Shown here piece after piece: positions 1-57,153 of a stretch of 57,153 bases of DNA. The stretch is from Candidatus Omnitrophota bacterium. Lineage in GTDB: Bacteria > Omnitrophota > Gorgyraeia > 2-01-FULL-45-10. Where the stretch lies: positions 69,748 to 126,900 of the forward strand of contig JAFGRN010000002.1 in the NCBI GenBank assembly GCA_016935115.1. Direction: 5' to 3'. The notes beneath the pieces are model-generated. The model was not told the DNA's origin. It saw only the letters and a list, made by a program, of their open reading frames with translations, and did no database searches. The translations under genes were made by a program, and so were the position numbers. Every line of letters begins with the position of its first letter. Position 1 is the first letter of the stretch.

Positions 1-164
1 CAAAAATCGAGCGAGGCATCAACGAGATTGGCCAATTCGTCTTCATCGTAGACACGGCCGGCATAATTTATGCGAGTCTTTCCCGGAACGAACGGTTCCC
101 GGCGGCCCGACTTATAAAAATCCTTCACCTTCGCTATAATCTCTTTTCTTATAGCATCTGCCAC
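1..164 (-). CDS. rfbH: CDP-4-keto-6-deoxyglucose 3-dehydrase E1 (RfbH/DdhC), N-terminal part only, runs off the window edge
   Basis: Not in ORF track. Manual translation from GTG at 164 (GGGAG upstream): MADAIRKEIIAKVKDFYKSGRREPFVPGKTRINYAGRVYDEDELANLVDASLDF(W). FVPG..I.YAGRVYD..EL.NLVDASLDFW is the characteristic RfbH N-terminus; CDP-sugar context (rfbF nearby). Confidence 0.9.
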   Translation of the reverse strand, partial: MADAIRKEIIAKVKDFYKSGRREPFVPGKTRINYAGRVYDEDELANLVDASLDF

Positions 165-166
165 GT

Positions 167-1090
167 TTATGTCAGCTCCCTGATAAGCTTGGAATGCTTC
201 TTCCCGTCGAGAAAATAAAAATTGGTCGCTTTCGTCCGCTCGTCAACTTTCGCGATCTCCTCCAACCTGTCGCTTTTCGCGTAATAACACCCGTAACCAA
301 CGCCGCCCAGCAGGCCCATTATGTCGTTCGGGTGGTATCCGAACTTCGCCGACCATTTCCGCAGCATTTCAAGAAATAGGACTGGCCTGGCCTTCTTCAG
401 CGTTTCGATGGCGCCTCTTACCACGAATAGCTCCGCCCCTTCGACATCACACTTGATAAAATCGATCCGCGGCGTAAGTCGCAGTATGAAATCGTCGAGG
501 CGCCTGACCCGGCACCTTATCTTCCGCTTCTTCCTGTCTCCATACAGGTTCCTGGAAGACGTGGCAACGGTAAGCTTCGGATCGTAATAGAACTCCATGA
601 TGGCGGACCTGTCTGAAAGGCCGTAATTCAATGCCTCCACATTCTTCACGCCATTAAGCGCTATATTCCTTTTCAGATACTTGAATACGCCGGGCACTGG
701 CTCAAACGCCATGATTCTCCCGCCTGGAGCGCATCTGGAGAGATTAATGGAGTACCATCCTATATTCGCCCCGATGTCGAGGACGACACTCTTTTTCCCT
801 ACGAACTTCTTCATCATCCGCATCTCCGCGGCCTCATAATCGCCGAAGTTCAGGATCTCCATGGGAATTGATCTTTCGTCATCCCGATCGCATATCATGG
901 TAATACCATCCATCGTAGTAAGGGTAAGGCAGTCCTTCGAGATCTTTATAGACTCCACATTCCTGTCCCGGATAAAATCCCGGTACTTCCACAGGGACGC
1001 ATGCATATCATGCATGCGCCGGATGTAGGATTTCTTATCGATCTGCCCCGCCTTAAACTTCCGGAATAATTCCGTTAATCGGTCGGCCAC
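167..1090 (-). CDS. FkbM family methyltransferase
   Basis: VVLDIGANIGWYS, FEPVP and IDFIKCDVEGAE motifs. Likely GTG start at 1090 with AGGGAG upstream (ORF track starts at 1147). Confidence 0.9.
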   Translation of the reverse strand: MADRLTELFRKFKAGQIDKKSYIRRMHDMHASLWKYRDFIRDRNVESIKISKDCLTLTTMDGITMICDRDDERSIPMEILNFGDYEAAEMRMMKKFVGKKSVVLDIGANIGWYSINLSRCAPGGRIMAFEPVPGVFKYLKRNIALNGVKNVEALNYGLSDRSAIMEFYYDPKLTVATSSRNLYGDRKKRKIRCRVRRLDDFILRLTPRIDFIKCDVEGAELFVVRGAIETLKKARPVLFLEMLRKWSAKFGYHPNDIMGLLGGVGYGCYYAKSDRLEEIAKVDERTKATNFYFLDGKKHSKLIRELT

Positions 1091-2145
1091 AGAAAACTCC
1101 CTATGGTTCTCCTGAATCCCTCTTCCGGAGAATATCGCGGCGCCCATCCTAACTTCCGGATCCTGGTTATCCGCGGATGGGCTCTTGCTATCTCGCTCTT
1201 CATGTAACTTTCCCGTCCTGGAGCCCTATCGTATTTTATGGAGAGTTTCTTTTCGGGAAAGATCTCCGTCAACATGCGGGCAAGTTCACTCACGCTCATC
1301 TCTCCCTTTTCATCCGATATATTATAAGCGTTTCCATTCTTGCCCTTAAGAAGAACCGTAAAAAAGCCTGCCGTTGCGTCGGCAAGATAGCAGAACGTCC
1401 TCCTGGCGGCGCCGTTACCCCTGATTACAATGTCGCGGCTATGGACGACATCGGAGATGAAATCGGCATAGACCCGGCCGTCATCAAGCTTCATCCCCGG
1501 CCCATACGTATGGAAAGGCCGGACTATCTTCGCCGGAACACCGTATTGGCGGTTCCAGCACGCGCACATGGCTTCTCCGGCGCGCTTGCCCTCGGCGTAA
1601 CACGAGCGTACGGCGGCAGGATCGAGATACCCACCCATATCTTCGCCGATCGGCATCTTACGCGCCGGTATATCGCCGTATATCTCGGCACTGCTGAAGA
1701 AGAGAAACCCCTCGGACCTTTTGGCCCTGGCAAGCTCGAGAAGATTGCGGGTACCGACAGTATTAGCGGCTATAGTCCCTGCCGGGTCTTTACCGAATCT
1801 CTTCGGGCTCGAGTGGCTCGCCGCATGGATTATGTAGTGCAAGCCCCCTTTAATGCTCAATGGTTTACATACGTCCTGGACTATAAAGACGAGATCAGGC
1901 CTTCCGGCATAATGGCCAAATCTTTTTTTCGCGCGTTTCAGATCCCTGACCATAGCATAGACTTTGGCCTTCCTCCGCAAAAGAGTCTCGTTCAGATAAA
2001 GAATGGTCTCCGCCATATACGCGGGTAGAAACCCGTTCGCGCCGGATATGAGTATGGACTTGCCTTCGAACCTTCTCCATGGAAGGCGCGCGCCCCTTAT
2101 AAAACGCAGATCCTCTTCGATAACCGGATTTCTTATTTTTTTCAT
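1075..2145 (-). CDS. NAD-dependent epimerase/dehydratase (extended SDR, UXS/RmlB-like); candidate YerF-type branch reductase
   Basis: ISGANGFLPAY Rossmann motif, IIHAASHSSP, SSAEIYG, CYAEGKR (YxxxK), RPFHTYGPG. Likely start MKKIRNP at 2145 (track 2169). Confidence 0.85.
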   Translation of the reverse strand: MKKIRNPVIEEDLRFIRGARLPWRRFEGKSILISGANGFLPAYMAETILYLNETLLRRKAKVYAMVRDLKRAKKRFGHYAGRPDLVFIVQDVCKPLSIKGGLHYIIHAASHSSPKRFGKDPAGTIAANTVGTRNLLELARAKRSEGFLFFSSAEIYGDIPARKMPIGEDMGGYLDPAAVRSCYAEGKRAGEAMCACWNRQYGVPAKIVRPFHTYGPGMKLDDGRVYADFISDVVHSRDIVIRGNGAARRTFCYLADATAGFFTVLLKGKNGNAYNISDEKGEMSVSELARMLTEIFPEKKLSIKYDRAPGRESYMKSEIARAHPRITRIRKLGWAPRYSPEEGFRRTIGSFLWPTD

Positions 2146-2147
2146 CG

Positions 2148-3887
2148 TCACTTTAGGATATCCACACACATGCAGGACTTAAGCTCTCTCCTCGATAATA
2201 GCGGCTCCTGATCCTCGACGGGCCTGTTAACGGATAGTTTAGGCAGTACCAGATTATCCTGCTTGATATCAACTTCGAGAAACATGGCCTGCGGGCCGTC
2301 AAACAGCTTTTTAAGAGCCCCTCCGGCCTCGCCGGGGCGGCAGATCTTCTTTGAAGGTATCCCGTACGCCGAGACGACATTGATAAAATCAGGACTGCTA
2401 TATCCCACGACCGTTGATTGGAACCGAGAATTGAAATACTGTTTCTGGAATTGCCGCACCATTCCGTAACAATGGTTGTTCAGCAGGACAATCTTTATAG
2501 GTAAATCATAATGCGCCACCGTCTGCAGCTCCTGTATATTGAGCTGGAATCCGCCGTCACCTGTTATGACCACGACCGGCCTGTCCGGATCCGCGAAAGA
2601 GGCGCCTATTGCCATGGAGAGGGCCGATCCCATGGCTCCCATGCCGCCCTGGGTTATGAATCGCTGTGAGGCGCGTATATTCAGATACTGCGCGGACCAC
2701 ATCTGGTTCTGCCCGACGTCTGCGCATATCACCGCATCGTCCGGTAGATACGCGGACAATCTCCGCATCAAGAATTCCGGCGTTATCCTGTTTCCGGACA
2801 AAGATCCGCCCGAAGAATACCTCCTCCTGTACTCCCCGACCCTGCTCACCCACGGCCTTATTCTCGTCCTGTCATAATCGCAGATGCTGTCGTTGAGCTT
2901 TATCAGGAATTCTCTTATATCGGAATGGACCGGGATATCGGAAGAGACCTTATGCCCCAGTTCATTTTTATCGATATCGACGTGCACGATCTTCGCGCCT
3001 CTCGCAAAAGTCTCGGGCCGTGTCCCCGTCTGCCTCGTATCGAGCCTGGTGCCGAGCGCCATGACCAGGTCAGCATTTGCCACCGCCAGGTTCGCGAACC
3101 TGTTGCCGTATGTGCCTATCATGCCGGCAAAGGCCGGATCTGTGTGGGGGAACGCGTCCAGGCCCATGAGCGAGGAGACCACCGGTATCCCCGTAGCGCG
3201 CACAAATCTTAGCAACTCTCCCGTCGCATGGGATAATCTAACGCCGCCTCCGGCCAATATCACCGGACGCCTGGAGGAGCCTATGAGTCCTTTTACCCTC
3301 TTTACCGCCTTATTAACACTATCGCCCGTCTCATGCCTGCCACGGAATGGCTTCAAGCGTAACCGGTCAACATTTGAACGTTGCACATTCATGGGTATGT
3401 CCACGAGAACCGGGCCCGGACGACCAGACCTGGCGGTGAATAGCGCCTTTTCAAGATCATACCTTATCGTTGCCGGATCCGTGACAAGCATGGCGCTCTT
3501 AACTATCGGCCTCACTATATTTACGATATCCGTCTCCTGAAAACCAACCTGCCGCACAGGCTTATCAAATTTGAACTCATAGGCATTCACCTGGCCCGTT
3601 ATAAAAAGACAGGGTATGGAATCAAAATAACAGCTCGCGATACCGGTTATCAGATTGGTCGCGCCCGGCCCGCTCGTTGCCATGGCCACTGCCACATTTT
3701 CACCGATCCTCGAGTAACCTTCCGCCGCAAAAGCAGCCGCCTGCTCATGGTGCATCGATACCACGGATATCCCTTTCCGCCCGTAAAGCGAATCCAGAAG
3801 ATGCGTGGTCGCGCCGCCGCAGACCTCGAAGACGGATCCTGCGCCGTTTGCGGCAAGGAACTCTATGACATAATCTGATAGCTTCAT
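2148..3887 (-). CDS. Thiamine-diphosphate-dependent enzyme, acetolactate-synthase-like (YerE-like in this context)
   Basis: HHEQAAAFAAEGY, ATSGPGATN, GRPGPVLVDIP and the ThDP motif GDGGFQLN...LLNN. Confidence 0.88.
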   Translation of the reverse strand: MKLSDYVIEFLAANGAGSVFEVCGGATTHLLDSLYGRKGISVVSMHHEQAAAFAAEGYSRIGENVAVAMATSGPGATNLITGIASCYFDSIPCLFITGQVNAYEFKFDKPVRQVGFQETDIVNIVRPIVKSAMLVTDPATIRYDLEKALFTARSGRPGPVLVDIPMNVQRSNVDRLRLKPFRGRHETGDSVNKAVKRVKGLIGSSRRPVILAGGGVRLSHATGELLRFVRATGIPVVSSLMGLDAFPHTDPAFAGMIGTYGNRFANLAVANADLVMALGTRLDTRQTGTRPETFARGAKIVHVDIDKNELGHKVSSDIPVHSDIREFLIKLNDSICDYDRTRIRPWVSRVGEYRRRYSSGGSLSGNRITPEFLMRRLSAYLPDDAVICADVGQNQMWSAQYLNIRASQRFITQGGMGAMGSALSMAIGASFADPDRPVVVITGDGGFQLNIQELQTVAHYDLPIKIVLLNNHCYGMVRQFQKQYFNSRFQSTVVGYSSPDFINVVSAYGIPSKKICRPGEAGGALKKLFDGPQAMFLEVDIKQDNLVLPKLSVNRPVEDQEPLLSRRELKSCMCVDILK

Positions 3888-3897
3888 GTGAAAGCGC

Positions 3898-4674
3898 CTA
3901 CTTCCATATCTTCCAGGGGGCCTTTCCGGTCTGCCACATCTGCTCCAGTTCCAGTTTATCTTTCAGCGTATCCATGCATTTCCAGAATCCCGTATGTTTG
4001 TAAGCCGTCAGGCGCCCATCCTTCGCAAGGTTCTCCAGGGGTTCCTTCTCCCATGTCGTCTTGTCGCCTTTTTTTATGTACCTGAAGATCCCGGGTTCCA
4101 GCACGAAGAAGCCCACATTGATCCATGCGCCGTCGCGTTTCGGCTTCTCCAGGAAAGATGATACCTTATTATCTCCCCTGATATCGAATACGCCGAATCT
4201 CCCCGCAGGCTGGATAGCCGACAGGGTGGCGAGTTTTCCGGAGTTTTTATGCGATCTCAACAGGGCATTCATGTCTATATCGCCCACACCGTCCCCGTAT
4301 GTCATCATGAAGGTCTCATTGCCCACATACTTCTCTATCCTCTTCAGCCTTCCGCCGGTAAAAGTCTCCAGGCCCGTATCTATCATCGTAACTTTCCAGG
4401 GCTCGGACGCGCTGGTATGTATCTCCATCCTGTTATTCTTCAGGTCAAAAGTCACATCGCTCATGTGCATAAAGTAGTGGGAAAAATATTCCTTCACCAC
4501 GTATGATTTATACCCGAGACAGATTATGAAATCGTTGAATCCGTAAGACGAGTATATCTTCATCACGTGCCACAATATCGGCTTCCCGCCGATCTCCACC
4601 ATCGGTTTCGGTATGGCGCCGGTCTCTTCTCCTATTCTCGTTCCATAACCGCCGGCAAGAATGACTACTTTCAT
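3898..4674 (-). CDS. rfbF: Glucose-1-phosphate cytidylyltransferase
   Basis: MKVVILAGGYGTRIGEET..IPKPMVEIGGKPILWHVMK, TGGRLKR, MTYGDGV, GFWKCMDTLKDK. Start at 4674 with AGGAGG (track 4728). Confidence 0.95.
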   Translation of the reverse strand: MKVVILAGGYGTRIGEETGAIPKPMVEIGGKPILWHVMKIYSSYGFNDFIICLGYKSYVVKEYFSHYFMHMSDVTFDLKNNRMEIHTSASEPWKVTMIDTGLETFTGGRLKRIEKYVGNETFMMTYGDGVGDIDMNALLRSHKNSGKLATLSAIQPAGRFGVFDIRGDNKVSSFLEKPKRDGAWINVGFFVLEPGIFRYIKKGDKTTWEKEPLENLAKDGRLTAYKHTGFWKCMDTLKDKLELEQMWQTGKAPWKIWK

Positions 4675-4690
4675 GCGTGCATACCTCCTG

Positions 4691-6088
4691 TTAGAATACG
4701 TTCTCCTTTTTCCTGCTGGACTTGCCAAAGCTCAGCCGTCTCAGGATCGCGGGTATATTGCCTCCGACCTCAATAAGCCATCTCGGATTTTTCAGCACAA
4801 AACAGGCGATATTCAAGATCGCGCCGGGCCTCATGTAGAACGCTTTCGACGCATGCTCGGCAAGGCTCTCTATGCGTTCATCGGATAATTCGCATATTCT
4901 CTTGTCCCTGTATCTGCCTTCCAGTTCGGATCCACGCAGAATAGAAAGCATAAAATAATTTGCCAGCGTAGATCCGCAATTCAACGAATAGCTGATGGTT
5001 TTTTTGATAGTATCCTCGGTGTCGCCGGGCAAGCCGAATATGTAAGATACGGCCGTAACAAAACCTATCCTGTTTGCGATCTTGAGCAATCTTTTTAAAG
5101 CCTCCGGCTCCCCCGGATCACGATTGATGCCCCTAAGCACTTCCGCATGCGCCGCCTGTAAGCCAAAGGAGAGAATATCGCATCCTGCCCGCTTCATGAG
5201 CCTAAAGACCCTCTCCGTGTCGGTTCTGATGCTGAATGGATGGAATATGGCCATCCATCTTACTCTATATGGCCTCTTTATCAGTTTCTCACAGAACTCT
5301 TCGATCCAGTCATTTGTCATTCCGAATATGTCATCCTGGAACGCAATATACTTGACTCCATATTTACCGATCACTTCGTCTATTTCGGCGATTACATTAT
5401 CGACGCTGCGCCTTCTGTATTTGTTGCCCCAGGACTTATGGGAGGTGCAGAAGAAACATTTATACGCACAGCCCCTTGAGGCGATCATCGTTATGTATGG
5501 CTTTCTCATGCCGAATAAAAAGTAGTCATGGTACGCGTTTATATCGACTTTTGACCTGTCCGGGAACGGTATTGTATCGATATTCTGTATCAGTTCCTGC
5601 GGCGCCGACTTCACGACCCTGCCGTCTTTTTTGTATGAGATACCTTTTATAGTGTCTATACTTCTTGCGCCGTTATAGTAGTCTACTATATCCTGTATTG
5701 TCTTTTCACCCTCGCCATGCACCACTATGTCGCATCCGTCTTCCAGAAATGTGGAGTTCGTGAGCGTATTCGGCCCTCCCACCAGCACCGGGATTCCGAG
5801 CCTCTCCTTTATCTTCCGGCTGTAGTCCTTGACCTTATTTTCCTGCGGGTCGGAACAGTAAAATCCCACCATGTCAAATTCTTTCAACTTGCCGGATAAC
5901 CAATCGAAATCAAACGGAATGACCGATTGATCGAATATATCTGTCTTGACACCCTTCTTCTCCAGAACGGCCGATAAATACTGGAGGCCCAGTTGGGGCC
6001 TTCTCTGGACGCTGTGCACTATGCCATCCCCCAAAAGATATAATTTTTCTTCGTGTACTAGATATACAAACGCCATCTTCTTTATCAC
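4691..6088 (-). CDS. B12-binding-domain radical SAM protein
   Basis: QLGLQYLSAVL, VLVGGP, VVHGEGE in the N-terminal domain; SRGCAYKCFFC (CxxxCxxC). Confidence 0.9.
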   Translation of the reverse strand: MIKKMAFVYLVHEEKLYLLGDGIVHSVQRRPQLGLQYLSAVLEKKGVKTDIFDQSVIPFDFDWLSGKLKEFDMVGFYCSDPQENKVKDYSRKIKERLGIPVLVGGPNTLTNSTFLEDGCDIVVHGEGEKTIQDIVDYYNGARSIDTIKGISYKKDGRVVKSAPQELIQNIDTIPFPDRSKVDINAYHDYFLFGMRKPYITMIASRGCAYKCFFCTSHKSWGNKYRRRSVDNVIAEIDEVIGKYGVKYIAFQDDIFGMTNDWIEEFCEKLIKRPYRVRWMAIFHPFSIRTDTERVFRLMKRAGCDILSFGLQAAHAEVLRGINRDPGEPEALKRLLKIANRIGFVTAVSYIFGLPGDTEDTIKKTISYSLNCGSTLANYFMLSILRGSELEGRYRDKRICELSDERIESLAEHASKAFYMRPGAILNIACFVLKNPRWLIEVGGNIPAILRRLSFGKSSRKKENVF

Positions 6089-6101
6089 GGCAACCCCTCT
6101 G

Positions 6102-7211
6102 TTATAGTTTGCAGCATCTCGCGCAAGCGGGCAACAACCCTCTCTTCAGAATCCGCCTGAACTTTTTATATCTCTCCCCATTCCAGACATTCGAAAAACC
6201 GCTATCAAATACATTGCCCATCCTGCAGGAGATAGACTCACACGGATACACATCCCCGTTGGGATAGATAAATAGCCCTCTCAACGCGAAAAGGCACTTC
6301 CTCCCGGAGCTAAAGTCCGGAGAGTACCAGCTCTTCAGCTCGTCAACACTCAATTCGGGCGTAAACGCGACCCTGTTTCCGAGCTCCGAGCGCAGTTTCG
6401 TTATCTTCTCCACATATCGGTCCTCTTTGCCACGGATATCGTAGATATAGCTCATCGCCTTTACATCGCCCTCTTCGAATATCTTCTTCAGCGCGTCATT
6501 GCAGCGGGAGCGCTCCTCCGTTGAATAGAATGTAGGATGGCCGAATCTCACAAGGTCCACGCCCAGAGAGGCGCTCGCGGAGGCAATATTCTTCAGGTCG
6601 TCCAGGTTTCCCTCGCAGATCGTTGTATGCGTAACGACCTTTGTATTTCTGCGACGGTTGTCAGTAAATGCCTTTATACCCTTCACCATCTTATCGTACG
6701 CGCCATTCATCGATAGGATGGTGTCGTGGACATCCTTCGTGCCGAGCAGCGAAAATACGATGTAATCCAATTTTTCCAGCATCAGCCTTTCGGCCGTATC
6801 CTTATCGAGCAGCGTGCCGTTGGTAAATATACCGACGCTTAAGCCCCTCTTCTTTACGGCTTTCACTATATCGACTATGTCTTTTCTTACGAACGGTTCT
6901 CCTCCGAAGAGTATTATGCTCGGATGATACCCGGCCACGTCATCCAGAAACCGCTCTATCTTATCCATGGGTATGTCGGCCATATCCTTCTTATTCAGGA
7001 TCTCGCTTAAGTTGCACATGGCGCATCTTGCATTGCATCTCATGGTAACAAAGAGCGCTACATTAAGCACATTCGAACTTCGGCCGGAAGCAGACAGAAA
7101 ATCGCGGGGCAGAAGAAACAGTTCCTTCATAAGCGTTCCCAGAGAGTAGGCCTTAAATGTCCTTAAATTGCTGTACTGCCTCTTTGCCACGCCGGCCAAT
7201 TCCCGTATCAT
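6102..7211 (-). CDS. Radical SAM protein with C-terminal SPASM/Twitch domain
   Basis: CNARCAMC, FGGEPF, FTNGTLL; C-terminal C..GDVYPC..CARCC. Confidence 0.88.
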   Translation of the reverse strand: MIRELAGVAKRQYSNLRTFKAYSLGTLMKELFLLPRDFLSASGRSSNVLNVALFVTMRCNARCAMCNLSEILNKKDMADIPMDKIERFLDDVAGYHPSIILFGGEPFVRKDIVDIVKAVKKRGLSVGIFTNGTLLDKDTAERLMLEKLDYIVFSLLGTKDVHDTILSMNGAYDKMVKGIKAFTDNRRRNTKVVTHTTICEGNLDDLKNIASASASLGVDLVRFGHPTFYSTEERSRCNDALKKIFEEGDVKAMSYIYDIRGKEDRYVEKITKLRSELGNRVAFTPELSVDELKSWYSPDFSSGRKCLFALRGLFIYPNGDVYPCESISCRMGNVFDSGFSNVWNGERYKKFRRILKRGLLPACARCCKL

Positions 7212-8662
7212 GATGCCTTTCTCATGCTGACAATGGATCTGAATGCCGTAAAATAGCGCGATATATCCTCGGCCCCTCTTATGGAGAGCAATTGCCGCAT
7301 GATATATGCGGGCCTGAAATAGTAACTCCTATATGCGCCGACTATGGCGTTCTTGAGCTCTTTTTCTGTCATGCCATCCGGGATATAATGCAGCTTTGTC
7401 TCCTCGGCGTCTATGAGCGAAGTGTATTCGTTATAATCCTCGTGAAGTATCTTCCCCGCTTTTTTCGCCATCAGGTAGAGCTCGTTTCCGGGGAAGAGTA
7501 TCACGGTAAAAAAATTCACCACGTCGAGGCGCATGCGCTTCGCGAATTCTACTGTCCTCTTTATGGTCTCGAGAGTCTCCCCCGGCAATCCGAATACAAA
7601 CGTCGCCCGCACGTTCAGTCCGGCCTTCTTCGCGAGCCGTATGCCGTTCTCGTTCTGCTCGACGGTAACGCCTTTCCTGATTATATTAAGCATCCGCTGG
7701 TCGCCGGATTCAATACCATATATCACCTGCCAGCATCCCGCCCGCTTCATCTTTCTGAGTATATCGAGATTGACGGTGTTGACGCGGGTGAGGCATGTCC
7801 ATGGCACTTTCATCTTTCTCTTCAATATCTCGTCGCATATTCCTTCGACTCTCCCGATATCAAGCGTGAAAGTGTCATCCATGAACCTTATTTCTTTCGC
7901 GCCGTGAACCCTGATAACATGCTCCATTTCATCCACGACATATTTCGGCGAATGGGCCCTGAACCTGTTGCCGAACACCTTCCTGTCGCAGAAGATGCAC
8001 TGATAGGGACAGCCCCTGCTTGATATCATCAGGCCCACCGGTTTCTTTATGTAAGAAGCCGGCACCGGCCTGTACCTGTCCAGCGAAGGATAGAGATGCC
8101 TTGCCGGGAACGGCAATGAATCCAGGTCATCTATATACAGCCGTTCTTTCGTAAATGCGACAGCCCCGTCCTTTCTCAAGGCCAGCCCCTTTATGTCACT
8201 GTAATCGGTTCTGCCCGCCATCATGGCATTGACGAGCTCGAGCATAGTCTCCTCGCCTTCGCCGAGCACCCCGATGTCATACGGGCCTTCCCGCATCGTT
8301 TTCTCGGGTGCCGAACAAAGCTGAGGCCCGCCTATGACCAGAGGGACACCTGGAAACGACTTTTTTATCTCCCCGGCCATATCATTCGCAGTGTTGATAG
8401 TCAGTATCGTAGCTGTTATCCCTATCACGTCCGGAGACTCTCTGCCTATTCTGCCAATGATCTCGTCCAGGGTCTTCGGCTCCCCTATGCAATCCATGAT
8501 CTTCACTTTTATGCCGTTTTTCTCCAGCAGGGCCGCTATGTAGCCGACCCCCATGGTAGGCAGTACATTGGCTATGTCCTTCAGGCCTCCCGCCTGTTTT
8601 GATATGGATAGCGGGGGGCTGATAAACAGCACCTTAAAATCAGATCTCTTTTTCCCGTTCAT
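7208..8662 (-). CDS. B12-binding-domain radical SAM protein
   Basis: TMGVGYIAALL, VIGGP, VLGEGE; SRGCPYQCIFC, GIESGDQ. Confidence 0.92.
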   Translation of the reverse strand: MNGKKRSDFKVLFISPPLSISKQAGGLKDIANVLPTMGVGYIAALLEKNGIKVKIMDCIGEPKTLDEIIGRIGRESPDVIGITATILTINTANDMAGEIKKSFPGVPLVIGGPQLCSAPEKTMREGPYDIGVLGEGEETMLELVNAMMAGRTDYSDIKGLALRKDGAVAFTKERLYIDDLDSLPFPARHLYPSLDRYRPVPASYIKKPVGLMISSRGCPYQCIFCDRKVFGNRFRAHSPKYVVDEMEHVIRVHGAKEIRFMDDTFTLDIGRVEGICDEILKRKMKVPWTCLTRVNTVNLDILRKMKRAGCWQVIYGIESGDQRMLNIIRKGVTVEQNENGIRLAKKAGLNVRATFVFGLPGETLETIKRTVEFAKRMRLDVVNFFTVILFPGNELYLMAKKAGKILHEDYNEYTSLIDAEETKLHYIPDGMTEKELKNAIVGAYRSYYFRPAYIMRQLLSIRGAEDISRYFTAFRSIVSMRKAS

Positions 8663-8680
8663 AATAGTATCCTGGTCACC

Positions 8681-9649
8681 TCATCCGAAAAATGCGTCGC
8701 AATACCTGCATACCGGCGGATATCTCTTCTCGATATGGCTCTTTCTCAGAGAGACTGCTTTATCACCGTTAAAAATTTCCTTTAAGCTGTTCTTCTTCAG
8801 GTCCCCTATCGGCAATGTGCTGTCCATATCCACGCAGCAGGGAAATACGATCCCGTCCCACCTGATGACAGCGTTCCTCCATAATGTGCGGCAGGCCGTC
8901 TCCCTCGCTTTGTACTTGTTGCCTATGAGCGGTTCAACGTCGATATTATCTACTTTGCCCTGCCATTCCTTTTTTACCATCTCTATGTAATCATCCCCAT
9001 CCGCTATCCTCGCCACATTTATCCCTATCCGTATTCCGGAGAGCGATCTGTCCCTTCTCTCTATAAGATATTCCATATTCTCCTTCAGCGCCCCGTACGG
9101 CGTTCCCCTGTTTTTCTCATAGCGGTCACCGATGCCTTCAAGCGAAAAGATTATCTCGTCGAGGCCGTTACTGATCACGCCATCGGCTTTCTCGCGGGAT
9201 AGCAATATGCCGTTCGTGTACGTGGATACATATATATTCCTCTTTTTCGCGTACGCTATCATGTCGAGTATTTTCGGGTGAAGAAATGGCTCGCCGTACC
9301 TGCTGAGTATAATGCATGTAATCTGGGGATTGGCATCGATTATTGATTTATAAAACTCCAGATCCATGAGCCCCCTCGGCTCATTATTTCTCTGCGTGGA
9401 GCAGTGCCCGCACTTTAGGTTACAGAGATTGGTCGGCTCGATCAGTATCCCCTGTGGCAAAAATGACTTAGGTGACCGGGCATACCGAGATAACTGATTG
9501 AGTAGTTCCCCTGCAAAGGAACGGTAGGTTCCGAAATACTGCATGAGCCTTCCGGCTATCCTGTGATCCTGGCTGAACATCGCGCCGATCAAATTATAGA
9601 TCAGCAACAATGGATATTTGGCCGGCGGTATCTTTATCTTTTTTGGCAT
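8681..9649 (-). CDS. Radical SAM protein with SPASM/Twitch domain
   Basis: EPTNLCNLKCGHC, YGEPFLHP, TNGILL; C-terminal C..DGIVFPCC..VCRYC. Confidence 0.88.
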   Translation of the reverse strand: MPKKIKIPPAKYPLLLIYNLIGAMFSQDHRIAGRLMQYFGTYRSFAGELLNQLSRYARSPKSFLPQGILIEPTNLCNLKCGHCSTQRNNEPRGLMDLEFYKSIIDANPQITCIILSRYGEPFLHPKILDMIAYAKKRNIYVSTYTNGILLSREKADGVISNGLDEIIFSLEGIGDRYEKNRGTPYGALKENMEYLIERRDRSLSGIRIGINVARIADGDDYIEMVKKEWQGKVDNIDVEPLIGNKYKARETACRTLWRNAVIRWDGIVFPCCVDMDSTLPIGDLKKNSLKEIFNGDKAVSLRKSHIEKRYPPVCRYCDAFFG

Positions 9650-10491
9650 ATGAACGTCACCTCCAGCGGCTTCCCCGCCACATCCCCTATTCCGGAAAGC
9701 GCGCCGAATACCATCTTGCTTAAGAAGCCCCCCGGAAAGAATGTCGCTGGATATTTTGAAGGCTCTATATTCCTGACCCGCATACCGAGCGATTCTATGG
9801 CGCTCTTCAGGGTCTTCTTCGAGAAGAAGGTGGAATGATGGATCGGGTGGCCTTTTGCAACCGGGCCCCTGATCAACCCGAAAGAAAATTTGTACAGGTA
9901 TTTCGATATCTCGTAGATAAGGCTGTCCTCCATGGTAGTCAGGACAAACAGATATCCGCCGGGTTTCAATAAAGATGCCGCGTCATTCAGAAAAGTCACA
10001 GGGTCCTCCGAATGGTCGATTACGTCCCACAGCGTGACCACATCGAACTTCTCATTACCGAATTTTGTCTTATCAAACTCCCCGCTAACAACGTCCAACC
10101 CGTGCTTATCCCTGGCATACCCGGCGGCAAATTCTGAAATTTCTGATCCACGCGCATTCCAGCCCCTGCCCCTGGCTATATTTAAGAATGTCCCTATGGC
10201 ACATCCTATGTCTAGCAGCGTACCTTTTAACGGAACATATGCCTGGACAGTATCCATCCTTGCATTGAATAACTCCTCTTTCTCTCTGGGATTGTTAAAG
10301 AAGTAGCCGGCCTGCTCATCCGTAAAGTACCTTTCGGAATATAGATCTTTCGAGGAGTCGGCTGTTAGAAAAACATCCCTGAATATCAGGCCGCAGGGAC
10401 GGCATCGCACAATATTAAATTCGTCCAGCCTGAAGAGGATCTCCCACTCTTTCTTCCTGCACAGCGGGCATTCGGTCTTCGGGCTATGCAT
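9634..10491 (-). CDS. Class I SAM-dependent methyltransferase with N-terminal Zn-ribbon
   Basis: CPLC..CRPC, LLDIGCAIGTFL, FDVVTLWDVIDH. Start MHSPK at 10491 with AAGGAG (track 10539). Confidence 0.88.
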   Translation of the reverse strand: MHSPKTECPLCRKKEWEILFRLDEFNIVRCRPCGLIFRDVFLTADSSKDLYSERYFTDEQAGYFFNNPREKEELFNARMDTVQAYVPLKGTLLDIGCAIGTFLNIARGRGWNARGSEISEFAAGYARDKHGLDVVSGEFDKTKFGNEKFDVVTLWDVIDHSEDPVTFLNDAASLLKPGGYLFVLTTMEDSLIYEISKYLYKFSFGLIRGPVAKGHPIHHSTFFSKKTLKSAIESLGMRVRNIEPSKYPATFFPGGFLSKMVFGALSGIGDVAGKPLEVTFICQKR

Positions 10492-11443
10492 TGTAACGCT
10501 CCTTTTCTTTGGTGCAACCGAATGCGTGGCGCACAACATAAGATGGGGTCTGATTATTCGTCATGAAGAGCCTTCCCACATATTCCCCTATCAAACCCAG
10601 CATGATCAGCTGTACACCGGCAAAGACGAGGATAGAAGTCAATATAGCGGTTACGCCTATGGGTGTATCCGGGTTCAATATTTTGTCAATGATAAAGAAT
10701 ATTGTCAGCAATGCTCCCAATATCGAAAAAAGGGCCCCGAGGATCGTGCTCATCCTGAGCGGATATACGGAAAAATTAACAAACATGTTCGTCCATAATC
10801 TCAGTAACTTTCTCAAGGTATATCCCGATTTTCCCTTATGCCTCTTCTCGTGCCTGACAAGCACCTCGCCGATGTTCCTGGTGCTTCGCCATATGAGGCC
10901 GTCTATATAAGGGAATGGCCCGTTATACTTTACGACCTCCGATACGATAAATCTGCTCATGCACTTGAAACTGGAGAGATACAGGTCCCTCGGCTTGTTC
11001 AGTAGAAAGCTGGCCACCAGGTTATTAAATCCCGATCCGAGGTTCCTGAACAGGGAATGTTCTTTCTTTGCGTAATAACCGTAAACAACATCAAATTTCC
11101 CGCTTACCGCCTTCTTGACCAGGGTCTCTATCTCCTCGGGAGGGTTCTGGAAATCATCGTCCACTATTACCGCGTAGTCTCCTGTCGTATGAGCCAATCC
11201 CGCCATCACCGCATTATGTTCTCCAAAGTTTTTCGAGAGACAGATATACTTGACGATCGCGCCGTATCTCTTGAACAGGGACAGGCACATTTCGTGGCTA
11301 TTGTCCGTGCTTCCGTCATTGACAAGCACTATCTCGAGATCGTAAGGCTTAAGGCTCGAGACCAGTTTTTCCGCCAACTGCACGATAGTCCCGGCGCCCT
11401 GAAATACCGGGATAACAACACTGATCTTCATATTCGCCCCCAT
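10484..11443 (-). CDS. GT2 glycosyltransferase, ArnC/GtrB-like polyprenyl-phosphate glycosyltransferase
   Basis: SVVIPV, VNDGSTD, SKNFGEHNAVMAG, DDDFQNPPE, two C-terminal TM helices, LGLIGEYVGR. Confidence 0.88.
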   Translation of the reverse strand: MGANMKISVVIPVFQGAGTIVQLAEKLVSSLKPYDLEIVLVNDGSTDNSHEMCLSLFKRYGAIVKYICLSKNFGEHNAVMAGLAHTTGDYAVIVDDDFQNPPEEIETLVKKAVSGKFDVVYGYYAKKEHSLFRNLGSGFNNLVASFLLNKPRDLYLSSFKCMSRFIVSEVVKYNGPFPYIDGLIWRSTRNIGEVLVRHEKRHKGKSGYTLRKLLRLWTNMFVNFSVYPLRMSTILGALFSILGALLTIFFIIDKILNPDTPIGVTAILTSILVFAGVQLIMLGLIGEYVGRLFMTNNQTPSYVVRHAFGCTKEKERYNA

Positions 11444-11444
11444 C

Positions 11445-12080
11445 TTAAACCTTCTTGTTCTTGCGGCATATGAACGACACGGCCGCTATGGGATATCCTT
11501 TGTCCAGCCTCTTCATCTCCACGCTGAAACCTATCCTCTCCAGCACATCCTTCAACCTGCCGCTCTCCAAGTAATAGACCTTTTCCATCCTGTTGAGGAT
11601 CAGGTCCACTCCCAGCGCGAACAGGTACTTGTGGAACGGCCTCTTATCTATGTCCTGCACGAGCAGCAACCCGCCGTCTCCCAGGGCTTCGTAAATATGC
11701 TTCAGAAAGTCCTCCTGCCCGGAAGACGGAATATGATGCAGAAGGTCGCATGCCACTATCGTATCGGGCTTATCAAAAACCAGGTTAAGCGCGTCCGCCT
11801 TCCTGAATTGCACGTTCTTCCTCGCACCCACGGTGCTCCTGGCCAGCGCGATCTTCTCCTCTGACAGGTCGATACCGATGACATTTCTCCTGTCCGATCT
11901 CATCGCCATGATATTAGACAAGATGCCCGCTCCGCAGCCTATGTCGTATACGGTGCCCTCCGCGGGGACCAGATTCTCTATGGCGTCCACGGGATTGACG
12001 AGCCATCTGGCCCTCACATAAAACCGCTGGGCTGCCGGCAGGCCGGCATACAGCTTTAGCAGATCGCCCGGCATCTTCAT
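11445..12080 (-). CDS. Class I SAM-dependent methyltransferase
   Basis: VYDIGCGAG, GIDLS, DLLHHI. Likely start at 12080 (ATGA overlap with the upstream stop; track 12128). Confidence 0.85.
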   Translation of the reverse strand: MKMPGDLLKLYAGLPAAQRFYVRARWLVNPVDAIENLVPAEGTVYDIGCGAGILSNIMAMRSDRRNVIGIDLSEEKIALARSTVGARKNVQFRKADALNLVFDKPDTIVACDLLHHIPSSGQEDFLKHIYEALGDGGLLLVQDIDKRPFHKYLFALGVDLILNRMEKVYYLESGRLKDVLERIGFSVEMKRLDKGYPIAAVSFICRKNKKV

Positions 12081-13228
12081 GATAAGCGCCGCCCGCGTCC
12101 GTTGTAAAAACGCCTTACGCAATTGCATATCCTCATTACTTCTCCGTCGGTCAGCGCCGGAAAGACAGGTAGGGTAAGGATCTTTCGCGACAATGCTTCC
12201 GCGCGGGGGAAGTCACCGGCCCTGTATCCCAGCCCCTTAAACGCCCCCTGCAGGTGAAGAGGCACCGGATAATGGATCTGGGTCTCTATTCCGTTTTTCA
12301 ACAAAAAATCCCTGAGCATATCCCGCTTCTCGCACCTTATCACATACAGGTGAAAGACATGCTTTGAATTCCTGTCGTATGAGGGAAGTTCGAGGGCCCC
12401 GATATCTTTCAGGCATTCGCCGTACAGGCGCGCTATCGCCGACCGCCTCTTGTTAAAACGGTCCAGGCGCCTCAGCTTGCCGCGCAGTATGGCCGCTTGA
12501 ATCTCGTCGAGACGGCTGTTGATACCCTCTATGTCGCAACTATATCTCGTAGCCTGCCCATAGTTCCTTAGAAGTCTCAGCTTCGCGGCAAGCTTTCCGT
12601 TGTTGGTTACTACCATGCCTCCGTCGCCGTAACAGCCGAGATTCTTCGTCGGATAAAAACTAAAGGCTCCCAGATCGCCGAACGAACCCACCTTCCTGCT
12701 ATTATGCGAAGCTCCATGCGCCTGGCAGGCGTCTTCGATCACCGCCAGGCCATGTTTACGCGCAATCTTCATAACCCCGCCTATGTCGCATGGATTTCCG
12801 TAGAGATGCACGGGTACTATCGCCTTTGTCTTTCCGGTTATCGCCCTCTCAAGCTCCCTTATATCCAGATTGAATGTATCCTCATCTATATCCACAAACT
12901 TCGGCGTGGCACCCGCGGAAACGATAGCCATGGCCGTAGGTATCGCCGTATTGACGGCCGTTATGACTTCATCGCCCCTGCCCACAGCCAGCGCCATCAG
13001 CGCCAGCTGGAGCCCTTCGGTGCCGGAAGCGACTCCGACGGCATTCGAGGATCCTATATACTCCGCAAACTCGTTTTCGAAAGCCTCGAGCTCTTTTCCA
13101 AGTATGTACCAGCCGCTGTCGAGAACCCGTTTCACCGAGCGCATAACCTCCCCGCGGATAGTGCCATGCTCCCTCTTCAAGTCGCACACGAGGATCTTCT
13201 TACCAGTATTTTTCCCTGTTCTTTTCAT
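12077..13228 (-). CDS. DegT/DnrJ/EryC1/StrS PLP aminotransferase (FdtB/QdtB-like)
   Basis: VHLYG, IEDACQAHG, FSFYPTKNLGCYGDGG, NSRLDEIQAA. Confidence 0.92.
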   Translation of the reverse strand: MKRTGKNTGKKILVCDLKREHGTIRGEVMRSVKRVLDSGWYILGKELEAFENEFAEYIGSSNAVGVASGTEGLQLALMALAVGRGDEVITAVNTAIPTAMAIVSAGATPKFVDIDEDTFNLDIRELERAITGKTKAIVPVHLYGNPCDIGGVMKIARKHGLAVIEDACQAHGASHNSRKVGSFGDLGAFSFYPTKNLGCYGDGGMVVTNNGKLAAKLRLLRNYGQATRYSCDIEGINSRLDEIQAAILRGKLRRLDRFNKRRSAIARLYGECLKDIGALELPSYDRNSKHVFHLYVIRCEKRDMLRDFLLKNGIETQIHYPVPLHLQGAFKGLGYRAGDFPRAEALSRKILTLPVFPALTDGEVMRICNCVRRFYNGRGRRLS

Positions 13229-14198
13229 AATACCTTACCGTTTTTCGAAGGCCTTCCATAAAATCCGTCTTCGGCCTCCACCCGGTTATCCCGGAAAATT
13301 TTGAATAATCCGCATAATAGTCACCCACTTCTATCTTCTTCTTGTCATCCGGAAAATCTATAAGCCTGTATGATCCTGATCCAGTAACCCCTATTATAGC
13401 CTTCAGGGTATCGAGGACGCTTACAGGCTTACCCGAGCCGATATTATAAACCTCCCCGTTAGTCTTATCGGTCGCCGCCGCCAGTATCAGCGCGTCCACG
13501 ACATCATCCACATAATTGAAATCCCTTTTCTGGGAGCCATCTCCGTATATCGGTACCTCTTTGCCCTCGATCGCCATCCGGACGAACCAATTAAGGAATC
13601 CCTGTTTGGCATGTTTCATCTGGTGTCTGGGCCCGAACGTATTTGTGAGCCTTAAGGATGTGGCTCTTATCCCGTAGACATTGTTGTACAGGATATGGTA
13701 CCACTCCCCTGCCATATTGTTTATACCGTTGACGTCCGTCGGACACATGGGATGCTTCTCGTCGACGGGGAGATACTGCGCCCTGCCGTACTGTCCCCTC
13801 GTGCCGGAGAAGACGATCTTAACACCGGGGTTATTTTTCCTGCAGGCCTCGAGTATCGTAAGCTGGCTCCGGCAGTTTATCTCGAGATCCGTGTACGGAT
13901 CCGCCATGCTGTCGATATGGCTCAGAGTGCCGGCGAGATTGAATATGAAATCCTGCCCCTTCACGAGGTAATCCATGCCGGGGCCGTCCCGCACATCGGC
14001 GATATTTATCTTCACTCTCTCTTTTATCCCATCGACATTGAAGAGGTTCCCGCCGTAATCGGGCAGGAGCGAATCGACGATGAGCACCTCGGAGCCGAAT
14101 TGCACGAGCCTGTGGGCCAGCGTGCTTCCAATGAAACCGAGGCCGCCGGTTATCATGACCTTGCTGTTCTTCAGAACCTTCTCCTGATCTATGGCCAT
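13200..14198 (-). CDS. NAD-dependent epimerase/dehydratase (extended SDR)
   Basis: ITGGLGFIGS, FNLAG, GTRGQYG, RLTNTFGPR, QKRDFNYVDD. The catalytic YxxxK position reads NGINN, which is atypical. Confidence 0.88.
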   Translation of the reverse strand: MAIDQEKVLKNSKVMITGGLGFIGSTLAHRLVQFGSEVLIVDSLLPDYGGNLFNVDGIKERVKINIADVRDGPGMDYLVKGQDFIFNLAGTLSHIDSMADPYTDLEINCRSQLTILEACRKNNPGVKIVFSGTRGQYGRAQYLPVDEKHPMCPTDVNGINNMAGEWYHILYNNVYGIRATSLRLTNTFGPRHQMKHAKQGFLNWFVRMAIEGKEVPIYGDGSQKRDFNYVDDVVDALILAAATDKTNGEVYNIGSGKPVSVLDTLKAIIGVTGSGSYRLIDFPDDKKKIEVGDYYADYSKFSGITGWRPKTDFMEGLRKTVRYYEKNREKYW

Positions 14199-14223
14199 CT
14201 TCCGCGCCTCGCTCCTTTAAACA

Positions 14224-15621
14224 TCAGATGAAATTGGGATGTTCTTTATCCTGGTCCTTGACAACCAGAAATTTCAGGAATAGTACGCCTGTCCTGAAGA
14301 AATCAACCGGGCTCTCAACCATGACCTTGCACAGCGAAAAGAGCGTGTTTACCCGCCAGTAGAATGCCTTGTATAATTCTTTCTCTATCGATATCATCTT
14401 CTTTTCATAAGATGCGTCCTTGAAGAGATTGCGGTAGGGAAACAGCTTGAAGTCCATGCTGCCCTTCAATCTGTCAAAGAGCGGAGTGCCCGGATACGGC
14501 GTCAATTTGCTCACTATGACAAAATCGAGCTTCGACCTGCGCAACCCCTCCTTATTTTTCGCCATGTCATCCGCCGTCTCCACCGGCGCGCCTATCATCA
14601 TGAATCCGGAGGATTGTATGCCGGCGTGCCTCACCCAATCTATCTTCCGGAGGATCTCCGACGCTTTACTGCCCTTATTGTAATAATCCAGTACCTTCTG
14701 CGAAAAACTCTCCACGCCTATGTATATCCTCCTGCAACCCGACCTCTTCATGACGGCCAGGAGGCCGCGGTCGAGCGTATCGACACGGCTCAGGCAGGTC
14801 CACCTGATTCTGAGCCTCTTTCTGATGATAAGGCCGCATATCTTCTCCACCCTCGCCTTATCTATCACAAAAGTGTCGTCCGTAAAACGGAAGGTCCTGT
14901 ACCCCTTGCCCATCAGGTATTCTATCTCCGAAACTATATTCTCAGGAGACCTCATGACGAGCTTCCTGCCGTATGATGTTACACAGTATGTACAGCCGAA
15001 CGGACACCCCCTGGCGGACTGAATAAGGGCTACCGGGCCCCGGAGGAGCATCTCCCTGTAGTTATTCGCCGGGAGCATCGACGGATCCGGGAACGGCATC
15101 TTATCCAGATCGGCTATCCGCTCCGGGGGGTTGATCACATCACTCCCCCTGCAGGCAAGGCCGGGTATCCCCTCCGGCTTCGCGCCGCTCTCCAGGGCTT
15201 TTATGAGCCTGGAGAGGCATAATTCGGCTTCGCCTTTTATGATGTAGTCGATGTTGGTATTACTGAGGACCTCCAGCGGGAAAACCGATGGATAATAGCC
15301 AAATGCTACCATCTTCACGCCGGGGGCGCGGTTCTTTATGCTCACCACCGTGTCGATATCGCCGGCAAAGCATTCCATTCCGGTCATGGTGACGATCATA
15401 TCCGGCTTCACGTCATCCATCACACCCATAACGGAGTCCAGATCCTTCTCCTCGGCTATAGCATCCACCACTGAGACTTCGGACCTGTTCCATTCCTTCA
15501 CGGCGGAAGCGCAGGACAACAGCTCCTGCGGCGGGAAGAGAAACGAGCGGGAATTATAAGAACCGCAGAAGCGCCTTATTATCCTGTCCTTGTTCGGAAG
15601 ATTCAGAAACATTACCTTCAT
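14224..15621 (-). CDS. B12-binding-like-domain radical SAM protein (divergent N-terminus)
   Basis: ARGCPFGCTYC, IKGEAE, GVESFS. N-terminal PPQELL replaces PLGL. Confidence 0.88.
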   Translation of the reverse strand: MKVMFLNLPNKDRIIRRFCGSYNSRSFLFPPQELLSCASAVKEWNRSEVSVVDAIAEEKDLDSVMGVMDDVKPDMIVTMTGMECFAGDIDTVVSIKNRAPGVKMVAFGYYPSVFPLEVLSNTNIDYIIKGEAELCLSRLIKALESGAKPEGIPGLACRGSDVINPPERIADLDKMPFPDPSMLPANNYREMLLRGPVALIQSARGCPFGCTYCVTSYGRKLVMRSPENIVSEIEYLMGKGYRTFRFTDDTFVIDKARVEKICGLIIRKRLRIRWTCLSRVDTLDRGLLAVMKRSGCRRIYIGVESFSQKVLDYYNKGSKASEILRKIDWVRHAGIQSSGFMMIGAPVETADDMAKNKEGLRRSKLDFVIVSKLTPYPGTPLFDRLKGSMDFKLFPYRNLFKDASYEKKMISIEKELYKAFYWRVNTLFSLCKVMVESPVDFFRTGVLFLKFLVVKDQDKEHPNFI

Positions 15622-15669
15622 AACCGATTATCCTTCATCTATCAGGGGTAGCGACGGAACTTGCGCCAG

Positions 15670-16254
15670 CTATTTTCTGCAAATAAAACAGAACTCCGCT
15701 TCCTCAAATCCTCCGACGAGAAAGCACCATAGCCTTGAGCACAGGAAAGGCGAAAGATTGGCAAAAAGATCCGCACAATTCCCGAAAACGACTCCGAAGT
15801 AATAGGCAAATAATGGCAGGGTCTTCTTCTTAAGGTACGGCTGGGCAAACCACCGCAGCCGCACTCTATCGCATATAAACTCTACACCGCAATAACCGCC
15901 CTGGAAGGACGGATTAAAATAATACGGAAATGACACATCAAAGCCGCGTTTGTGTTCCGGATGAGTAAACCCCCTGCTGAAATGGGGCACCCTTACCAAT
16001 ACCCTCCCTCCGGCCCTCGATATCCTGTGCAACTCCTTCATCGCCCGGAACGGGTCCGAAAGATGCTCGAGGACATGGTCGGCTTCTATAAGTTCGAAAG
16101 AATTATCCGCAAAGGGATATGGCATGCTGTTTAAATCGTGAACTACATCAGGCTCCAGCTGGCCGTGAACATCCAAATTAACATAGCCTTCCTTCTTAAA
16201 TCTACCGCAGCCAAGATTAAGTTTTTTTAAGCCCTTTAACTCTCTATTTTGCAT
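15670..16254 (-). CDS. Small class I methyltransferase-domain protein
   Basis: KLNLGCG, YVNLD, DVVHDL, HVLEHL, VPH. Confidence 0.85.
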   Translation of the reverse strand: MQNRELKGLKKLNLGCGRFKKEGYVNLDVHGQLEPDVVHDLNSMPYPFADNSFELIEADHVLEHLSDPFRAMKELHRISRAGGRVLVRVPHFSRGFTHPEHKRGFDVSFPYYFNPSFQGGYCGVEFICDRVRLRWFAQPYLKKKTLPLFAYYFGVVFGNCADLFANLSPFLCSRLWCFLVGGFEEAEFCFICRK

Positions 16255-16292
16255 AATTTTTCATATCCTAACCTTTTTGGACAACGCCGTAG

Positions 16293-16321
16293 ATTTTACC
16301 ATTACCGATACCATTAGTCAA
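16293..16321 (-). promoter_or_regulatory. Sigma70-like internal promoter P3
   Basis: Minus strand TTGACT-N17-TAAAAT with extended -10 (TGg) in the 157-bp intergenic gap, about 40 bp upstream of the 16254 start. Confidence 0.75.
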
Positions 16322-16411
16322 TTCCTTTGATAGTCAGCATTATATTATTAATATTATGATATATTATGCCTGATTGAGCCTGCCCGGGCTTTATGCAGTA
16401 TAAGGCGGGAC

Positions 16412-17914
16412 CTACCGAACCGTATGAAAGACCCTCTTCATGTTCCCGATCAATACGTAGAGAAAGAGCTGCCAGAATTTGACCAGCATTATTCCCGCTA
16501 GAACCAGAAGATGGGGTATCTTCCTGGCTTTTTCCATGATGGTGCCACCCATATGAAACCATCCTAATTCATCGCGTTTGGTCAATATCTTGGACAGTTT
16601 TCCAAAATCGAAATAGAACCGGAAGTAGCTCAGCAATATATCCATGCGTATTTCATCTTCCGATGTGCCTGCCGGGACATATGAAAGCGGGATCTTTCTG
16701 AACGGGTTCTCGACGAAACAGGCGACGGAATTGAAATTTTCATAAAGGCCTATTACGTTCAGCCTGCCTTCTTTCTTCGCTATATTGAAGAGTTCCGTCC
16801 CCGGGTAAGGTGTCGCGTTATTGTAGCGAACACTATCGAGCCGCAGTTCCCTGGCAAGGCCGGTGCAATCCATCCTGTCTTTATGCGTCTCACCCGGGAT
16901 TCCGTAAATGAAGGTGGCCCCGACTATGAAGCCTATATCTTTGGCCATCTTCACGGCCCTTCTGCAATCTTCCACGCTCTCGCCCTTCTTCAATACCTTC
17001 ATTAGCCTGTCCGAAGCAGTCTCTATGCCAAAGAATATACTCTTAAAACCAGAGTTGAACATCTCCGTTAAGATTGCTTTATCGACATTGTCGGCCCTGG
17101 CCTGGAAGGTAAAGCTTATCTTTTTATCGAATCCCGCTTTCTTTATCTCGGCGAGAAGCGCATTTATCCTGTCTTTACTGACAAGCAGATTATCGTCCCA
17201 GAACGATATGTGGTCCTTGTTATACTTGTAGTGTATGGTATTCAGGTCCTCCATGATCGATGCCGCTGACCTGAACCTGTATCTCTTTCCGGTTATCACC
17301 CTGTTACTGCAGAATATACAGTCATACGGACATCCCCTGGAAGTCATTATTATCCCCAGGTCATACTTATTATGGTCGAAACGGTGATATGGAAAAGCTG
17401 GCATCTTTTCAATATCCTCCGGGAGCGCTGACTGCCTGTTCCTGACCATCTTCCCGTCCTTCATGTAGGCAATATTATCCAGGTGCCTGTAGTCTTTGCC
17501 GCTCTTCACATGCCTGTATAATTCCGGCATGGCTTTTTCGCCTTCTCCTATCACGACGAGGTCTATATGGCCGTGGCAGAGTATTTCTTCCGGAAGCGCG
17601 GATGGGTGTATCCCTCCAAACACGATCACGGAGTCGGGATACAGTTCTTTCAGCTTTCTGGATACCTCTATCGAGCTTTTCAATGCGGCCGTCAGCACGC
17701 TAAAGCCGAATATGTACGGGCGCTCCATTTTTCCGACGAGTTTCTTCACAGCGCCTACCACATCTTCCTCGATCTGCTGGTCGACGAGCTCCATGCGCAT
17801 ATTCTCACGCTCGGCCACCGCCATAAGGTATCCTATACCCAGCGGGACGACGTTCGGGAAGAACGGCTGTATCATCTTCAATCCGTTTTTAGAGCTGGAG
17901 TTTATGATTATCAT
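16412..17914 (-). CDS. B12-binding-domain radical SAM protein
   Basis: PLGIGYL, VFGGIHPS, VIGEGE; SRGCPYDCIFC, GIETAS. Confidence 0.92.
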   Translation of the reverse strand: MIIINSSSKNGLKMIQPFFPNVVPLGIGYLMAVAERENMRMELVDQQIEEDVVGAVKKLVGKMERPYIFGFSVLTAALKSSIEVSRKLKELYPDSVIVFGGIHPSALPEEILCHGHIDLVVIGEGEKAMPELYRHVKSGKDYRHLDNIAYMKDGKMVRNRQSALPEDIEKMPAFPYHRFDHNKYDLGIIMTSRGCPYDCIFCSNRVITGKRYRFRSAASIMEDLNTIHYKYNKDHISFWDDNLLVSKDRINALLAEIKKAGFDKKISFTFQARADNVDKAILTEMFNSGFKSIFFGIETASDRLMKVLKKGESVEDCRRAVKMAKDIGFIVGATFIYGIPGETHKDRMDCTGLARELRLDSVRYNNATPYPGTELFNIAKKEGRLNVIGLYENFNSVACFVENPFRKIPLSYVPAGTSEDEIRMDILLSYFRFYFDFGKLSKILTKRDELGWFHMGGTIMEKARKIPHLLVLAGIMLVKFWQLFLYVLIGNMKRVFHTVR

Positions 17915-17938
17915 TAGTCTGAATATCCTGTTTTCATC

Positions 17939-17966
17939 AATATAACAAAAAGGCCCGGCAAATCAA
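17939..17966 (-). promoter_or_regulatory. Possible weak sigma70-like promoter
   Basis: Minus strand TTGATT-N16-TATATT with TG extension in the 69-bp gap; weaker match than P2 and P3. Confidence 0.3.
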
Positions 17967-17983
17967 GGATAATTGATATCTCT

Positions 17984-18871
17984 TCAGATCTTCCTGAAGA
18001 TGGCGAACATCTCGCCCGGCAGAGATATCTCCACACTGATATCTTTTATTGAAGGATGCCTGAGAATATTTCTGACAATGCCCAGCGCCTTATAACGCTC
18101 CAGGGATTTGGCTATGGCCTGCATACTCATTACATAGGGATACATACCGAAATACACGCCTCCAAAGCCATTATCGCTCATAAGTTTTGCCAGGGACTTG
18201 CGCGTGAAAAACTGGATATGCTGCCCCTGAATCCACCACCACTTTTTCCCTAACAGGCGGGACGGAAACGAATCGACATCCCCGGTCCACAGGCAAACCA
18301 ATCCACCTTGCTTTATCAGCTTGCATATACTTTCAACCTCATATTTTGGGTCGCCAAAATGCTCTATAACGCCCCATAGCGTAACAACATCATATTGCCT
18401 GTCAGCTTTCAGGTTGTCCGGCAGGCAGCTGTGGATCTTCAATCCTTTATCCCGCGCTATCTTTGATGCCCACCCCGATAATTCAAGGCCCTCTACATCA
18501 TAAAATTCACGGGCGGCCTGCAGGAAATCGCCGGTAGAGCACCCTACATCCAATAATCGCCCGCCGTTTTGGTATTTACGGATCCTTTTTAAGGCTTTGG
18601 CCGCTGTTATCAATCTCTCTTTCGCATTGGCAAGATATGAAGGATCCACCACATCTTCGTAATTTTCCCAAAGCTTCGCCGGAGCGGATGACGCGTAGCC
18701 GTGAGTGCAATCCAGGCACTGCACTATGCGGTATGTCTTATTATGTTTCGGCCCGAAATCATAACCGAACTCCGGAATCTCTTTTCCCAGCGTATCCGGA
18801 TACAGCACTTTATAACGCCTGGAACCGCAGACCGGACATAACTTCTCCCTGTATCCTGACACATCGGACAT
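17984..18871 (-). CDS. Class I SAM-dependent methyltransferase with N-terminal Zn-ribbon
   Basis: CPVC..CLDC, LLDVGCSTGDFL, YDVVTLWGVIEH. Likely start MSDVSG at 18871 (track 18895). Confidence 0.88.
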   Translation of the reverse strand: MSDVSGYREKLCPVCGSRRYKVLYPDTLGKEIPEFGYDFGPKHNKTYRIVQCLDCTHGYASSAPAKLWENYEDVVDPSYLANAKERLITAAKALKRIRKYQNGGRLLDVGCSTGDFLQAAREFYDVEGLELSGWASKIARDKGLKIHSCLPDNLKADRQYDVVTLWGVIEHFGDPKYEVESICKLIKQGGLVCLWTGDVDSFPSRLLGKKWWWIQGQHIQFFTRKSLAKLMSDNGFGGVYFGMYPYVMSMQAIAKSLERYKALGIVRNILRHPSIKDISVEISLPGEMFAIFRKI

Positions 18872-18885
18872 GACAGATGCTTCCT

Positions 18886-20313
18886 CTAAGAACATAGCTT
18901 ATCTTTCTCAGCCACGACTACTACATGAGTGAAAAAATCCATGATGCCGAAATAACATTCTATGACCCTGAAGTCCGCTTTTTTGAATATCGAGCACAAC
19001 TGCTCTTTAGACCTGGCAAGCATTATCTCATCCGGATGCAGCCTTATCTCTTTTCCGAATACTTTTTTCATAAACGCGCGGAGCCAATTAAGGAATATCA
19101 CGCTTATGCCGAATACCGGAGGCCAGAATATCACTACCTTACCTTCCGGCTTCAGGATACGGCGGAACTCCGAAAGTATCTTTGCTATATCCTCTTCGGT
19201 AAAATGCTCCATCACTCCCAGATTATAGATGCCGTCATAAGAGCTTTCGCGGAAAGGCATGCGGTGGATATCGCCGTTAACCGTTTCCCCTTTTGCCGAA
19301 TTAAACCTCCTGTAAATGTTCAATGCCGGAAAAGAGTTGTCCAGGGCGGTTACGGGGAACATCCGGAGGATCCCGGCATCCGTCTGTCCGCTCCCGCAGC
19401 CTGCATGGAGCAATTTCGACCCCTCTTTAAAATACCTCTTTACGAAATGATTGAGGCCCGGTCGTATGATCACTTTACGATAGAACGCGGCGACCATATC
19501 GTAAAGAAGCCCCCCGGCGTCATTCTTGCTCTCCCAGTACCAGTCCCAGCCGTTATCAGCGTCTTTTTTCGCAACCGCGGATTTATTGATCGTGAAGAAC
19601 TTCCTGTTAAACGATACGCCCAGGTAGATGCGCACAAGATGGTTCACGCTGTGAAGGATCTCCCTTAAGTTCATCTTGGAATGGCCGTACATCCTCGGCG
19701 GTATTATTATCGGAAGTTCCTTTATGGAAAAGTTATTCACGCTCAATATGTAAAGGCTTTCGAAGAAAAAAGAATAACCCCTCGAACGTACCAATTTAAA
19801 TGCGTCCTTGGGTATCCTGTCCAGTTTATAAAAACGCAGCGCCCCCGTAGCGTCATACTTTATGCCCAGGCAGTGCTTTGTAAGAAAATGTCCGGTCAAT
19901 GTCATAAATTTGCGGAACAAACTCCACCCCTCTATGCTGTTATTCATAATATACCTGGAGCCCACGACGATATCGTAATCTTTGGAAATTTTTATAAGAT
20001 CGGGCAGGATCGCTGGGGAATGCGCGAAATCACAATCCATCGTTATGATGTTCTTATACCCTTTATCATACGCGAACTCTATGCCGTCCAGGTGGGCACT
20101 GCCTACGCCCATCTTGCCCGGCCTGTGAAGCGCCATCACGTTCTTATGCTTCTTCGCGAGCTCATCAATTACCGCGCCGGTACCGTCGGGTGAATTATCA
20201 TCCATGAAGAGGATATCGAGGTCTATGCCCAGGGCTATTATCTCGGAGCATATCTTCCCGACATTCTCCTTCTCATTGTACGTCGGAATAAATACCAGGG
20301 CCCTATCGCTCAT
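18886..20313 (-). CDS. Fusion: Dpm1/Ppm1-like polyprenyl-phosphate glycosyltransferase (GT2) + class I methyltransferase
   Basis: N-terminal IPTYNEKEN, DDNSPDGT, MDCDFAH, VVGSRY; C-terminal LLHAGCGSG, YDGIYNLGVMEHF, LKPEG. Confidence 0.88.
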   Translation of the reverse strand: MSDRALVFIPTYNEKENVGKICSEIIALGIDLDILFMDDNSPDGTGAVIDELAKKHKNVMALHRPGKMGVGSAHLDGIEFAYDKGYKNIITMDCDFAHSPAILPDLIKISKDYDIVVGSRYIMNNSIEGWSLFRKFMTLTGHFLTKHCLGIKYDATGALRFYKLDRIPKDAFKLVRSRGYSFFFESLYILSVNNFSIKELPIIIPPRMYGHSKMNLREILHSVNHLVRIYLGVSFNRKFFTINKSAVAKKDADNGWDWYWESKNDAGGLLYDMVAAFYRKVIIRPGLNHFVKRYFKEGSKLLHAGCGSGQTDAGILRMFPVTALDNSFPALNIYRRFNSAKGETVNGDIHRMPFRESSYDGIYNLGVMEHFTEEDIAKILSEFRRILKPEGKVVIFWPPVFGISVIFLNWLRAFMKKVFGKEIRLHPDEIMLARSKEQLCSIFKKADFRVIECYFGIMDFFTHVVVVAEKDKLCS

Positions 20314-21253
20314 TGCCTAAAAACCCCTCCTCGGCCAAAAGCAGCCTTATCATCCCCCTGAAGTCGACAGACGGCTTCCACGAGGTCATCGACCTCAATT
20401 TCGCGGGATTGCCTATGAGATGATACCTCTGTCTCGCCAGCACCCTGCGATCCTCCCTGACATGCTGTTTCCAATCCAGCCCGAGAAATCCAAAAGTTAC
20501 CTTTACAAAATCCAGCACGGAATGGCCCTTGCCGGTGGCGATGATAAAATCGCCGCTATCGGCGATATTCAGTATCTTATGCATCGCTTCTACATAGTCC
20601 GGCGCGTATCCAAAGTCCTCCGTGGAGCTGAGGTCGCCTAATACTATCTTTTTTCGCCTGCCTTTCCTGATATCCATCGCGCCCTTTATTATCTTCCTGG
20701 ATATGAACTTCTCCCCGCGCAGAGATGACTCGTGATTATACAGGATCCCCGCGGAGACAAAGACCGAATACCTCTCCCTGTAAAAACGGCAGATGAAAAG
20801 GCCCGCCGCTTTGGTGATCCCGTAAATGGAAACCGGATTTATAGGCGTATTCTCGTCCTGGATCCGGCTTCTGGCATTGCCGAAGATGTGGGACGATGCG
20901 GCGTAAAACAGCCTGGTAGCGGGTGAGGCCTCTTTTATAGCCTCAAGAAAATTGATCAGCGAAAAGACGTTGACCTTGTAACTCTGCGCTGACAGTTCCA
21001 GGTTTTCTATAGGAGCATCCTCGGACGAATGGTGAAAAGCGGCCAGATAATATATCTCGTCCGGCCTGAATCTCTTTACGGCCTGCCGGACATCTTTGGC
21101 GGAGCTTATATCCACCGCCTTGAATCGCAGCCTCCCGGTCGATCTGGCAATGCCCTTATCTATGCTTAAGACCTCGTACTTCTTCCTCATGAGAAGGCCC
21201 GTAAGGAGCCTGCCGTCCTGGCCTTCACAGCCCACCACAATGGCTCTCTTCAT
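20303..21253 (-). CDS. Gmd-like SDR, probably a GDP-4-keto-sugar reductase (Rmd-like)
   Basis: GCEGQDG, PDEIYYLAA, YGITK, YNHES..R, DFGYAPDYV. The dehydratase SSE motif reads SSH. Confidence 0.8.
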   Translation of the reverse strand: MKRAIVVGCEGQDGRLLTGLLMRKKYEVLSIDKGIARSTGRLRFKAVDISSAKDVRQAVKRFRPDEIYYLAAFHHSSEDAPIENLELSAQSYKVNVFSLINFLEAIKEASPATRLFYAASSHIFGNARSRIQDENTPINPVSIYGITKAAGLFICRFYRERYSVFVSAGILYNHESSLRGEKFISRKIIKGAMDIRKGRRKKIVLGDLSSTEDFGYAPDYVEAMHKILNIADSGDFIIATGKGHSVLDFVKVTFGFLGLDWKQHVREDRRVLARQRYHLIGNPAKLRSMTSWKPSVDFRGMIRLLLAEEGFLGNER

Positions 21254-22506
21254 CTTTCCACGATTTCCGGATCAGGCATCGGGAAGATAAACTTTCCCCC
21301 CGAGCGCAGGTAATCCTGTTCTCTCGCTATGATACTGGCCTTAAAATGCCATGGCAGAACCAAAAAATAATCCGGTTTCTTCTTCTTTGCTTCTTCTTCG
21401 GAAATAATGGGTATATGCGTCCCCGGAGTATAACACCCAAACTTATCCTCGTTAATTTCAGCTATACAGCAGATATCCCTCTCCGTAAGGTTGCAAAATT
21501 GCAGAATCACATTTCCTTTTGTCGATGCTCCATAACCAATGATCTTTTTATTTTTATCTCTCAAGCCCCGTATCAGTCCGCACAGCTCATCCCTGTGCCT
21601 GAAGACACGTTCCCTGAAATCAACGTACGGTTTCAGATTCCCTAACCCCTTTCTCTCTTCCTCTCTTATTATCTTTTCCACCAGATCCGATTTTTCACAA
21701 TACACGGAAGATTTCTTTGCGGCTGTAACCGACATACTGCCGCCATTCACGCTGTTGAATTCGATATCTACCACCTTCAAACCGGCCCTGTCCATCATCC
21801 ACTTTATCTCTTTCAGCCTGTAATATTCCAGATGTTCATGGCAGATCGTGTCATAAGAGTTCATCTCCAGCATTAATGGCATATAGCTCTGCTCAAAAAC
21901 CCATATGCCGTCATCGGATAAGATATCACTGACCTCCCTCATAAATTCAAGAGGGGATTCCAGGTCGTAGAACATGGCTATGGAGGTAATGACCTTGGCC
22001 TTTTTCCCGCCGAAATTTTTCTTCACGATCCCGGCGCTAAAAAAATCCGGGATAAGCCGTATATGAGGAGGGTAGTATTTTTTAAATTTCTTCCCTGCCG
22101 GATCTATTCCCACAAGCACAAGCCCCGATTCAGGATAAGCGCGCAAAAGGGTACCGTCGTTGCTTCCTATGCCTATAACCATATCTCCCGGATTTAACGA
22201 AACTATCCTGAAAATACTCTTGATCTTACTCTTCAAATGTTCCACCATGGAGCTGTTTAGGGCCGAGCGATAACCGTAGCTCGGCCCGTACATCTTAATG
22301 ACATCGAATGAGTGTTTGAGCTGAACCAGGCCACAGCGGTCATCACTACCGTTCTCGATGCACTTGACTAACTGCAGCGGCTCGGATTCAACATTCTCGG
22401 CCCTGTCTTTAGGGAAAAAGCCTGTCATGGCCTGGTTACCAAGATCGAGAATACTGATCAGCTCTTCATTGCCGCATATCCGGCATCTCCTGATCTCCCT
22501 ACCCAT
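21250..22506 (-). CDS. NDP-hexose C-methyltransferase (TylCIII/EryBIII/NovU-like)
   Basis: [56 protein letters not shown]. Confidence 0.9.
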
Positions 22507-23569
22507 ACTTGATTCCCATCCTCCTGCCCAGGGCCTCGTGCTCCGCGAGTTTCAGATCCGATTCCATCATCATCCTGATCAACTCTTTAAACAGGGTCTT
22601 TTTAGGTTTCCAACCCAGTTTCTTGACAGCTTTATCGGGATTGCCAAGCAGAGTCTCCACATCCGTGGGCCTGAAATAGTCCGGATCCACCTCAATTATG
22701 GTCTTCTTTGTCCTCCGGTCGATGCCTTTCTCATTAAGGCCCTTGCCCTTCCATATAAGATCGATCCCTATCCCTTTGGCGGCCAGCTCGGCAAACTCCC
22801 GCACGCTGTGATTCTCCCCGGTAGCTATGACATAGTCGTCGGGCTTCGGCTGCTGCAGCATTAGCCACATTGCCTCAACATAATCTTTCGCGTAACCCCA
22901 GTCTCTCCTGGCATTGAGATTGCCCAAAAGCAGCTTCTTCTGCAGGCCAAACTTCATGCGCGCCAGGCTCATCGTTATCTTTCTCGACACAAAATTTTCG
23001 CTCCTGCGGGGAGATTCATGGTTAAAAAGAAACCCGTTGCATATGAACATGCCGTAGGCCTCTCTGTAATTCTGGGTTATGTAAAAAGAGAACGCCTTGG
23101 CGCAGGCGTACGGGCTCCTGGGATGGAACGGTGTCGCCTCGCTCTGCGATTTGGCGGGAAAACTCCCGAATATCTCACTGCTCGATGCCTGATAAAACTT
23201 CGTCTTTAATTTTACCTCTTTTATGGCATCCAGTAGCCTTATGATTCCCAGGGCATTTACATTTGTGGTATATTCGGGCATTTGAAAACTTATTCCCACA
23301 TGGCTTTGAGCCGCCAAATTGTAAATTTCATCCGGCTTTACCTTCTCCAGTATCCTGTTCAATGAACTTGCGTCATTAAGATCCCCGTACATGAGTTTCA
23401 GGCGGTCGTTATGCTGTCCATCAAAAAGGTAAAGATGCTCGATCCTGTGCCGTTTAAACAGACTGGTTCTTCTTATTACCCCGTAAACATGATAACCCTT
23501 ATCAAGCAGAAACTCCGCCAGATAGGACCCATCCTGGCCCGTAATACCCGTAATGAGCGCTTTCTTCAT
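22499..23569 (-). CDS. gmd: GDP-mannose 4,6-dehydratase
   Basis: [60 protein letters not shown]. Confidence 0.96.
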
Positions 23570-23599
23570 ATCGTAAAACTCCTTTTTTATAAAGCAAAA

Positions 23600-24823
23600 T
23601 CAAACAGATAGTATCCTGTATATCGCGGCATATCCGGTTATAGCAGCTTCATTTGAAAGGAGTTTCCTGGCGGTAGCTGCGCATCTTTCCCTGAGAAGGC
23701 CTTTTCCCCTCTTAAGCTCAATCAATTCACCCAGCGCGGCGCCAAATTCCCGTTCCGTGAAACTGTTCACCACCACTCCCACCCTGTTATCGCGCACAAG
23801 CTCTTCCGTGTCTCCGATACCGGGATTTATTATCACGGGCACGCCCGAGGAAAGAAACTCGCCCATCTTTATCGGGGAGGATCCTATCTTATTACGCGGA
23901 TTTATGAAAAATATGCCCGCGTCCGCCATTCGCATATACCGCGGCATCTCTTCATAAGGTACCTTCTCTTTTATCAAGATCCTGTCCGCGGCGATTCCGA
24001 GCGCTTTTGCCCGTCCAAGAAAGAGCGACGGTTCATCGGCTGTAACTATGAAGAATACGGCATCCGGCAGCATCACCGACATGTATTTAAAAAATGCCAG
24101 CATCTCGTCCATAAAATAGAAGGTTCCTATCTTGCCGGGATACATCAGGACAAACCTGCCGCCTATACCCAGCTCGCTTCTTACGGCAGCCTCATCTTTT
24201 TCGTCGGAGACAAATCTCCCCGTATCGACACAGCACGGGACCACATCCATGGGTATATTCCTGGAAACAAGGTAGTCGAGAGATCTGTTCAGGTCAAGAT
24301 GTTTCCGGGTAAGAACCGTAACGGCATCAGCCCTCATGAGCATTCTCTTCTCCGCCGCCTTCACAAGGCGGAACCGCAGCCCCCCTTCTTCCCATAATCC
24401 TCCGGCGGCATATTCCTCCGCCAGGAGGCCCCTCATATCGAAAAGTATCTTGAATCTGAGAAACTTCGAAACAGCCATTACGGCAATGCCGGGCGTTATT
24501 CCCCTGACATGCACTATCTTCACATGCCCTGAAAATATTATGAAGAATACGCGTATGGCGCCCATGAAGAGATCGAAGATCGTCGATAAAACCGGCGGAT
24601 TTTTATGGTACCGCAGGTATTGCCAATCGATACCGTATTTTTTAAGGCCCTCTTTTAATTTACGGAGCCCTTTACGGCCTACTCTGTCGAGATCCCCCTT
24701 CTTCTCGTATGTCAGAAGAATGAATTCATATCCCCGCTCGGCAAGGCCCTTCAGGTAGGGAATTGCCTGGGACGGCAGGATCGGCTCGAGAAGTCCGTTA
24801 TAGGAGATGAAGAGCGCCTTCAT
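23600..24823 (-). CDS. GT4 family glycosyltransferase
   Basis: FDMRG..AEEY, PCCVD, SSPIKMGEFLSSGVPV, GIGD. Confidence 0.88.
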   Translation of the reverse strand: MKALFISYNGLLEPILPSQAIPYLKGLAERGYEFILLTYEKKGDLDRVGRKGLRKLKEGLKKYGIDWQYLRYHKNPPVLSTIFDLFMGAIRVFFIIFSGHVKIVHVRGITPGIAVMAVSKFLRFKILFDMRGLLAEEYAAGGLWEEGGLRFRLVKAAEKRMLMRADAVTVLTRKHLDLNRSLDYLVSRNIPMDVVPCCVDTGRFVSDEKDEAAVRSELGIGGRFVLMYPGKIGTFYFMDEMLAFFKYMSVMLPDAVFFIVTADEPSLFLGRAKALGIAADRILIKEKVPYEEMPRYMRMADAGIFFINPRNKIGSSPIKMGEFLSSGVPVIINPGIGDTEELVRDNRVGVVVNSFTEREFGAALGELIELKRGKGLLRERCAATARKLLSNEAAITGYAAIYRILSV

Positions 24824-26301
24824 GCGGCCTTTTCCATATTTTTCCCGAGGAGAGAGACCCTTCTTGCCATACGGAATATTTTGACAAGCACTCCGCCAAA
24901 CTGGGTAAGCCCTATCTTAATAAGCCTTACCGGATGCGCGGCATTGTCCTTTATAAAGTTCCTGAGGTTTATCGGAAGTATCACTTTAAGTCTGGCTTCG
25001 AGATAAAGTTTCTCAAACATACCCGTCGGCATATCCGCGTAATTGGCATAGGAGGCCTCCTGGTCCCCTACATCCTCCCATCTGGGCAGAGGTTTCCCAT
25101 CGCGCTTTAATTCCTCATAGCTCGGCGTGCCCGGGAGCGGCATGAATATATTGAATCCCACCATGTTGGGCCTGACTTTTTTTATGAACCGCAACGTCTC
25201 TTTGAAATCATCAACTCTCTCTCCGGGATAACCGGTTATGATATTCGCCTGGAACCGGAGGCGCGCCTTTCTCGTTAATTCAGCGGCCCTTAAGCTCTCC
25301 CCAACAACCTGCCTCTTGTTCATGAGATCGAGGACCCTCTGTGAACCTGATTCAAATCCATACTCTATTCCGACGCAGCCGGCCTCTTTCATGAGCTCCA
25401 GGAACTCTTTCGTAATAACACTCGCCTTCGCCTGCGCTATCCATTTTATCTTCCTGTTTATGCCTTTCTCAATAAAGAGGTTCAGCAGCTCTTCGGCCCT
25501 CTTCTTTGACGCAAGGAACATGTCCTCCGCGAAATACAGGGCCTCCACATCATATTTCCCGATAAGTTCTTCGATCTCGCTTATGACCCTGCCCGTGGAA
25601 TGGAACCTTACCTTACCGCTGAATACCAGGGGGCCAGCGCAAAAACTGCACCTGTAGGGGCATCCCCGCGCGGTGAATATCGAAGTGGTCCTTAAATTAA
25701 GATTTCTCGAAGTGAACCTGCTCGGCCTTGTATAAAATTTCATGTCAAGGATATGCCTGGCGGGGAACGGTATGTCGTCGAGATTGCCGACGGGAATCCT
25801 CTCCGGAGTCGAGATTATTTCTTCTCCCTTCCTGAATGTTATGCCGTCTGTATTCTTAAGTTCTTTGCCCAGGGCAAGATCCAGCAGGGTCTGCTCCCCT
25901 TCGCCCCTTACACAGATATCGGCGGAGGGCACTTCCTTTAATGTAAGATACGGCTCTCCTGTGACATGCGGCCCGCCCAGCACCACCATAGTGCCAGGCA
26001 AAGAGGCCTTTATCCGGTCCGCAAGGTGCGCGGTATCCGGCATATTGGGGGTCGTTACGCTTATTCCTACAATGCCGGACCTGAAATCCCTGATCCTGGC
26101 GAGGGTCAATTCGTCAAGCTTTTCGAAATCCATTCCGTTCTTGCGTAGCAGGACATCCCTGTCGAGTATTTCGACATTGTGCCCGTGCTTTTCCAGCACC
26201 GCGGCGAGGTATGCCAGCCCGAGAGGCGGCCAGAATTGCTTATTCTCATCCACCATCACCCTTCTCCGCGACAGCAGGGGGTATATCAGCGTCACATTCA
26301 T
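24820..26301 (-). CDS. B12-binding-domain radical SAM protein
   Basis: WPPLGLAYLAAVL, VLGGPHVT, RGEGE; ARGCPYRCSFC, GFESGSQ. Confidence 0.93.
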   Translation of the reverse strand: MNVTLIYPLLSRRRVMVDENKQFWPPLGLAYLAAVLEKHGHNVEILDRDVLLRKNGMDFEKLDELTLARIRDFRSGIVGISVTTPNMPDTAHLADRIKASLPGTMVVLGGPHVTGEPYLTLKEVPSADICVRGEGEQTLLDLALGKELKNTDGITFRKGEEIISTPERIPVGNLDDIPFPARHILDMKFYTRPSRFTSRNLNLRTTSIFTARGCPYRCSFCAGPLVFSGKVRFHSTGRVISEIEELIGKYDVEALYFAEDMFLASKKRAEELLNLFIEKGINRKIKWIAQAKASVITKEFLELMKEAGCVGIEYGFESGSQRVLDLMNKRQVVGESLRAAELTRKARLRFQANIITGYPGERVDDFKETLRFIKKVRPNMVGFNIFMPLPGTPSYEELKRDGKPLPRWEDVGDQEASYANYADMPTGMFEKLYLEARLKVILPINLRNFIKDNAAHPVRLIKIGLTQFGGVLVKIFRMARRVSLLGKNMEKAA

Positions 26302-26304
26302 ATC

Positions 26305-28047
26305 TTAAAGCTTTCTCCTGTAGATATCTATACGCGGGCCTCTGATAACGCTCTTTGATCCCGCCAGGCTGATCGAACGTAGTGCATGGTAATCCCGATC
26401 CATAAAATGCGGAAAGAACGAGGTAAACTCCACCGTTGGAGCAAATGATCTTTCGAGCGCGTATCTTTTCGCAAGTGTCTTCTTCATCGCATTCCGGCTC
26501 TCATAGTATCCCTCTTCTATGAAATAACGCATCTCATAACTTACAAACGTATCGTCGTTATTGGACGTTGTAATGATAAATAACGGGTCATTCGAAAGTA
26601 TATCCGATTCTTTCAGCTTGTCGACTTTTACGACATCATACAAAGAACTCCCCGCGTATAGTTCGTCATAATATGCCATTTTTACCTTCTGCAGCGAACC
26701 ACTGCCGCCTATGGCGACGGCCCCGTCAAAATCCCTTTTAACGCTCTCCACATTGCCAGCCAGCTGAGGAGAACTTATGGCGTTCCCAAAGAGGCATCCC
26801 TCCTCGAGTACTGTTGATTCCTTTTCTATATTATCCTCTATCCATGATTTTGCGATCGTCCGCGTATCGGGACTTGCCACTACCTTGATCAATTTTATCG
26901 AATCTATGAATGATGGAAAAACTATTAACGCGGCCGCCAGGGTCGCAAAAAAAATTGATCTTCTGAAAAGTATTCCGGAAAGTAGTTCGTCGAGAAAACG
27001 CCCTGCCAGAATAAATACGAAAAAACTAAGCGGTATGATGTGATACGCAAAACCTGTAATATTCATGAAGATAAGATATTGCGATATCGGAAAAACAACG
27101 AGAAGCAAGTCCCATCTGGTTCGCCTGTAAAGAGCGTAGCCCATACCGCACAACGATAATATCTCCAGCGGAACCCCCCACCCGTTCCTCATATGATTGG
27201 TAAAATAATAAAGCCACCTGTGCTTGTTCGGATTGACCGTAATGTGCGCACCTCCTATCCTGACCACGGTATCCTGGTATACGGCCCCTATGTTAAAAAG
27301 CGCGGAAGGCACGCCGATGAAAAATCCCGCCATTACCATGGCCGAGCCAGCCGCGAGCATCCGGACCAGCGCAACAACCGATCGTAGCCGCTCATCCCTG
27401 TATTTAATAAATGCCGCGACAAAAAGGAACGCCACGCCGAAAACACAATGTAATTTACCCGCTACGGCAAGCCCGACGAGAAGGGACGCGGCATAATATA
27501 AGCTGCGGTCTCCGGTTTTCTGAATACTCAAAACCACACATAAAAAAGCGCATGCCAACAGGAAGGTAGCGGGCACATCGGCCAGCGCAAAAATTGACAT
27601 CTGAAAAGTCAATAAAGAGAATCCTGTAAATATCGCCGCTATCAGCGCGGCTCTTGCGTTGAAGATTTTCGCGGTAATCGCATAGGAAAGATATATAAGC
27701 GATGTACCGCACAGGATAGAAATCACCCTGCCCAATATAAAAAAGACCGAAGGATCACGCAGATAACCTACAAGAAATGATGCAGGCGAGGTAACAGCAC
27801 CCAACACCTTAAGAAGGATGAAGTATAATCCATAGATAATGCCCAGGACCAGCTGGTATAGGCCACCGTGAGAATATGAGAACGGCTTGAGATTTCCACC
27901 GGCCATGCGCAGGGCATCTTCAACGTAATTATTCTCGTCGTGCCAATAGGTATAGGGCAGGCTTGCCTGGACAGGATAGAGCCTCATCGCAAAGGCAAAT
28001 AAGATCACGGCCATTAATACCGGATACGTGGCCCTCATATTACTCAT
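26305..28047 (-). CDS. GT-C membrane glycosyltransferase (ArnT/PMT-like)
   Basis: HDE in the first loop, about 11 hydrophobic segments, GLAVAGK, C-terminal soluble domain. Start MSNMR at 28047 (track 28089). Confidence 0.8.
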   Translation of the reverse strand: MSNMRATYPVLMAVILFAFAMRLYPVQASLPYTYWHDENNYVEDALRMAGGNLKPFSYSHGGLYQLVLGIIYGLYFILLKVLGAVTSPASFLVGYLRDPSVFFILGRVISILCGTSLIYLSYAITAKIFNARAALIAAIFTGFSLLTFQMSIFALADVPATFLLACAFLCVVLSIQKTGDRSLYYAASLLVGLAVAGKLHCVFGVAFLFVAAFIKYRDERLRSVVALVRMLAAGSAMVMAGFFIGVPSALFNIGAVYQDTVVRIGGAHITVNPNKHRWLYYFTNHMRNGWGVPLEILSLCGMGYALYRRTRWDLLLVVFPISQYLIFMNITGFAYHIIPLSFFVFILAGRFLDELLSGILFRRSIFFATLAAALIVFPSFIDSIKLIKVVASPDTRTIAKSWIEDNIEKESTVLEEGCLFGNAISSPQLAGNVESVKRDFDGAVAIGGSGSLQKVKMAYYDELYAGSSLYDVVKVDKLKESDILSNDPLFIITTSNNDDTFVSYEMRYFIEEGYYESRNAMKKTLAKRYALERSFAPTVEFTSFFPHFMDRDYHALRSISLAGSKSVIRGPRIDIYRRKL

Positions 28048-29377
28048 GCTTTTCCCTTTTATTACGATCAAAAAAAGCCGGAGCGGCAAGGATACAATAC
28101 AGAGGTATCAGCGGTACCGCGTACCTGCCTATGGCGTCCAGTAAAGAGTACATGAGGTTTACATACAGTATTATGACTGCCAGGGCTATCCACCGATCCC
28201 AGATATATATGTTCTTTATCATCGCTATAAATACCAGCAGGATCAGTATGTAAGCGATCGATCTGCTCATGCCCTTCATAAGCGCAAGGACCAATTCCCC
28301 GTTTCGGGTCTTTGAAAAATATTTGGTGACGCTCTCTTCATTCAGAAGAGGAGTGTATGTAAAAGCTGTCATTTTTATTCCCTCTATGAAGGTATATCCC
28401 AGATACCTGAACGGATGTTCCGATATCTTCCGGAAGGCTTCTCCCGCCATCTTCTTGTCTATCTCTCCCGGCGGCATACCCTGCTTCGCGTACTCATCCT
28501 CCAGCGCCATTTCCCGCTCCAGGTCTTTAAAAAAGTACCTGTTCGATACGGTGATTATATCGGGAAAGAGTTTCTTCCCCAGATATTCGGAGAAGCTGCA
28601 CGTTACAGTGGCCATGAGCTCCCTCGGAGAATCGTCTATCTTCTCTGCCCGCGACCAGATGACCATGCCTCCCCGCGAGGCCATCGAAAATGTATTGAAG
28701 ACCATCTTATTTCTTATCGGCCAGACGGAAATAATTCCCATGTAGACAGCGATAAGCAGGACGCTATATACGACAAAACGCTTTATTTCCGCCTTTTTAA
28801 CAATGCGCGATATGAAAACCATGGCAAGTATGGCAAACGGCAGGAACAGTACTATGGTCTTCGTCAATGTCAATAATCCGAATACCGCGCCGCACACGGC
28901 AAAGCGCAGGGCGGTCTGGCGCTTCAACGCCAGCAGCAGTAATAACACGCTCAGGCATAATTCGAATGTAAACAGGGTCTCGCTGAGTATGTATGACGCC
29001 GTATTCGCCAGCGTCGGAAAGACGGCGACCATTATGCCCGACAGAAAAGCGGCATTTTCCGAAAAGATATGCCGCGCTATAAAATACGCCATTACAGCTG
29101 TCATGGCATGCAATAGAATCTGTACGAAAACCACCGGTATCGGGTTATGCCCAAATGCCCTGTATACGGCCGCCAGGAATACCGGGTAAGCCGGCTCCCG
29201 ATACATTGTGGGAAGATACGGGGCGCTCTCGCTCTGGGAAAAGCCGCGGCCGCAGGCCAGGTTATACCCGATCCTGTCATACTGCGTGGCGTCCGGACCC
29301 ATTGCCGGAGAACCGAACATGATAAATATTCCGGCCGTTAATATGCCCAGTACCGATATGATCAATATTTTACGCAT
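28040..29377 (-). CDS. GT-C membrane glycosyltransferase (ArnT/PMT-like)
   Basis: PDATQYD, REPAYP, SETLF, GLLTLTK, RYAVPLIP; multiple TM helices. Confidence 0.82.
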   Translation of the reverse strand: MRKILIISVLGILTAGIFIMFGSPAMGPDATQYDRIGYNLACGRGFSQSESAPYLPTMYREPAYPVFLAAVYRAFGHNPIPVVFVQILLHAMTAVMAYFIARHIFSENAAFLSGIMVAVFPTLANTASYILSETLFTFELCLSVLLLLLALKRQTALRFAVCGAVFGLLTLTKTIVLFLPFAILAMVFISRIVKKAEIKRFVVYSVLLIAVYMGIISVWPIRNKMVFNTFSMASRGGMVIWSRAEKIDDSPRELMATVTCSFSEYLGKKLFPDIITVSNRYFFKDLEREMALEDEYAKQGMPPGEIDKKMAGEAFRKISEHPFRYLGYTFIEGIKMTAFTYTPLLNEESVTKYFSKTRNGELVLALMKGMSRSIAYILILLVFIAMIKNIYIWDRWIALAVIILYVNLMYSLLDAIGRYAVPLIPLYCILAAPAFFDRNKREKHE

Positions 29378-29387
29378 GTTTTAAATA

Positions 29388-30257
29388 TCAGAGGCCCTTC
29401 TTGCCTCTTACTATCGAATAAGCTATCAGCCCCAGGCCGAGGAAGGCCATAGATGACAGGAAGGTTACTACAGCCGACAACCCGTAGAAAATATTGCCTG
29501 CCTTCGCAAAGTACAGGATCGTAAAGACAAGCGACAGCAGGAGCGATATGATGGTAAATGGCAAAAATGCCTTAAGCGGTATATAATAGCTCACGGTCTG
29601 CAGCAATATCTGGAATGTTCTCGCCGTATCGCGAAAATAACGCACCTTTGACTTACTTCCGACACGCGGCTGATAATCTATCGGCACGAATTTTATCAGA
29701 CGATTATTGCACAGCAGGACGAGCGTTATGGTAGTGGTAAAAGAGAATCCGGAACAGAAATCATCTTCAAACTTCATTACTACATCTTTCCTGAATATCC
29801 TAAGACCTGAATTTGCGTCCGGAACATGGTCACCCGTGACATAGCTTATGAGGAGGTAAAATATCCCCCGGGAAATCCTCTTCACCGGGGAACCATGATA
29901 ATGTTTACCCTGCCTGGCGCCCACTACCATGTCAAAATCGCCTATGTATGGCAGAAGTTTCTTTATTTCGGGGACCGGATAGGTCCCGTCGGCATCCATG
30001 ATAAGGATATCATTGTATCTGGACTTTTTGATGCCGGTTGTAAGCGACGCGCCGTAACCCCTGTTCATGGGATGCGAGATCACCGTAGCCCCCGCCCGCT
30101 CCGCGGACTGCGCGGTGTCGTCGGTAGAAAAATCGTCGACGACTATTATCTCATATTCTATTCTTTCCTTCTTCATGAATTCCGTAACGGCCCCTATCAC
30201 CGTCGCGATGTGCCTGGATTCATTGTACGCCGGAATTACCACACTTATAGGTTTCAT
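29388..30257 (-). CDS. GT2 glycosyltransferase (polyprenyl-phosphate type)
   Basis: SVVIPAYNE, VDDFSTD, NRGYG, DADGTY, VVGAR, DANSGLR; two C-terminal TM helices. Confidence 0.88.
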   Translation of the reverse strand: MKPISVVIPAYNESRHIATVIGAVTEFMKKERIEYEIIVVDDFSTDDTAQSAERAGATVISHPMNRGYGASLTTGIKKSRYNDILIMDADGTYPVPEIKKLLPYIGDFDMVVGARQGKHYHGSPVKRISRGIFYLLISYVTGDHVPDANSGLRIFRKDVVMKFEDDFCSGFSFTTTITLVLLCNNRLIKFVPIDYQPRVGSKSKVRYFRDTARTFQILLQTVSYYIPLKAFLPFTIISLLLSLVFTILYFAKAGNIFYGLSAVVTFLSSMAFLGLGLIAYSIVRGKKGL

Positions 30258-30276
30258 ATCGATTACCCCTTTGTTC

Positions 30277-31752
30277 TTATTTCCGCTCTTTTAAAAACAT
30301 TAATTTCAGCTTATCGATCTCCTTCGGGTGAAAGAAACCGACAAGATACAATGCATAGAAGAAGACTGCCATGAGGGCGCCTTTAAGCAGTATGGCCAGG
30401 CCCAGCGTCGGACACGGCACAGCCATGGCAATAACATATGTCGCCGTAACTGCCAGGGCTATCTTCGCCATCCTTTTCCACTCAACCGGGATCGGGTAGA
30501 GCTTCTGGGCGGTGATATATGTAGCCGCCGCCACAAGAAAATAACTCACCACTGTGGCCGCGGCGGAACCCATCATGCCGAATTTCGGTATCCAGAGGAT
30601 ATTGAGCAATATGTTTATGACAACCGAGATAAGAAGTATCACCGGCTGGGCATATATGCTCTTCGCGACTATGAGGCTGCAAAGCATGAATATATATATC
30701 CCGTTCAGGAGATACGCAAAAGCTATCCAGGGTATGACTTTGGAGGCCTCCTGGTAGGATTGCGAAGTAAATATCTGTATTATCTCCCTGCTGAATACAG
30801 ATACCGACAGAAAGAGAAATGCTATCGCCAACATGAAGTACGTAAATACGCCTCCAAATATTTTCTGAGCCTTGTCACGATTCTCCTGTGACAGTGAAAG
30901 CATGAGTGGTACCCATGCTATTGTAAATGCCTTGATCGCGAGATACATCGCCTGTCCTATCTTGTACCCGACTGAATAGAGCCCCACCTGCTGGAGCGTG
31001 GAGAGCCGGGACAATAGGTACCTGTCGGAAAAATCTATCCCCCAGGAAAAGAGAAGCACCGGCAGGTATGGCAACCCGAACTTCAGCATTCCCTTAAGCT
31101 CTTTCATCGAGAAATCCACCGCGTATTCCCCGCGTGTAACGAAGAAGAGTGCCACGGCCATAAATAAGTAGGCTATTATAAAAGCCTCGTAGACGCCTTC
31201 CAACCCCTTGCCGATTGAAAGTAGGAAATAATTCGCCGCTATCATTATTGCAATGCCAGACATTGTTATAGCCGCGAATATAACGGCCCGCCCTTTGATC
31301 CTCAGGATCGATAAAGGCACCCATGTAAGAGACTGGAGCAGGACGCCTATCAGCATCAGCCTTATAAGCCATGTAAATCCTGCGCCGCTCAACACAATAT
31401 TTGATATGAGTGGCGCTCCGGCCCACAAAGCAAGCGTAAATAGCGCCGCCAGGGAAAACAGGAAGATGAAAGCCGTGCTGATCACTCTTCTCCGGAGAGC
31501 GGCCTCTCCCGGCTCGTACTGATAGTACCACCGGAATATCGCGTTTATCATTCCGAAATCGTACAGGAAGAAGAGCAGGCTGGATATCATGCCTATCAGC
31601 GCGTAAATTCCATAATCGGACGGGCTCAGGAACCTGGTGTAGAGAGGGACGAGCACTGTACCCGATATGGCGGTGAATGACATCCCTATCCCGTAGATGA
31701 GGGAATGCTTGCCCGTCTTCTTCAGGGTATTGGTCAAAAGGCCTTCATTCAT
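30277..31752 (-). CDS. wzx: Wzx-type oligosaccharide flippase
   Basis: PLYTRFLSPSDYG, DRYLL..L.QVGLYS, LNILWIPKFGMMGSAAAT; about 12-14 TM helices. Confidence 0.9.
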   Translation of the reverse strand: MNEGLLTNTLKKTGKHSLIYGIGMSFTAISGTVLVPLYTRFLSPSDYGIYALIGMISSLLFFLYDFGMINAIFRWYYQYEPGEAALRRRVISTAFIFLFSLAALFTLALWAGAPLISNIVLSGAGFTWLIRLMLIGVLLQSLTWVPLSILRIKGRAVIFAAITMSGIAIMIAANYFLLSIGKGLEGVYEAFIIAYLFMAVALFFVTRGEYAVDFSMKELKGMLKFGLPYLPVLLFSWGIDFSDRYLLSRLSTLQQVGLYSVGYKIGQAMYLAIKAFTIAWVPLMLSLSQENRDKAQKIFGGVFTYFMLAIAFLFLSVSVFSREIIQIFTSQSYQEASKVIPWIAFAYLLNGIYIFMLCSLIVAKSIYAQPVILLISVVINILLNILWIPKFGMMGSAAATVVSYFLVAAATYITAQKLYPIPVEWKRMAKIALAVTATYVIAMAVPCPTLGLAILLKGALMAVFFYALYLVGFFHPKEIDKLKLMFLKERK

Positions 31753-32227
31753 GACTCTTCCCGTCGAAACACATGCACGTCACACCATTTGCACTGTCCT
31801 TAATGTTATAACCATTCTTTGCGAATATCCTTATCGAAGCCATATTATCGCTCTTTATCCTGGCCACTATCGGCTTGCCAAATTCCCTCAATGCCCCTGC
31901 CGAGGTCAGGCCGACCATCTTTGAGCCAAGGCCCATCCCCCTGTACGCGGGATCGACGCTCACACTGATCACCGCGCAATCTTCTCCGGCATCAAATCTC
32001 ACCATCCCGACCTTCCTGTCCCCTGCTATGCCTATATATAGCTTTGAGCGGGGATCCTTCATCTTCTTCGCAAACCATCTCTTATGATCCTCGAGGGATA
32101 CTTCGGCGTCGCCCGATATAGAGTTCCTTCTCATGATCGGATCATTCCTCCACCTGAAGAGGTCCATGCAGTCCGCCTCATTCGCCCTTCTCATCCTGAC
32201 ATTCAATGGATCGTCATTCGCACGCAT
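31745..32227 (-). CDS. GNAT N-acetyltransferase (PseH-like)
   Basis: LFRWRND, EDHKRWF, VGMVRFD, YRGMGLG, N.ASIRIF.KNGY. Confidence 0.85.
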   Translation of the reverse strand: MRANDDPLNVRMRRANEADCMDLFRWRNDPIMRRNSISGDAEVSLEDHKRWFAKKMKDPRSKLYIGIAGDRKVGMVRFDAGEDCAVISVSVDPAYRGMGLGSKMVGLTSAGALREFGKPIVARIKSDNMASIRIFAKNGYNIKDSANGVTCMCFDGKSHE

Positions 32228-32233
32228 GAAGTC

Positions 32234-33331
32234 TCAGCGCCAGTCCTTGTTATAAAGGCCTATATACTCCTGCGCCAGTTTCAGCGCGTCATGATATTTT
32301 TCAATATGCCTGCGGCTCTTTATGCCAAGCTCGACCCTCCTGGCTTTATCGGTAATAAGCCCTTTCAGCGCCTCTTTTATATTTTCGGGATTGGCATTCA
32401 CTATCGGATTATCTTTCGGAAGCAGCCTTAGCGCGTCCTTATTCAGATAGCAGACGACCGGCTTGCCCATTGCCATGGCCTCGACCGACACGCCGCTGTA
32501 GGTGCCCATGAGAAGCTGGACGACCACTATATCCGCTTGCTGGTAATAATATTTCATAGCTTCATACGGCACATTATCGACAAAAATAAATTCTATATTA
32601 TATCCTTCCCCCTTAAGCTCCTCGACAGCCTTTTTTATAAATCTGGTCCCCTTCTGATCCCCCCTGGCTTTCGAATTCTCAAAAGGATGCAGGATCCTAA
32701 CTGCGCCTTTGGCTTCCGGCAGACGGTGCTCGGAAGGTATGACTTCCGACGGATGCCAGTATTTAAGATCTATGGCAAGCGGGATATAAAGCGCGTCCGG
32801 CACCATCCTTATGGCGTCGGAACCGCCATACACCCTGAAGTCGGCGTATTTGACATGCGTAAGATTATCGCGCAGCTTCCGAGAGTTCTGGCATATCCTG
32901 ATACAGTCATCGCAGGTACTGTGATCTTCGGAGAGCTGCGATATCGTCTTAAGCCGGATGTCGCACCCCCAATATTGGAACACTATCTTCTTCCTGAAAA
33001 GCCTGAGTATCATAAGGTCCAGCGAGGATCTGCTTCCGAAGAAAGACTCCGAATGGAAGTGAAAGACGTCATACTTGAAGAGGGCTGAAATAAAAAAAAC
33101 GGAAAATCGGATCAGAAACTTCAGCGTCCCGAGGATCCTGCCTGGACGGAAGGACATATCGCCGCGATCGAAATGAAAATTATAATCACAGTCCCTTACG
33201 CGGAGCTCTTTCCTGTCCGCATTGAAGACCATGAAGTCGCTCCTGTATCCGAGCTCCCTCTGGGCCCTCGATATCACCCATTGCTGGTTGATCACTATGA
33301 CAGGAGCATGCAATATCCTTGGACGCTTCAT
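32234..33331 (-). CDS. GT-B fold glycosyltransferase (GT4-like)
   Basis: DVFHFH, ADIVVVQL, EAMAMGKPVVCY, PIVNA. Confidence 0.82.
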   Translation of the reverse strand: MKRPRILHAPVIVINQQWVISRAQRELGYRSDFMVFNADRKELRVRDCDYNFHFDRGDMSFRPGRILGTLKFLIRFSVFFISALFKYDVFHFHSESFFGSRSSLDLMILRLFRKKIVFQYWGCDIRLKTISQLSEDHSTCDDCIRICQNSRKLRDNLTHVKYADFRVYGGSDAIRMVPDALYIPLAIDLKYWHPSEVIPSEHRLPEAKGAVRILHPFENSKARGDQKGTRFIKKAVEELKGEGYNIEFIFVDNVPYEAMKYYYQQADIVVVQLLMGTYSGVSVEAMAMGKPVVCYLNKDALRLLPKDNPIVNANPENIKEALKGLITDKARRVELGIKSRRHIEKYHDALKLAQEYIGLYNKDWR

Positions 33332-33357
33332 TATGGTAACACCTGCCTTCCCGGCAT

Positions 33358-34416
33358 CTACCGTAATTCTTTACCGCAGCGCTTTTTATCTTCTATATAC
33401 TCTCTTATATAATAGTCCACTGTCTTCATAAGCGCGGTATCGACGTCGTATTTCGGCTCCCAGCCAAGAAGCGTCCTGGCCTTTTTGATAGACGGCACCC
33501 TGAATGTCACATCCTGGTAACCTTCGCCATAGAACCGGTCCTGAGAAATATCTTCTATCCTGACCTTCTTCTTCAATACCTTTGATTTAACGAGCGGATG
33601 CCTCTCAAATATCTTCTTTATCCTGGCGGCAAGATCCCTGATAGTTATGTTATTATCCGGATTGCCGATATTTATTATCTCCCTGTCGCAAACTCCGCCC
33701 TTATTTTCAATTATCTTTATGAGGCAATCTATGCCGTCATCGACATACAGGAAACATCTCTTCTGGTGGCCACCGTTCACCAGTTTCATGGGCTCATCCC
33801 TGAGTATATTGCCTATGAACTGGGTGACTACCCGGGAACTACCCTCTTTTGTGGCGCTAATACTGTCAAGCCTCGGGCCCAGCCAGTTATACGGCCGGAA
33901 TGTAGAGAAATTGAACCCTTTCTCGAAGCCGTAAGCCCACAGCACCCTGTCGAGAAGCTGTTTACAGCAACTGTATATCCATCTCTGCTTGTTTATCGGG
34001 CCGACGATGAAATTGGATTTATCTTCATCGAATATTTCATCCGTGCACATGCCATAGACTTCCGAGGTCGAAGGAAATATTACCCTCGTATTATGTTTCA
34101 CGGCGCTCTTGATAACCTCGAGGTTCGCTTCGAAATCGAGATTGAAGACCTTGAGCGGATGTTTGACATACGTTGCCGGAGTCGCTATGGCCACGAGCGG
34201 CAGGACCACATCGCATTTCTTTATATTGTAATCGATCCACTTCTTATTCACGGTTATGTCGCCCTTTACGAAGTGGAACCTGGGATGCCTTATGACGCTC
34301 CCGAGTTTATCAAACCTGATATCGAGGCCATAGACTTCCCAGTCCTTGTCGCGCAGTATTCTCTCGGTCAGGTGGCTGCCGATAAAACCATTCACCCCCA
34401 GGATCAGGATCTTCAT
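33358..34416 (-). CDS. Stand-alone ArnA dehydrogenase domain (UDP-glucuronate oxidase/decarboxylase, UDP-4-keto-pentose forming)
   Basis: ILGVNGFIGSHL, PLVAIATP, LDFEANL, FPSTSEVYG, RWIYSCCKQLLDR, FRPYNW.GPRLD: matches the ArnA C-terminal domain; no formyltransferase domain. Confidence 0.9.
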   Translation of the reverse strand: MKILILGVNGFIGSHLTERILRDKDWEVYGLDIRFDKLGSVIRHPRFHFVKGDITVNKKWIDYNIKKCDVVLPLVAIATPATYVKHPLKVFNLDFEANLEVIKSAVKHNTRVIFPSTSEVYGMCTDEIFDEDKSNFIVGPINKQRWIYSCCKQLLDRVLWAYGFEKGFNFSTFRPYNWLGPRLDSISATKEGSSRVVTQFIGNILRDEPMKLVNGGHQKRCFLYVDDGIDCLIKIIENKGGVCDREIINIGNPDNNITIRDLAARIKKIFERHPLVKSKVLKKKVRIEDISQDRFYGEGYQDVTFRVPSIKKARTLLGWEPKYDVDTALMKTVDYYIREYIEDKKRCGKELR

Positions 34417-34444
34417 CTGCCTCTCTCCTTAAGAGCCGCTAATC

Positions 34445-35605
34445 TCAAGCCGCGGCTTTCTTTATTATCTCTTTAACAGACCCGGCTACATAATCAACAT
34501 CATCGATCGTCATCTTAGGATATAATGGCAATGATATGAGGCGATCGGACGCATACTCGGCATTCGGAAAAGTTCCTTTGCCGGATTTAAAATATTTTTT
34601 ATAATATGTCAATGTATGCGCGGCCCTGAAATGCACGCCTACGCCGATATTCTTCGCCTGGATAGCGTCTATAATCTCGTCCCTCGTCATCTTCAGGTTC
34701 TCGGTTTTTACCCTTATCGGGTAGAGATGGTAAGCATTCCTGTTGCCGGCCTCCGGAGGCGGAAGCATTATTATGTTCTTCTCTGCCTTAAAATGTTTAT
34801 CGTAGCGCCCGGAATATTCCTGCCTCTTCTTCCAGAAATCCTCTATCTTTTTAAGCTGCTGGATACCGAGCGACGCCTGGATATCGGTCATATTATACTT
34901 AAAACCTATATATTCCATATCCCAATGCCTGAACTGGCCCTTCTCATACCTGCGCCATGCCGTCTTATCCATGCCGTGAAGCCTCATTACCCTCACTCTG
35001 TCGGCAAACGCCTGGTCATCCGTAGTAACCATCCCGCCTTCTCCGGTCGTAATATTCTTTATCGGATGGAAGCTGAAACAGGCCGCATTACTTGACGATC
35101 CCATCTTCCTGCCTTTATATTCAGTCTCTATGGCATGGGCGGCGTCTTCTACCACATACAGCTTATGTTCTTTTGCCATAGCATGTATCTCATCCATGCG
35201 GCATGGCTGTCCCGCATAATGGACAGGGATTATCGCCTTTGTGCGCTTTGTAATCTTCTTCCGAATTTCGGCTATATCGATATTAAGAGTATCGGGCTCT
35301 ATATCGGCCAGCACCGGCTTTGCCGAAGTATAGACTATCGCGTTCAGGGTAGAGACAAATGTCATGGGAGTCGTTATGACCTCATCTCCCGCTCCTATGC
35401 CCAATCCCAATAGCGCAAGATGAAGCGCGGCAGTTCCGGAAGTAACCCCCACTGCATTGGCGGCTTTTATATACTTCGCGAAGTCTTCCTCAAAACGCTT
35501 TGTCTTCGGTCCTGTAGTAAGCCATCCCGAATCGAGCGTATCGACGAGCTCCCGTTTTTCCTCTTCCGAAAACAGGTAGCTGTTAAAATTTATATATTCC
35601 TTCAC
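34445..35605 (-). CDS. DegT-family aminotransferase (ArnB-like)
   Basis: SGWLTTGPK, PVHYAG, EDAAHA, FSFHPIKNITTGEGG, GFKYNMTD; adjacent to the ArnA domain. Confidence 0.9.
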   Translation of the reverse strand: MKEYINFNSYLFSEEEKRELVDTLDSGWLTTGPKTKRFEEDFAKYIKAANAVGVTSGTAALHLALLGLGIGAGDEVITTPMTFVSTLNAIVYTSAKPVLADIEPDTLNIDIAEIRKKITKRTKAIIPVHYAGQPCRMDEIHAMAKEHKLYVVEDAAHAIETEYKGRKMGSSSNAACFSFHPIKNITTGEGGMVTTDDQAFADRVRVMRLHGMDKTAWRRYEKGQFRHWDMEYIGFKYNMTDIQASLGIQQLKKIEDFWKKRQEYSGRYDKHFKAEKNIIMLPPPEAGNRNAYHLYPIRVKTENLKMTRDEIIDAIQAKNIGVGVHFRAAHTLTYYKKYFKSGKGTFPNAEYASDRLISLPLYPKMTIDDVDYVAGSVKEIIKKAAA

Positions 35606-36723
35606 ACGCCCTTCCTAAAAAACTCCGCTATCTTTTCAACTATGTATTTCTTATCAGGCATTGTCAATTCCGAATATACCGGGAGAGCCACGGTGGAATC
35701 GGCGGAGTCTTCCGAATTAGGCAGATCCCCCTTCTTATAGCCGAGAGACCTGTAGCATTTCTGCAGGTGAAGAGGTATCGGATAATATACTCTGGCCTCT
35801 ATGCCGCTATTCTCGAGATAACTTATCAATCCGTCTCTCCTGGCCTTATCCACTTTTATCACATACTGATGATAAACATGGGTATTTTTAGCGGTAAGAT
35901 ACGGCACAACTACGCCTTTTATTTTCGATAATTCGGAATCGAAGAACTTCGCGTTCTCCTGCCTTGCCTTTGTCCACGTATCGAGAGCCCTTAGCTTGAT
36001 CCTCAGGATCGCAGCCTGCAGATTATCCAGCCGTGAATTGTATCCCAGCTCCTCATGCACATACCTGACCGCGCTTCCGTGTACGCGCAATACCTTAATG
36101 CGCCCGGCGAACTCTTCACTCTGTGTAGTTATCATTCCTCCGTCGCCAAAAGCGCCGAGATTCTTGCTGGGAAAGAAACTTATGGCTCCGGCCAGGCCGA
36201 ATGATCCTGCTTTCCTGCCGCCATAAGTGGCGCCTATCGCCTGGGCGCAATCTTCTATCACCGGCACTTTACGATTGCGGGATATCTCCAGTATTCTGTC
36301 CATATCGGCGCATTGGCCGTATAAATGCACTGGTATTATTGCCTTTGTCTTACCGGTAATCTTCTTTTCTATAAGGGACGGATCTATCGTATATGTTTTC
36401 GGATCTATATCCACAAAGACCGGTATCGCTCCAAGCTCAGATGCCGCTCCCGCGGTAGCCATGAATGTGAATGACGGGACTATGACCTCATCGCCGCGGC
36501 CGACCCCGGCGGCATGAAGGCTTATCTTCAGGGCATCGGTGCCGGAGGCTACTCCAACGGCATATTTAACTCCGCAATATGAAGCTATCTCCTTCTCCAG
36601 GGCCACTACCTCGGCGCCTAATATGAAGCTCTGGCTATTGAAAATAGCCTCTACAGCCTTATTCACGTCATTCTTTATTCCCTGATATTGGGCCTTCAGG
36701 TCCAAAAGCGGTATATTCCGCAT
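35602..36723 (-). CDS. DegT-family aminotransferase (WbpE-like)
   Basis: IPLLDLKAQY, VHLYGQ, IEDCAQAIG, SFFPSKNLGAFGDGG, NSRLD. Start MRNIP at 36723 (track 36741). Confidence 0.92.
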   Translation of the reverse strand: MRNIPLLDLKAQYQGIKNDVNKAVEAIFNSQSFILGAEVVALEKEIASYCGVKYAVGVASGTDALKISLHAAGVGRGDEVIVPSFTFMATAGAASELGAIPVFVDIDPKTYTIDPSLIEKKITGKTKAIIPVHLYGQCADMDRILEISRNRKVPVIEDCAQAIGATYGGRKAGSFGLAGAISFFPSKNLGAFGDGGMITTQSEEFAGRIKVLRVHGSAVRYVHEELGYNSRLDNLQAAILRIKLRALDTWTKARQENAKFFDSELSKIKGVVVPYLTAKNTHVYHQYVIKVDKARRDGLISYLENSGIEARVYYPIPLHLQKCYRSLGYKKGDLPNSEDSADSTVALPVYSELTMPDKKYIVEKIAEFFRKGV

Positions 36724-36792
36724 ACACTTTTCCTTTAGCATGTTATATTGATATATATCTTAATATATTGCGATTTGGCACGTTAAGTAGTG

Positions 36793-36821
36793 ATTTTACC
36801 GTGCCTTTGGCAGATTGTCAA
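36793..36821 (-). promoter_or_regulatory. Sigma70-like internal promoter P2
   Basis: Minus strand TTGACA-N17-TAAAAT in the intergenic gap 36724-36839. Confidence 0.8.
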
Positions 36822-36839
36822 CGAATTAGCATTTTCAGG

Positions 36840-37748
36840 CTATTTCTTAGCAACAACGCACCAGGAATAGCAAAAATACTGAAACAGCGTCCTGCCGAGA
36901 ATGTAGTGCAGGTATCGTGTCCTGGCATAGATCCATGCTATCGCCCTTGTGGAAAAGACTTCCAGGATATTAAATGGCAGGAACAGAAGCGCGAATGTAT
37001 CGATCGAGGCGGCTCCGCTTTTCCGCGCAAGCTTCATCCAATTCCACGGAAGCTGCTGGTTGAATTCCTGGAATATATTCCTGTAACTGCCATGCGGCTC
37101 CGGAAGCGGAAAAGACGGATGGCTCTTCCTGAAACTTCCCAGTATATCTCCAGACGGGCGACCGTTATCACCCGGCCCGGACGCGCTCTTGCGGAATAAT
37201 TTTGCGGCCGCTACATCCGCCATACGCCTGGCCATGTACAGAAAGAGATGCGGGAAAGCGCACAGGCTTGCTATATAAGTGGGCACGCAGAATATCACGA
37301 TTCCGCCGGGTTTCAATACTCGGAACATCTCCTTCAAGGCCTTCTCTTTATTATCTATGTGTTCCAGCACCGCTATGGAATAGACAAAATCAAATGTTCC
37401 GTCGGGAAACGGGAGGGATTCCCCAGAGCATGATGCCAATTTCACATTCTCAGCGCCCGACTTCTTTAAGAGGCTGCCTGCGGCGGATATTCCCATAGAA
37501 TGTGTCGCAAGATTTAAAAAAGGCATGTCTGTGGCTACCAGCTTCCTGACTTTGCCGCTCATCAAGGCTGATTGGAAGCCTGAGCCACAGCCTATCTCGA
37601 GTCCCGTCCATTCGGGTTTTATGTCAACGTGCGCCAGGAGAAGCTCCATGAGAGTCTTCTTTATAAGAAAATCTCCGGGGACAGGTTCGAGGCCCATGAG
37701 ATCCTGGGCTTTTTCACAAGTTTTATCGAAAACCGCGAGACTTTCCAT
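36840..37748 (-). CDS. Class I SAM-dependent methyltransferase
   Basis: GLEIGCGSG, LPFPDGTFDFVYSIAVLEHI, RVLKPGG. Confidence 0.88.
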   Translation of the reverse strand: MESLAVFDKTCEKAQDLMGLEPVPGDFLIKKTLMELLLAHVDIKPEWTGLEIGCGSGFQSALMSGKVRKLVATDMPFLNLATHSMGISAAGSLLKKSGAENVKLASCSGESLPFPDGTFDFVYSIAVLEHIDNKEKALKEMFRVLKPGGIVIFCVPTYIASLCAFPHLFLYMARRMADVAAAKLFRKSASGPGDNGRPSGDILGSFRKSHPSFPLPEPHGSYRNIFQEFNQQLPWNWMKLARKSGAASIDTFALLFLPFNILEVFSTRAIAWIYARTRYLHYILGRTLFQYFCYSWCVVAKK

Positions 37749-37751
37749 CTA

Positions 37752-39140
37752 TCAGCTCTTCTTTTTGTATGAATATGCCCCGAACAGGAGATTATGCCCT
37801 ATCTTGAATTCATTTATCAAGACGGAAAGAGACCTTATCTTCGAGAGCCTGTTCATTATATATGAAGGCCTTACATAAAATCTGCGCGTTGCAAGCGATG
37901 CCAGCTTTATCGCCTTTTCTCTCGGCATGAAACCCATGGCATCACTGTTATAGCCTATGTCCGGATCCTCTTTAGTGCGAAGCCCTTCCCCGTCCGGCGA
38001 GCGCAGGGCGCTTCCCATCCTCGGGACGGCTATGTTAAATGACGCGTAATCGAGCGGCAGGGTTCTTGCGAATTCTATAGTTTTCATGACCTCTTTCTCC
38101 CCTTCGCCCGGAAGCCCTATAATAAAAGTCCCGACGGTGCTTATATTCATGCCGGAACATAATTTCAATGTCCGGATAACGATATCGTCTTTTATACCCT
38201 TGCCGTATTTATGCCTCAATTCATAATCCCCGGACTCTATCCCGAAGATGACTGTGTGGCACCCTGATTCTTTCATTGCCGCGAGTAATTTTTCGGAAAC
38301 AATATCCATCCTCGTGAAACATGACCATGTCAGCCGCTTCTTTTTCAGATGATCCATTATAAGCATGGTCCTCTCTTTATCCACACCGAATGTCTGGTCC
38401 CTGAAATGTATCTCCCTGGCTCCCAGGCCGTATAACAGATCTATCTCATCTATCACCTCATCCGATTCTCTCACCCTCCAGCCGAGCGTGCCTATCGAAC
38501 AGTAAGAACATTTGAACGGGCATCCGTAATCCGTCAATATTGTCCCGACGGGCGCATTGAGGGCAAATGGAAATTTATAAGCCTTGAGCCGGAAAATTTC
38601 CCACTTCGGCACGCCTATCCTGATATTGCCGGATTCTTTCTTCAGTTCCCCGCAGGCGGATTCCGCTCCGGAACGGAATACCCATTCCGGCGGATACTGC
38701 CCAGCGGGCCGGCCGTTCCTCAATATGCCCATAATATCCGTGCAAGCGAAAGACCTCAGGACGGCGTCAATATGCGGTGATTTTGAAAATATTATCCCGG
38801 GCGCGACCCGGCATATATCCCCCATGGCTATTATCACGGCATTAGTACGCTCCTTCATCTTTTTGATAAGGGCGAGGTCTTCTTCGAGAGAAAGCCCTGA
38901 TACAAGACAGAAGATGTGGGTCGGAGCAAACTCAGCTGCCTCATCCAGAAGTTTCTCAGGCGAAAGGCCTTCCGCTATCGCGTCGAAAACCTTAACCGGA
39001 CCCTCAAGCGACGCGCTGAGCCAGACAAAGTCTATCGGCGGATAATGGTAATTTGCTTTGGCTATCAGGGAGGTATAGTAGTCGCGTATGTATTCGTATG
39101 TGCCGGGAGGATTAACCAGTGCAATCTTCGTATTATTCAT
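37752..39140 (-). CDS. B12-binding-like-domain radical SAM protein (divergent N-terminus)
   Basis: DYGCPFKCSYC, GIESGD, GLPGE. N-terminal LVNPP..PPIDF instead of PLGL. Confidence 0.85.
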   Translation of the reverse strand: MNNTKIALVNPPGTYEYIRDYYTSLIAKANYHYPPIDFVWLSASLEGPVKVFDAIAEGLSPEKLLDEAAEFAPTHIFCLVSGLSLEEDLALIKKMKERTNAVIIAMGDICRVAPGIIFSKSPHIDAVLRSFACTDIMGILRNGRPAGQYPPEWVFRSGAESACGELKKESGNIRIGVPKWEIFRLKAYKFPFALNAPVGTILTDYGCPFKCSYCSIGTLGWRVRESDEVIDEIDLLYGLGAREIHFRDQTFGVDKERTMLIMDHLKKKRLTWSCFTRMDIVSEKLLAAMKESGCHTVIFGIESGDYELRHKYGKGIKDDIVIRTLKLCSGMNISTVGTFIIGLPGEGEKEVMKTIEFARTLPLDYASFNIAVPRMGSALRSPDGEGLRTKEDPDIGYNSDAMGFMPREKAIKLASLATRRFYVRPSYIMNRLSKIRSLSVLINEFKIGHNLLFGAYSYKKKS

Positions 39141-39429
39141 AAGTTCCCGCTACCAGTAATACTCTGATCAAAATAATCAAAATCGTGACCAACCCAATCC
39201 TTATGAGCAGTGGATCCTTTAAAAACAGTAATATAGGAACTACTATCAATCCGGCAACAAACGTAACTTTAATGACAAAAAAAGCCTGCGACGCAAGCAT
39301 CAACCATCTTGAATCCAAAGGAATAAAAGATTCGATGACACTACTGACCCAAAGCACGAAGATAACGATAGAAAAATAAGCGAATATGTCCCTGAGAAAT
39401 CTATCTGTCTTTGCGGTTTTTATGCCCAT
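39133..39429 (-). CDS. Small hypothetical membrane protein (about 3 TM)
   Basis: 98 aa, almost wholly hydrophobic, fills the gap exactly between neighbouring genes. Confidence 0.6.
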   Translation of the reverse strand: MGIKTAKTDRFLRDIFAYFSIVIFVLWVSSVIESFIPLDSRWLMLASQAFFVIKVTFVAGLIVVPILLFLKDPLLIRIGLVTILIILIRVLLVAGTYE

Positions 39430-39433
39430 ATCA

Positions 39434-40255
39434 TTACCGGCGTAAACTTTTAAAAAACATAAATTCTGCTGTATCCCGCGGCCTGTCTAGCTGAGAATTA
39501 ACAGCCAGCCTGGCCTTTTCATCCTGTTTTGTTTTCAGATAAACATTTACGAGGTCATAATAAGCTATCCCATTATTTTCTGGCCGGAACTTCAAGGCCA
39601 ATCCCAGATATTGCTCCGCTTCTCTATATTCATGGCTCAACAGCAAAAATCTACCTCTGAGATAGGGATAATAATAAAGAAAAGGGTGATGGTATTCAAT
39701 CCAGGGATTTGAATGTAAATATTTTCTAAATCGATTAAACAATTCATCAATATCCTCGAAGCGACGGAAAGAAAGTCTATACTCCAAAGCAACCACATAC
39801 TCTTGCAGAGATTCTGGATGGTCTACTCCTTCCATGTACTCTGAAAGAATATTACGCATTTCCGATTCCGGAATGTTCAATCTCTCCCCCAATCGAAATA
39901 TAAGGGATAATGAGTCAATTGCGTGTAAATACCGCCAACAACGCAAAGGATTAACGTTTACATTTAAAGGAAATTTCTTAATCACTATATTGTCATTATA
40001 TCTTGCTTCACTTTCAAGAAGACGGATCAACATATTAATGGCATCTTTATACCGAGCCGAGGCTATATGCATGGCCGCGAGTTTATCGTAACTGTTTTGC
40101 GCAGGAATTTCCTGCGGCTTCGGTCGTCCTGTATCCATAATTTGTTTTTTATCATAACCGGGAAACTCGATAAAAAATAATTTGAAATTTTGGAAAATAA
40201 GCACAGTCCATCCTATGAGTATATATATTGCAAGTATGGGCACGAGTTTTTTCAT
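39434..40255 (-). CDS. Membrane-anchored TPR-like protein
   Basis: N-terminal hydrophobic helix; TPR-like segments (LRGRFLLLSHEYREAEQYLGLALKFRPEN; AYYDLVNVY). Confidence 0.65.
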   Translation of the reverse strand: MKKLVPILAIYILIGWTVLIFQNFKLFFIEFPGYDKKQIMDTGRPKPQEIPAQNSYDKLAAMHIASARYKDAINMLIRLLESEARYNDNIVIKKFPLNVNVNPLRCWRYLHAIDSLSLIFRLGERLNIPESEMRNILSEYMEGVDHPESLQEYVVALEYRLSFRRFEDIDELFNRFRKYLHSNPWIEYHHPFLYYYPYLRGRFLLLSHEYREAEQYLGLALKFRPENNGIAYYDLVNVYLKTKQDEKARLAVNSQLDRPRDTAEFMFFKSLRR

Positions 40256-41583
40256 TCTACCCTTTTGTTTCTAACTAGATATTTCAAAGCCAACCCATAA
40301 GTGGAGAAATAAAGCAACCAAACTCCTATAAAAATACCGCCATGCTTATTAAAATTTAAATACATATCGGCATATGCTATATGGTCATTGAAAAAATGGC
40401 TGACAAGCCTGAAAATCCTGAAAAATATACTTAGCAATGAAAATCCGTGCATAAAAACGTAAGAAAATATAAACGTAACACCAAATATTTTATCCCTATA
40501 TATCATTAGCATCCAGATATTAAAAATGATAGCCGGTAAAAGAAGAATATACCAGTACATCTCGGTTGTATGAGGCGAAACGTGAAACATTGCCAGGGAA
40601 ACCGCTGCAAGGCCAAAGAGATATCTATTCTTTTTCGTGTTTATTCTGAGCTCGATTGCCATGAAGAATAGGGCCAAAAAAAGACAAGCAGCATAATGTA
40701 TTTTAATAAGCACATCTGCGCCAAAGGAACGATGGAATACAAAGTGAATGAATGCGTTCAGTCCGGCATCCCTGGTATCATGACCATAGGCGGCATTTCT
40801 CCCAATCGACGTGATTATAGAATTAAGCAGTTCCGGATTTAGATTTTCCCTCCATAATATTACGGCACTAAGAATAAGACCTGTTATGATGGCGGCCATA
40901 ACAAGCTTAAATTGCTTTTTATACGCAAAATAAAAAAGAAAGATTACAGGCAGTACTTTTATCGTTGAGACGAATCCGAGCACAATACCCGCAGATATCG
41001 GTTTCCCCTTCAAAAACAGGTAGAATCCGAAGACAATTCCCAAAATCTCGATAAATTCAGCCGGAAAACCCTGCAATACCCCATCATAAAAAGGTGCCCA
41101 ATTAAAAATAACAACAATCAACAGTGTGGCAAATAATCCCCTGCGATCGTATAAATCGAACATGCCAAGCGATAACAATATAATGCAAATCACGCTTATA
41201 TACGTAAAAATGATAAGCGTAAAACCCAGGAAGTTTGTCATGCATAAGGGATGAAAGACGGAATAATAAAACGTCATTGATACATATGGATGATTTAAAA
41301 GTGAGCAGGATACTGTTCTCAGTGGACCGGGAAGAAAATAACCGTTAATACCACTGAAAATGTTTCTGATTCCGTCGCCCGATATAGGCATAACAAAAAG
41401 CGGTAAAAACCAGCCAGAGTATACAGAGCGGACTAGAGTAGCCATTGAAAGCAAAATCACCGAAAAAATACCTAATTTTCTGATTAGAACATTCGATTCT
41501 GTGGTCTTATCAATATATCTCACGCTCATGCCTTTACTGCGATCCTGTTTAAAATCGTTATTTACCGTTTTTTGTCGCAACAA
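40252..41583 (-). CDS. GT87 (DUF2029)-like GT-C membrane glycosyltransferase
   Basis: Multi-TM; AGIVLGFVSTIKVLP, VSPHTTEMYW-type motifs. Start may be at 41529. Confidence 0.72.
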   Translation of the reverse strand: MLRQKTVNNDFKQDRSKGMSVRYIDKTTESNVLIRKLGIFSVILLSMATLVRSVYSGWFLPLFVMPISGDGIRNIFSGINGYFLPGPLRTVSCSLLNHPYVSMTFYYSVFHPLCMTNFLGFTLIIFTYISVICIILLSLGMFDLYDRRGLFATLLIVVIFNWAPFYDGVLQGFPAEFIEILGIVFGFYLFLKGKPISAGIVLGFVSTIKVLPVIFLFYFAYKKQFKLVMAAIITGLILSAVILWRENLNPELLNSIITSIGRNAAYGHDTRDAGLNAFIHFVFHRSFGADVLIKIHYAACLFLALFFMAIELRINTKKNRYLFGLAAVSLAMFHVSPHTTEMYWYILLLPAIIFNIWMLMIYRDKIFGVTFIFSYVFMHGFSLLSIFFRIFRLVSHFFNDHIAYADMYLNFNKHGGIFIGVWLLYFSTYGLALKYLVRNKRVE

Positions 41584-42679
41584 GCGACCAAAGAGTTTTA
41601 TGCGTATTTACAAGTCGCTCAATATTAAGGTCATTCTGCTTTACCAAGCGCTTTATCTCCTGCTCGGTAAAATGATGTGATATCGGCGCGTGTATCAGAT
41701 CAAAACAGGAGAGCCAGAGAATTTTAAAAGTGTTATGTGACCAGAACATCATATGTTCAAATAGTGGAAGTCTTTGGGCGGTTTTTTTTGAAACGCGGCA
41801 CAGAGGTAAATAAAAGAGATGAATCAATAAATAAATGGCGGCGGCGGGCAATAAAGAGATAATTCTTTGAACAGACAACGGGACTTTATGTAGAAAATAT
41901 TTTAAGGGCTCTATAATCTTGGTCATAATAAAATTATTTTCACGGCTATACACACAGATACCGACGATCCCTCCCGATTTTGTGACCCTGACCAATTGCG
42001 AAAAACCCAGCTTATGGTCCAGAATGTGTTGAAGCGCATGATCGCATATCGCTATATCCGCCATTTCGTTTTTTAAAGGACTGCGGCAGATGTCGCATCT
42101 CAACAACAGCATATTCTGCCGCCATTCGGGTATTAGTTTTGGGATGGAGTAAATTTCCGCACCGATCTCATTTATGATAATTTTCGATGGTCCGACTTTC
42201 GCTATGTGAAAAACCTCCCTACCCCTGCCTCCACAGGCTACATAAACTACCTTTCCCTCAACTTTTTTATTCGTGATAGGGATAAATCTCCAAAAAACGG
42301 CACTTCCGAACAAGTCTTCGGGATCTCGATTAAAATCGTCGGAATCAAAAGTTGATACATGCTCCCACTGATATTCCCAATTCTTGCTTACGAGAAGTTG
42401 TTTTTTCTGCCCGCATTCAAGGTTTTCCGCTTTACCGCAAAAATCTGTCTTTATGCCCATTTTTTCCATGCAAAACTTTTCTCGCTTACTCAAGTAATAC
42501 GGAAGAACATTTTTACGAAAAAATACCCCAACACTGTCAATAACCGGATATTCCCTGCCGCATCTTCCACACCTTAAAATACCGTAATTTATCATATTGT
42601 TTTCGAACTCACAAAATACCGCGGCTAAATCACCGCGACACTCAATACATTCTAAAAGTCCTATATCATCTACGAGCAT
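41558..42679 (-). CDS. Methyltransferase-like protein with Trm112-like N-terminal Zn-ribbon
   Basis: CIECRG..CGRCGREYPV, DHALQH, RVTKSGG. SAM motif I is degenerate (VVYVACGGRG). Confidence 0.75.
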   Translation of the reverse strand: MLVDDIGLLECIECRGDLAAVFCEFENNMINYGILRCGRCGREYPVIDSVGVFFRKNVLPYYLSKREKFCMEKMGIKTDFCGKAENLECGQKKQLLVSKNWEYQWEHVSTFDSDDFNRDPEDLFGSAVFWRFIPITNKKVEGKVVYVACGGRGREVFHIAKVGPSKIIINEIGAEIYSIPKLIPEWRQNMLLLRCDICRSPLKNEMADIAICDHALQHILDHKLGFSQLVRVTKSGGIVGICVYSRENNFIMTKIIEPLKYFLHKVPLSVQRIISLLPAAAIYLLIHLFYLPLCRVSKKTAQRLPLFEHMMFWSHNTFKILWLSCFDLIHAPISHHFTEQEIKRLVKQNDLNIERLVNTHKTLWSLVATKNGK

Positions 42680-43560
42680 CTTAACGCCGCCCCCTTTACT
42701 CCTGGAACTATATAGTACTCCCCTATCTTTCCACCTCTGATCATCCTATTAAACAAATAAGCCAATTCTATCAAACAACGTAATAACACATTCTTTGTGA
42801 AGCGTGAGGCTGGAGTATCGCTAAAACCATATGAAACAACTTGCCATCCGTTTTTGTCCAGAAGATTGCTTATGCCAGTCCTAGAAAAATTCCAGGCATG
42901 ATGGGGAAATCCAAAACATAACTTAAGCATCCTTTTGCCCATCGACGGGAATAAACAGGTAATAAAATAAGCCGCAATGTTGAAGATATCATAGTTATTG
43001 TTGACTCTCAGGTAAATAATGCCGTCATTTTTCAGATAGGCCCTTAACCTGTTCAATAATTTAAATCCGTCGGCTAAATGCTCAAAGCTATCCCAAAAAG
43101 TAATAACATCAAAAGGCTGACCAAATGCGCTGATTTTTTCCACAGGACTGAAGATAATCCTGCTCTGAAGTCCTGGCGGAATAATCTCTCTCATCGTATC
43201 ATCTGCCTCTATGCCTGTAACATCATGACCAAGCTTAAGGCATTCCTGTAAAAATACCCCGTTTCCGCAACCTATATCTAAAATTCTCAGGGAACCGCCA
43301 GGTTTGATCGTTTCCAAAAATCTAAAAAATGATCTATACGGCGGGTAACATCCTGAGGATGTGATGCTACCGGAACTCATGTAATAGTTGGTTATACTAT
43401 TGCTAAGTCCTTCCCTGGAATCAATAAGGCTGGTGTTTTTTTCAACTCGACCGGTATATCTAGCCCATTGGAGCCCACAATTTCTGCATATCAATATAGA
43501 TCCTTCCTCGTAGCTATATTCATCGATCTTATTTTTGTCACAGCTCGGACATGGCTTCAT
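42670..43560 (-). CDS. Class I SAM-dependent methyltransferase with N-terminal Zn-ribbon
   Basis: CPSC..CRNC, ILDIGCGNG, FDVITFWDSFEH. Start MKPCP at 43560 with GGGAGG (track 43599). Confidence 0.85.
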   Translation of the reverse strand: MKPCPSCDKNKIDEYSYEEGSILICRNCGLQWARYTGRVEKNTSLIDSREGLSNSITNYYMSSGSITSSGCYPPYRSFFRFLETIKPGGSLRILDIGCGNGVFLQECLKLGHDVTGIEADDTMREIIPPGLQSRIIFSPVEKISAFGQPFDVITFWDSFEHLADGFKLLNRLRAYLKNDGIIYLRVNNNYDIFNIAAYFITCLFPSMGKRMLKLCFGFPHHAWNFSRTGISNLLDKNGWQVVSYGFSDTPASRFTKNVLLRCLIELAYLFNRMIRGGKIGEYYIVPGVKGAALRCS

Positions 43561-43582
43561 AGCAACCTCCCAATCTATGCTG

Positions 43583-45040
43583 TCAGAAAAAGGAATCAAA
43601 AAAAGCCTTTAGGATTGTCATAAAATCGGAAAGGCGAATTCGTTTCAACTGTCTCCAGAAAGCGCCTGGACGAAAATAAAAACTTCTAAGAGCTCTTTTC
43701 TGCGTCTCTTTCAAGCCGGCACCGGTTTGTTCAGGAGTTACCCAGATAGGCTCATTTTTAGTATATGAAACATAAGCGGAATACCTTAACCATACGGACG
43801 TGTCTATAGAACCATCCGTCCTGATGCCTGTATCAATTTTTCCTTTATTCTTTAAATCCTCAAATATGTAAGATCCCGGATAAGGAGTTAATATGGAAAA
43901 CTGCGCCATGTCCAGGGGTAACTTCTTGGCAAACCGGATGGTCTGCATCGAATCCACTGGAGATTCACCAGGCAAGCCTAAAATGAATAGCCCACCGACA
44001 TTGATCTTTGTATATTTCTTAACCGTTCTTATCGCGGATTCCGCTTTATCCAGCGATATACCTTTACATACGCCATCAAGCAGTTTTTGGACACCTGATT
44101 CAAGTCCAAAATTCATATCAACACAACCCGCCGACTCCATAGCGGTCACCAGTTCTTCATCAATAAAACGGATATGCGCCTCACATCCCCATTTAAAATT
44201 CAGCTTTCTACTTTTTATTTCGTCACAGATTTCAAGAATGCGCTTCTTGTTGCTTATAAATAAGGAATCCATAAAAAATATATAGCCGGCATTATATCTA
44301 CCGGCTAGGAGCTCCATCTCATTCACAGCCCTGGTAACGGGATTGAACCTTTGCCGTTTGTTATCGTGAACGACACAAAACGTGCATCTGTTGGGGCAGC
44401 CACGCGAGGTACACATATGTTTACTGACTTTTCCGTGGGGTGTCCTATATAACTTAAAATTGCTGACGGCTCCGATATCATATAGATGCTGGGGCACCAG
44501 GTCCCTGGCCGGTAACGGCAATCTCGACAGATCCTCGACTACAGCCGGCGGCGTTGTCGTTAAAAAATTTCCGTTATCGAGAAAAGAGATAGAGGGAACA
44601 TCATGTAATTTATGCCTTTTAGCAATAGAATCCAATAGTGCTAAGAAGGGGTACTCTCCTTCGCCATGGACCACGACGTCACAGCATCGGTTCCTGAGAT
44701 ACTGCTCTGCGTATACGCTCGCATGTATGTTCCCAAATATGATCGGAACATCTGGCATTTTAGTCTTGAGCTCTTTGCCAAGATTGTATAAAAAACCGCC
44801 GTTCGAGGTAAAAGAGGTAAATCCGATAACATCCGGATTTATTTGGCTTATGCGCCTTTTAAGTCCTTCGGCTGATAAACGTTCCGCGTAGGCATCTATG
44901 ACCGATACTTCATACCCCGCATTTCTGGCCACAGCTGCGACATAGAGCAGGCCAAGCGGTTCAAGATTGGAAATAAACGCCGCGCCACCACCTATAATGG
45001 CCGTTAAATCATCCGGAGGATTGATTAAAAGTACCTTCAT
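43583..45040 (-). CDS. B12-binding-domain radical SAM protein
   Basis: LINPP, EPLGLLYVAAV, GNIHAS, HGEGE; SRGCPNRCTFC, GLESG. Confidence 0.92.
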   Translation of the reverse strand: MKVLLINPPDDLTAIIGGGAAFISNLEPLGLLYVAAVARNAGYEVSVIDAYAERLSAEGLKRRISQINPDVIGFTSFTSNGGFLYNLGKELKTKMPDVPIIFGNIHASVYAEQYLRNRCCDVVVHGEGEYPFLALLDSIAKRHKLHDVPSISFLDNGNFLTTTPPAVVEDLSRLPLPARDLVPQHLYDIGAVSNFKLYRTPHGKVSKHMCTSRGCPNRCTFCVVHDNKRQRFNPVTRAVNEMELLAGRYNAGYIFFMDSLFISNKKRILEICDEIKSRKLNFKWGCEAHIRFIDEELVTAMESAGCVDMNFGLESGVQKLLDGVCKGISLDKAESAIRTVKKYTKINVGGLFILGLPGESPVDSMQTIRFAKKLPLDMAQFSILTPYPGSYIFEDLKNKGKIDTGIRTDGSIDTSVWLRYSAYVSYTKNEPIWVTPEQTGAGLKETQKRALRSFYFRPGAFWRQLKRIRLSDFMTILKAFFDSFF

Positions 45041-45049
45041 TTCGGTAAT

Positions 45050-46039
45050 TTAATTAAGTACCATGTCTATAATATATGTCTTTTTCTGCTGAATTTCATA
45101 ATAGGACCTTTTATCCATTTCGGCCAGGAGGCCTATTAAAATGGTTTGCGTGCCGAGTAATATTAACAGCATGGTCAATAACATAAGGGGGAGCAGATTT
45201 ATGCCCGGCAAACCTACTATATAACGTTCGTACAACGAAAACAGCCCGACCGCCGTTCCCAGCCCGATACTTGCTATGCCGAAACCTCCGAAGAAATGTA
45301 TCGGTTTTACAGAATAGTCGGACATGAACTTTATCACAAATAAATCTAAAATAACGCTCGGAACTCTTTTTATGCCATATTTGGATCTTCCTTTTCTTCT
45401 GGGATGGTGTTTTACGGATAATTCCGTAACCCTACCGCCTTCCATAGCGACAAGCGCAGGTATGAAACGATGCATTTCACCGTAGAGATGGATGGATTTT
45501 ATGAGTTTTGTTCTGTAGACTTTTAAAGTACAGCCATAATCATGCAGATGGACCTTTGAAAACCACGAAATCATCTTATTAGCGATATAAGACGGGATCT
45601 TTCTCATGATAAATGAATCTTTGCGATAACGTCGCCAGCCGCACACCAGGTCAAAACCCTCCTCCAGCTTCGCTGTCAAAGCCGGTATATCGCTGGCATC
45701 ATTCTGCATATCACCATCCATGGTCGCTAAAACATGCTTCGTGGCCGATTGTATTCCAGCCATCATGGCCACTGTCTGTCCGAAATTCTTGCTAAATTTT
45801 ATAACCCTCACCTTCTTATCATCACGGCTCAGTCTTTCCAGATACTCAAAACTGCCATCCGTACTGCCATCATCGACAAATATTATTTCGTACTCATCAT
45901 AAGATCTGTCCAGAACGTCTCTTATATGCCTGTAAAGCACATCTAGATTTTCTCTCTCGTTGAATATGGGTATCACCAGTGAAATATCCCTGGCGGGCAC
46001 GCTCTTGATTTCCCCGTTATCGCGTATATCAATAACCAT
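45050..46039 (-). CDS. GT2 glycosyltransferase, ArnC-like polyprenyl-phosphate glycosyltransferase
   Basis: SLVIPIFNE, VDDGSTD, KNFGQT, MDGDMQND, HDYGCTLK, YGEMHRFIP; two C-terminal TM helices. Confidence 0.9.
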   Translation of the reverse strand: MVIDIRDNGEIKSVPARDISLVIPIFNERENLDVLYRHIRDVLDRSYDEYEIIFVDDGSTDGSFEYLERLSRDDKKVRVIKFSKNFGQTVAMMAGIQSATKHVLATMDGDMQNDASDIPALTAKLEEGFDLVCGWRRYRKDSFIMRKIPSYIANKMISWFSKVHLHDYGCTLKVYRTKLIKSIHLYGEMHRFIPALVAMEGGRVTELSVKHHPRRKGRSKYGIKRVPSVILDLFVIKFMSDYSVKPIHFFGGFGIASIGLGTAVGLFSLYERYIVGLPGINLLPLMLLTMLLILLGTQTILIGLLAEMDKRSYYEIQQKKTYIIDMVLN

Positions 46040-46089
46040 GGCTAATCTCTCCCTTATTCTTTTTTATTTGGGCTAATTTTTTGGATATA

Positions 46090-47025
46090 CTACAACCTAA
46101 AATAATTCACTGTCTTCGACAGGCCTTGCCGCAGTGTCACTTTCGGTTTCCAACGAAGCATCTTCTTCGCCTTTGATATATCCGGACACCTGACCTTAGG
46201 ATCATCTATTGGCAGGGTTTTATGAACAATCTCGCTTCTTGAGTCAGCCAGTTTTATTATCAATCCCGCAAGTTCCAACAGAGACATTTCATCAGGATTG
46301 CCTATATTAACCGGTTCATGCTCTTTCGACATTATGAGCCTGTATATGCCATCGACAAGATCTGTCACGTAACAGAAACTCCTGCTCTGCCGGCCCGTCC
46401 CGTATATTGTAATGGGCCTGCCAGCCAGAGCCTGGCATATAAAATTAGGTATGGCGCGGCCGTCATTGCGGCGCATCCTGGGCCCGTAGGTATTGAATAT
46501 GCGAACGATCCTGGTATCGAGCCTGTGATAATGGCGGTATGCCATCGTCATGGCTTCGGCAAACCTCTTGGCTTCGTCATAGACTCCGCGCGGGCCTATG
46601 GGATTCACATTGCCCCAATAACTCTCCGGCTGCGGGTTAACCAGGGGATCGCCATAGACTTCGCTCGTCGAAGCCAGCAGGAATTTGGCCCTCTTTACTC
46701 TCGCCAATCCAAGGGCATTGTGCGTGCCAAGGGAGCCGACTTTGAGGGTCTGGATCGGATATTTCAGGTAATCCGCCGGGCTGGCGGGAGAGGCAAAGTG
46801 CAGGATGTAATCCACCCTGCCCTTGACGTCAATATAATCCGACACGTCATGCCTGATAAACTCGAAATCCCTGCTATTCAGGTGATGCCTGATATTCTCC
46901 AGCTTCCCCGTGATGAGATTGTCCATGCAGGCAACCCGGAAACCCTTCTCAAGGAATAGATCGCAGAGATGAGACCCTATAAAGCCCGCGCCGCCTGTTA
47001 TGAGAACTCTCTTCTTATGTTCCAT
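46090..47025 (-). CDS. UDP-glucuronic acid decarboxylase (UDP-xylose synthase)
   Basis: [57 protein letters not shown]. Confidence 0.93.
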
Positions 47026-47354
47026 TAATATATTCTATCGCCTTCTTTATCATATATTTCGATATTCAGCGATTCTAGTAACGGCCGCAGCTTTTCATTG
47101 TTATACACCTTCATAATGACGTCTCCCGAACCAATCTCGGTAATATTAAAATCACTGTAACTGCCATTATTATACTTCCTGAGCACAAAGTACTTAACTA
47201 CTGGCGGCTCCGGGTGGGGGACGGGAACCTGTATGCGCTCAATCCGCACCTTGTTCTGCATTCTTAAATATATGGTTCCCGCCTTGAATCCGATCCAGAA
47301 TACAATGAGATAAACACCTAACAGTATAAGCGTAATCTTAATTTTTTTAGCCAT
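47025..47354 (-). CDS. Hypothetical bitopic membrane protein
   Basis: 109 aa: one N-terminal TM helix, Pro-rich linker (VPVPHPEPP), small soluble domain; TAATG coupling to the downstream gene. Confidence 0.6.
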
Positions 47355-47950
47355 ATGCCCCCCACGTTATAAACTACCCATATCATAAACGAAACTATAA
47401 ACAACCGGAGAAAATCCCGGGACATTGTGATCGAGTATCCGAATTGAGTCGGCAAAAAGAGAGCCGACAAAAGAAACAGATTTGCTGCCAGGTCGCCAAA
47501 ATACGTTTTCGCGACCCTGAAAAGCATGTATACGCTCAATATGCTCAAGCACACATTTAGGATCCTAATCCATATGGTAGCGTATCCCAGCACAAGGTAT
47601 ATTACCCCTATCATATACACATGCACAATAGACTCGCCTGTGATGCGCGGCAGATTTCCCTGATGGGTCATAAACACGCTTAAGAATGCCGCCTGAACCT
47701 TCTTATCGGCGGGCACCAGATCCCAGGAAATAGAATCCTTCCCATATCCCTGAAGCAAAAGATCGATGTACCTGCCCTTCATCGAATAAAAAATACCGTC
47801 CGGCACCAGGGGGTCTTCACCGGTGACATTGACGTAGATATCGTATGCCGAAGCCATAATAAGCCTCAGCAGAAAGACTATGATTATGAGTTTTTTGTAA
47901 TCCAGCCCGCTAATCCGGCTGCGCCAATCAAAAGATATATCAGTTCGCAT
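47318..47950 (-). CDS. Membrane protein resembling the N-terminal half of a GT-C/Wzy-like protein
   Basis: PD..Y loop followed by IY...G...IRILN..LS..S.Y..F..A...F and S...RD; aligns by eye with residues of about 25-150 of the 28040..29377 protein. Confidence 0.65.
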   Translation of the reverse strand: MRTDISFDWRSRISGLDYKKLIIIVFLLRLIMASAYDIYVNVTGEDPLVPDGIFYSMKGRYIDLLLQGYGKDSISWDLVPADKKVQAAFLSVFMTHQGNLPRITGESIVHVYMIGVIYLVLGYATIWIRILNVCLSILSVYMLFRVAKTYFGDLAANLFLLSALFLPTQFGYSITMSRDFLRLFIVSFMIWVVYNVGGIWLKKLRLRLYC

Positions 47951-48435
47951 GGCATCCCGTGTCTTATGAGCGCTTCGACCACTGAATCATATATACCGAT
48001 CTGAAATGAAATCATGATGAAAATAATCAATAAAAACCAGGTCCTCCCGAAATACCGGACGGCCCCGTACAGAAAAAATGGAAATGCCACCAGGTTCAAA
48101 ACAACCTGCGGGGTGAACGGGCTTATAAACACAGGCTGGAACAGGATATTAAACACGCTGTTAGCCAGGATCTGCGCCAGCATCGCAAGGGGTATCGGTT
48201 CCATCAGCAGTTCCTTCAAATAACTGCCTGTCGGAACTAAAAAATAGTGCTTGGCTGTTACCTCGAGATTTGAAATATGGTGGAGAAAGCGCACCTGAAT
48301 ACCCGCCATGGTTCTGTCTGAAATCACCTCGAGGGCGCGGGTAACCATACCGGAGGATAACGAAAACCCTATGAATAACACTACCAGCGCAATCAAAATA
48401 CAGCTAAATGCGTTTCTAACAAATACCTGCTTCAT
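47884..48435 (-). CDS. Membrane protein resembling the C-terminal half of a GT-C/Wzy-like protein
   Basis: Ends ...YDSVVEALIRHGMPCELIYLLIGAAGL, comparable to SLLDAIGRYAVPLIPLYCILAA of 28040..29377. Start MKQVF at 48435 with GGAG (track 48474). Confidence 0.62.
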   Translation of the reverse strand: MKQVFVRNAFSCILIALVVLFIGFSLSSGMVTRALEVISDRTMAGIQVRFLHHISNLEVTAKHYFLVPTGSYLKELLMEPIPLAMLAQILANSVFNILFQPVFISPFTPQVVLNLVAFPFFLYGAVRYFGRTWFLLIIFIMISFQIGIYDSVVEALIRHGMPCELIYLLIGAAGLAGWITKNS

Positions 48436-48470
48436 TATTTTTTTATCTCCAGATGGGTACGTTAGGCTGT

Positions 48471-50063
48471 TCACAGACGAACGTACTCCAGCTTCACCAG
48501 GCCGACAATGATCTTTTTAAATTTAACATGATCGAATAACTTATAATATAAAGCCCTGATCACTTTATACATCCTCGAAAGATCGGAGGAGCCCGGCTTT
48601 ATCATGACTTTGAATTCCGGATCTCTTGGCCTGTAGCCGCTGATATTGTACTCGGGGAGTTCTATAAAACGCTTATTATCGATAAAGTACCTGCTCCAGT
48701 CCAGCTTGTTATACATATCCAGGCTCATTCCGAAACGCGTCTCATCGTTAAATGCAAGCTTCATCAGCCCCGTATATTCATAGAACCTGTAAAACCTTCC
48801 CATGGCATTCATATCGGATGCCTGATCGTCGAATATGAAGGTGGTATTATTTTTCATGACGCTGCTGGCCCTGAAGTTCTCGACCAGAGACAGCTGTTTA
48901 AACCAGTCCTTTTGATAGTCCACATAGGCCTTAAAATTCACCGAAATGAATAACGCTATCATCAGCGAATATAAAAAAAGGCGAGCATGAGAACCCCATC
49001 TCAACCTATTGCAGAAAAGCCTCATCCCATAATATAGAGCCAGGCTGAATCCCAGAGGCAGTAAGAGCTGATTACGGCTATCCCAATCGATGAACCTCGG
49101 TATATGATCAACCGCAAGATACGGAAATGCCGCGGCAAAGAACAGTATGAGGCCCAGAAAAAATAATTTTATATCACTTTTCCCGCTCAGCGCTGCCGCA
49201 ATTACCGTTTTTGACAAGAACAGAAATACGGCAAAACCAAAGATGATACACAGGCACGCGTTTGAGAGAAACATGTTGAAAGCGTTGTTAATTACGGCGA
49301 CAAAGGAGTCATTGAAAGCCTGTATCGATCTTATCGGCGCGGATAAGACGGAACTCAAAGCAATATTGTTATGCCAGGCATAGAAGTCGCATGGCTTTAA
49401 AAAAACGTTTTTCGCGATCCAAAAAGCCGGCGCTATCACCAGAAAATCCGTGTATCTCAACATACCGACAATAAATTCTCCCGGCGTCCCGATGCGGCCT
49501 CTTTCTTTATACAGAATGAAAAGAATAATCGATACCATATAGAGAACAAGCAGGGAATTGGTGCAAAATGAAATGATAAATATGAGAAGGGTGGCCAGCC
49601 TGAGCATGATACCGCGAGTCTTAAAATACCTGGAAAATAACATAAGGCCCAGGAAGAATGCGAAGTAACTTATCGCGTACGTAAAGGCGCATAAAGCTAT
49701 CCGGGCAAAATTTACAGGAAGGATCGCGAATAATAGAACCACGGACAGTCTGGAGCCATCATCCATCTCTTTTATCTCTTTTAGCGTTTTATTCAGGAAC
49801 AAAGCTGACAGAAGAAATAAAAAAAATACTGCCAGCCTGGGTATAATCAGGGAATCAAAGGAAAAAATGGAGGAGAAGATGTATCCATCCCATGGGTTAC
49901 CATATGACTTCGTCATGTTCATTATGGCCGGCTTCGCCACATGGTAGAAGCACCACCCGTCGATATACACACCGTCGTTGAAGAGCATGATCCCGTAGGC
50001 AAGGGAATAAAAAAGGGATATTATGAAATTTTCGCTCTTGCAGATATATTTCAGGATCTTCAT
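48471..50063 (-). CDS. Multi-pass membrane protein, putative GT-C glycosyltransferase (GtrII-like)
   Basis: YIDGW acidic first loop, about 11 TM helices, SRNQLL motif, C-terminal periplasmic domain. Confidence 0.6.
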   Translation of the reverse strand: MKILKYICKSENFIISLFYSLAYGIMLFNDGVYIDGWCFYHVAKPAIMNMTKSYGNPWDGYIFSSIFSFDSLIIPRLAVFFLFLLSALFLNKTLKEIKEMDDGSRLSVVLLFAILPVNFARIALCAFTYAISYFAFFLGLMLFSRYFKTRGIMLRLATLLIFIISFCTNSLLVLYMVSIILFILYKERGRIGTPGEFIVGMLRYTDFLVIAPAFWIAKNVFLKPCDFYAWHNNIALSSVLSAPIRSIQAFNDSFVAVINNAFNMFLSNACLCIIFGFAVFLFLSKTVIAAALSGKSDIKLFFLGLILFFAAAFPYLAVDHIPRFIDWDSRNQLLLPLGFSLALYYGMRLFCNRLRWGSHARLFLYSLMIALFISVNFKAYVDYQKDWFKQLSLVENFRASSVMKNNTTFIFDDQASDMNAMGRFYRFYEYTGLMKLAFNDETRFGMSLDMYNKLDWSRYFIDNKRFIELPEYNISGYRPRDPEFKVMIKPGSSDLSRMYKVIRALYYKLFDHVKFKKIIVGLVKLEYVRL

Positions 50064-50070
50064 GGCAATC

Positions 50071-51060
50071 CTATTTCTTATTCACCCGGAACCACTCAAC
50101 CGTGCGCTCGAGCCCTTCCCTGAACCCTGTGACTTTACCTATCTTAAGGAGCCGCTTCATCTTCGATATATCGGCGCGCGTCTTACGCACGTCTCCGCTT
50201 CTCTTCGGAGCGAATTTTGCTTCTATATCAGTACCGAGAATCCTATTGAGCTCATTGACTATGCCTATGATGGGTGTCGTCGCGCCGCATGCGATATTAA
50301 AGACCTCTCCCGATATGCCGGGCGTTACGCAGGCCCTCAGGTTTGCCTCAACGACGTTGCCCACGTATGTAAAGTCCCTCGACTGCTTCCCGTCCCATTC
50401 GACAACCGGCCGCTGGCCCTTGGCCATGGTAAAGAGAAACGCCGGGATCACGGCAGAATATTTCGAATCCGGATTCTGTCTCGGGCCGAAGACATTGAAA
50501 TACCTGAGCGAAACTGTTTCAAGGCCGAATGTCCTGGCAAATACGATACAGTAGTGCTCCGCGGCTAATTTCGCCACCCCGTAAGGAGATATCGGCGAAG
50601 GCGTATCCGTCTCTTTCTGCGGGAAGTGCTTTGCGTCACCGTATGCCGAACTCGACGATGCATATACCACCCTTTTTACCTTATGGTCGCGCGAGGCGGC
50701 CAGAAGATTCAGCGTGCCGCGGACGTTTATATCATTGGTGGTGAAAGGGTCGTCGACCGATTTCGGAACCGAACGGAGAGCCGCCTGATGGATCACATAA
50801 TCCACGCCCTTAAGGGCCTTTTCGAGGTCCTTCCTGTCGCGTATATCACCCTTAATAAGCCTGATATGCTTAAGAAATGGTTCCAGGTTCTCCATCTTGC
50901 CGGTGAGAAAATTGTCGAGGACTGTAATTCCGTCGACTTTAGGGACAGTCCCCACCTTGTGAAAACTACCGTCTGGGGACAGTCCCTTCAATCGGACAAG
51001 CTCCTCTACTATATTCGAACCTATGAAACCCGCGCCCCCGGTAACGAGATATTTAGCCAT
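50071..51060 (-). CDS. NAD-dependent epimerase (WbpP-like UDP-GlcNAc(A) 4-epimerase) carrying a short in-frame insertion
   Basis: [54 protein letters not shown]. Confidence 0.9.
   Translation of the reverse strand: MAKYLVTGGAGFIGSNIVEELVRLKGLSPDGSFHKVGTVPKVDGITVLDNFLTGKMENLEPFLKHIRLIKGDIRDRKDLEKALKGVDYVIHQAALRSVPKSVDDPFTTNDINVRGTLNLLAASRDHKVKRVVYASSSSAYGDAKHFPQKETDTPSPISPYGVAKLAAEHYCIVFARTFGLETVSLRYFNVFGPRQNPDSKYSAVIPAFLFTMAKGQRPVVEWDGKQSRDFTYVGNVVEANLRACVTPGISGEVFNIACGATTPIIGIVNELNRILGTDIEAKFAPKRSGDVRKTRADISKMKRLLKIGKVTGFREGLERTVEWFRVNKK
50941..50987. repeat. Palindromic element of two GGGACWGTCCC units, inside a CDS
   Basis: AGGGACAGTCCCCA (50941-50954) and TGGGGACAGTCCCT (50974-50987) form a 14-bp inverted repeat with one mismatch and a 19-nt spacer; each arm is itself palindromic. 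Confidence 0.8.
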
Positions 51061-51064
51061 GTTT

Positions 51065-52369
51065 TTAAAGCCTTATTATTTTGCCGCGCTTGACGGTATT
51101 TTTCAGGACATTCCTTGTATCTATTATCAGCTTCGAGTTCTTAACTATGAAATCGTAATCGACCGCCGTATGGTCGGTCACGATAATGACGCAATCGGCG
51201 GACCTGAATGTCCCCCTGGAAAATTTCGAACAGTGGAGATTGATATTGTGTATTTTAAGGTACGGGAAGAAGGGGTCATAATACGAAACGTCCGCGCCCT
51301 TATTCACCAGCATCTCTATTATCTCCAGGGCCGGGGATTCGCGCAGGTCCTTCACGTCTTTCTTATAGGCCACTCCGACAATGAGCACCCTGGATCCGTT
51401 AAGCGCTTTCTTCTCTGAATTAAGGCCTTCTATAGTCTTGCGCACCACATATTGCGGCATCTTTGAATTCACGTGCGAAGCAAGGTCTATGAAGCGCGCC
51501 TCGAAGCCGTGGACACGGGCCTTCCAGGAAAGGTATATGGGATCGACGGGGATGCAGTGGCCTCCTACGCCAGGGCCGGGATAGAACGGCATAAAACCGT
51601 ACGGCTTAGTCTTCGCGGCGTCGATCACCTCCCAGATATCTATCTTAAGCTTGTCGCACATAAGGAGTATCTCGTTAACCAGCCCTATATTCACTATCCT
51701 GAAAGTATTCTCCAGAAGTTTTACCATCTCCGCGACCCTGGCCGAAGATACCGGCACAACGGTTTCGAGCGCCTGTTCATAGAGGGCCCTGGCCATTTCC
51801 GTCGATTTGGCCGAAATGCCGCCTATTATCTTCGGAGTATTCTTCGTATCATATTTCGGGTTACCGGGATCGACGCGCTCCGGAGAGAAAGCGAGATAGA
51901 AATCTTCCCCTTCCTTTAAACCGTCCTCTTCCAGCACGGGCAGCATGACCTCTTCGGTAGTGCCGGGATAAGTCGTGGATTCCAGCACGATGATCTGGCC
52001 GGGTTTCATGTACTGTTTTATCTTCTTTACGGCTGAGACTATGTAAGAGACATCCGGCTCCCTGGTCTTGTAAAGCGGGGTGGGAACACATATTATGACC
52101 GCGTCGAGCGCCTTTATCACGCTGAAGTCCGTCGTCACCTCAAACGACTTATTGCGGGTCACCGCCGCAAGTTCGGACCTGGGCACATCGAGGATATAAG
52201 ACTCCCCCTTCTTTATCTTGGCGACCCTTCCTTTATCTATATCGATTCCATGGACTTTGAATCCGGCTTTCGCGAATGTCACTCCGAGCGGCAACCCGAC
52301 ATACCCCAGGCCTATTATACCTATCTTTGCTTTCCTGCTAAGTATCCTCTTCTTCAATTCTTTCAGCAT
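51065..52369 (-). CDS. Nucleotide-sugar 6-dehydrogenase (WbpA/WecC-like UDP-GlcNAc dehydrogenase)
   Basis: IGLGYVGLPL, ICVPTP, LESTTYPGTT, AFSPER.DPGN, KLLEN, GPG.GGHCIPVDP. Start MLKELKK at 52369; the track start (52411) lies within a repeat. Confidence 0.93.
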   Translation of the reverse strand: MLKELKKRILSRKAKIGIIGLGYVGLPLGVTFAKAGFKVHGIDIDKGRVAKIKKGESYILDVPRSELAAVTRNKSFEVTTDFSVIKALDAVIICVPTPLYKTREPDVSYIVSAVKKIKQYMKPGQIIVLESTTYPGTTEEVMLPVLEEDGLKEGEDFYLAFSPERVDPGNPKYDTKNTPKIIGGISAKSTEMARALYEQALETVVPVSSARVAEMVKLLENTFRIVNIGLVNEILLMCDKLKIDIWEVIDAAKTKPYGFMPFYPGPGVGGHCIPVDPIYLSWKARVHGFEARFIDLASHVNSKMPQYVVRKTIEGLNSEKKALNGSRVLIVGVAYKKDVKDLRESPALEIIEMLVNKGADVSYYDPFFPYLKIHNINLHCSKFSRGTFRSADCVIIVTDHTAVDYDFIVKNSKLIIDTRNVLKNTVKRGKIIRL

Positions 52370-52384
52370 GAAACCTCTCTTTTT

Positions 52385-52433
52385 AGATTGCTTCGTCAGC
52401 GAGGAAGCCATCTACAGCTTCCTCGCAATGACG
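52385..52433. repeat. Intergenic palindromic element (RPE/REP-like)
   Basis: Perfect 10-bp stem GCGAGGAAGC (52399-52408) / GCTTCCTCGC (52417-52426) with an 8-nt loop, flanked by AGATTGCTTCGTCA and AATGACG; minus strand reads CGTCATTGCGAG...GACGAAGCAATCT, as recalled for RPE-like repeats. Confidence 0.75.
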
Positions 52434-52434
52434 A

Positions 52435-53358
52435 TCAGTTTAATAGATATCTTTTTAACGCGTTTTTCCATCCAGGCATCGCATAACCTGTATATTTACG
52501 GAACTTCGAATTATCCAGCACCGACATGGCCGGCCTCCTGGCCGGACGCGAAAGTTCCCGCGAACTTATAGGCAGGACCTTCGTATTCATCCCGGAAATC
52601 TTTAATATCGACTTCGCGTATCCGAACCATGAAACCTTGCCGGAGTTCGAAACATGATAAATGCCGTAGATCGTAAATCGTGGATCGTCGTTCGTAATTA
52701 TGCCCAACAACGCGTGTATGGCCTTTGCCAGGTCCTTAGTATAAGTCGGGGAACCGACCTGGTCTTTTACTACCCTCAATGGCTGTCCGGCTTTTGCTCT
52801 GGCCGCTATCGTATCTACAAAATTCTTCCCGCGCTTCCCGTACAACCAGCTCGTCCGCACGATCAGGTATCGTTTCAGTATTTTGGCAACATACTCTTCG
52901 CCCCTGAGCTTTGACCGGCCATAGACACTCAGTGGGCCCGTCCTGTCGGATTCCGAATAAGGGCCCTTCTTCTTTCCGTCAAAAACAAAGTCCGTGCTGA
53001 TATAGATAAGGACCGATCCGGCCTTCCTGCAGGCGGCCGCGACATTCTTCGTTCCGGCCGAATTTACCGCAAAAGCCTTTTTGCGGTCAAGTTCGCAGCC
53101 ATCGACATCCGTCCATGCCGCCGAATGGATAACCGCGTCGGGCCTGGCGCGCGCTATGGCATTTCCGACGGATCTCGCGTCGGTAATATCGGCCCTGTAA
53201 AACCTGCCCGGAGCCAATCCGGGACCTCTTACGAGATCGAGCCCGGCCACATCATAGCCGGATCTGAGCTCCCGGCAAAGATCCGCTCCGAGCATTCCGC
53301 TCGAACCGGTTATCAGTACTTTATATCTTTTCGGCACTTTACTAACCGGCCCCACCAT
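52435..53358 (-). CDS. rfbD: dTDP-4-dehydrorhamnose reductase
   Basis: ITGSSGMLG, HSAAWTDVD.CE, YISTDFVFDG, YGRSKL.GE, DQVGSPT. Confidence 0.94.
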   Translation of the reverse strand: MVGPVSKVPKRYKVLITGSSGMLGADLCRELRSGYDVAGLDLVRGPGLAPGRFYRADITDARSVGNAIARARPDAVIHSAAWTDVDGCELDRKKAFAVNSAGTKNVAAACRKAGSVLIYISTDFVFDGKKKGPYSESDRTGPLSVYGRSKLRGEEYVAKILKRYLIVRTSWLYGKRGKNFVDTIAARAKAGQPLRVVKDQVGSPTYTKDLAKAIHALLGIITNDDPRFTIYGIYHVSNSGKVSWFGYAKSILKISGMNTKVLPISSRELSRPARRPAMSVLDNSKFRKYTGYAMPGWKNALKRYLLN

Positions 53359-54293
53359 GCTTTATTATTCCTGTACCACTCAACAGTAAGTTTAAGCGCG
53401 GCGGCAAACTCATAACGCGGTTTCCAACCGAGCGCTTTCATCTTGGAGATATCGAGAGCATAGCGCTTATCATGGCCCGGCCTGTCTTTCACAAACTCTA
53501 TCGAGCTCTCATCCTTACCCAGTATTCCCAGCAGCATCCGCGTAAGCTCAAGATTTGTCGTCTCTCCTCCGATACCAATATTGTAAATATTACCCGCCAA
53601 GCCTTTGTGAAGCACTGTATCTATCGCCTCGCAGTTGTCCGTAACGTACAGCCAATCCCTAATATTCATTCCATCCGCATAGAGGGGGACCTTCTTGCCC
53701 GCCATGAGATTTGTAATAAAGAGCGGTATCACCTTTTCTGGATACTGGTAGGGCCCGAAATTATTCGAACTGCGCGTGATGGCCACCGGCAGTCCGAATG
53801 TCGTAAAATAAGACATCACCAGAAGATCGGCACCGGCTTTTGTGGCCGAATACGGGCTGCGCGGCTCCAGCAGGTCCGTCTCTTTAGAATATCCGCGCTC
53901 AACGCTGCCATATACTTCATCAGTGGATATCTGGAGGAATAATTCCACGCCGGACATTCTTGCCGCTTCCAGGAGCGTATGGGTCCCGAACACATTGGTC
54001 TGCACAAATACGCCCGGATCCTTTATAGACCTGTCGACATGCGATTCGGCCGCGAAATTGATGACCACGTCTGAATCGCGCACCAGCTTCCCGGCCAAAG
54101 CCGCGTCCGTTATATCGCCTTTCACGAAACTGTAATTTTTATGCTTCTCTATGCCTCTCAGATTTTCGAGATTTCCGCAATACGTGAGCTTATCCAGGTT
54201 CACGATCCGGTAATCGGGATATTTATCTATCATGTACCTTATAAAATTGGAACCGATAAACCCGGCTCCGCCCGTAACGAGGAGTCTCTTCAT
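53313..54293 (-). CDS. rfbB: dTDP-glucose 4,6-dehydratase
   Basis: [61 protein letters not shown]. Confidence 0.96.
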   Translation of the reverse strand: MKRLLVTGGAGFIGSNFIRYMIDKYPDYRIVNLDKLTYCGNLENLRGIEKHKNYSFVKGDITDAALAGKLVRDSDVVINFAAESHVDRSIKDPGVFVQTNVFGTHTLLEAARMSGVELFLQISTDEVYGSVERGYSKETDLLEPRSPYSATKAGADLLVMSYFTTFGLPVAITRSSNNFGPYQYPEKVIPLFITNLMAGKKVPLYADGMNIRDWLYVTDNCEAIDTVLHKGLAGNIYNIGIGGETTNLELTRMLLGILGKDESSIEFVKDRPGHDKRYALDISKMKALGWKPRYEFAAALKLTVEWYRNNKAWWGRLVKCRKDIKY

Positions 54294-55027
54294 ATCCTGC
54301 AGTTAGCCTTTTTTTTCGCCACAAGATTATTTGCCCTTAAAAGGGAATCGAAAGTCCCCGCGTCGGTCCACCAGCCGTCGAGATAGCTGTATTCCAGTTC
54401 GCCGCGCTTAAGATAGGCGTTATTTACATCCGTTATCTCAAGCTCCCCCCTGTGAGACGGCTTCAGGGTCTTTATGATATCGAATACCCTGGAATCATAC
54501 ATATATATCCCCACGACGGCGTAATCGGACTTTGGTTTTTTCGGCTTCTCTTCTATCGAAGCTATCTTCTTCCCCCTGAAACCTACCACGCCGAACCTGT
54601 GCGGGTCGTCGACCTTTTTTAACAGTATGCGCGCGCCCCGCGGCTGTCTTTCAAACTCCCTGACCTGGCCGGAGATGCCCTTCTCTATGATATTATCCCC
54701 CAGGACCACCACGATCTTGTCATTGTCGGCAAAATGCCTCGCGAGCCCCAGAGCCTGCGCTATGCCTCCCTCGCCTTCCTGGTAGGTATAGTTTATGTGT
54801 TTTAATCCGAACTCGGCGCCGTCGCCCAGAAGGCGCAGGAACTCTCCCGCGTGCGATCCGCCCGTTACGATCAGGATATCCCGGATCCCTGCGTCTACCA
54901 GCGTCTGGATCGGATAGTATATCATCGGCTTGCAGTATATGGGCAATAGATGCTTGTTCGTTATCTTGGTGAGCGGTGAGAGCCTGGTACCAAGCCCGCC
55001 GGCCAATATTACCCCTTTCATTGCCAT
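54290..55027 (-). CDS. rfbA: Glucose-1-phosphate thymidylyltransferase (short type)
   Basis: GVILAGGLGTRL.PLT..TNKHLLP, LGDN, RFGV, RGELEITD, WTDAGT. Confidence 0.92.
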   Translation of the reverse strand: MAMKGVILAGGLGTRLSPLTKITNKHLLPIYCKPMIYYPIQTLVDAGIRDILIVTGGSHAGEFLRLLGDGAEFGLKHINYTYQEGEGGIAQALGLARHFADNDKIVVVLGDNIIEKGISGQVREFERQPRGARILLKKVDDPHRFGVVGFRGKKIASIEEKPKKPKSDYAVVGIYMYDSRVFDIIKTLKPSHRGELEITDVNNAYLKRGELEYSYLDGWWTDAGTFDSLLRANNLVAKKKANCRI

Positions 55028-55030
55028 AGG

Positions 55031-55477
55031 CTACTTCCTCCAGTCATAGGGTATGTCGTTTTCGTAAGCATCGACCCTAAACTCATCCGCATCTTTGCTG
55101 TTGTACGGCAGGGTTACGGTATTTATTACTACCGCTTCGGAATCGCTTACGCATTTGAAACCATGATAGATCTCTTTCGGAATATGCACCAGCATCGGGT
55201 TCTCCGGGCTGATAACAAAGTCATTCACCTCGCCGTAAGTGGGCGACTTTTTCCTGGCATCAAATAACGCCAGGCGCATCGTTCCTGATATGCATGTGAA
55301 GTTATCATCCTGCTTTTTATGGTAGTGCCATGCCTTGACTACGCCCGGAAACGCTGTCGTCATATATACCTGGCCGAACTTTTCGAAGATGGCATCGTCG
55401 CACCGGAGTATCTCCATGAGCCTCCCGCGATCGTCCGTTATGACCCTCAGCTTCTTGACCTTAACGCCGTCTATCAC
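55031..55477 (-). CDS. rfbC: dTDP-4-dehydrorhamnose 3,5-epimerase
   Basis: DDRG.L.E, VVKAWHYH, DARKKSPT, HGF cupin motifs; GTG start. Confidence 0.92.
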   Translation of the reverse strand: MIDGVKVKKLRVITDDRGRLMEILRCDDAIFEKFGQVYMTTAFPGVVKAWHYHKKQDDNFTCISGTMRLALFDARKKSPTYGEVNDFVISPENPMLVHIPKEIYHGFKCVSDSEAVVINTVTLPYNSKDADEFRVDAYENDIPYDWRK

Positions 55478-56773
55478 TTATCTCCTCCCCATACCTGTGT
55501 ATGTAAAACCCAGTTTCTTGACCTCCGCAGGTTCGTATATATTCCTGCCATCTACCATGGCAGGCTGTTTCATAAGTCTTTTGACCTTTTTAAGGTCGAG
55601 TTCCTTGAATTCACTCCATTCCGTGGCGATAACCAGGCAATCGCAATCTTTAACCGTATCATAAGCGTCCCGGCAGAATTTAACGCTCTTCTTTAATATC
55701 CGGCGGGCCTTACCCATCGCGATCGGATCATACACTTTGATCTTCACTCCCTGCTGGCGCAGCATGGTAATGATATCAAGCGCCGGGGCATAACGAAGAT
55801 CATCTGTATCCGGCTTAAATGACAGCCCAAGTATGCCGACCGTCTTTCCCGGGAGGTTCCAGGTTATGCCCTCTATCTTCCTTATGAGCGCCAGTTTCTG
55901 GGACTCATTTATCTTCTCAACTTCTTTCAAAAGCCCGAAATCGTAACCCGCCTTCTCCGATATTCTTATAAAGGCGGCAAGATCCTTCGGAAAGCAGAAA
56001 CCTCCAAAACCGAGCCCGGCATTGAGAAACTTATCGCCTATTCTCTTGTCGAGGCCTATTCCTTTCGCCACTTCTGCCACATCGGCATTCAGCCTGTCAC
56101 AGATATTGGAGATAGCGTTTATGAACGAGATCTTCATGGCAAGGAACGAATTCGCGGCGTGTTTGATTATCTCGGCGGATTTTATATCGGTAACCAGTAT
56201 GGGGGCATTGAGCGGGCCGTATAGGGTGCGCAGAATGTCCGCGGCTTTCTTCGAGCTCACTCCCAGCACCACGCGATCGGGGTTCATGAAGTCCTCTATC
56301 GCCGTGCCTTCGCGCAGGAATTCCGGATTCGAAGCTACATCAAACTTCACCCTGCGCTTATTAAATATCTTTATCGTACGCTCAACCCATTCGCCCGTAT
56401 TGACCGGCACCGTGGACTTCTCAATGACAAGTTTGTAGGACGTCATAGAGAGCGCTATCTCTCTCGAAACATGCTCTACCGATGAAAGATCCGCTTCGCC
56501 GTTATCCCTTGGAGGGGTGCCAACGGCTATGAATATGATCTCCGACTTCCTGACCGCTTCTTTTATGTCAGTGGTGAAAAAGAGCCTGCCTTTCCTTACG
56601 TTGCGCCTGACCAGTTCGGATAGCCCCGGCTCATAGATGGGCATGATCCCGGACTTAAGCTTCTTGACCTTTGTTTTATCATTATCGACGCATATGACCG
56701 TATTGCCAAGTTCGGCAAAGCATGCGCCGGTGACCAGGCCTACATAACCGGATCCGATTACGGAAATCTTCAT
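55478..56773 (-). CDS. ugd: UDP-glucose 6-dehydrogenase
   Basis: IGSGYVGLV, PIYEPGL, FIAVGTP, KSTVPV, SNPEFLREG, GFGGFCFPKD, FKPDTDD.R; AGGAGG RBS. Confidence 0.95.
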   Translation of the reverse strand: MKISVIGSGYVGLVTGACFAELGNTVICVDNDKTKVKKLKSGIMPIYEPGLSELVRRNVRKGRLFFTTDIKEAVRKSEIIFIAVGTPPRDNGEADLSSVEHVSREIALSMTSYKLVIEKSTVPVNTGEWVERTIKIFNKRRVKFDVASNPEFLREGTAIEDFMNPDRVVLGVSSKKAADILRTLYGPLNAPILVTDIKSAEIIKHAANSFLAMKISFINAISNICDRLNADVAEVAKGIGLDKRIGDKFLNAGLGFGGFCFPKDLAAFIRISEKAGYDFGLLKEVEKINESQKLALIRKIEGITWNLPGKTVGILGLSFKPDTDDLRYAPALDIITMLRQQGVKIKVYDPIAMGKARRILKKSVKFCRDAYDTVKDCDCLVIATEWSEFKELDLKKVKRLMKQPAMVDGRNIYEPAEVKKLGFTYTGMGRR

Positions 56774-56800
56774 TATCGGGGTACCTCCTGATAGGGGCAG

Positions 56801-56830
56801 ATTATATCATAATAATAATATATAGCGCAA
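56801..56830 (-). promoter_or_regulatory. Sigma70-like promoter P1 at the head of the cluster
   Basis: Minus strand TTGCGC-N18-TATAAT with extended -10 (TGa), 28 bp upstream of the ugd ATG. Confidence 0.65.
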
Positions 56831-56894
56831 GAAGTAAGTCGGAAGGCAAAAATATCCTCACCTCCTTATCTTCCCATCGTCAGCCATAATCCTC

Positions 56895-57080
56895 GTTATG
56901 TTCGCACTGAAAATATCTCCCCTGCACTCAAAGCTGCAGGGCCGGTCTTTTGTTCAGGATAAAAAGGGGAACCTGCGGAACTCGGCCACTTGGAAGTGGC
57001 CTCATCCTCCTACGCCTTCAACACTTAGATTGTATGAGACTTCGGAGGACGCCTACAGTAATACTGCTGCGACATCCTCG
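56895..57080 (-). ncRNA. Candidate 6S RNA (SsrS-like rod with central bubble)
   Basis: About 180 nt whose ends pair (AUGUCGCA / UGCGAACAU), with further stems (AGUAUU/GAUAUU, CUGUAGG/CCUGCAG, CCG-GUCU/AGAC-CGG), a central bubble (CAUACAAUC.. opposite ..CCUGAAC) and an apical GGCCACUU/AAGUGGCC hairpin. G-U wobbles favour the minus strand. Confidence 0.5.
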
Positions 57081-57153
57081 GTTCTTTTTAACCCTTTTTA
57101 TCCTTCTCAAAAGACCTGATATTTTCAATGTGCTCACTATAACTTCGGATCAT

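Follow-up and report, generated by a model that had tools for sequence, protein, structure and literature searches.

Putative sugar-tailoring modules of polyprenyl-phosphate GT2, radical SAM and methyltransferase genes in a surface-glycan island of Candidatus Omnitrophota

Gene content of the island

The window (the whole stretch of 57,153 nt that was analyzed, contig JAFGRN010000002.1, positions 69,748–126,900) comes from the small genome (~1.4–1.7 Mb) of an uncultured Candidatus Omnitrophota bacterium. With its 57 kb it forms the downstream part of a surface-glycan island that runs on one strand for at least 125 kb, and all 50 of the 50 window genes are on the minus strand. A first-pass annotation had described four modules, (a)–(d), each with a lipid-carrier-type GT2 and a B12-binding radical SAM enzyme (rSAM), joined by methyltransferases (MTs) in (a), (c) and (d); using the ORF listing with Pfam and NCBIfam scans, we recovered all the genes it named, at the positions in Table 1. 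The island also holds ordinary nucleotide-sugar genes beside the module copies, and the genome encodes CobS and CbiB (cobalamin supply).

Table 1. Predicted features of the window
Gene	Position	Strand	Predicted product	Match or motif
g44	48471..50063	-	GT-C-fold glycosyltransferase	predicted structure
g43+g42	47318..48474	-	GT-C-like gene split in two overlapping frames	weak PMT_2 match on g42
g40	45050..46039	-	GtrB/ArnC-type polyprenyl-phosphate GT2, module (a) loader, 329 aa	PF00535
g39	43583..45040	-	class-B (B12-binding) rSAM, module (a)	PF02310, PF04055; CPNRCTFC at 215
g38	42670..43599	-	Zn-ribbon + class I MT ('MT23' family), module (a)	Methyltransf_23
g37	41558..42679	-	second MT, module (a)	Trm112-like Zn ribbon + Methyltransf_11
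g36	40252..41583	-	GT87-family GT-C, candidate transferase of module (a)	PF09594, 2e-11
g35	39434..40255	-	membrane-anchored TPR protein, in block g40–g34	TPR_19, N-terminal TM
g34	37752..39140	-	class-B-like rSAM, final gene of block g40–g34	PF04055; CPFKCSYC
g27	30277..31752	-	Wzx/MOP-family flippase, immediately upstream of g26	Polysacc_synt_3
g26	29388..30257	-	polyprenyl-phosphate GT2, 289 aa	NCBIfam best: AglJ, PpgS, Dol-P-hexose transferase
g25	28040..29377	-	PMT_2-type GT-C, partner of g26	PMT_2, 9e-16
g24	26305..28089	-	PMT_2-type GT-C, first gene of unit g24–g23–g22	PMT_2
g23	24820..26301	-	class-B rSAM, listed in module (b)	PF02310 1.5e-26, PF04055
g22	23600..24823	-	GT4 glycosyltransferase of unit g24–g23–g22	
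g18	18886..20313	-	soluble Dpm1-like GT-A + class I MT fusion, module (c)	PF00535 7-143, Methyltransf_11 302-395
g17	17984..18895	-	MT23-type MT, module (c)	Methyltransf_23, 3e-26
g16	16412..17914	-	class-B rSAM, module (c)	PF02310, PF04055
g15	pair with g14, 14224..16254	-	short MT, heads block g15–g11 with g14	
g14	14224..15621	-	class-B-like rSAM, paired with g15	
g10	10484..11443	-	GtrB/ArnC-type polyprenyl-phosphate GT2, module (d) loader, 319 aa	ArnC model
g9	9634..10539	-	MT23 MT, module (d)	
g8	8681..9649	-	SPASM/twitch rSAM, module (d)	
g7	7208..8662	-	B12-rSAM, module (d)	
g6	6102..7211	-	SPASM rSAM, module (d)	
g5	4691..6088	-	B12-rSAM, module (d)	

Judging from their sequences, g40, g26 and g10 are true GtrB/ArnC-type polyprenyl-phosphate enzymes, i.e. 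a GT-A domain followed by two C-terminal TM helices (249–267 and 273–309 in g40, 225–254 and 256–275 in g26, 228–258 and 260–290 in g10). The ArnC NCBIfam model matches g40 and g10 with E-values of 5e-50 to 8e-52. In g40 this match is full-length (5–312 of 316) and is accompanied by one to PgfS, both below the equivalog cut-offs; g40 also aligns over its full length with the PDB structures of ArnC (1e-44) and GtrB (2e-31). The g10 matches are ArnC (5e-50, 7–311 of 316) and PgfS (1e-43), and the ArnC and GtrB alignments of g26 are full-length as well. Residues 4–230 of the fourth GT2, g18, match a Pyrococcus Dpm synthase (PDB 5mlz, 1e-21); a TM scan found no membrane anchor in g18, whose sole hydrophobic stretches lie within the MT domain. 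The proposed lipid-carrier type thus stands for all four GT2s, but the membrane-anchored GtrB/ArnC architecture is found in g40, g26 and g10 only. None of the four carries a QxxRW motif, which, with the full-length ArnC/GtrB matches and the Dpm match, argues against chain-elongating GT2s.

Five GT-C candidates (g44, g43/42, g36, g25 and g24) are present against four GT2s, a matching number. TM segments number eight in g36 and seven in g43+g42 together. Pfam gives no match for g44; its confident AlphaFold2 model (pLDDT 93, pTM 0.92) shows an STT3/ArnT-like fold, with STT3 subunits on top in Foldseek (prob 1.0) and ArnT and ALG6 lower. In its 'WDDW' motif, D35 is invariant and D36 and W37 are nearly so, and hhalign scores g44 at 66% against the PMT_2 cluster. 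The sole flippase gene is g27 (twelve TM segments); a GtrA-type flippase is absent, so the likeness to GtrABC that had been proposed does not extend to this component.

Among the MTs, g17 shares 27–30% identity with g9 and g38, and an N-terminal CxxC...CxxC is conserved in the g38 family alignment. CxxxCxxC is kept in 9/9 window rSAMs. For 6 of the 7 class-B rSAMs, the NCBIfam model that scores highest is HpnJ, with at most 227 bits against a cut-off of 577.6, and we reject them as HpnJ orthologues; HpnR, ladderane and GDGT-type models are also matched. Among solved structures, g7 is closest to AprD4 (2e-22), followed by TsrM (3e-13), TokK (2e-11) and CysS (2e-9). A C-terminal hydrophobic helix is found in g16 (466–490), and 13 homologues have a hydrophobic or amphipathic stretch in the same place; a GT2 flanks 6 and a 7–9-TM protein flanks 5 of these 13. 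We note two class-B-like rSAMs, g34 and g14, that lie outside the modules first described. The N-terminal domain of g34 is not recognized by Pfam, and the HpnJ, PhpK and AprD4 models match its core alone. Within the window, both adjoin SDR/DegT/MT genes with no GT2 alongside.

Arrangement and conservation of the modules

As the first-pass annotation had claimed, the ORF listing places a B12-rSAM 1–3 genes downstream of each of the four GT2 genes. By gene-order shuffling, an rSAM in the next three genes of all four GT2s has P = 0.004 (5 Pfam-B12 rSAMs) or P = 0.015 (7 class-B-like rSAMs), whereas GT2-rSAM closeness on either side has P = 0.14 (permutation within the window only). Because of the latter value, the window by itself is modest evidence for modules, and the main weight lies on cross-genome synteny. 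A fifth module directly outside the window contains, in this order, SDR, DegT, a hexapeptide N-acyltransferase, a membrane GT2 (GT2tm), a B12-rSAM/DUF2334 fusion, an MT, a B12-rSAM and an 8-TM protein. Four to five modules follow one another, all transcribed the same way. Module paralogues share 22–32% identity and appear to be ancient. The GC content of block g40–g34 is low (0.38–0.44).

Relatives were annotated by BLAST against the window's own proteins plus a simple hydropathy scan. Of 10 loci with g38 orthologues (38–54% identity), 8 carry both a B12-rSAM and a 2-TM GT2 less than 10 kb away; they span six phyla plus one archaeon (Methanosarcinales archaeon, Desulfarculus, Magnetominusculus, Nitrospinaceae, proteobacterial MAGs and others); the g37+g38 pair is kept in L001, L007 and L009. 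The g39 orthogroup is tight (the best 120 matches listed are all at least 50% identical, from many phyla including N. vulgaris). Orthologues of g40 (42–46%) lie beside or near those of g39 in L006, L079, L080 and L081; on a Nitratidesulfovibrio vulgaris-type contig and in Magnetococcales and Elusimicrobia, g39 orthologues (54–61%) are found together with g40 orthologues (42–45%). In L080 the g39 orthologue sits among housekeeping genes. Orthologues of g15 (53–62%) adjoin a GT2tm or a B12-rSAM in L002, L035 and L079. GT2 and rSAM co-diverge, as had been anticipated (Mantel r = 0.57, P < 1e-4, 17 tight pairs), and in one cross-domain clade the GT2s are 50–82% and the rSAMs 52–83% identical. In 250 genomes of the phylum, 22/44 membrane-anchored GT2s and 1/16 non-anchored ones have a B12-rSAM within 9 kb (P = 0.0015), an enrichment confounded by membrane GT2s sitting in glycan islands that are already rSAM-rich. 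In the same 250 genomes, 7/7 g26 orthologues at least 40% identical have a B12-rSAM within 2.5 kb; across the phylum, roughly every second g26-type GT2 lacks an rSAM within 9 kb, which makes the rSAM an optional accessory.

Between the window and the same-genus genome G163, whole blocks are inserted, deleted or relocated. Blocks g40–g34 (including g35) and g21–g16 are missing from it, and an extra GT2tm/rSAM/MT23/8-TM cassette is present. The order g10–g6 is conserved (59–77% identity) with g5 shifted to the opposite side, and the two-ORF split of g43+g42 recurs (59% and 51%). The pair g26+g25 is retained (64% and 48%), followed directly by the g15 and g14 orthologues (77% and 72%), and one MT gene intervenes between g27 and g26. 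The g24–g23–g22 unit, with its g23 orthologue (73%) still adjoining those of g24 and g22, is relocated to after the g10–g6 block. Module (b), first described as a single unit, is therefore really two, g26+g25 and g24+g23+g22. The idea of GT2/rSAM/MT sets shuffled as units holds: they are kept in distant genomes, which is not the random order that would contradict it, and, between the two same-genus genomes, they appear, disappear and change place block by block.

Chance crowding in an rSAM- and MT-rich island, with no functional unit, would fit the either-side permutation and the 24 B12-rSAM-like ORFs in the 1.4-Mb genome. The synteny across phyla and domains, the co-divergence, the whole-block indels and the downstream-only permutation go against it; this reading is already disfavoured, and we regard it as very improbable.

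Stage at which the sugars may be tailored

The best explanation overall, which we put at slightly better than even, is that the modules load a sugar on a lipid carrier and tailor it there before a GT-C transfers it to the surface. Given the strong homology, the GtrB/ArnC/Dpm1-type GT2 would load a single sugar, taken from a nucleotide sugar, onto polyprenyl phosphate on the cytoplasmic face, where adjacent class-B rSAMs, SPASM/twitch rSAMs and class I MTs may tailor it, most likely by C- and O-methylation, with radical rearrangement or deoxygenation as possibilities. The constant MT + B12-rSAM pairing possibly reflects a CysS-like extension, since CysS lengthens an O-methyl group that a conventional MT has put in place. 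The product would be flipped, with g27 as the only candidate flippase, and family membership suggests that a GT-C (g44, g43/42, g36, g25 or g24) would then attach it, outside the membrane, to a glycan or protein of the cell surface.

Alternatively, the rSAMs and MTs may tailor nucleotide sugars in the cytoplasm, with the GT2 loading the finished sugar, a GT-C transferring it and the clustering reflecting a shared pathway. Known sugar-modifying rSAMs and C-methyltransferases, such as GenK, TylC3 and AprD4 (g7's nearest solved relative), work on soluble substrates. Many B12-rSAMs of the same genome belong to nucleotide-sugar operons, those for nonulosonic acid and heptose, that have no GT2 anywhere near; g15–g14 move together with SDR, DegT and MT genes; and g20, a nucleotide-sugar C-methyltransferase (Methyltransf_14), lies upstream of g18. 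From these operons and the context of g14 and g34, some rSAMs probably act on nucleotide sugars. As a general account, however, this reading is possible but doubtful. In the Arn pathway (ArnA/ArnC/ArnD), acylation comes before the GT2 and de-acylation after. The fifth module likewise has an N-acyltransferase before its GT2 and the B12-rSAM/deacetylase-like fusion after it, which at the nucleotide stage would be a futile cycle, and a Spirochaetes cassette carries a B12-rSAM-YdjC fusion (YdjC being the HpnK deacetylase family). Minimal cassettes (L002, L004, L005 and L008) have no nearby homologues of the window's nucleotide-sugar enzymes, and rSAM and GT2 directly adjoin or overlap (0–50 bp apart) in 15 pairs. 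Tailoring on the lipid is somewhat more probable than not, and the ArnD/HpnK-like placement of the fusions and the membrane helix of the g16 clade speak for it.

The sets could also yield end-product glycolipids, or the rSAM could modify the lipid moiety, the neighbouring GT-Cs being unrelated. HpnJ is the top-scoring model for most rSAMs, many class-B rSAMs act on lipids (cf. the HpnR, ladderane and GDGT-type matches), and GT-C adjacency lacks statistical specificity: under a loose criterion, a large membrane protein lies within 3 kb of 28/40 of the GT2s surveyed and 13/20 control GT2s (P = 0.46). We consider this unlikely, as all HpnJ scores are far under the cut-off, the GT2s are ArnC/GtrB-like along their whole length, the cassettes share their glycan island with five GT-Cs, and the pair g26+g25 persists in G163. 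Cross-phylum cassettes nearly always have a large polytopic protein, several detectably PMT_2-like; many of the membrane proteins that adjoin GT2tm in relatives and bear no annotation are remote PMT_2 relatives (hhalign probability 80–99%; Wzx/MBOAT controls <3%).

Comparison with known systems

In the three-component systems (GtrA/GtrB/GtrC of Shigella and Salmonella; CsbB/GtcA/YfhO), as predicted here, a GtrB-type two-TM GT2 makes a polyprenyl-P-monosaccharide, a GT-C transfers the sugar outside the membrane, and modules are mobile and serotype-like. According to PMC11127046, Citrobacter youngae has a three-component system of polyprenyl-phosphoribose synthase, MATE flippase and GT136, in which auxiliary epimerases diversify the sugar incorporated. 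The window differs in having a MOP-family gene and no GtrA, in the one-direction array of modules, and in the class-B and/or SPASM rSAMs and one to three MTs added to each module; our literature searches found no three-component system with such additions and no published description of such modules.

The Arn pathway (ArnB, ArnA, ArnC, ArnD, ArnE/F, ArnT) resembles the modules in the full-length similarity of g40 and g10 to ArnC, although their scores (176 and 170 bits) are far under the equivalog cut-off of 529. The fifth module shares its order of aminotransferase, N-acyltransferase, GT2, deacetylase-like domain and polytopic transferase, but here the deacetylase-like domain is DUF2334 fused to a B12-rSAM, and MTs and more rSAMs are interposed; no link to lipid A is claimed. 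ArnD is a precedent for sugar modification after lipid loading. In the tailoring of hopanoid side chains, the glycosyltransferase HpnI attaches an amino sugar to a membrane lipid, HpnK frees the amine and HpnJ, a B12-rSAM, remodels the lipid-bound glucosamine to give a cyclitol ether. The HpnJ matches and the YdjC fusion recall this pathway; here, the carrier is predicted to be polyprenyl phosphate, GT-Cs are present, and there are no hopanoid genes. TokK, CysS, TsrM, OxsB and AprD4 share the B12-binding domain and rSAM core, with similarity that is distant and in the core only. To our knowledge, solved B12-rSAM enzymes all use soluble small molecules or carrier-bound antibiotic intermediates, never cell-surface glycan precursors.

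The modules appear to have been swapped block by block, inside the genus and also between phyla and domains, and such exchange would make the island a multiplexed, re-assortable decoration system. The GT2 type, the GT-C number and the synteny uphold this part of the original proposal, whereas the unity of module (b), the membrane anchor of g18 and the GtrA flippase have to be given up. The probable output of the modules is chemically unusual sugars, built on a lipid carrier and attached to the cell surface.

Gene content of the window and its genome

The window contains 50 substantial ORFs, all minus-strand, that overlap or follow closely on each other; they were called with a cut-off of 150 aa, numbered with transcription from g50 down to g1, and annotated with Pfam and NCBIfam. 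A first-pass annotation had read part of them as four modules, (a) g40-g36, (b) g26-g23, (c) g18-g16 and (d) g10-g5, built from family 2 glycosyltransferases (GT2s), methyltransferases (MTs), cobalamin-binding (class-B) radical SAM enzymes (B12-rSAMs) and GT-C glycosyltransferases. All the genes that it named are present where it placed them. Pfam and NCBIfam also detect at least 10 methyltransferase domains in the window.

Features of the window and related features elsewhere (window positions unless a contig or locus is named)
Feature	Coordinates	Strand	Description
g50	55478-56773	minus	Ugd
ORF below cut-off	55031-55477		148 aa, between RmlA (g49) and Ugd (g50)
Nucleotide-sugar front end			Ugd, RmlA/B/D, a second UDP-sugar dehydrogenase, several SDR epimerases/dehydratases
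Other enzymes			three DegT aminotransferases, Gmd, TylC3-type sugar C-methyltransferase (g20), two GT4s, a GNAT, Wzx/MOP flippase (g27)
GT2s (four)		minus	g40, g26, g18, g10
GT-C candidates (five)		minus	g44, g43/g42, g36, g25, g24
g43/g42	47318-48474	minus	weak PMT_2-like gene in two overlapping ORFs, different frames, 67-nt overlap
Class-B-like radical SAM (seven)		minus	g39, g34, g23, g16, g14, g7, g5
SPASM/twitch radical SAM (two)		minus	g8, g6
g15	15670-16254	minus	194-aa methyltransferase
Window tail (g4-g1)	167-4728	minus	nucleotidyltransferase (g4), thiamine-diphosphate acetolactate-synthase-type enzyme (g3), SDR (g2), FkbM methyltransferase (g1)
g1	167-1147	minus	last gene in the numbering
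Low-GC segment	40000-50000		g44 to g36
rSAM-deacetylase-type fusion (DUF2334)	C47:57045-59645		own genome (L083), also in the same-genus genome G163; 866-873 aa
rSAM-YdjC fusion (HpnK family)	L082:15216-17458		Spirochaetes MAG
Cassette-associated membrane protein	L002:1901-4198; L008:4381-6699		765-772 aa, with the cross-phylum cassette

The 148-aa ORF has an N-terminal sequence that looks RmlC-like, and it would complete the RmlABCD set. The tail genes g4-g1 appear to resemble a YerE-type addition of a two-carbon branch onto a keto-sugar (yersiniose-like branched sugars).

The window spans C47:69748-126900 of an assembly (1.40 Mb, 82% complete) that encodes 24 B12-rSAM-like ORFs, of which 16 lie on C47, the contig with the glycan island, and five GT2s with two C-terminal TM helices (2-TM GT2s), all on C47. 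Shortly downstream of the window is a fifth module, in the order SDR, DegT, hexapeptide N-acyltransferase, 2-TM GT2, B12-rSAM-DUF2334 fusion, MT, B12-rSAM, 8-TM protein. A sixth instance, on contig C1, runs GT2, B12-rSAM, 125-aa protein, PMT_2-like 8-TM protein.

Glycosyltransferases, radical SAM enzymes and methyltransferases

All four GT2s match PF00535 with DxD/DD motifs at about residues 88-112, and QxxRW, the motif of processive synthases, is absent from all four. g40, g26 and g10 carry two C-terminal TM helices behind the GT-A domain. End-to-end alignments were obtained for g40 and g10 with the NCBIfam models of ArnC and PgfS and for g40 and g26 with solved ArnC and GtrB structures; the best NCBIfam scores of g26 are to AglJ, PpgS and a Dol-P-hexose transferase. 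No equivalog cut-off is reached by any of them (that of ArnC, NF007986, is 529 bits, against 176 for g40, 170 for g10 and 63 for g26), so the three are relatives of ArnC, AglJ and similar enzymes, not the same enzymes. In g18 a GT-A domain resembling Dpm1 (Pyrococcus Dpm synthase 5mlz, 1e-21) is joined to a class I methyltransferase, which forms the C-terminus of the protein, and there is no membrane anchor. The description of all four as lipid-carrier-type GT2s thus holds for the family and fails for the architecture of g18, a soluble fusion. Homology places the window GT2s in the family that makes polyprenyl-P-monosaccharides, and the GT2 of a module would load one sugar on polyprenyl phosphate for a GT-C that uses such a donor outside the membrane.

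The GT-Cs of the window belong, by homology, to families using polyprenyl-P-sugar donors on that side: g24 and g25 are assigned to PMT_2 and g36 to GT87 by Pfam. g44 has no Pfam match; in its family D35 is invariant, and D36 nearly so, within a WDDW motif near the N-terminus. Searched against the PDB with Foldseek, the AlphaFold2 model of g44 (65-sequence alignment; pLDDT 93, pTM 0.92) gave significant matches to STT3 subunits only, at modest TM-scores of 0.33-0.41; ArnT and ALG6 ranked further down. With PDB matches that are exclusively GT-C, g44 is, on its predicted structure, a GT-C-fold glycosyltransferase. The split of g43/g42 recurs in G163 (59% and 51% identity), which speaks against a sequencing error or a random assembly frameshift as its cause; the pair could be a two-subunit GT-C or a case of programmed frameshifting. 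No GtrA-like ORF is found in the window, and g27, immediately upstream of g26, is a 12-TM MOP/Wzx-family protein.

For ten large membrane proteins next to the cassette, Pfam recognised a single MBOAT and nothing else, and BLAST did not connect them, so that profile-profile comparison was required. The conserved 765-772-aa membrane protein that accompanies the cross-phylum cassette (about 10-14 helices and a C-terminal soluble domain) matches nothing in Pfam and by hhalign is not similar to PMT_2, and AlphaFold2 on the 772-aa partner, with an alignment of two sequences, reached a pLDDT of 35.

CxxxCxxC is kept in all nine radical SAM enzymes of the window. Five of them (g5, g7, g16, g23 and g39) match both PF02310 and PF04055; g14 and g34 have the radical SAM core, with an N-terminal region aligned at the NCBIfam level only. 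Among the NCBIfam models HpnJ ranks first for six of the seven class-B enzymes, though far below its cut-off of 577.6 bits (TIGR03471; the best score is 226.7 bits, for g7), and Pfam and NCBIfam detect no hopanoid genes in the window. In a PDB search the closest solved relative of g7 is AprD4 (a diol-dehydratase), followed by TsrM, TokK, OxsB and CysS. Most class-B enzymes methylate unactivated carbons. The clade of g16 has a conserved hydrophobic helix after the radical SAM core, which in the fusion proteins lies between the two domains. A cobamide supply for the class-B enzymes is plausible given that CobS and CbiB are encoded on contig C22 of the same genome.

g38 represents a distinct Zn-ribbon methyltransferase family. 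Compared with PDB sequences, the Methyltransf_23-type family of g38, g17 and g9 matches generic class I methyltransferases only and gives no substrate clue; an exact-sequence look-up of a Magnetospirillum homologue returned no record. Orthologues of g15 were observed at 53-77% identity in G163, L002, L035 and a Nitratidesulfovibrio vulgaris-type contig, always beside a 2-TM GT2 or a B12-rSAM; given this conservation and these constant neighbours, g15 may belong to the core of the cassette. The window lacks AsnB-like glutamine amidotransferases, but such proteins, of about 640-710 aa, recur in GT2/rSAM/MT cassettes of other phyla (L002, L079, L081 and L082), where they may amidate a uronic-acid sugar.

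Gene order within the genus and across phyla

When the gene order of the window was shuffled, a B12-rSAM fell within the next three genes of all four GT2s in 0.4% of shuffles if the five Pfam-positive rSAMs were counted, in 1.5% with the seven class-B-like rSAMs, and in 14% if the rSAM was allowed on either side of the GT2. As evidence for a GT2-rSAM pattern the window alone is suggestive only, and the cross-genome comparison decides.

In G163 the order is g50-g45, g43, g42, g41, g32-g27, g33, g26, g25, g15-g11, g5, g10-g6, g24-g22; blocks g40-g34 and g21-g16 are absent, as is g44. The proposal that the modules behave as units stands for (a), (c) and (d), of which g10-g6 is kept together at 59-77% identity. 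Module (b) does not stand as one: the GT2 and GT-C pair g26+g25 is retained, and g24-g23-g22 (GT-C, rSAM and GT4) has been relocated together. G163 also carries an extra cassette of a 2-TM GT2, an 873-aa rSAM fusion, a Methyltransf_23-type MT and an 8-TM protein. GC is 0.38-0.44 across the segment from g44 to g36 (block g40-g34 being low) versus about 0.5 elsewhere in the window, and this low GC, together with the lack of most of the segment in G163, fits recent acquisition. Recent tandem duplication was considered as the origin of the modules and rejected, as their paralogues are only 22-32% identical; the modules are therefore old and were recruited.

Scanning genome contigs with the g38 family alignment and two narrow peptide patterns yielded 10 loci, a sample sufficient for synteny rather than a census. 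The g38 orthologues in them are 38-54% identical, and 8 of the 10 loci combine, within 10 kb and mostly side by side, a 2-TM GT2 with a B12-rSAM; a large polytopic membrane protein is present as well. The sources of these eight are a Methanosarcinales archaeon, Desulfarculus, Magnetominusculus, Nitrospinaceae, proteobacterial MAGs and metagenome contigs. Of the remaining two, one has only a PMT_2-TPR GT-C beside the MT and the other is truncated at a contig end. The g39 orthogroup is tight (the best 120 matches listed are all at least 50% identical, about 485 aa) and includes Elusimicrobia, Thermodesulfobacteriota, Bathyarchaeota, Magnetococcales, Spirochaetes, Planctomycetota and cultured N. 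vulgaris, whose strains Hildenborough and DP4 carry the cassette (UniProt Q726T7, the g39 orthologue; WP_011791559.1). On the N. vulgaris-type contig the g39 orthologue shares its locus with a SPASM-like rSAM, a g38 orthologue (39%), a g15 orthologue (53%), an AsnB-like amidotransferase and a TPR-fused g40 orthologue (42%), the C-terminal part of which is full-length ArnC-like. A 'DVU_1556 family' methyltransferase, to which g9 and g18 match weakly, was expected at this locus and is not there. A Magnetococcales MAG has the order GT2 (g40-like, 43%), AsnB, rSAM; an Elusimicrobia contig has the g40 orthologue 5.4 kb from the g39 orthologue; and in the MAG of a Spirochaetes member the gene directly upstream of the g39 orthologue encodes a 986-aa protein that matches PMT_2 weakly, with a B12-rSAM-YdjC fusion nearby.

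Of 13 homologues of g16, 6 are flanked within 1.5 kb by a GT2 and 5 by a 7-9-TM protein. For g26-type GT2s, the best 40 loci from 250 other genomes of the phylum include 12 with a B12-rSAM within 2.5 kb and 19 with one within 9 kb, and all seven GT2s that are at least 40% identical have one within 2.5 kb. Pooled, a B12-rSAM is within 9 kb of 22/44 membrane-anchored and 1/16 non-anchored GT2s (Fisher P = 0.0015), a difference to be read knowing that membrane GT2s inhabit rSAM-rich glycan islands anyway. Large membrane proteins, under a loose criterion, are not commoner near membrane GT2s than near controls (P = 0.46).

The synteny of these genes in other genomes, an archaeon included, agrees with what the first-pass annotation had anticipated, and so does the co-divergence of GT2s and rSAMs: for 17 pairs no more than 500 bp apart, the Mantel r is 0.57 (P < 1e-4). 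The Spearman coefficient is as low as 0.17, and it is thus the more closely related pairs that carry the signal. An archaeon, Desulfarculus and proteobacterial MAGs form one clade (GT2s 50-82%, rSAMs 52-83% identical), and this cross-domain clade indicates horizontal transfer of the GT2-rSAM pair as a unit.

Stage of tailoring and relation to known systems

We infer that the sugar handled by a module's GT2 is the one that its rSAMs and MTs modify. Chemistry on a lipid-linked sugar is plausible; the same enzymes might instead act on nucleotide sugars before lipid loading, as is suggested by some rSAMs of this genome that lie in nucleotide-sugar operons and by g14/g15 and g34, which look like members of such sub-pathways. 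Four observations favour the lipid stage. N-acylation before the GT2 and a deacetylase-like domain on the rSAM after it follow the logic of ArnA/ArnC/ArnD, which would be futile on a nucleotide sugar. The B12-rSAM-YdjC fusion has its parallel in HpnK/HpnJ, a pair that remodels an amino sugar bound to a lipid, and HpnJ is the nearest model, albeit below cut-off, of most class-B enzymes here. The g16 clade has its hydrophobic helix, and minimal cassettes in other phyla are without nearby nucleotide-sugar enzymes. On balance, we consider it somewhat more likely than not that the GT2-adjacent enzymes act at the lipid stage rather than the nucleotide stage.

A bolder proposal, which we hold tentatively and rate as possible rather than probable, is that the B12-rSAMs do radical chemistry directly on polyprenyl-P-monosaccharides at the cytoplasmic membrane face, yielding donors without a nucleotide-sugar counterpart, and that the GT2/rSAM/MT/GT-C set is a mobile cross-domain module, four to five of which are stacked in organisms such as this one for a combinatorially variable surface. 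Candidate reactions would be C-methylation, CysS-like iterative extension of an O-methyl group placed by the partner MT, and HpnJ-like skeletal rearrangement after deacetylation.

The known route by which O antigens, teichoic acids, arabinan and glycoproteins are decorated outside the membrane is a three-component system of a GT2, a flippase and a GT-C. To our knowledge, the sugars that such systems donate are all ordinary ones, modified on the lipid by epimerisation or deformylation at most. The frame for the modules is given by the Gtr, CsbB/YfhO and Arn systems and by the pentofuranose systems of PMC11127046; in the last of these, as that paper reports, auxiliary epimerases diversify the incorporated sugar. 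The reading of the window as multiplexed Gtr-like modules survives in its modular, Gtr-like outline, with module (b) redefined and g18 differing in architecture. Unlike the three-component systems, the window modules have predicted embedded rSAM and MT tailoring, undescribed in the literature found: our search, in a library with a minority of the subscription journals, returned no paper joining radical SAM with GtrB, ArnC, polyprenyl-P or GT-C.

Among anaerobes and uncultured phyla the cassette occurs widely, in an archaeon too, and its presence in the cultured and genetically tractable N. vulgaris makes the hypothesis directly testable. If true, it would add a new layer of glycan chemistry at the lipid stage (C-methyl, alkyl-ether, deoxy or rearranged sugars) and would assign a first function to a large part of the class-B radical SAM enzymes that is so far uncharacterised.

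Follow-up and report, generated by a model that had tools for sequence, protein, structure and literature searches.

The window analysed here, the whole stretch of 57,153 nucleotides from Candidatus Omnitrophota bacterium, is one cell-surface glycan locus containing nine radical SAM (rSAM) genes, seven of them of the B12 type. Four of these genes lie side by side on the minus strand in the transcription order twitch rSAM, B12 rSAM, twitch rSAM, B12 rSAM, and are designated Twitch1, B12-A, Twitch2 and B12-B (Table 1). Twitch1 and B12-A are separated by 18 nt and Twitch2 and B12-B by 13 nt, and the B12-A and Twitch2 genes overlap by 4 bp (ATGA); the preliminary description of four consecutive alternating rSAM genes, tightly packed with one 4-bp overlap and gaps below 20 nt, is thus borne out by Pfam and by the sequence itself. 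Identity between Twitch1 and Twitch2 is 26% and confined to the N-terminal half, and between B12-A and B12-B it is 31%; judged by their sequences, the two gene pairs are not the product of a recent tandem duplication.

Table 1. Four-gene rSAM block and neighbouring features, with positions in the window.
Feature	Position	Strand	Matches and conservation
Twitch1 (gene 1)	8681..9649	-	322 aa; Pfam Radical_SAM 7e-16, SPASM 2e-15
B12-A (gene 2)	7208..8662	-	484 aa; Pfam B12-binding 1e-21, Radical_SAM 7e-25
Twitch2 (gene 3)	6102..7211	-	369 aa; Pfam Radical_SAM 2e-19, SPASM 4e-13
B12-B (gene 4)	4691..6088	-	465 aa; Pfam B12-binding 3e-12, Radical_SAM 2e-21
Class I SAM methyltransferase (Methyltransf_23), between GT2 and Twitch1	9634..10539	-	kept in L001, L002, L003, L024; missing in L004
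ArnC/GtrB-type polyprenyl-phosphate glycosyltransferase (GT2)	10484..11443	-	PDB ArnC (9hwj) 9e-44, GtrB 4e-34
Class I methyltransferase MT227	11445..12128	-	227 aa; kept together with the DegT gene
DegT-family sugar aminotransferase (DegT_12k)	12077..13228	-	Pfam 411 bits; nearest C-3 aminotransferases DesV, QdtB, WlaRG, WbpE
Extended SDR (SDR_13k), NDP-sugar epimerase or 4,6-dehydratase type	13200..14198	-	41-88% orthologues in the same loci
B12-type rSAM paralogue, degenerate B12 domain	14224..15621	-	465 aa; kept in L001, L002, L024
PMT_2 / GT-C membrane glycosyltransferase	26305..28089	-	43-46% orthologue directly after Twitch2 in L002, L003, L004, L024

In alignments of orthologues the cysteines that bind the SAM cluster are invariant in both twitch proteins (C76/C80/C83 in Twitch1, C59/C63/C66 in Twitch2). 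Since the CxxxCxxC motif begins only at C76 and C59, the N-terminal extensions of about 50-70 aa noted previously are genuine; they measure 75 and 58 aa, are kept among orthologues, and are predicted by AF2 to be helical (pLDDT 86.7 and 91.5, respectively). Both proteins combine CxxxCxxC with a match to PF13186 (57 bits for Twitch1, 50 bits for Twitch2), which places them in the SPASM/twitch subgroup, and to this extent the earlier SPASM/Twitch label holds. However, the seven to eight conserved C-terminal cysteines of a full SPASM domain are not found in the family alignments of either protein. Invariant are C253, C271, C314 and C317 in Twitch1 (alignment A2), where C272 is present in at least 90% of sequences, and C306, C324, C363 and C366 in Twitch2 (alignment A1), where H162, H225, E291, Y296 and R352 are invariant as well. 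Four invariant C-terminal cysteines in each protein indicate a twitch-type architecture with one auxiliary cluster rather than full SPASM. Foldseek places DesII first for Twitch1, with SuiB, BtrN (the best-covered fold, TMt 0.72) and BlsE also among the top matches, and lists SkfB, BlsE, SuiB, DesII (in the top 10) and PqqE for Twitch2; such matches are typical of the SPASM/twitch group as a whole, with TM ∼0.6 and 12-20% identity, and peptide maturases rank level with sugar enzymes. Sequence searches of the PDB reveal weak likeness, with BtrN the best match for Twitch1 (4e-7) and SpeY the second-best for Twitch2 (9e-9). BtrN, SpeY, BlsE and DesII, which act on sugars or cyclitols, are among the nearest relatives of known structure, whether ranked by sequence or by fold.

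Ahead of the block in the direction of transcription lie a gene for a glycosyltransferase of the lipid-carrier type and genes of a probable amino-sugar pathway. The GT2 protein has a GT-A domain, C-terminal transmembrane helices (KD19 maximum 2.69 at residue 234) and alignments over its full length to ArnC (residues 6-309) and to GtrB, all of which are features of the ArnC/GtrB family; its NCBIfam score of 170 bits against PRK10714 is below the equivalog cut-off of 529, indicating a family member and not ArnC itself. DegT_12k scores 434 bits against PDB entry 7b0d, 355 against DesV, 329 against QdtB and 209 against ArnB. Searches of the PDB revealed no specific relative of the methyltransferase at 9634..10539, and no specific likeness of MT227 to the sugar N-methyltransferases DesVI and TylM1. 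In the paralogue at 14224..15621 Pfam finds Radical_SAM only, and the NCBIfam model HpnJ aligns over the full length with 159.9 bits.

Comparison with related loci reveals that only the first three of the four rSAM genes form a conserved cassette. The order GT2 (ArnC-like), methyltransferase where present, Twitch1, B12-A, Twitch2 is kept in L001, L002, L003, L004 and L024, with GT2 directly upstream of the rSAM genes and a GT-C gene following the cassette in four of these five loci. Conservation reaches furthest for B12-A and the Twitch2 gene behind it, which stand side by side in 11 of 12 loci with orthologues, in a range of organisms that takes in Saccharibacteria, Nanoarchaeota, Woesearchaeota and one unclassified archaeon; the orthologue identities of the two proteins co-vary over the loci (r = 0.95), and in one locus (L025) Twitch2 occurs without B12-A or any B12 partner. 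Orthologues of SDR_13k and DegT_12k lie near the B12-A/Twitch2 pair in these loci, those of DegT_12k with 44-70% identity in both bacteria and archaea. Across phyla the constant neighbours are glycan genes, namely SDR, DegT, RmlA/RmlB and glycosyltransferases, and not genes of lipid synthesis. Twitch1 has ∼27 orthologues that are at least 41% identical, and the wider Twitch2 family comprises 7,533 clusters at E<=1e-30 (about 7,500 at 50% identity).

That the rSAM cassette recurs in company with amino-sugar genes and a glycosyltransferase of the lipid-carrier type suggests that it most likely performs oxygen-free chemistry on a surface sugar, and the functional unit is most likely a horizontally mobile cassette. 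We assign a probability of roughly 0.6 to the reading, drawn from sequence, that the four rSAM proteins serve to tailor a sugar in the making of a cell-surface glycan and that the cassette acts on an amino-deoxy sugar. In the proposed pathway the SDR and the DesV/QdtB-like aminotransferase, together with a methyltransferase, would make an amino-deoxy NDP-sugar, the ArnC-type GT2 would load this sugar onto polyprenyl phosphate, B12-A and Twitch2, aided by Twitch1, would carry out consecutive radical reactions on it around this loading step, and the GT-C enzyme would act last by transferring the sugar outside the membrane. With a single auxiliary cluster apiece, ligated by cysteines throughout, the twitch enzymes would abstract at a sugar C-H, after which Twitch2 would most likely oxidise the carbon to a ketone in the manner of BtrN and SpeY, and Twitch1, which has a fifth conserved cysteine, would possibly epimerise the carbon.

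BtrN and SpeY, the twitch rSAM dehydrogenases of butirosin and spectinomycin biosynthesis, resemble Twitch1 and Twitch2 in being compact rSAM proteins with a single four-Cys C-terminal twitch cluster. Among distant Twitch2 relatives a DegT aminotransferase gene lies directly upstream in 35 of 66 loci and overlaps the twitch gene in 23 of these 35, a translational coupling like that of BtrN and BtrS, and the part of the preliminary description that has a twitch enzyme oxidise a sugar before transamination gains support from this parallel. The differences are that identity to BtrN and SpeY is 12-18%, that Twitch1 and Twitch2 carry extra conserved N-terminal helices, that Twitch2 orthologues have a B12-type rSAM as their direct neighbour, and that the setting is a lipid-carried glycan of the cell surface instead of an aminoglycoside. 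DesI and DesII, which perform aminotransfer followed by rSAM deamination in desosamine biosynthesis, likewise couple a DegT enzyme to an rSAM enzyme acting on an NDP-6-deoxyhexose, and DegT_12k is DesV-like; however, DesII lacks an auxiliary cluster and is ∼15% identical, and the minimal cassettes are without a second aminotransferase.

B12-A and B12-B combine PF02310 (77 and 47 bits, respectively) with an rSAM domain bearing CxxxCxxC (C218/C222/C225 in B12-A, residues 207-214 in B12-B) and are, by these domains, of the class B, or cobalamin-dependent, type. By analogy with GenK and GenD1 they would add a C-methyl group. The best PDB matches of B12-A are AprD4, TsrM, TokK, OxsB and CysS, and the architecture of a B12-binding domain followed by an rSAM domain is that of the class-B C-methylases GenK, Fom3, TokK and CysS. 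The garosamine branch of gentamicin biosynthesis (GenD2, GenS2, GenN, GenD1) follows the same logic, in which the sugar is oxidised, transaminated at C3, methylated and finally C-methylated by a B12-rSAM. The likeness is one of logic and domains, and there are differences: oxidation is NAD-dependent in the gentamicin branch and would be radical, by a twitch rSAM, here; the substrate here may be lipid-linked; and the closest curated model of B12-A is not a methylase.

That model is HpnJ (TIGR03471), with 226.7 bits over residues 53-459, and it raises the alternative, less likely for the B12-type enzymes, of a ring rearrangement. B12-A with Twitch2 would then act on the ring of an amino sugar on its lipid carrier, contracting or rearranging it to give a cyclitol-like carbocycle or another unit with an altered skeleton, as HpnJ or calditol synthase (Cds) would, with no methylation. 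The precedents are themselves radical reactions on lipid-linked sugars, the substrate being a lipid-linked glucosamine in the HpnI (GT2)/HpnK/HpnJ route and a lipid-linked hexose for Cds (PMC13459092), and the cassette likewise brings a B12-type rSAM together with a GT2 and an amino sugar, with one B12-A orthologue (in L010) even fused to an ArnC/DPMS-type GT2. However, the scores of B12-A and B12-B (138.9 bits) are far below the HpnJ cut-off of 577.6 and the window contains no hopanoid genes, for which reasons membership in HpnJ was rejected for both, and since HpnJ is also the top NCBIfam match of every other B12-type paralogue in the window the likeness is generic. Moreover, the cassette differs from the hopanoid route in its twitch partner and polyprenyl phosphate carrier, HpnJ is itself a putative ring-contraction enzyme whose own mechanism is unproven, and the usual GT-C reaction would not work on a carbocycle attached to polyprenyl phosphate. 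We regard this alternative as unlikely.

Still less probable is the model of the preliminary description, according to which the four-gene block is the unit and two independent pairs, Twitch1 with B12-A and Twitch2 with B12-B, modify one and the same sugar, here taken as an NDP-sugar, in each case by oxidation or epimerisation followed by C-methylation. The alternation and tight packing of the genes and the co-occurrence of all four in L002 and L024 are in its favour, and twitch and B12 rSAMs do recur as partners: a B12-rSAM gene is adjacent to or fused with Twitch1-like genes in 11 of 20 loci, in addition to L006 and L007, and single ORFs of the composition B12+rSAM+rSAM+SPASM occur in four genomes. 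Nevertheless, the model is already contradicted by synteny. B12-B adjoins Twitch2 in no relative, its orthologues (68% identity) lying upstream of GT2 in L002, L003 and L024 and being absent from the 20-kb locus L001, so that relatives do not keep the order of the four genes; the pairing that persists is gene 2 with gene 3 and not genes 1+2 and 3+4; and the archaeal and CPR loci, which have B12-A and Twitch2, contain no close orthologue of Twitch1 or B12-B. B12-B, found in only 5 of 301 genomes of the phylum at E<=1e-90, is most likely, as judged from the comparison of loci, an additional B12-type enzyme that tailors in the same pathway without a fixed place in the gene order, and not the partner of Twitch2.

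B12-type rSAMs are known to methylate hopanoids and GDGTs, and a target in the lipid rather than the sugar, for example an isoprenoid or acyl chain in a glycolipid anchor that would be methylated or cross-linked, might be considered. GDGT-MAS is among the distant structural or PDB matches, the NCBIfam matches include a model for a ladderane-lipid B12 rSAM, and the N-terminal helices of the twitch proteins are amphipathic (muH 0.5-0.7). However, a recycled polyprenyl carrier is an improbable substrate, none of the four proteins has a transmembrane segment, and the constant partners make sugars and glycans, which renders this explanation very improbable. That the twitch proteins are RiPP maturases or anaerobic sulfatase-maturing enzymes placed in a glycan locus by chance is the least credible reading and both candidates were rejected, despite the SPASM Pfam matches, the presence of SkfB, SuiB, CteB and anSME among Foldseek or PDB matches and a Twitch1 orthologue (in L007) 4 kb from two sulfatase genes, as the gaps of at most 18 nt leave no room for a precursor peptide gene in the block, the AF2 N-termini consist of two to three helices without the beta-sheet of an RRE fold, anSME has two auxiliary clusters and matches only at E 0.009 in the PDB, no curated maturase model in NCBIfam comes near its cut-off, a search for PF00884 sulfatases gives none in the assembly (82% complete) but a match in 10 of 14 control genomes, and the neighbours in all loci are glycan genes, in support of the earlier assignment to a sugar pathway.

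Within the preferred reading of tailoring on a surface amino sugar, the stage at which the cassette acts bears on its relation to lipid-carrier glycosylation as known from ArnC/ArnD/ArnT, GtrA/B/C, PpgS/Rv3779 and DprE1/E2. The locus resembles these systems in its ArnC-type GT2, in the GT-C gene that follows the cassette in relatives and in the SDR and DegT amino-sugar branch that precedes it, and tailoring of a lipid-linked donor has precedents in ArnD and in the epimerisation of decaprenyl-P-ribose by DprE1/E2. The differences are that tailoring would be performed by rSAM enzymes, which is unprecedented for these systems, that neither formyltransferase nor deformylase accompanies the cassette, and that the aminotransferase looks C3-type and not ArnB-type. 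We lean slightly towards a B12-A step on a lipid-linked sugar rather than an NDP-sugar. DesV/QdtB-type aminotransferases use NDP-sugars, which argues that at least the Twitch2 step is cytoplasmic and NDP-linked, not lipid-linked. A more elaborate version, which we put forward only tentatively and consider rather doubtful as a whole, is that B12-A and Twitch2, with Twitch1 optional, constitute a mobile cassette that works at the membrane before the GT-C step and alters C-H bonds of an amino sugar carried on polyprenyl phosphate, by C-methylation plus oxidation or epimerisation or by skeleton rearrangement, and that Omnitrophota, CPR bacteria and DPANN archaea have come to share this cassette by horizontal transfer, with multi-rSAM 'assembly-line' polypeptides as its elaborated form. 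If so, it would be an anaerobic, radical counterpart of donor tailoring by ArnD or DprE1/E2.

To our knowledge, rSAM tailoring of sugars is known almost solely from antibiotic pathways. The present reading would tie two large uncharacterised twitch-rSAM families and one B12-type family into cell-surface glycan assembly, in ultra-small anaerobes of both domains (Omnitrophota, Saccharibacteria, DPANN archaea). Once solved, the reactions may yield new carbohydrate structures (C-methyl, keto/amino or rearranged sugars) and new anaerobic biocatalysts, and may explain surface diversification in host-dependent nanobacteria; the SDR, DegT, GT2, B12-A and Twitch2 genes provide a minimal testable cassette. 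Fusion of rSAM enzymes to one another and to a lipid-carrier glycosyltransferase goes as far as four rSAM domains in a single chain, and one chain has the layout rSAM-GT2-rSAM. The 126.9-kb contig from which the window is taken is a single co-directional array with ∼20 rSAM-type ORFs, and it accounts for about 9% of the assembled DNA of the genome.

Domain searches and the sequence itself bear out the four tightly packed ORFs, alternating SPASM-type and B12-type radical SAM (rSAM) enzymes and all on the minus strand, that the preliminary description had claimed; in transcription order they are referred to here as Twitch1, B12-A, Twitch2 and B12-B. Gaps of 18 nt and 13 nt separate the first from the second and the third from the fourth gene, respectively, and B12-A and Twitch2 share a 4-bp ATGA overlap. 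The sequence identity between Twitch1 and Twitch2 is 26% and is confined to the N-terminal half, and that between B12-A and B12-B is 31%, values that rule out that a SPASM+B12 pair was recently duplicated in tandem; judged by these identities, the two pairs are old paralogues. For the ORF at 3898-4728 of the window, the TTG start at 4728 returned by the ORF finder would produce an overlap of 38 nt with B12-B. The alignment to the RfbF model (TIGR02623, 405 bits) begins only at residue 19 of this ORF, which together with an AGGAGG site upstream fits an ATG start at ∼4674 (MKVVILAGG...), so that there is no true overlap.

Genes of the rSAM block and their upstream neighbors in the window, and single polypeptides with several rSAM domains in loci of relatives (L125 to L128)
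Feature	Description	Position	Strand	Source
Twitch1	Radical_SAM + SPASM, 322 aa	window 8681-9649	minus	Pfam
B12-A	B12-binding + Radical_SAM, 484 aa	window 7208-8662	minus	Pfam
Twitch2	Radical_SAM + SPASM, 369 aa	window 6102-7211	minus	Pfam
B12-B	B12-binding + Radical_SAM, 465 aa	window 4691-6088	minus	Pfam
MT23	Methyltransf_23	window 9634-10539	minus	
GT2	ArnC-like glycosyltransferase	window 10484-11443	minus	
MT227	227-aa methyltransferase	window 11445-12128	minus	
DegT_12k	aminotransferase	window 12077-13228	minus	
SDR_13k	SDR	window 13200-14198	minus	
L125 polypeptide	several rSAM domains	L125:4400-7123		
L126 polypeptide, first	several rSAM domains	L126:4307-7033		
L126 polypeptide, second	several rSAM domains	L126:8523-11297		
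L127 polypeptide	several rSAM domains	L127:757-3714		
L128 polypeptide	several rSAM domains	L128:4286-6988		

The order of the four genes is not conserved, and synteny reveals a different arrangement in the loci of relatives. The closest loci are L001, L002/L003, L004 (the same record as L023, with the same cassette as L012 of genome G005) and L024 of G002, a genome of the same genus; their cassette reads GT2, (MT23), Twitch1, B12-A, Twitch2, at 59–86% identity to the window. A PMT-type GT-C lies 3′ of Twitch2 in L002, L003, L004 and L024, and in L001 the genes downstream of Twitch2 are an unrelated set consisting of an unknown gene, a deacetylase and FkbH. Orthologues of B12-B (68% identity) stand upstream of GT2 in L002, L003 and L024, giving the order B12-B, GT2, MT23, Twitch1, B12-A, Twitch2, GT-C; the gene set is thus largely conserved, with B12-B present but displaced. 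A tie between B12-B and the CDP-sugar genes downstream of it (RfbF and an ALS-like ThDP enzyme) was considered and found no support, since B12-B orthologues elsewhere adjoin GT2 or methyltransferases and not RfbF. Of the 301 Omnitrophota species sampled, G002 is the only other one whose genome has close orthologues of the complete foursome. The alternation of four genes in a row is specific to the genome of the window and is itself incidental.

The conserved functional pair is B12-A followed by Twitch2, orthologues of which lie side by side in 11 of 12 distinct loci at identities of 42–86% and 43–75%, respectively, including loci from a Saccharibacteria MAG (L026), Nanoarchaeota (L009, the same record as L027), Woesearchaeota (L030) and an unclassified archaeon (L028). 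The two identities co-vary across these loci with r=0.95, as would be the case for two genes that are inherited and transferred as one unit. The block had been read as two oxidize/epimerize-then-methylate pairs (genes 1+2 and 3+4) acting on one sugar, an interpretation that is supported in part; the proposed pairing is contradicted by synteny, in which the conserved neighbors are genes 2 and 3. Near the B12-A/Twitch2 pairs are found orthologues of SDR_13k and DegT_12k, or RmlA/RmlB, plus a GT2 of polyprenyl-phosphate type. The one exception, L025:8093-14313 from a high-GC MAG labelled Verrucomicrobia, encodes Twitch2 (61%), an SDR, a DegT and an ArnC-like GT2 with a divergently transcribed GT-C beside it, and has no B12-type rSAM; it amounts to a minimal Arn-like module whose only radical enzyme is Twitch2, indicating that Twitch2 can function independently of B12-A. 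In L006 and L007 the Twitch1 orthologue (46–47% identity) has a B12-A-like gene and a GT-C for neighbors. At the end of a contig (L008:6551-10459), orthologues of B12-A (62%), Twitch2 (51%) and Twitch1 (47%) occur together in another gene order. The neighbors in L008 are AdoHcy hydrolase and LptF/G genes, not glycosyltransferases.

An ArnC/GtrB-type polyprenyl-phosphate glycosyltransferase lies upstream of the block with one methyltransferase in between; this GT2, which has TM helices, aligns with ArnC over its entire length (9e-44). Locus L010 has a 752-aa fusion in which a GT2 domain precedes the B12-A orthologue; the best solved relatives of that domain are ArnC (1.9e-26), dolichol-P-mannose synthase (8e-13) and GtrB (6e-10). 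Four Omnitrophota genomes carry B12-binding, rSAM, rSAM and SPASM domains in one ORF of 900–985 aa, corresponding to a B12-type enzyme joined to a Twitch1-like enzyme, and a further ORF unites a B12-type enzyme with a Twitch2-like part, which Pfam gives only as a second rSAM stretch. Multi-rSAM proteins from the profile search, P0267 (1,927 aa; B12 + 4 rSAM + 3 SPASM), P0272 (an rSAM-SPASM-rSAM-GT2-rSAM chain), P0247 and P0251, likewise belong to a range of two to four rSAM domains. Searched against 1.84 billion representatives, the Twitch2 profile returned 7,533 clusters at E≤1e-30, with chains of two to four rSAM domains among the best matches. The Twitch1-like profile matches 141 of the 301 Omnitrophota genomes, at up to seven copies each, and a B12-type rSAM is adjacent to or fused with the Twitch1-like gene in 11 of 20 sampled loci. 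These polypeptides resemble "assembly lines" made up of radical enzymes. The fusions are the strongest evidence for two points: twitch and B12-type rSAMs work one after the other on a common substrate, and a polyprenyl-phosphate glycosyltransferase handles that same substrate.

Family alignments identify four invariant C-terminal cysteines in Twitch1 (C253, C271, C314, C317) and Twitch2 (C306, C324, C363, C366), spaced C-x17-C ... C-x2-C in both families, which we take to be the single-cluster twitch pattern of BtrN rather than the seven-Cys SPASM pattern. Twitch1 has a fifth cysteine, C272, conserved at ≥90% and located beside a ligand; the equivalent place in Twitch2 reads PCE, with no fifth conserved Cys. 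The N-terminal extensions noted earlier are real, the SAM-cluster motif beginning at C76 in Twitch1 and C59 in Twitch2, and are kept in orthologues; in the AF2 models (pLDDT 86.7 and 91.5, respectively) they form two to three amphipathic helices (muH 0.5–0.7) and no beta-sheet. TM segments are absent from all four block proteins. Foldseek returns generic SPASM/twitch matches (TM ∼0.6, 12–20% identity) and no specific structural relative: DesII, SuiB, BtrN (TMt 0.72) and BlsE for Twitch1, and SkfB, BlsE, SuiB, DesII and PqqE for Twitch2. The best solved sequence relatives are BtrN for Twitch1 and CteB, SpeY and BlsE for Twitch2. As no NCBIfam model approaches its cut-off, both proteins represent uncharacterized families.

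Upstream of GT2 follow MT227, DegT_12k and SDR_13k, in that order. A wider Twitch2-like family (27–33% identity; L031-L102) is present in anammox and other Planctomycetota, Nitrospirota, Omnitrophota and deltaproteobacteria. In 35 of 66 assessable loci its gene is immediately preceded, in the same orientation, by one of the DegT family; the two genes overlap in 23 of those, and the DegT gene is within 3 kb in ∼53 of the 66. Translational coupling of this branch with a divergent DegT-family PLP enzyme is seen in loci of LPS or O-antigen type, for example L033 (pair at 8709-11110), an LPS-type locus that contains two GT9 genes, methyltransferases, GT4 and WbqC. To our knowledge, the known pairs of an rSAM and a DegT-family enzyme are BtrN/BtrS, in which radical dehydrogenation precedes transamination, and DesI/DesII, in which transamination precedes radical deamination. 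The best solved relatives of DegT_12k are the C-3 aminotransferases 7b0d, DesV, QdtB, WlaRG and WbpE, with ArnB and perosamine synthase scoring far lower; an enzyme of this kind needs a 3-keto sugar. This need, together with the fully Cys-ligated auxiliary cluster, which in BtrN-type dehydrogenases is the electron outlet, favors a radical sugar dehydrogenase as the tentative role of Twitch2, to which we assign a probability of about 45% within the sugar-tailoring reading. Some other role is perhaps half as probable, and an epimerase or a DesII-like lyase are each unlikely. NeoN is an epimerase with a Cys H-atom donor, and Twitch1 could be a NeoN-like epimerase that uses its extra Cys in this way. 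B12-A would by default be a methylase, methylation being the default reaction of class B enzymes. Among curated models it matches HpnJ best (226.7 bits; cut-off 577.6), a putative ring-contraction enzyme whose substrate is a lipid-linked glucosamine formed by a GT2; the likeness is generic, being common to all B12-type paralogues in the window. For MT227, a role as a DesVI/TylM1-like sugar N,N-dimethyltransferase finds no support, the PDB matches being generic class I methyltransferases.

The evidence on whether the rSAM steps act on a lipid-linked or an NDP-linked sugar points both ways. In favor of a lipid-linked sugar are the position of the cassette in gene order between the polyprenyl-phosphate GT2 and the GT-C, the replacement of the membrane helices of ArnC by the rSAM in the GT2 + B12-A fusion, the existence of rSAM-GT2-rSAM chains, and the amphipathic N-terminal helices. 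In favor of an NDP-linked sugar, DesV/QdtB-type aminotransferases work on NDP-sugars, so that for the Twitch2 family its coupling to DegT argues for a step on an NDP-sugar in the cytoplasm. We lean towards a sequence in which Twitch2 would act before loading onto the carrier and B12-A at or after loading. If the chemistry that we infer is correct, the locus combines rSAM sugar tailoring with lipid-carrier glycosylation, both of known kinds; no published description of rSAM cassettes in surface-glycan loci was found in full-text searches of the literature.

The opposing possibility named in the preliminary description, that the SPASM proteins are peptide maturases or sulfatase-maturing enzymes, fails on every testable feature: for a RiPP maturase the intergenic gaps leave no space for a precursor gene, an RRE fold is absent, and the neighbors are constantly glycan genes, and for an anSME only four auxiliary Cys are conserved and no sulfatase was found in the genome by a search that gives a match in 10 of 14 control genomes. 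Two ∼700-aa sulfatase-family genes lie 4 kb upstream of the Twitch1 orthologue (46%) in a JGI metagenome contig (L007:1367-5879); nothing else hints at a connection with sulfatases.

The window (C47:69748-126900) is throughout a single minus-strand glycan locus that contains RmlABD, two UDP-glucose dehydrogenase-type genes, Gmd, a TylC3-type C-methyltransferase, three DegT aminotransferases, many SDRs, at least 10 class I methyltransferases, a Wzx-type flippase, transferases of GT1, GT2 and GT4, several GT-C membrane transferases (PMT_2, GT87), and seven B12-type and two twitch rSAM genes. Three metatranscriptomes of the same study contain no contigs on the region and are uninformative for expression. 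The whole contig (C47:1-126900, 126.9 kb) is one almost purely minus-strand array of sugar genes with ∼20 rSAM-type ORFs, so the glycan super-locus reaches at least 70 kb past the window and the contig accounts for ∼9% of the 1.40-Mb, 82% complete assembly, which derives from sediment metagenome DNA. At 39000-50000 of the window the GC content falls to 0.38–0.44 against ∼0.50 elsewhere, in a block of GT2, B12-rSAM, two methyltransferase, GT87 and TPR genes, which suggests a separately acquired module.

Follow-up and report, generated by a model that had tools for sequence, protein, structure and literature searches.

[quoted passage not shown] The two proteins are encoded in Candidatus Omnitrophota bacterium (GCA_016935115.1 JAFGRN010000002.1:69748-126900; this whole 57,153-nt stretch is the window referred to below), where four overlapping minus-strand genes form a cassette within a giant surface-sugar cluster. 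Most likely, their products convert GDP-mannose to a 6-deoxy sugar with a methyl branch, which is then loaded onto a lipid carrier. An earlier, sequence-only reading had recognized a gmd with the motif QASSSEIFG, a C-methyltransferase gene and a gene for a Gmd-like protein with YAASSHIFG and YGITK, all of which lie on the minus strand at the positions given here:

22499-23569, minus strand: gmd, canonical GDP-mannose 4,6-dehydratase (P0001), 356 aa; TIGR01472, PF16363
21250-22506, minus strand: sugar 3-C-methyltransferase of the TylCIII/MtmC/TcaB9 type (P0002), 418 aa; PF08421, PF13489 and PF08484
20303-21253, minus strand: Gmd-derived SDR without the catalytic Glu (P0003), 316 aa; S120-S121-H122, Y144, K148
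18886-20313, minus strand: GT2 fused to a class I methyltransferase (GT2-MT); PF00535 and PF08241
26305-29377, minus strand: two PMT_2-type GT-C membrane glycosyltransferases; PF13231, 4.6e-8 and 8.6e-16

The P0002 gene begins within the end of gmd (8-nt overlap, ATGGGTAG), the P0003 and C-methyltransferase genes share an ATGA overlap, and the GT2-MT and P0003 genes overlap by 11 nt. Start and stop codons overlap throughout the four cassette genes, which we take to be translationally coupled.

P0001 has the hallmarks of a true Gmd. It scores above the TIGR01472 gmd equivalog cut-off (511.1 versus 415 bits), matches PF16363 at 4e-142, and carries the catalytic signature S130-S131-E132, Y154 and K158 ([ST]-S-E ... 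Y-x3-K; QASSSEIFG is encoded at 23165-23191), together with GITGQDG, an RR NADP motif at residues 33-34 and RPxD(E). A ribosome-binding site, AGGAG, lies 8 nt 5' of its ATG. In the GMD signature, [ST]SE...Yx3K, a single Glu provides the sole additional acid/base (PMC8987622), and Glu occupied this site in 53/53 Gmds sampled. We count a ManC-like guanylyltransferase encoded elsewhere in the genome as the substrate supply for a Gmd-initiated route.

The Glu-less Gmd-like clade

P0003 and P0001 share 32% identity, and His122 of P0003 (codon 20888-20890, within YAASSHIFG at 20879-20905; YGITK is at 20810-20824) aligns gap-free to Glu132, standing where the [ST]SE motif has its catalytic Glu. The closest PDB family is the Gmds (1e-51, versus 2e-20 and 6e-11 for the Rmds 2pk3 and 6x3b), and the top 31 Foldseek matches to its AF2 model (pLDDT 92) are all Gmds (TM 0.84-0.88; TMq up to 0.88), with Rmds at ranks 32 and 50. 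P0003 and Gmd have in common the GxxGQDG motif, the Ser/Tyr/Lys triad and an NHES...R...RK block. Phylogeny against Gmd and Rmd agreed with the earlier view of P0003 as a Gmd paralog: the paralogs (44 entries) form one Gmd-derived clade (SH-aLRT 98) apart from the Rmd outgroup, represented by an Rmd-like protein (L071; 4e-74 to 2pk3). P0003 can be classed with neither the Gmds nor the known Rmds; it belongs to a well-supported clade that descends from Gmd.

Residue patterns across the clade suggest what P0003 may do. Among 163 members, the site of the catalytic Glu is occupied by His (131), Leu (21, or 13%), Arg (6), Gln (3), Lys (1) or Glu (1), with the Leu, Arg, Gln and Lys variants scattered across the tree, so the description of a Glu-to-His variant fits P0003 itself but not the clade as a whole. 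S120 is kept in 162/163 members, and Y144, K148 and G8/G11/G14 are each found in 90% or more of Gmds and paralogs alike, such that P0003 has the SDR Ser/Thr-Tyr-Lys triad and the Rossmann GxxGxxG expected for NAD(P)H-dependent reduction. Since the single acid/base Glu has been lost, P0003 probably no longer dehydrates. However, solved Rmds retain Glu or Asp at this site, so loss of Glu marks lost dehydration and does not itself make a reductase. The combination of monophyly, Glu loss and the retained triad and GxxGxxG lends comparative support to the earlier suggestion of a reductase rather than a dehydratase, and we propose that P0003 is an NAD(P)H-dependent 4-ketoreductase for a C-methylated 4-keto-6-deoxyhexose.

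Rmd offers the nearest functional parallel, being an SDR 4-ketoreductase of ~300-320 aa that follows Gmd and acts on GDP-4-keto-6-deoxyhexose. Unlike P0003, Rmds belong to another lineage, have an acidic residue at the site (Glu or Asp; GSSEEYG, SSGDVYG), retain RD(F) and R-x-x-E motifs, and show no C-methyltransferase linkage.

It is very improbable that the paralog remains a GDP-mannose 4,6-dehydratase with His serving as acid/base in place of Glu, even though its Gmd fold and PF16363 match would fit and NCBI, UniRef and JGI give that name to all but one of the named entries listed. P0003 falls under the equivalog cut-off (200 versus 415 bits), a fifth of members have Leu, Arg, Gln or Lys at the site, and the NADP-holding RR motif has become D/G-K. 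Furthermore, a true Gmd beside the paralog in many loci would make a second dehydratase redundant, and human GMD E157Q was crystallized with intact GDP-mannose (PDB 6gpk title). The Glu-less Gmd-like clade is widespread and mislabelled; our search of the literature found no biochemistry for any of its members.

A His is in principle capable of acid/base catalysis. The paralog might be a bifunctional 5-epimerase/4-reductase like GDP-fucose synthase (GMER/Fcl), with His122 as the C5 base and an L-series 3-C-methyl-6-deoxyhexose as product. His122 sits two residues past the catalytic Ser, in the slot from which the Gmd Glu acts at C5 and which we take to be that of GMER Cys109; once C3 is methylated, only C5 can still be epimerized; and a further His peculiar to the clade, H74 (93%), stands at the position of a Ser that is invariant in Gmd (S89). 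The catalytic residues of GMER include S107 and C109 (PMC3539893). We nonetheless regard this activity as unlikely, as the scattered occurrence of Leu, Arg, Gln and Lys argues against an essential catalytic base, and no second acid/base partner was identified in the paralog.

The clade also differs from Gmd by a 7-residue insertion after strand 4, a ~15-28-residue deletion after strand 2, and the absence of the Gmd-invariant RPxE Arg and Glu (R300/E303) and of the RDW Arg, the last of which is present in both solved Rmds. These residues presumably hold the nucleotide and diphosphate in Gmd, and their loss raises the possibility that the nucleotide handle of the substrate differs from GDP. Here, gene context becomes informative, and it is from this context that we infer GDP binding by the P0003 clade.

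The partner C-methyltransferase and gene linkage

The three-domain architecture of P0002 was confirmed (PF08421, 1.3e-11; PF13489, SAM methyltransferase, 8e-15; PF08484, 8.7e-52), with PDB matches to MtmC (4rv9, 2.9e-63) and TcaB9 (2e-48). P0002 shares its fold, four Zn cysteines and an E-H pair with the dTDP-sugar 3-C-methyltransferases TylC3/EryBIII/AviG1, MtmC, TcaB9 (3ndi) and KijD1 (5t64): C8, C11, C49 and C58 align with the cysteines of MtmC and TcaB9, and E224-H225 is conserved in 39/39 of the P0002 clade (CHEH is encoded at 21832-21843). From the TcaB9 literature, we assume that the cysteines bind Zn and that the Glu-His pair is catalytic. Unlike the dTDP enzymes, the P0002 clade carries Cys instead of Tyr222 (39/39), and its loop separating Zn cysteines 3 and 4 is longer. 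In the tree, the partner C-methyltransferases group as a single clade, always found with the Glu-less Gmd-like protein, on a long branch of 1.15 (support 100) apart from MtmC and TcaB9, and its sub-groupings mirror those of the paralog tree. Given this separation and the linkage to Gmd, the P0002 clade may act on a GDP-sugar.

The pairing of a C-methyltransferase with a Glu-less Gmd-like protein is far beyond chance. A C-methyltransferase gene lies no more than 145 bp upstream of the paralog in 39/44 assessable loci, which span ~20 bacterial lineages and Methanoregula, versus 0/34 control loci with Glu-retaining relatives (Fisher p = 8e-17). The pair is most often preceded by Gmd, whose gene is immediately upstream in 14/34 loci; in these 34, Gmd is the only dehydratase type to recur in that position. 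The commonest gene after the pair encodes a dolichol-phosphate-mannose-synthase (DPMS)-like GT2, often with a fused methyltransferase: GT2 genes immediately follow the paralog gene in 18/41 loci, 11 of these with the fusion, and GT2 orthologues (44-56% identical) occur in ~28/43 paralog loci versus 3/34 control loci. A dedicated C-methyltransferase clade beside the paralog, with Gmd so often upstream, strengthens the case made earlier for a branched GDP-sugar.

Alternatively, the paralog, and possibly the C-methyltransferase, may act on a non-GDP sugar, either a dTDP- or CDP-4-keto-6-deoxyhexose or a keto-sugar on polyprenyl phosphate. DprE2 acts on a lipid-linked keto-sugar, and the gene most often found downstream encodes a DPMS-like GT2. 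In addition to the lost R300/E303 and RDW Arg, characterized C-methyltransferases of the P0002 fold all use dTDP-sugars, and the same cluster encodes rmlABCD (52435-55477), an RfbF-like nucleotidyltransferase (3898-4728) and a CDP-sugar set, which would also make dTDP- or CDP-4-keto-6-deoxyhexoses available. We consider such substrates unlikely, since Gmd is the only dehydratase type that recurrently adjoins the pair (its gene overlaps here), the partner clade is well apart from the dTDP enzymes, and the diphosphate-contacting NHES...R...RK block is common to Gmd and paralog. A lipid-linked substrate is further disfavored by an actinomycete member in an antibiotic cluster, where no lipid-linked intermediates are expected.

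This member, from Micromonospora carbonacea, is located among everninomicin-type genes; its contig also encodes, no more than 45 kb away, a true Gmd as well as a C-methyltransferase that branches as sister to the partner clade. D-Evalose (6-deoxy-3-C-methyl-D-mannose) is a constituent of everninomicins (PMC12961483), and we count this context as an independent anchor for the proposed route. The M. carbonacea copy could instead serve a D-fucose branch, which in avilamycin is assigned to the 'GMD' AviE3 (PMC8234114). This would accord with an Rmd-like paralog that reduces unmethylated GDP-4-keto-6-deoxy-D-mannose to GDP-D-rhamnose or GDP-6-deoxy-D-talose, leaving the C-methyltransferase to another sugar. 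Four clade members (L017, L025, L028 and L038) do lack an adjacent C-methyltransferase, suggesting that methylated substrates are no strict requirement for the reductase, but the 39/44 adjacency, matching tree sub-groupings and overlapping frames favor a shared pathway and make the Rmd-like role improbable. Since the C-methyltransferase requires a 4-keto group, reduction must come after methylation.

A proposed route from GDP-mannose to a lipid-linked branched sugar

In the route we propose, Gmd would act first on GDP-mannose. The C-methyltransferase would then methylate C3 by means of SAM and the 4-keto group, as suggested by homology and the conserved Glu-His pair, and P0003 would carry out an NAD(P)H-dependent reduction at C4, yielding a GDP-3-C-methyl-6-deoxyhexose, consistent with clade-wide residue patterns and gene linkage. 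The product may be evalose-like, virenose-like or another isomer, depending on C3/C4 configuration. The Coxiella burnetii virenose pathway cited as a precedent is apt in part: a GDP route with Gmd (CBU_0689) and a TylCIII-like enzyme (CBU_0691) has been proposed there in silico, but the reductase candidate there (CBU_0688) belongs to the Fcl/GMER type of epimerase-reductases, with 45% identity to E. coli GMER, and is not derived from Gmd, and no DPMS-like transferase is involved (PMC3539893, PMC3204966).

Transfer of the sugar to polyprenyl phosphate would fall to the DPMS-like GT2 domain of GT2-MT (residues 4-230), judging from synteny and its best structural relative, the DPMS of P. furiosus (PDB 5mlz, 1.3e-21; ArnC, 8.8e-7), from the GDP-mannose-dependent DPMS/Ppm1 family. 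This kinship and the orthologous GT2 genes in ~28/43 loci back the previously suggested hand-over to GT2-MT. Unlike DPMS, GT2-MT has no anchoring membrane helices; its C-terminal half is instead a soluble class I methyltransferase domain (residues ~290-450), which may add an O-methyl group, and its donor would be a modified 6-deoxyhexose. The two PMT_2-type GT-C proteins might use the polyprenyl-phosphate-linked sugar outside the membrane, though their genes have no orthologues in other paralog loci.

Overall, we put at roughly two in three the probability that gmd, the C-methyltransferase, the Glu-less SDR and GT2-MT constitute a conserved, horizontally mobile cassette with the proposed GDP-sugar route. 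A broader hypothesis, for which we see the balance as even, is that the Glu-less Gmd-like clade represents an unrecognized isofunctional family of 4-ketoreductases that co-evolved with GDP-specific C3-methyltransferases and DPMS-like GT2(-MT) enzymes, as a mobile cassette placing C-branched, methylated 6-deoxyhexoses on surface glycans via a polyprenyl-phosphate carrier, and that the same enzymes supply the D-evalose of everninomicins. If true, this cassette would run in many bacterial lineages, methanogenic archaea and Nocardia.

A four-gene cassette containing a Glu-less Gmd paralog

The pathway proposed for this cassette, in which the product of Gmd would be methylated at C3, reduced at C4 by a Gmd-like paralog and transferred to polyprenyl phosphate, is probable in our judgment (about 0.65). 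Its genes lie together on one strand:

18886-23569, minus strand: cassette of gmd, C-methyltransferase, paralog and GT2-MT (a GT2 glycosyltransferase fused to a methyltransferase), with overlapping frames except at the gmd start, which has a ribosome-binding site

That site is an AGGAG placed 8 nt before the gmd start. The gmd stop and C-methyltransferase start overlap as ATGGGTAG, the C-methyltransferase stop and paralog start as ATGA, and the paralog stop and GT2-MT start by 11 nt. The first product (P0001, 356 aa) is a genuine Gmd, as the sequence-only reading held: it contains QASSSEIFG and, at 511 bits, exceeds the cut-off of the TIGR01472 gmd equivalog model (415). The second (P0002, 418 aa) was correctly recognized as an NDP-hexose C-methyltransferase, having all three domains of sugar C-methyltransferases and matching MtmC (2.9e-63) and TcaB9 (2e-48). 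The third (P0003, 316 aa) has the YAASSHIFG and YGITK motifs that had been read from it, shares 32% identity with P0001 and aligns its His122 exactly opposite Glu132 of that protein. No NCBIfam model matched P0002, and the only one found for P0003 was the same gmd model below threshold (200 bits).

P0003 is closer to Gmds than to the Rmd reductases by several measures. Its sequence matches solved GMDs at 1e-51, versus 2e-20 and 6e-11 for the two solved Rmds, and the structural matches to its AlphaFold model (pLDDT 92) are all GMDs at ranks 1-31, with Rmds at ranks 32 and 50. In the phylogeny against Gmd and Rmd that the sequence-only reading had proposed, built from 99 Gmd-like proteins drawn from the window and 80 genomic loci, the Glu-less proteins form a single clade (44 rows, SH-aLRT 98) adjacent to true Gmds and distinct from the Rmd-like outgroup. 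Rmd membership was rejected on three grounds: sequence, fold rank and tree. A search of 5.8 billion proteins recovered a dense family of relatives (300-330 aa, 52-76% identity), and all but one of those named in NCBI, UniRef and JGI are labelled "GDP-mannose 4,6-dehydratase"; a plasmid collection queried with P0003 returned ordinary Gmds only (≤39% identity) and zero clade members.

The residue lost from this clade is, in GMD, the sole acid/base beyond the Ser/Tyr/Lys triad (PMC8987622), and human GMD E157Q was crystallized with GDP-mannose intact (PDB 6gpk title). Glu occupies the site in 53/53 Gmds; in 163 clade members it is replaced by His (131), Leu (21), Arg (6), Gln (3) or Lys (1), with a single Glu. 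S120 is kept in 162/163 members, and Y144, K148 and GxxGQDG are each kept in at least 90%. Read from these residues, the clade would most simply be an SDR still able to move hydride at C4 but unable to eliminate water. That P0003 could still be a dehydratase is countered by this residue spectrum and by its sub-threshold family score. A bifunctional 5-epimerase/4-reductase using His122 as base is possible for His-bearing members, an alternative weakened by the members that have Leu, Arg, Gln or Lys there.

Since members with Leu or another residue occur at scattered places in the clade, its defining feature is the loss of Glu and not the His of the Glu-to-His variant named in the sequence-only reading. 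Furthermore, characterized Rmds have an acidic residue at this site (GSSEEYG in 2pk3, SSGDVYG in 6x3b), so loss of Glu marks dehydration lost, not reduction gained. With these corrections concerning His and the Rmd site, the claim that the paralog is a 4-ketoreductase completing a branched GDP-sugar draws its support from comparative genomics.

Further clade-specific changes occur at P0003 residues 74, 212 and 273-275 (window about 20429-21034), and the Gmd-invariant Ser89 is replaced by His74 in 93% of the clade. P0003 may use NADH rather than NADPH, to judge from Asp32, which closes strand 2 and is present in only 57% of the clade. A Pseudomonadales MAG (L047:8001-9910) carries tandem short Gmd genes, the first with Lys at the Glu site (SSSKIFG) and the second with Glu. 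The Lys copy groups with true Gmds, and C-methyltransferase is absent nearby; here a duplicated Gmd has lost the dehydratase residue independently.

Linkage to a C-methyltransferase clade

The paralog is tightly coupled to a C-methyltransferase gene, which ends ≤145 bp from the paralog start in 39 of 44 assessable clade loci; another lies 1.4 kb off, and four loci have none. No C-methyltransferase was found within 8 kb of the Glu-retaining hits (0/34 loci; Fisher p = 8e-17). These loci represent Elusimicrobia, Planctomycetes, Omnitrophota, Patescibacteria, Bdellovibrionales, Oligoflexia, Gamma-, Beta-, Alpha- and Deltaproteobacteria, Chloroflexi, Verrucomicrobia, Bacteroidetes, Acidobacteria, Gemmatimonadetes, Cyanobacteria, Kuenenia, Nocardia, Micromonospora and the archaeon Methanoregula. 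Such pairing argues against the alternative that P0003 is Rmd-like in function and acts on the unmethylated sugar.

The partner C-methyltransferases themselves form one clade, separated from the dTDP enzymes MtmC and TcaB9 by a branch of 1.15 substitutions/site (support 100). They retain all four zinc cysteines as well as the Glu-His pair, and Tyr222 of TcaB9/MtmC is Cys in 39/39 members. Sub-groupings in this tree mirror those of the paralog, indicating that the two genes have been passed on together, in descent as in transfer. Of 30 relatives in the lineage of the window, only 2 have the paralog, a patchy distribution that fits a mobile glycan module.

Gene arrangement varies among these loci. 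Eight Nocardia genomes (L018-L024, L035) share the order gmd, C-methyltransferase, paralog with the window, and have a DPMS-like GT2 that lacks the methyltransferase domain, divergent and just upstream. This arrangement suggests that the envelope of Nocardia contains a C-methylated deoxysugar, so far undescribed, carried on polyprenyl phosphate. In one Methanoregula locus (L004, methyltransferase half on the opposite strand) and one Bacteroidetes locus (L016) the fusion is split, its GT2 and methyltransferase halves being encoded by individual genes. A second Methanoregula locus (L003) has the C-methyltransferase/paralog pair, but its flank encodes no homologue of GT2-MT; the two Methanoregula loci place the cassette in methanogenic archaea.

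Probable nucleotide carrier and proposed transfer step

The gene neighbourhood favors GDP as the probable carrier. A true Gmd is by far the commonest gene immediately upstream of the C-methyltransferase (14/34 loci), and no other 4,6-dehydratase type recurs there in these 34 loci. Immediately downstream of the paralog, GT2 is commonest (18/41 loci, methyltransferase-fused in 11 of these). Orthologues of GT2-MT (44-56% identity), as full fusions, split pairs or GT2 alone, occur in about 28/43 paralog loci versus 3/34 control loci, whose hits retained Glu. Among solved structures, the GT2 domain is nearest to the GDP-mannose-dependent dolichol-phosphate mannose synthase (1.3e-21, against 8.8e-7 for ArnC), and another contig encodes a ManC-like guanylyltransferase. 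Together with the GT2 linkage, the DPMS relationship favors the suggested hand-over of a GDP-sugar to the fusion protein. Judged from gene content and homology, these patterns support a pathway that would be GDP-linked and end on polyprenyl phosphate.

The sequence of P0003 itself offers no argument for GDP binding. Residues of the Gmd-invariant RPxE and of the RDW motif hold nucleotide and diphosphate; missing from the paralog clade are the Arg and Glu of the former and the Arg of the latter, all kept by both solved Rmds. The RDW Arg is Ile or Val in the clade and Glu212 in P0003, and RPxE is replaced by a shorter basic loop modelled at low confidence. These lost nucleotide-binding residues, along with rml genes in the window, suggest an alternative, a non-GDP or lipid-linked substrate, against which stand the Gmd linkage and the overlapping frames. 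The other nucleotide-sugar genes are:

52435-53358, minus strand: rmlD, part of a complete rml set at 52435-55477
53313-54293, minus strand: rmlB, same set
54290-55027, minus strand: rmlA, same set
55031-55477, minus strand: rmlC-like, same set
51065-52411 and 55478-56773, minus strand: two UDP-glucose/GDP-mannose dehydrogenase genes

CDP-sugar genes are also encoded in the window, so that with the cassette the cluster uses dTDP-, UDP-, CDP- and GDP-sugars.

All 51 window ORFs of at least 98 aa (1-57153) are on the minus strand, and 44/44 domain-scanned ORFs are glycan-related or sugar-tailoring. This surface-glycan locus of about 57 kb makes up some 4% of a 1.4-Mb genome (82% complete). At least six of its genes encode radical SAM proteins, four of which are B12-dependent, and two such proteins flank the cassette:

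16412-17914 and 24820-26301, minus strand: B12-binding radical SAM proteins with sub-threshold matches to HpnJ, BchE and C-/P-methyltransferase families

Neither has orthologues in other paralog loci, which places both outside the conserved module.

Precedent, everninomicin and significance

C-branched sugars are rare, and to our knowledge all biochemically proven routes run through dTDP-sugars in antibiotic producers; the only GDP-based route we know of is a paper proposal for virenose, the Coxiella O-antigen sugar. O-antigens with evalose or 3-C-methyl-mannose have been chemically proven in Robbsia andropogonis and Helicobacter pylori strains. The closest described idea is that in-silico Coxiella burnetii route, in which Gmd would act together with a TylCIII-like methyltransferase and an Fcl/GMER-type epimerase-reductase (PMC3539893). 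The precedent cited in the sequence-only reading exists as a proposal, but its reductase is not Gmd-like: the window cassette has a Gmd-derived putative reductase in that place and, in addition, a DPMS-like transferase. A literature search for clade members or GDP-sugar C-methyltransferases returned in-silico Coxiella papers and reviews, and no biochemical study. The SDR and SAM chemistry is conventional; the novelty lies in the enzyme lineage, in the near-universal mislabelling of its members and in the conserved cassette of four genes.

Micromonospora carbonacea DSM 43168 provides a link to a known product. Its clade member (L017; 47% identity to P0003, ASSHVFG, annotated GDP-mannose 4,6-dehydratase) lies near a pyruvate-dehydrogenase E1 alpha/beta pair, PhyH oxygenases, GT2, and dTDP-glucose synthase and dehydratase, surroundings typical of an everninomicin/avilamycin-type cluster. 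Three further genes lie within 45 kb on this contig (NZ_FMCT01000012.1, about 119.8-165.7 kb): a true Gmd (50% identity to P0001), one C-methyltransferase sister to the partner clade and one TcaB9-like C-methyltransferase. Everninomicins contain D-evalose, or 6-deoxy-3-C-methyl-D-mannose (PMC12961483), and the avilamycin "GMD" AviE3 was assigned to the D-fucose branch without biochemistry (PMC8234114). The M. carbonacea genes are candidates for D-evalose or for the D-fucose branch, either of which requires a 4-ketoreductase after Gmd. This context fits the proposed P0003 activity and leaves the stereochemistry of the window enzyme unfixed.

The cassette ranges from Omnitrophota, Patescibacteria and Methanoregula to Nocardia and Micromonospora. 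Should the assignment prove right, many "GDP-mannose 4,6-dehydratase" proteins would need re-annotation, and there would be candidate genes for everninomicin D-evalose and for unassigned 3-C-methyl-rhamnose or -mannose residues of lipopolysaccharides. The clade would also be a clean natural case of a dehydratase becoming a reductase through the loss of its only acid/base residue, and C-methylated deoxysugars delivered by polyprenyl phosphate would be common, overlooked components of microbial surfaces.

Follow-up and report, generated by a model that had tools for sequence, protein, structure and literature searches.

Two overlapping genes on the minus strand of the window (the whole stretch of 57,153 nucleotides analyzed here, from a Candidatus Omnitrophota bacterium) encode, as judged by profile alignment and colinear motifs, homologues of the N-terminal and C-terminal parts of one family of unsplit GT-C glycosyltransferases, and they stand in reversed order, with the C-terminal part first. 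A third, small gene accompanies them. We consider it probable that the three genes specify a naturally split, multi-subunit GT-C of the PMT_2 or ArnT-like type, produced by coupled translation, using a lipid-phosphate sugar donor and belonging to a locus for a UDP-glucuronate-derived sugar. The genes are called C-like, N-like, and small below, and their positions are given in Table 1.

Table 1. Features of the split GT-C locus and its neighbors (positions are those of the window)
Feature	Position	Strand	Remarks
C-like gene (candidate subunit)	47884..48435	(-)	183 aa ORF; upstream member of the pair
N-like gene (candidate subunit)	47318..47950	(-)	210 aa ORF; downstream member of the pair
Dual-coding overlap, C-like/N-like	47884..47950	(-)	67 nt
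A_AAA_AAC heptamer	47890..47896	(-)	in the C-like frame, two codons 5′ of the C-like stop; resembles a −1 slippery site
Small gene (subunit candidate)	47025..47354	(-)	109 aa ORF
Overlap, N-like end/small start	47318..47354	(-)	37 nt; G6 and A7 runs
SDR, UDP-glucuronate decarboxylase/ArnA C-terminal type	46090..47025	(-)	directly 3′ of small; same neighbor in relatives
GT2 polyprenyl-phosphate glycosyltransferase, ArnC/GtrB type	45050..46039	(-)	two genes downstream of the module in the window
NAD-dependent sugar 4-epimerase-type SDR	50071..51060	(-)	best match TviC-like

The two minus-strand ORFs described in an earlier, sequence-only reading of this DNA are both present with the overlap that it reported, and N-like lies in the −1 frame relative to C-like. 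Here the 21 final sense codons of C-like, together with its stop codon, double in the shifted frame as N-like codons 1 to 22. The ATG-CGA with which N-like opens is embedded in invariant Cys-Glu codons of C-like (..CA TGC GA.), and the Met1-Arg2 that it encodes is itself invariant among 29 family sequences. In most genomes, AGGA or GGGA is found 6–9 nt 5′ of this start. The probable start of C-like is the ATG at 48435, with GGAG 12–15 nt 5′ of it; an alternative in-frame GTG at 48474 would give a protein of 196 aa. The starts are independent of one another. N-like starts within the 3′-terminal part of C-like, and small within that of N-like, so that translation of the three is probably coupled on one mRNA.

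Homology was assessed against an alignment (A3) of unsplit PMT_2-type GT-C proteins of 420–485 aa from sister genera, with P0090 (426 aa) as reference. With hhalign, the N-like family aligns to residues 11–201 of P0090 (probability 99.8, E 2.3e-28) and the C-like family to residues 241–414 over 159 columns (probability 96.4, E 1.1e-9). The C-like score of 71.6 is to be compared with 12.8 for the reversed control and at most 22.6 for 20 column shuffles, all controls having E values of at least 0.03. The proposal that the halves are encoded in C-then-N order therefore holds and, given part-wise homology with the C-part first, a simple frameshifted pseudogene is excluded, as the sequence-only reading had argued. 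Its own comparison, made by eye, was with the 445-aa GT-C encoded at 28040; there hhalign picks the same segments, at E values that are not significant (0.72 for the C motif, 0.014 for the N block).

The content of each chain agrees with this division. N-like has TM1, the first extracytoplasmic loop, and then about four more hydrophobic helices, making about five in total. Its D37, in a Y-D pair at the end of TM1, and its P50-D51 are invariant in 29 sequences, and the P-D motif aligns to a conserved P-D-G-E motif in the consensus of the unsplit family. C-like corresponds to TM8–TM11 of the unsplit relatives, with about four hydrophobic helices, and further to their long loop and C-terminal E-x-L-x-R-H motif. 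The motifs common to the split genes and the P0090 family are the P-D-G/S-x-x-Y-S loop after TM1, the H-H / Y-x-L-P loop, and E-x-L-x-R-H. With about five helices in N-like, about four in C-like, and one in small, no single polypeptide carries the 7–13 transmembrane helices of a one-chain GT-C. The TM6–7 hairpin of the unsplit enzyme, about 40 residues that include an Arg invariant in the unsplit family, is found in neither half. Consequently the assembled enzyme, if it exists, is no simple cut-and-reassembled copy of the unsplit one.

Family searches place N-like, and only N-like, with known profiles. Window N-like matches PF13231 (PMT_2) over residues 108–195 with E 6.4e-4 and 20.4 bits, below the gathering score of 26.1 bits; the same profile is matched by 25 of the 29 members of the N-like family (best E 3.4e-7) and by all 15 unsplit homologues. 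In unsplit P0090 the match covers profile positions 6–156, whereas in N-like it covers only 4–91 of 160. The coverage of N-like stops at position 91, so the chain break falls inside the conserved core. C-like has no Pfam or NCBIfam match, and neither ORF matches Wzy_C or O-antigen ligase profiles in Pfam and NCBIfam at E values up to 1. With PMT_2 as the sole family match, the label "Wzy-like" or "polymerase" that had been attached to the pair is not sustained.

Searched against 1.84 billion representative proteins, the C-like HMMER profile recovers about 24 clusters, all of 243 aa or less; these proteins, of about 185 aa, stand alone, and a full-length GT-C is not among them. Since plain HMMER misses the full-length enzymes, the link of C-like to GT-C requires hhalign together with motif colinearity. 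Among solved structures, neither the N-like profile nor that of the unsplit family had a relevant HMMER match. The AF2 model of N-like alone is all-helical with a mean pLDDT of 74.6, and Foldseek of this model against the PDB returned nothing with E <1; that of C-like alone, with a pLDDT of 57.6, is too poor for such a search. Half of a membrane core, modeled in isolation, is not recognizable by fold search.

The three genes occur in exactly the same 10 of the 44 genomes of the order. These 10 species genomes span eight genera and share the same ORF boundaries, and dozens of metagenome clusters carry the genes as well. In a sample of 401 genomes of the phylum, C-like was found in five, all from the window's own family. 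The N-like proteins group in a single clade with 100/100 support, adjacent to that of the unsplit proteins of this bacterial family, as expected from a single origin. The sequence-only reading had suggested looking for the same order elsewhere: C-then-N, with the overlap and the −1 frame, is found in nine of the 10 species genomes, that is, in the window and eight others, and in three further distinct metagenome contigs. In seven genomes measured exactly, the C-like/N-like overlap is 64–73 nt with the same frame relation, and the coordinates in two more (G014 and G028) agree; among the genomes measured, none has the two genes in one frame. The overlap also troubles gene callers. Because of it, C-like was dropped in three of five context loci and N-like truncated in the other two, and as a result the family is largely invisible or mis-annotated in databases.

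Could the genes be decaying pieces of a GT-C pseudogene, or an artefact of assembly? They are fragments relative to the unsplit family, and homopolymer runs are present at the N-like/small junction in the window assembly. However, the ORFs are intact, with the same boundaries across the genera and metagenome clusters mentioned above, and they keep many invariant polar residues: among 21 C-like and 29 N-like cluster representatives, 39–66% identical to the window proteins, 26–27 positions per family are invariant, 27 of them in the C-like family of stand-alone proteins of about 183 aa. The order, the overlap, and the frame also recur in independent assemblies, which answers the concern about an artefact that the sequence-only reading had itself raised. 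Decay or artefact is refuted by this conservation, and we give it almost no credence. Indeed, with all three genes conserved together, a working enzyme in several pieces looks likelier than a broken gene.

The same reading had offered two forms for the product, a heterodimer or, by frameshifting, a circularly permuted chain. Separate subunits fit the data; the permuted chain does not. In the window, a programmed −1 frameshift at the A_AAA_AAC heptamer would join the two as one circularly permuted GT-C chain of about 390 aa, and this is attractive insofar as the heptamer is canonical, stands just before the C-like stop, and precedes an N-like gene in the −1 frame, a frame relation that is conserved. 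Nevertheless, the heptamer is confined to the window, being absent, as is any slippery heptamer at this place, in all seven relatives in which the junction was read; they have ATA AAA AGC, ACA AGA AGG, ACA GAA AGA, and similar sequences at its position. The invariance of the N-like Met-Arg start also speaks against frameshifting, as does the conservation of the N-like residues encoded upstream of the heptamer. Moreover, in one genome, G023, the order is N, small, C, small′, the genes being unlinked from the C-then-N overlap, and N-like is preceded by a stop codon and not by C-like. Finally, the suggested check for a permuted fusion found no fused or permuted C/N protein among the 1.84 billion representatives, in which the longest C-like match is the 243-aa protein and N-like homologues are all of 212 aa or less. 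The frameshift is thus largely refuted, and we regard it as very improbable. The gene trees place the G023 arrangement neither as basal nor as derived, and their rooting does not tell the ancestral gene order.

The sequence-only reading had mentioned neither the 109-aa gene nor the absence of the TM6–7 hairpin from both halves. The small protein begins with a basic segment and a single TM helix; a G-F-K/R-x-G motif comes next, and about 75 aa predicted to form an extracytoplasmic domain complete it. It belongs to no Pfam family; an alignment of 11 members has 10 invariant positions. In relatives, its start overlaps the end of N-like by 8–40 nt. The two copies in G023 result from a lineage-specific duplication, according to the small-protein tree. 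By eye only, the K/R-rich start, the TM helix, and the G-F-K/R-x-G motif resemble TM6 and the invariant Arg of the unsplit enzyme. As a candidate for the missing TM6 piece, the small protein was rejected, with no hhalign signal against the unsplit family.

The unsplit P0090 family, with uncharacterized proteins of 420–467 aa, comes from sister Omnitrophota genera of the same bacterial family as the split proteins. It differs from them in being one polypeptide in N-to-C order with TM6–7 present. In the genomes with the unsplit enzyme (G016, G019, and G022), the small companion gene is detectable nowhere, and the gene neighborhood is different, with a large membrane protein or a 404-aa ORF, the latter presumably a GT4 by its look alone.

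A different view of these genes is that the pieces, while of GT-C descent, no longer cooperate, such that N-like, perhaps with the small protein, would be a minimal transferase or lipid-sugar binder and C-like would serve another role. The missing TM6–7 with its invariant Arg is in keeping with this view, and so is the divergence of C-like from the unsplit family, which is far greater than that of N-like (E 1e-9 versus 2e-28). On the other hand, the three genes are never found apart in the 44 genomes of the order, 10 of which have all of them; the overlapping starts imply coupled and matched expression; and C-like keeps the E..L.RH, HH, and P/Q motifs, whose residues are also invariant in the unsplit C-terminal part. 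We therefore consider loss of cooperation rather unlikely.

In the split enzyme that we favor, N-like would contribute TM1, the first extracytoplasmic loop, in which Asp residues are conserved, and roughly four helices after it, and C-like would contribute the equivalent of TM8–TM11, the long loop, and E-x-L-x-R-H. The small single-pass protein would be an obligate companion and may replace the TM6–TM7 hairpin. The three chains would assemble in the membrane as one enzyme, a putative transferase whose donor would be a polyprenyl-phosphate-linked sugar supplied by the ArnC-like GT2 and whose acceptor would lie outside the cytoplasm.

The neighborhood may indicate the donor. Conserved around the module are a UDP-glucose dehydrogenase, the epimerase-type SDR, the C-like, N-like, and small genes, the ArnA/UXS-type SDR, and a DegT aminotransferase; in relatives, the epimerase-type SDR adjoins C-like on its upstream side. 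For the SDR directly 3′ of small, the matches fall below curated cut-offs throughout; they include the ArnA C-terminal domain at 1.3e-31 and UDP-4-keto-pentose/UDP-xylose synthase at 8.7e-30. The GT2 matches the ArnC model with E 7.5e-52 and 176 bits, below the 529-bit cut-off, and PF00535; this enzyme likely makes the lipid-linked donor. A pentose, a 4-aminopentose, or a uronic acid, in each case derived from UDP-glucuronate, is the probable sugar. Upstream of the module, a 530-aa membrane protein (48471–50063) was considered as a relic N-half and set aside, since nothing in it resembles the unsplit family.

Systems suited for comparison are the Gtr-type three-component periplasmic glycosylation systems (PMC11127046) and ArnT (GT83) with ArnC. 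As in these, a membrane transferase of PF13231/PF02366 type is found beside a polyprenyl-phosphate GT2 of ArnC/GtrB type and UDP-glucuronate-processing enzymes (Ugd, an ArnA-like SDR, and a DegT/ArnB-like aminotransferase). The chemistry expected would be the same, with sugars drawn from a lipid phosphate and transferred outside the cytoplasm. A Gtr-type locus (GtrA/GtrB/GtrC) unites a polyprenyl-phosphate GT2 synthase, a flippase, and a GT-C; with regard to synthase and GT-C, a candidate GT2 synthase is present here, and the GT-C is present in split form. Unlike ArnT, the window proteins comprise two or three chains and have no C-terminal periplasmic domain; there is no significant sequence match to ArnT or any other solved GT-C, and neither a formyltransferase nor a deformylase was seen among the genes beside the module.

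Glycosyltransferases whose structural halves are separate polypeptides do exist. Alg13/Alg14 and the bacterial EpsE/EpsF are naturally split GT-B enzymes, the two halves of which must assemble. Those enzymes, however, consist of soluble Rossmann domains and are split between domains, whereas here the break is in the membrane core of a GT-C and the order is reversed. Eukaryotic GT-C enzymes also have single-pass accessory subunits, such as PIG-X with PIG-M. The small protein resembles these in having one TM helix and an extracytoplasmic domain and in its tie to a GT-C catalytic subunit, but it is not known to be related to them in sequence, and the catalytic subunits in those cases are unsplit.

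As to origin, a single event that split an enzyme of about 430 aa, still found whole in sister genera, would account for the family. The simplest route to the C-first order would be a tandem duplication followed by loss of the 5′ part of the first copy and the 3′ part of the second. Such permutation by duplication, in which tandem duplication is followed by terminal truncations, has been proposed for permuted DNA methyltransferases and for swaposins. In agreement with it, the C-part meets the N-part just as two tandem copies would meet, end to start, and the duplicate small gene of G023 shows that duplications reshuffle the module. The current state would then be an unfused permutation by duplication. 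In contrast to the permuted methyltransferases and swaposins, the pieces here are unfused and no relic of the deleted parts is seen; because there is no such relic, we can only infer the route. A fuller version, which we put forward tentatively and think somewhat less probable than not, is that of a three-chain GT-C whose separate catalytic N module and C module assemble in the membrane, with a recruited single-pass subunit replacing TM6–7, and that represents an arrested permutation by duplication in which the C-first order was possibly kept as an aid to assembly.

GT-C enzymes (OST/PglB, the PMTs, ArnT, Emb/Aft, and the ALG and PIG transferases) have been described as one multi-span chain each, in which a conserved N-terminal module is joined to a variable C-terminal one. 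A full-text literature search found no description of a split GT-C, although its coverage is incomplete and novelty is thereby unproven. If the split enzyme proposed here is real, it would give the first evidence of natural chain breaks and re-ordering being tolerated by the GT-C membrane core, and it would show where that core can be cut. Modules that are separate and yet co-inherited across at least eight genera would amount to a natural test of the modular model of GT-C enzymes. With chains of about 210, 183, and 109 aa, the system would be a small one for structural study of module assembly, and it would document an unfused intermediate toward circular permutation in a membrane protein.

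Profile-profile comparison indicates that the C-like and N-like ORFs of the window (table below) are homologous to the two ends of one PMT_2-type GT-C. The unsplit comparators are proteins of 426–485 aa from sister genera; their N-termini resemble N-like, and their C-termini end in ...E-A-L-V-R-H-R..., to be compared with ...E-A-L-I-R-H-G-M... in C-like. In hhalign, the N-like alignment (29 sequences) matched residues 11–201 of P0090, a 426-aa unsplit protein (probability 99.8%, E 2.3e-28), and the C-like alignment (21 sequences) matched residues 241–414 over 159 columns (probability 96.4%, E 1.1e-9). Thus, the gene order is C-part, then N-part, and on both points the sequence-only reading is borne out. 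The C-like match, with a score of 71.6, is not due to composition, since the reversed alignment scored 12.8 (E 0.61) and the best of twenty column shuffles 22.6 (E 0.029). No similarity was found between C-like and N-like.

Open reading frames of the split GT-C module and other genes of the window
Feature	Coordinates	Strand	Remarks
Epimerase-type SDR	50071-51060	minus	conserved neighbour upstream of module
530-aa multi-span membrane protein	48471-50063	minus	C-terminal ~130 aa looks soluble
C-like	48435..47884	minus	183-aa ORF, ATG start
N-like	47950..47318	minus	210-aa ORF
small	47354..47025	minus	109-aa ORF
ArnA C-terminal / UDP-xylose-synthase-type SDR	46090-47025	minus	conserved neighbour downstream of module
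ArnC/GtrB-like polyprenyl-phosphate GT2	45050-46039	minus	downstream
Two unsplit PMT_2-type GT-C genes (594 and 445 aa)	26305-29377	minus	adjacent, with a 50-nt overlap; only distant relatives of the split family

Two other parts of that reading did not hold. Against the 445-aa GT-C at 28040, with which the halves had been compared by eye, hhalign selects the same segments, but with E values of only 0.72 (C-like) and 0.014 (N-like). The label Wzy is rejected: all 15 aligned unsplit proteins match PF13231 (PMT_2), and N-like has a weak partial match to it (E 6.4e-4, below the gathering score; residues 108–195, profile positions 4–91 of 160), while Pfam and NCBIfam searches found no family for C-like or for small.

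C-like, N-like, and small have identical distributions in the order, each being found in one set of 10 of its 44 species genomes, representing 8 genera; among 401 sampled genomes of the phylum, C-like is present in only five, all in the window's own family. The order C-like, N-like, small is found in nine of the ten genomes, and the same layout recurs at five further metagenome loci, which are three distinct contigs. In genomes with this order, C-like and N-like overlap by 64–73 nt (67 in the window), N-like lying constantly in the -1 frame, and the ATG-CGA of N-like is always within invariant Cys-Glu codons of C-like. An AGGA or GGGA, encoded by the R-H-R/G-M codons of C-like, precedes this ATG by 6–9 nt. 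Small begins within N-like, with an overlap of 8–40 nt (37 in the window). Both C-like and N-like ORFs are intact in every sequence found, with 26–27 invariant positions per family, many of them polar, which rules out pseudogene decay and assembly error.

For the five metagenome loci (L024-L028, about 2450-3600), public gene calls omit C-like in L026, L027, and L028 and shorten N-like by 29 codons, into TM1, in L024 and L025; by tblastn, both ORFs are intact in all five. In the window, the N-like/small overlap (47318-47354, minus) is a second dual-coding stretch, with G6 and A7 homopolymer runs. Several metagenome homologues retain a similarly extended N-like tail (..W.KKL+.+F/YCC), so this assembly is not alone in having the long overlap. 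As for the start of C-like, GGAG lies 12–15 nt upstream of the ATG, at which the homologue alignment begins; starting instead at an in-frame GTG (48474) would lengthen the product to 196 aa, and this GTG overlaps the TGA stop of the 530-aa gene (GTGA).

Are the two halves made as separate subunits, or does a -1 slip join C-like to N-like in a circularly permuted single chain? Both had been envisaged. A canonical-looking slippery heptamer, A_AAA_AAC, does occur at 47896-47890 (minus), two codons ahead of the stop of C-like, and slippage there would yield ...WITK|KLIII... However, the heptamer is absent from all seven relatives in which the junction was read and, being present only in the window genome, is probably fortuitous. 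Moreover, Met1-Arg2 of N-like is invariant, and conservation extends to residues whose codons precede the heptamer (L16, D17, K19, K20). In G023, a genome with the variant order N-like, small, C-like, small', a stop codon stands in front of N-like, and no C-like lies upstream of it. Nor is there a permuted fusion among 1.84 billion representative proteins, where the C-like profile finds about 24 clusters of at most 243 aa; the longest N-like homologue is ≤212 aa. The frameshifted chain is therefore rejected: C-like and N-like yield separate polypeptides, with translational coupling the probable mode of synthesis.

Neither half contains the segment ~203–240 of P0090, as judged from hydropathy and hhalign coordinates. 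PMT_2 spans residues 105–257 of P0090 (profile positions 6–156) and stops at position 91 in N-like. The unmatched segment forms two hydrophobic helices, TM6-7, separated by an Arg that is invariant in the unsplit alignment. Loss of a whole hairpin would leave the N-like end and the C-like start on the same side of the membrane, and their basic character suggests the cytoplasmic side. In the small protein, a basic N-terminus is followed by a single TM helix and a G-F-K/R-x-G motif. Judged by eye, the protein could be a stand-in for TM6; hhalign gave no match between small and the unsplit family. The hairpin loss and small as a candidate third subunit are both new relative to the sequence-only reading.

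In relatives, a UDP-glucose 6-dehydrogenase lies further upstream of the module and a DegT aminotransferase further downstream. The 530-aa gene stands between the epimerase and C-like in the window; in G002, G009, and G011, C-like directly follows the epimerase. Pfam and NCBIfam gave no match for the 530-aa protein, and hhalign did not relate it to the unsplit family. By analogy with ArnC/ArnT and Gtr-type three-component systems (PMC11127046), the predicted split enzyme probably takes a UDP-glucuronate-derived sugar off a polyprenyl-phosphate carrier and adds it to an extracytoplasmic surface glycan or lipid.

In N-module trees, the 29 split sequences form a single clade (100/100) adjoining the unsplit clade of the same bacterial family, with sister support of only 85/72. 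Given that GT-C is unsplit everywhere else, parsimony favours a single fission. The unsplit gene would have been duplicated in tandem, copy 1 losing its 5′ part and copy 2 its 3′ part; the C-end abutting the N-start is the expected remainder. Because nothing is left of the deleted parts, we only infer this route. Split and unsplit forms can coexist: G028, of a neighbouring family, has the three-gene module together with an unsplit relative of 485 aa (C97:3222-3731 and C51:2659-4078). The variant order of G023 (L015, G023:C9, 569-2323) came with a lineage-specific duplication, its two small genes being mutual closest relatives (97/97; 54% identity versus ≤46% to others), and shows that function does not depend on the order of the genes. 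Gene trees place G023 neither as basal nor as derived. Its N-like N-terminus (MQYDLSLNIF..) and C-like C-terminus (..AGMLRWFERYGIR) have diverged from the consensus of the family, which is expected where dual coding no longer constrains them.

Natural splits occur among GT-B enzymes (Alg13/Alg14, EpsE/EpsF), and some eukaryotic GT-C enzymes have single-pass accessory subunits, such as PIG-X with PIG-M. No account of a GT-C divided within its membrane core, or of one with swapped gene order, turned up in full-text literature searches. Overall, the split and the reversed gene order are confirmed, and separate subunits are favoured. The split enzyme is predicted to work like a PMT_2/ArnT-type GT-C, but that enzyme is a single polypeptide with TM6-7, which the split form lacks. 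The putative assembly of N-like, C-like, and small into one enzyme would be relevant to the structure and evolution of GT-C glycosyltransferases.
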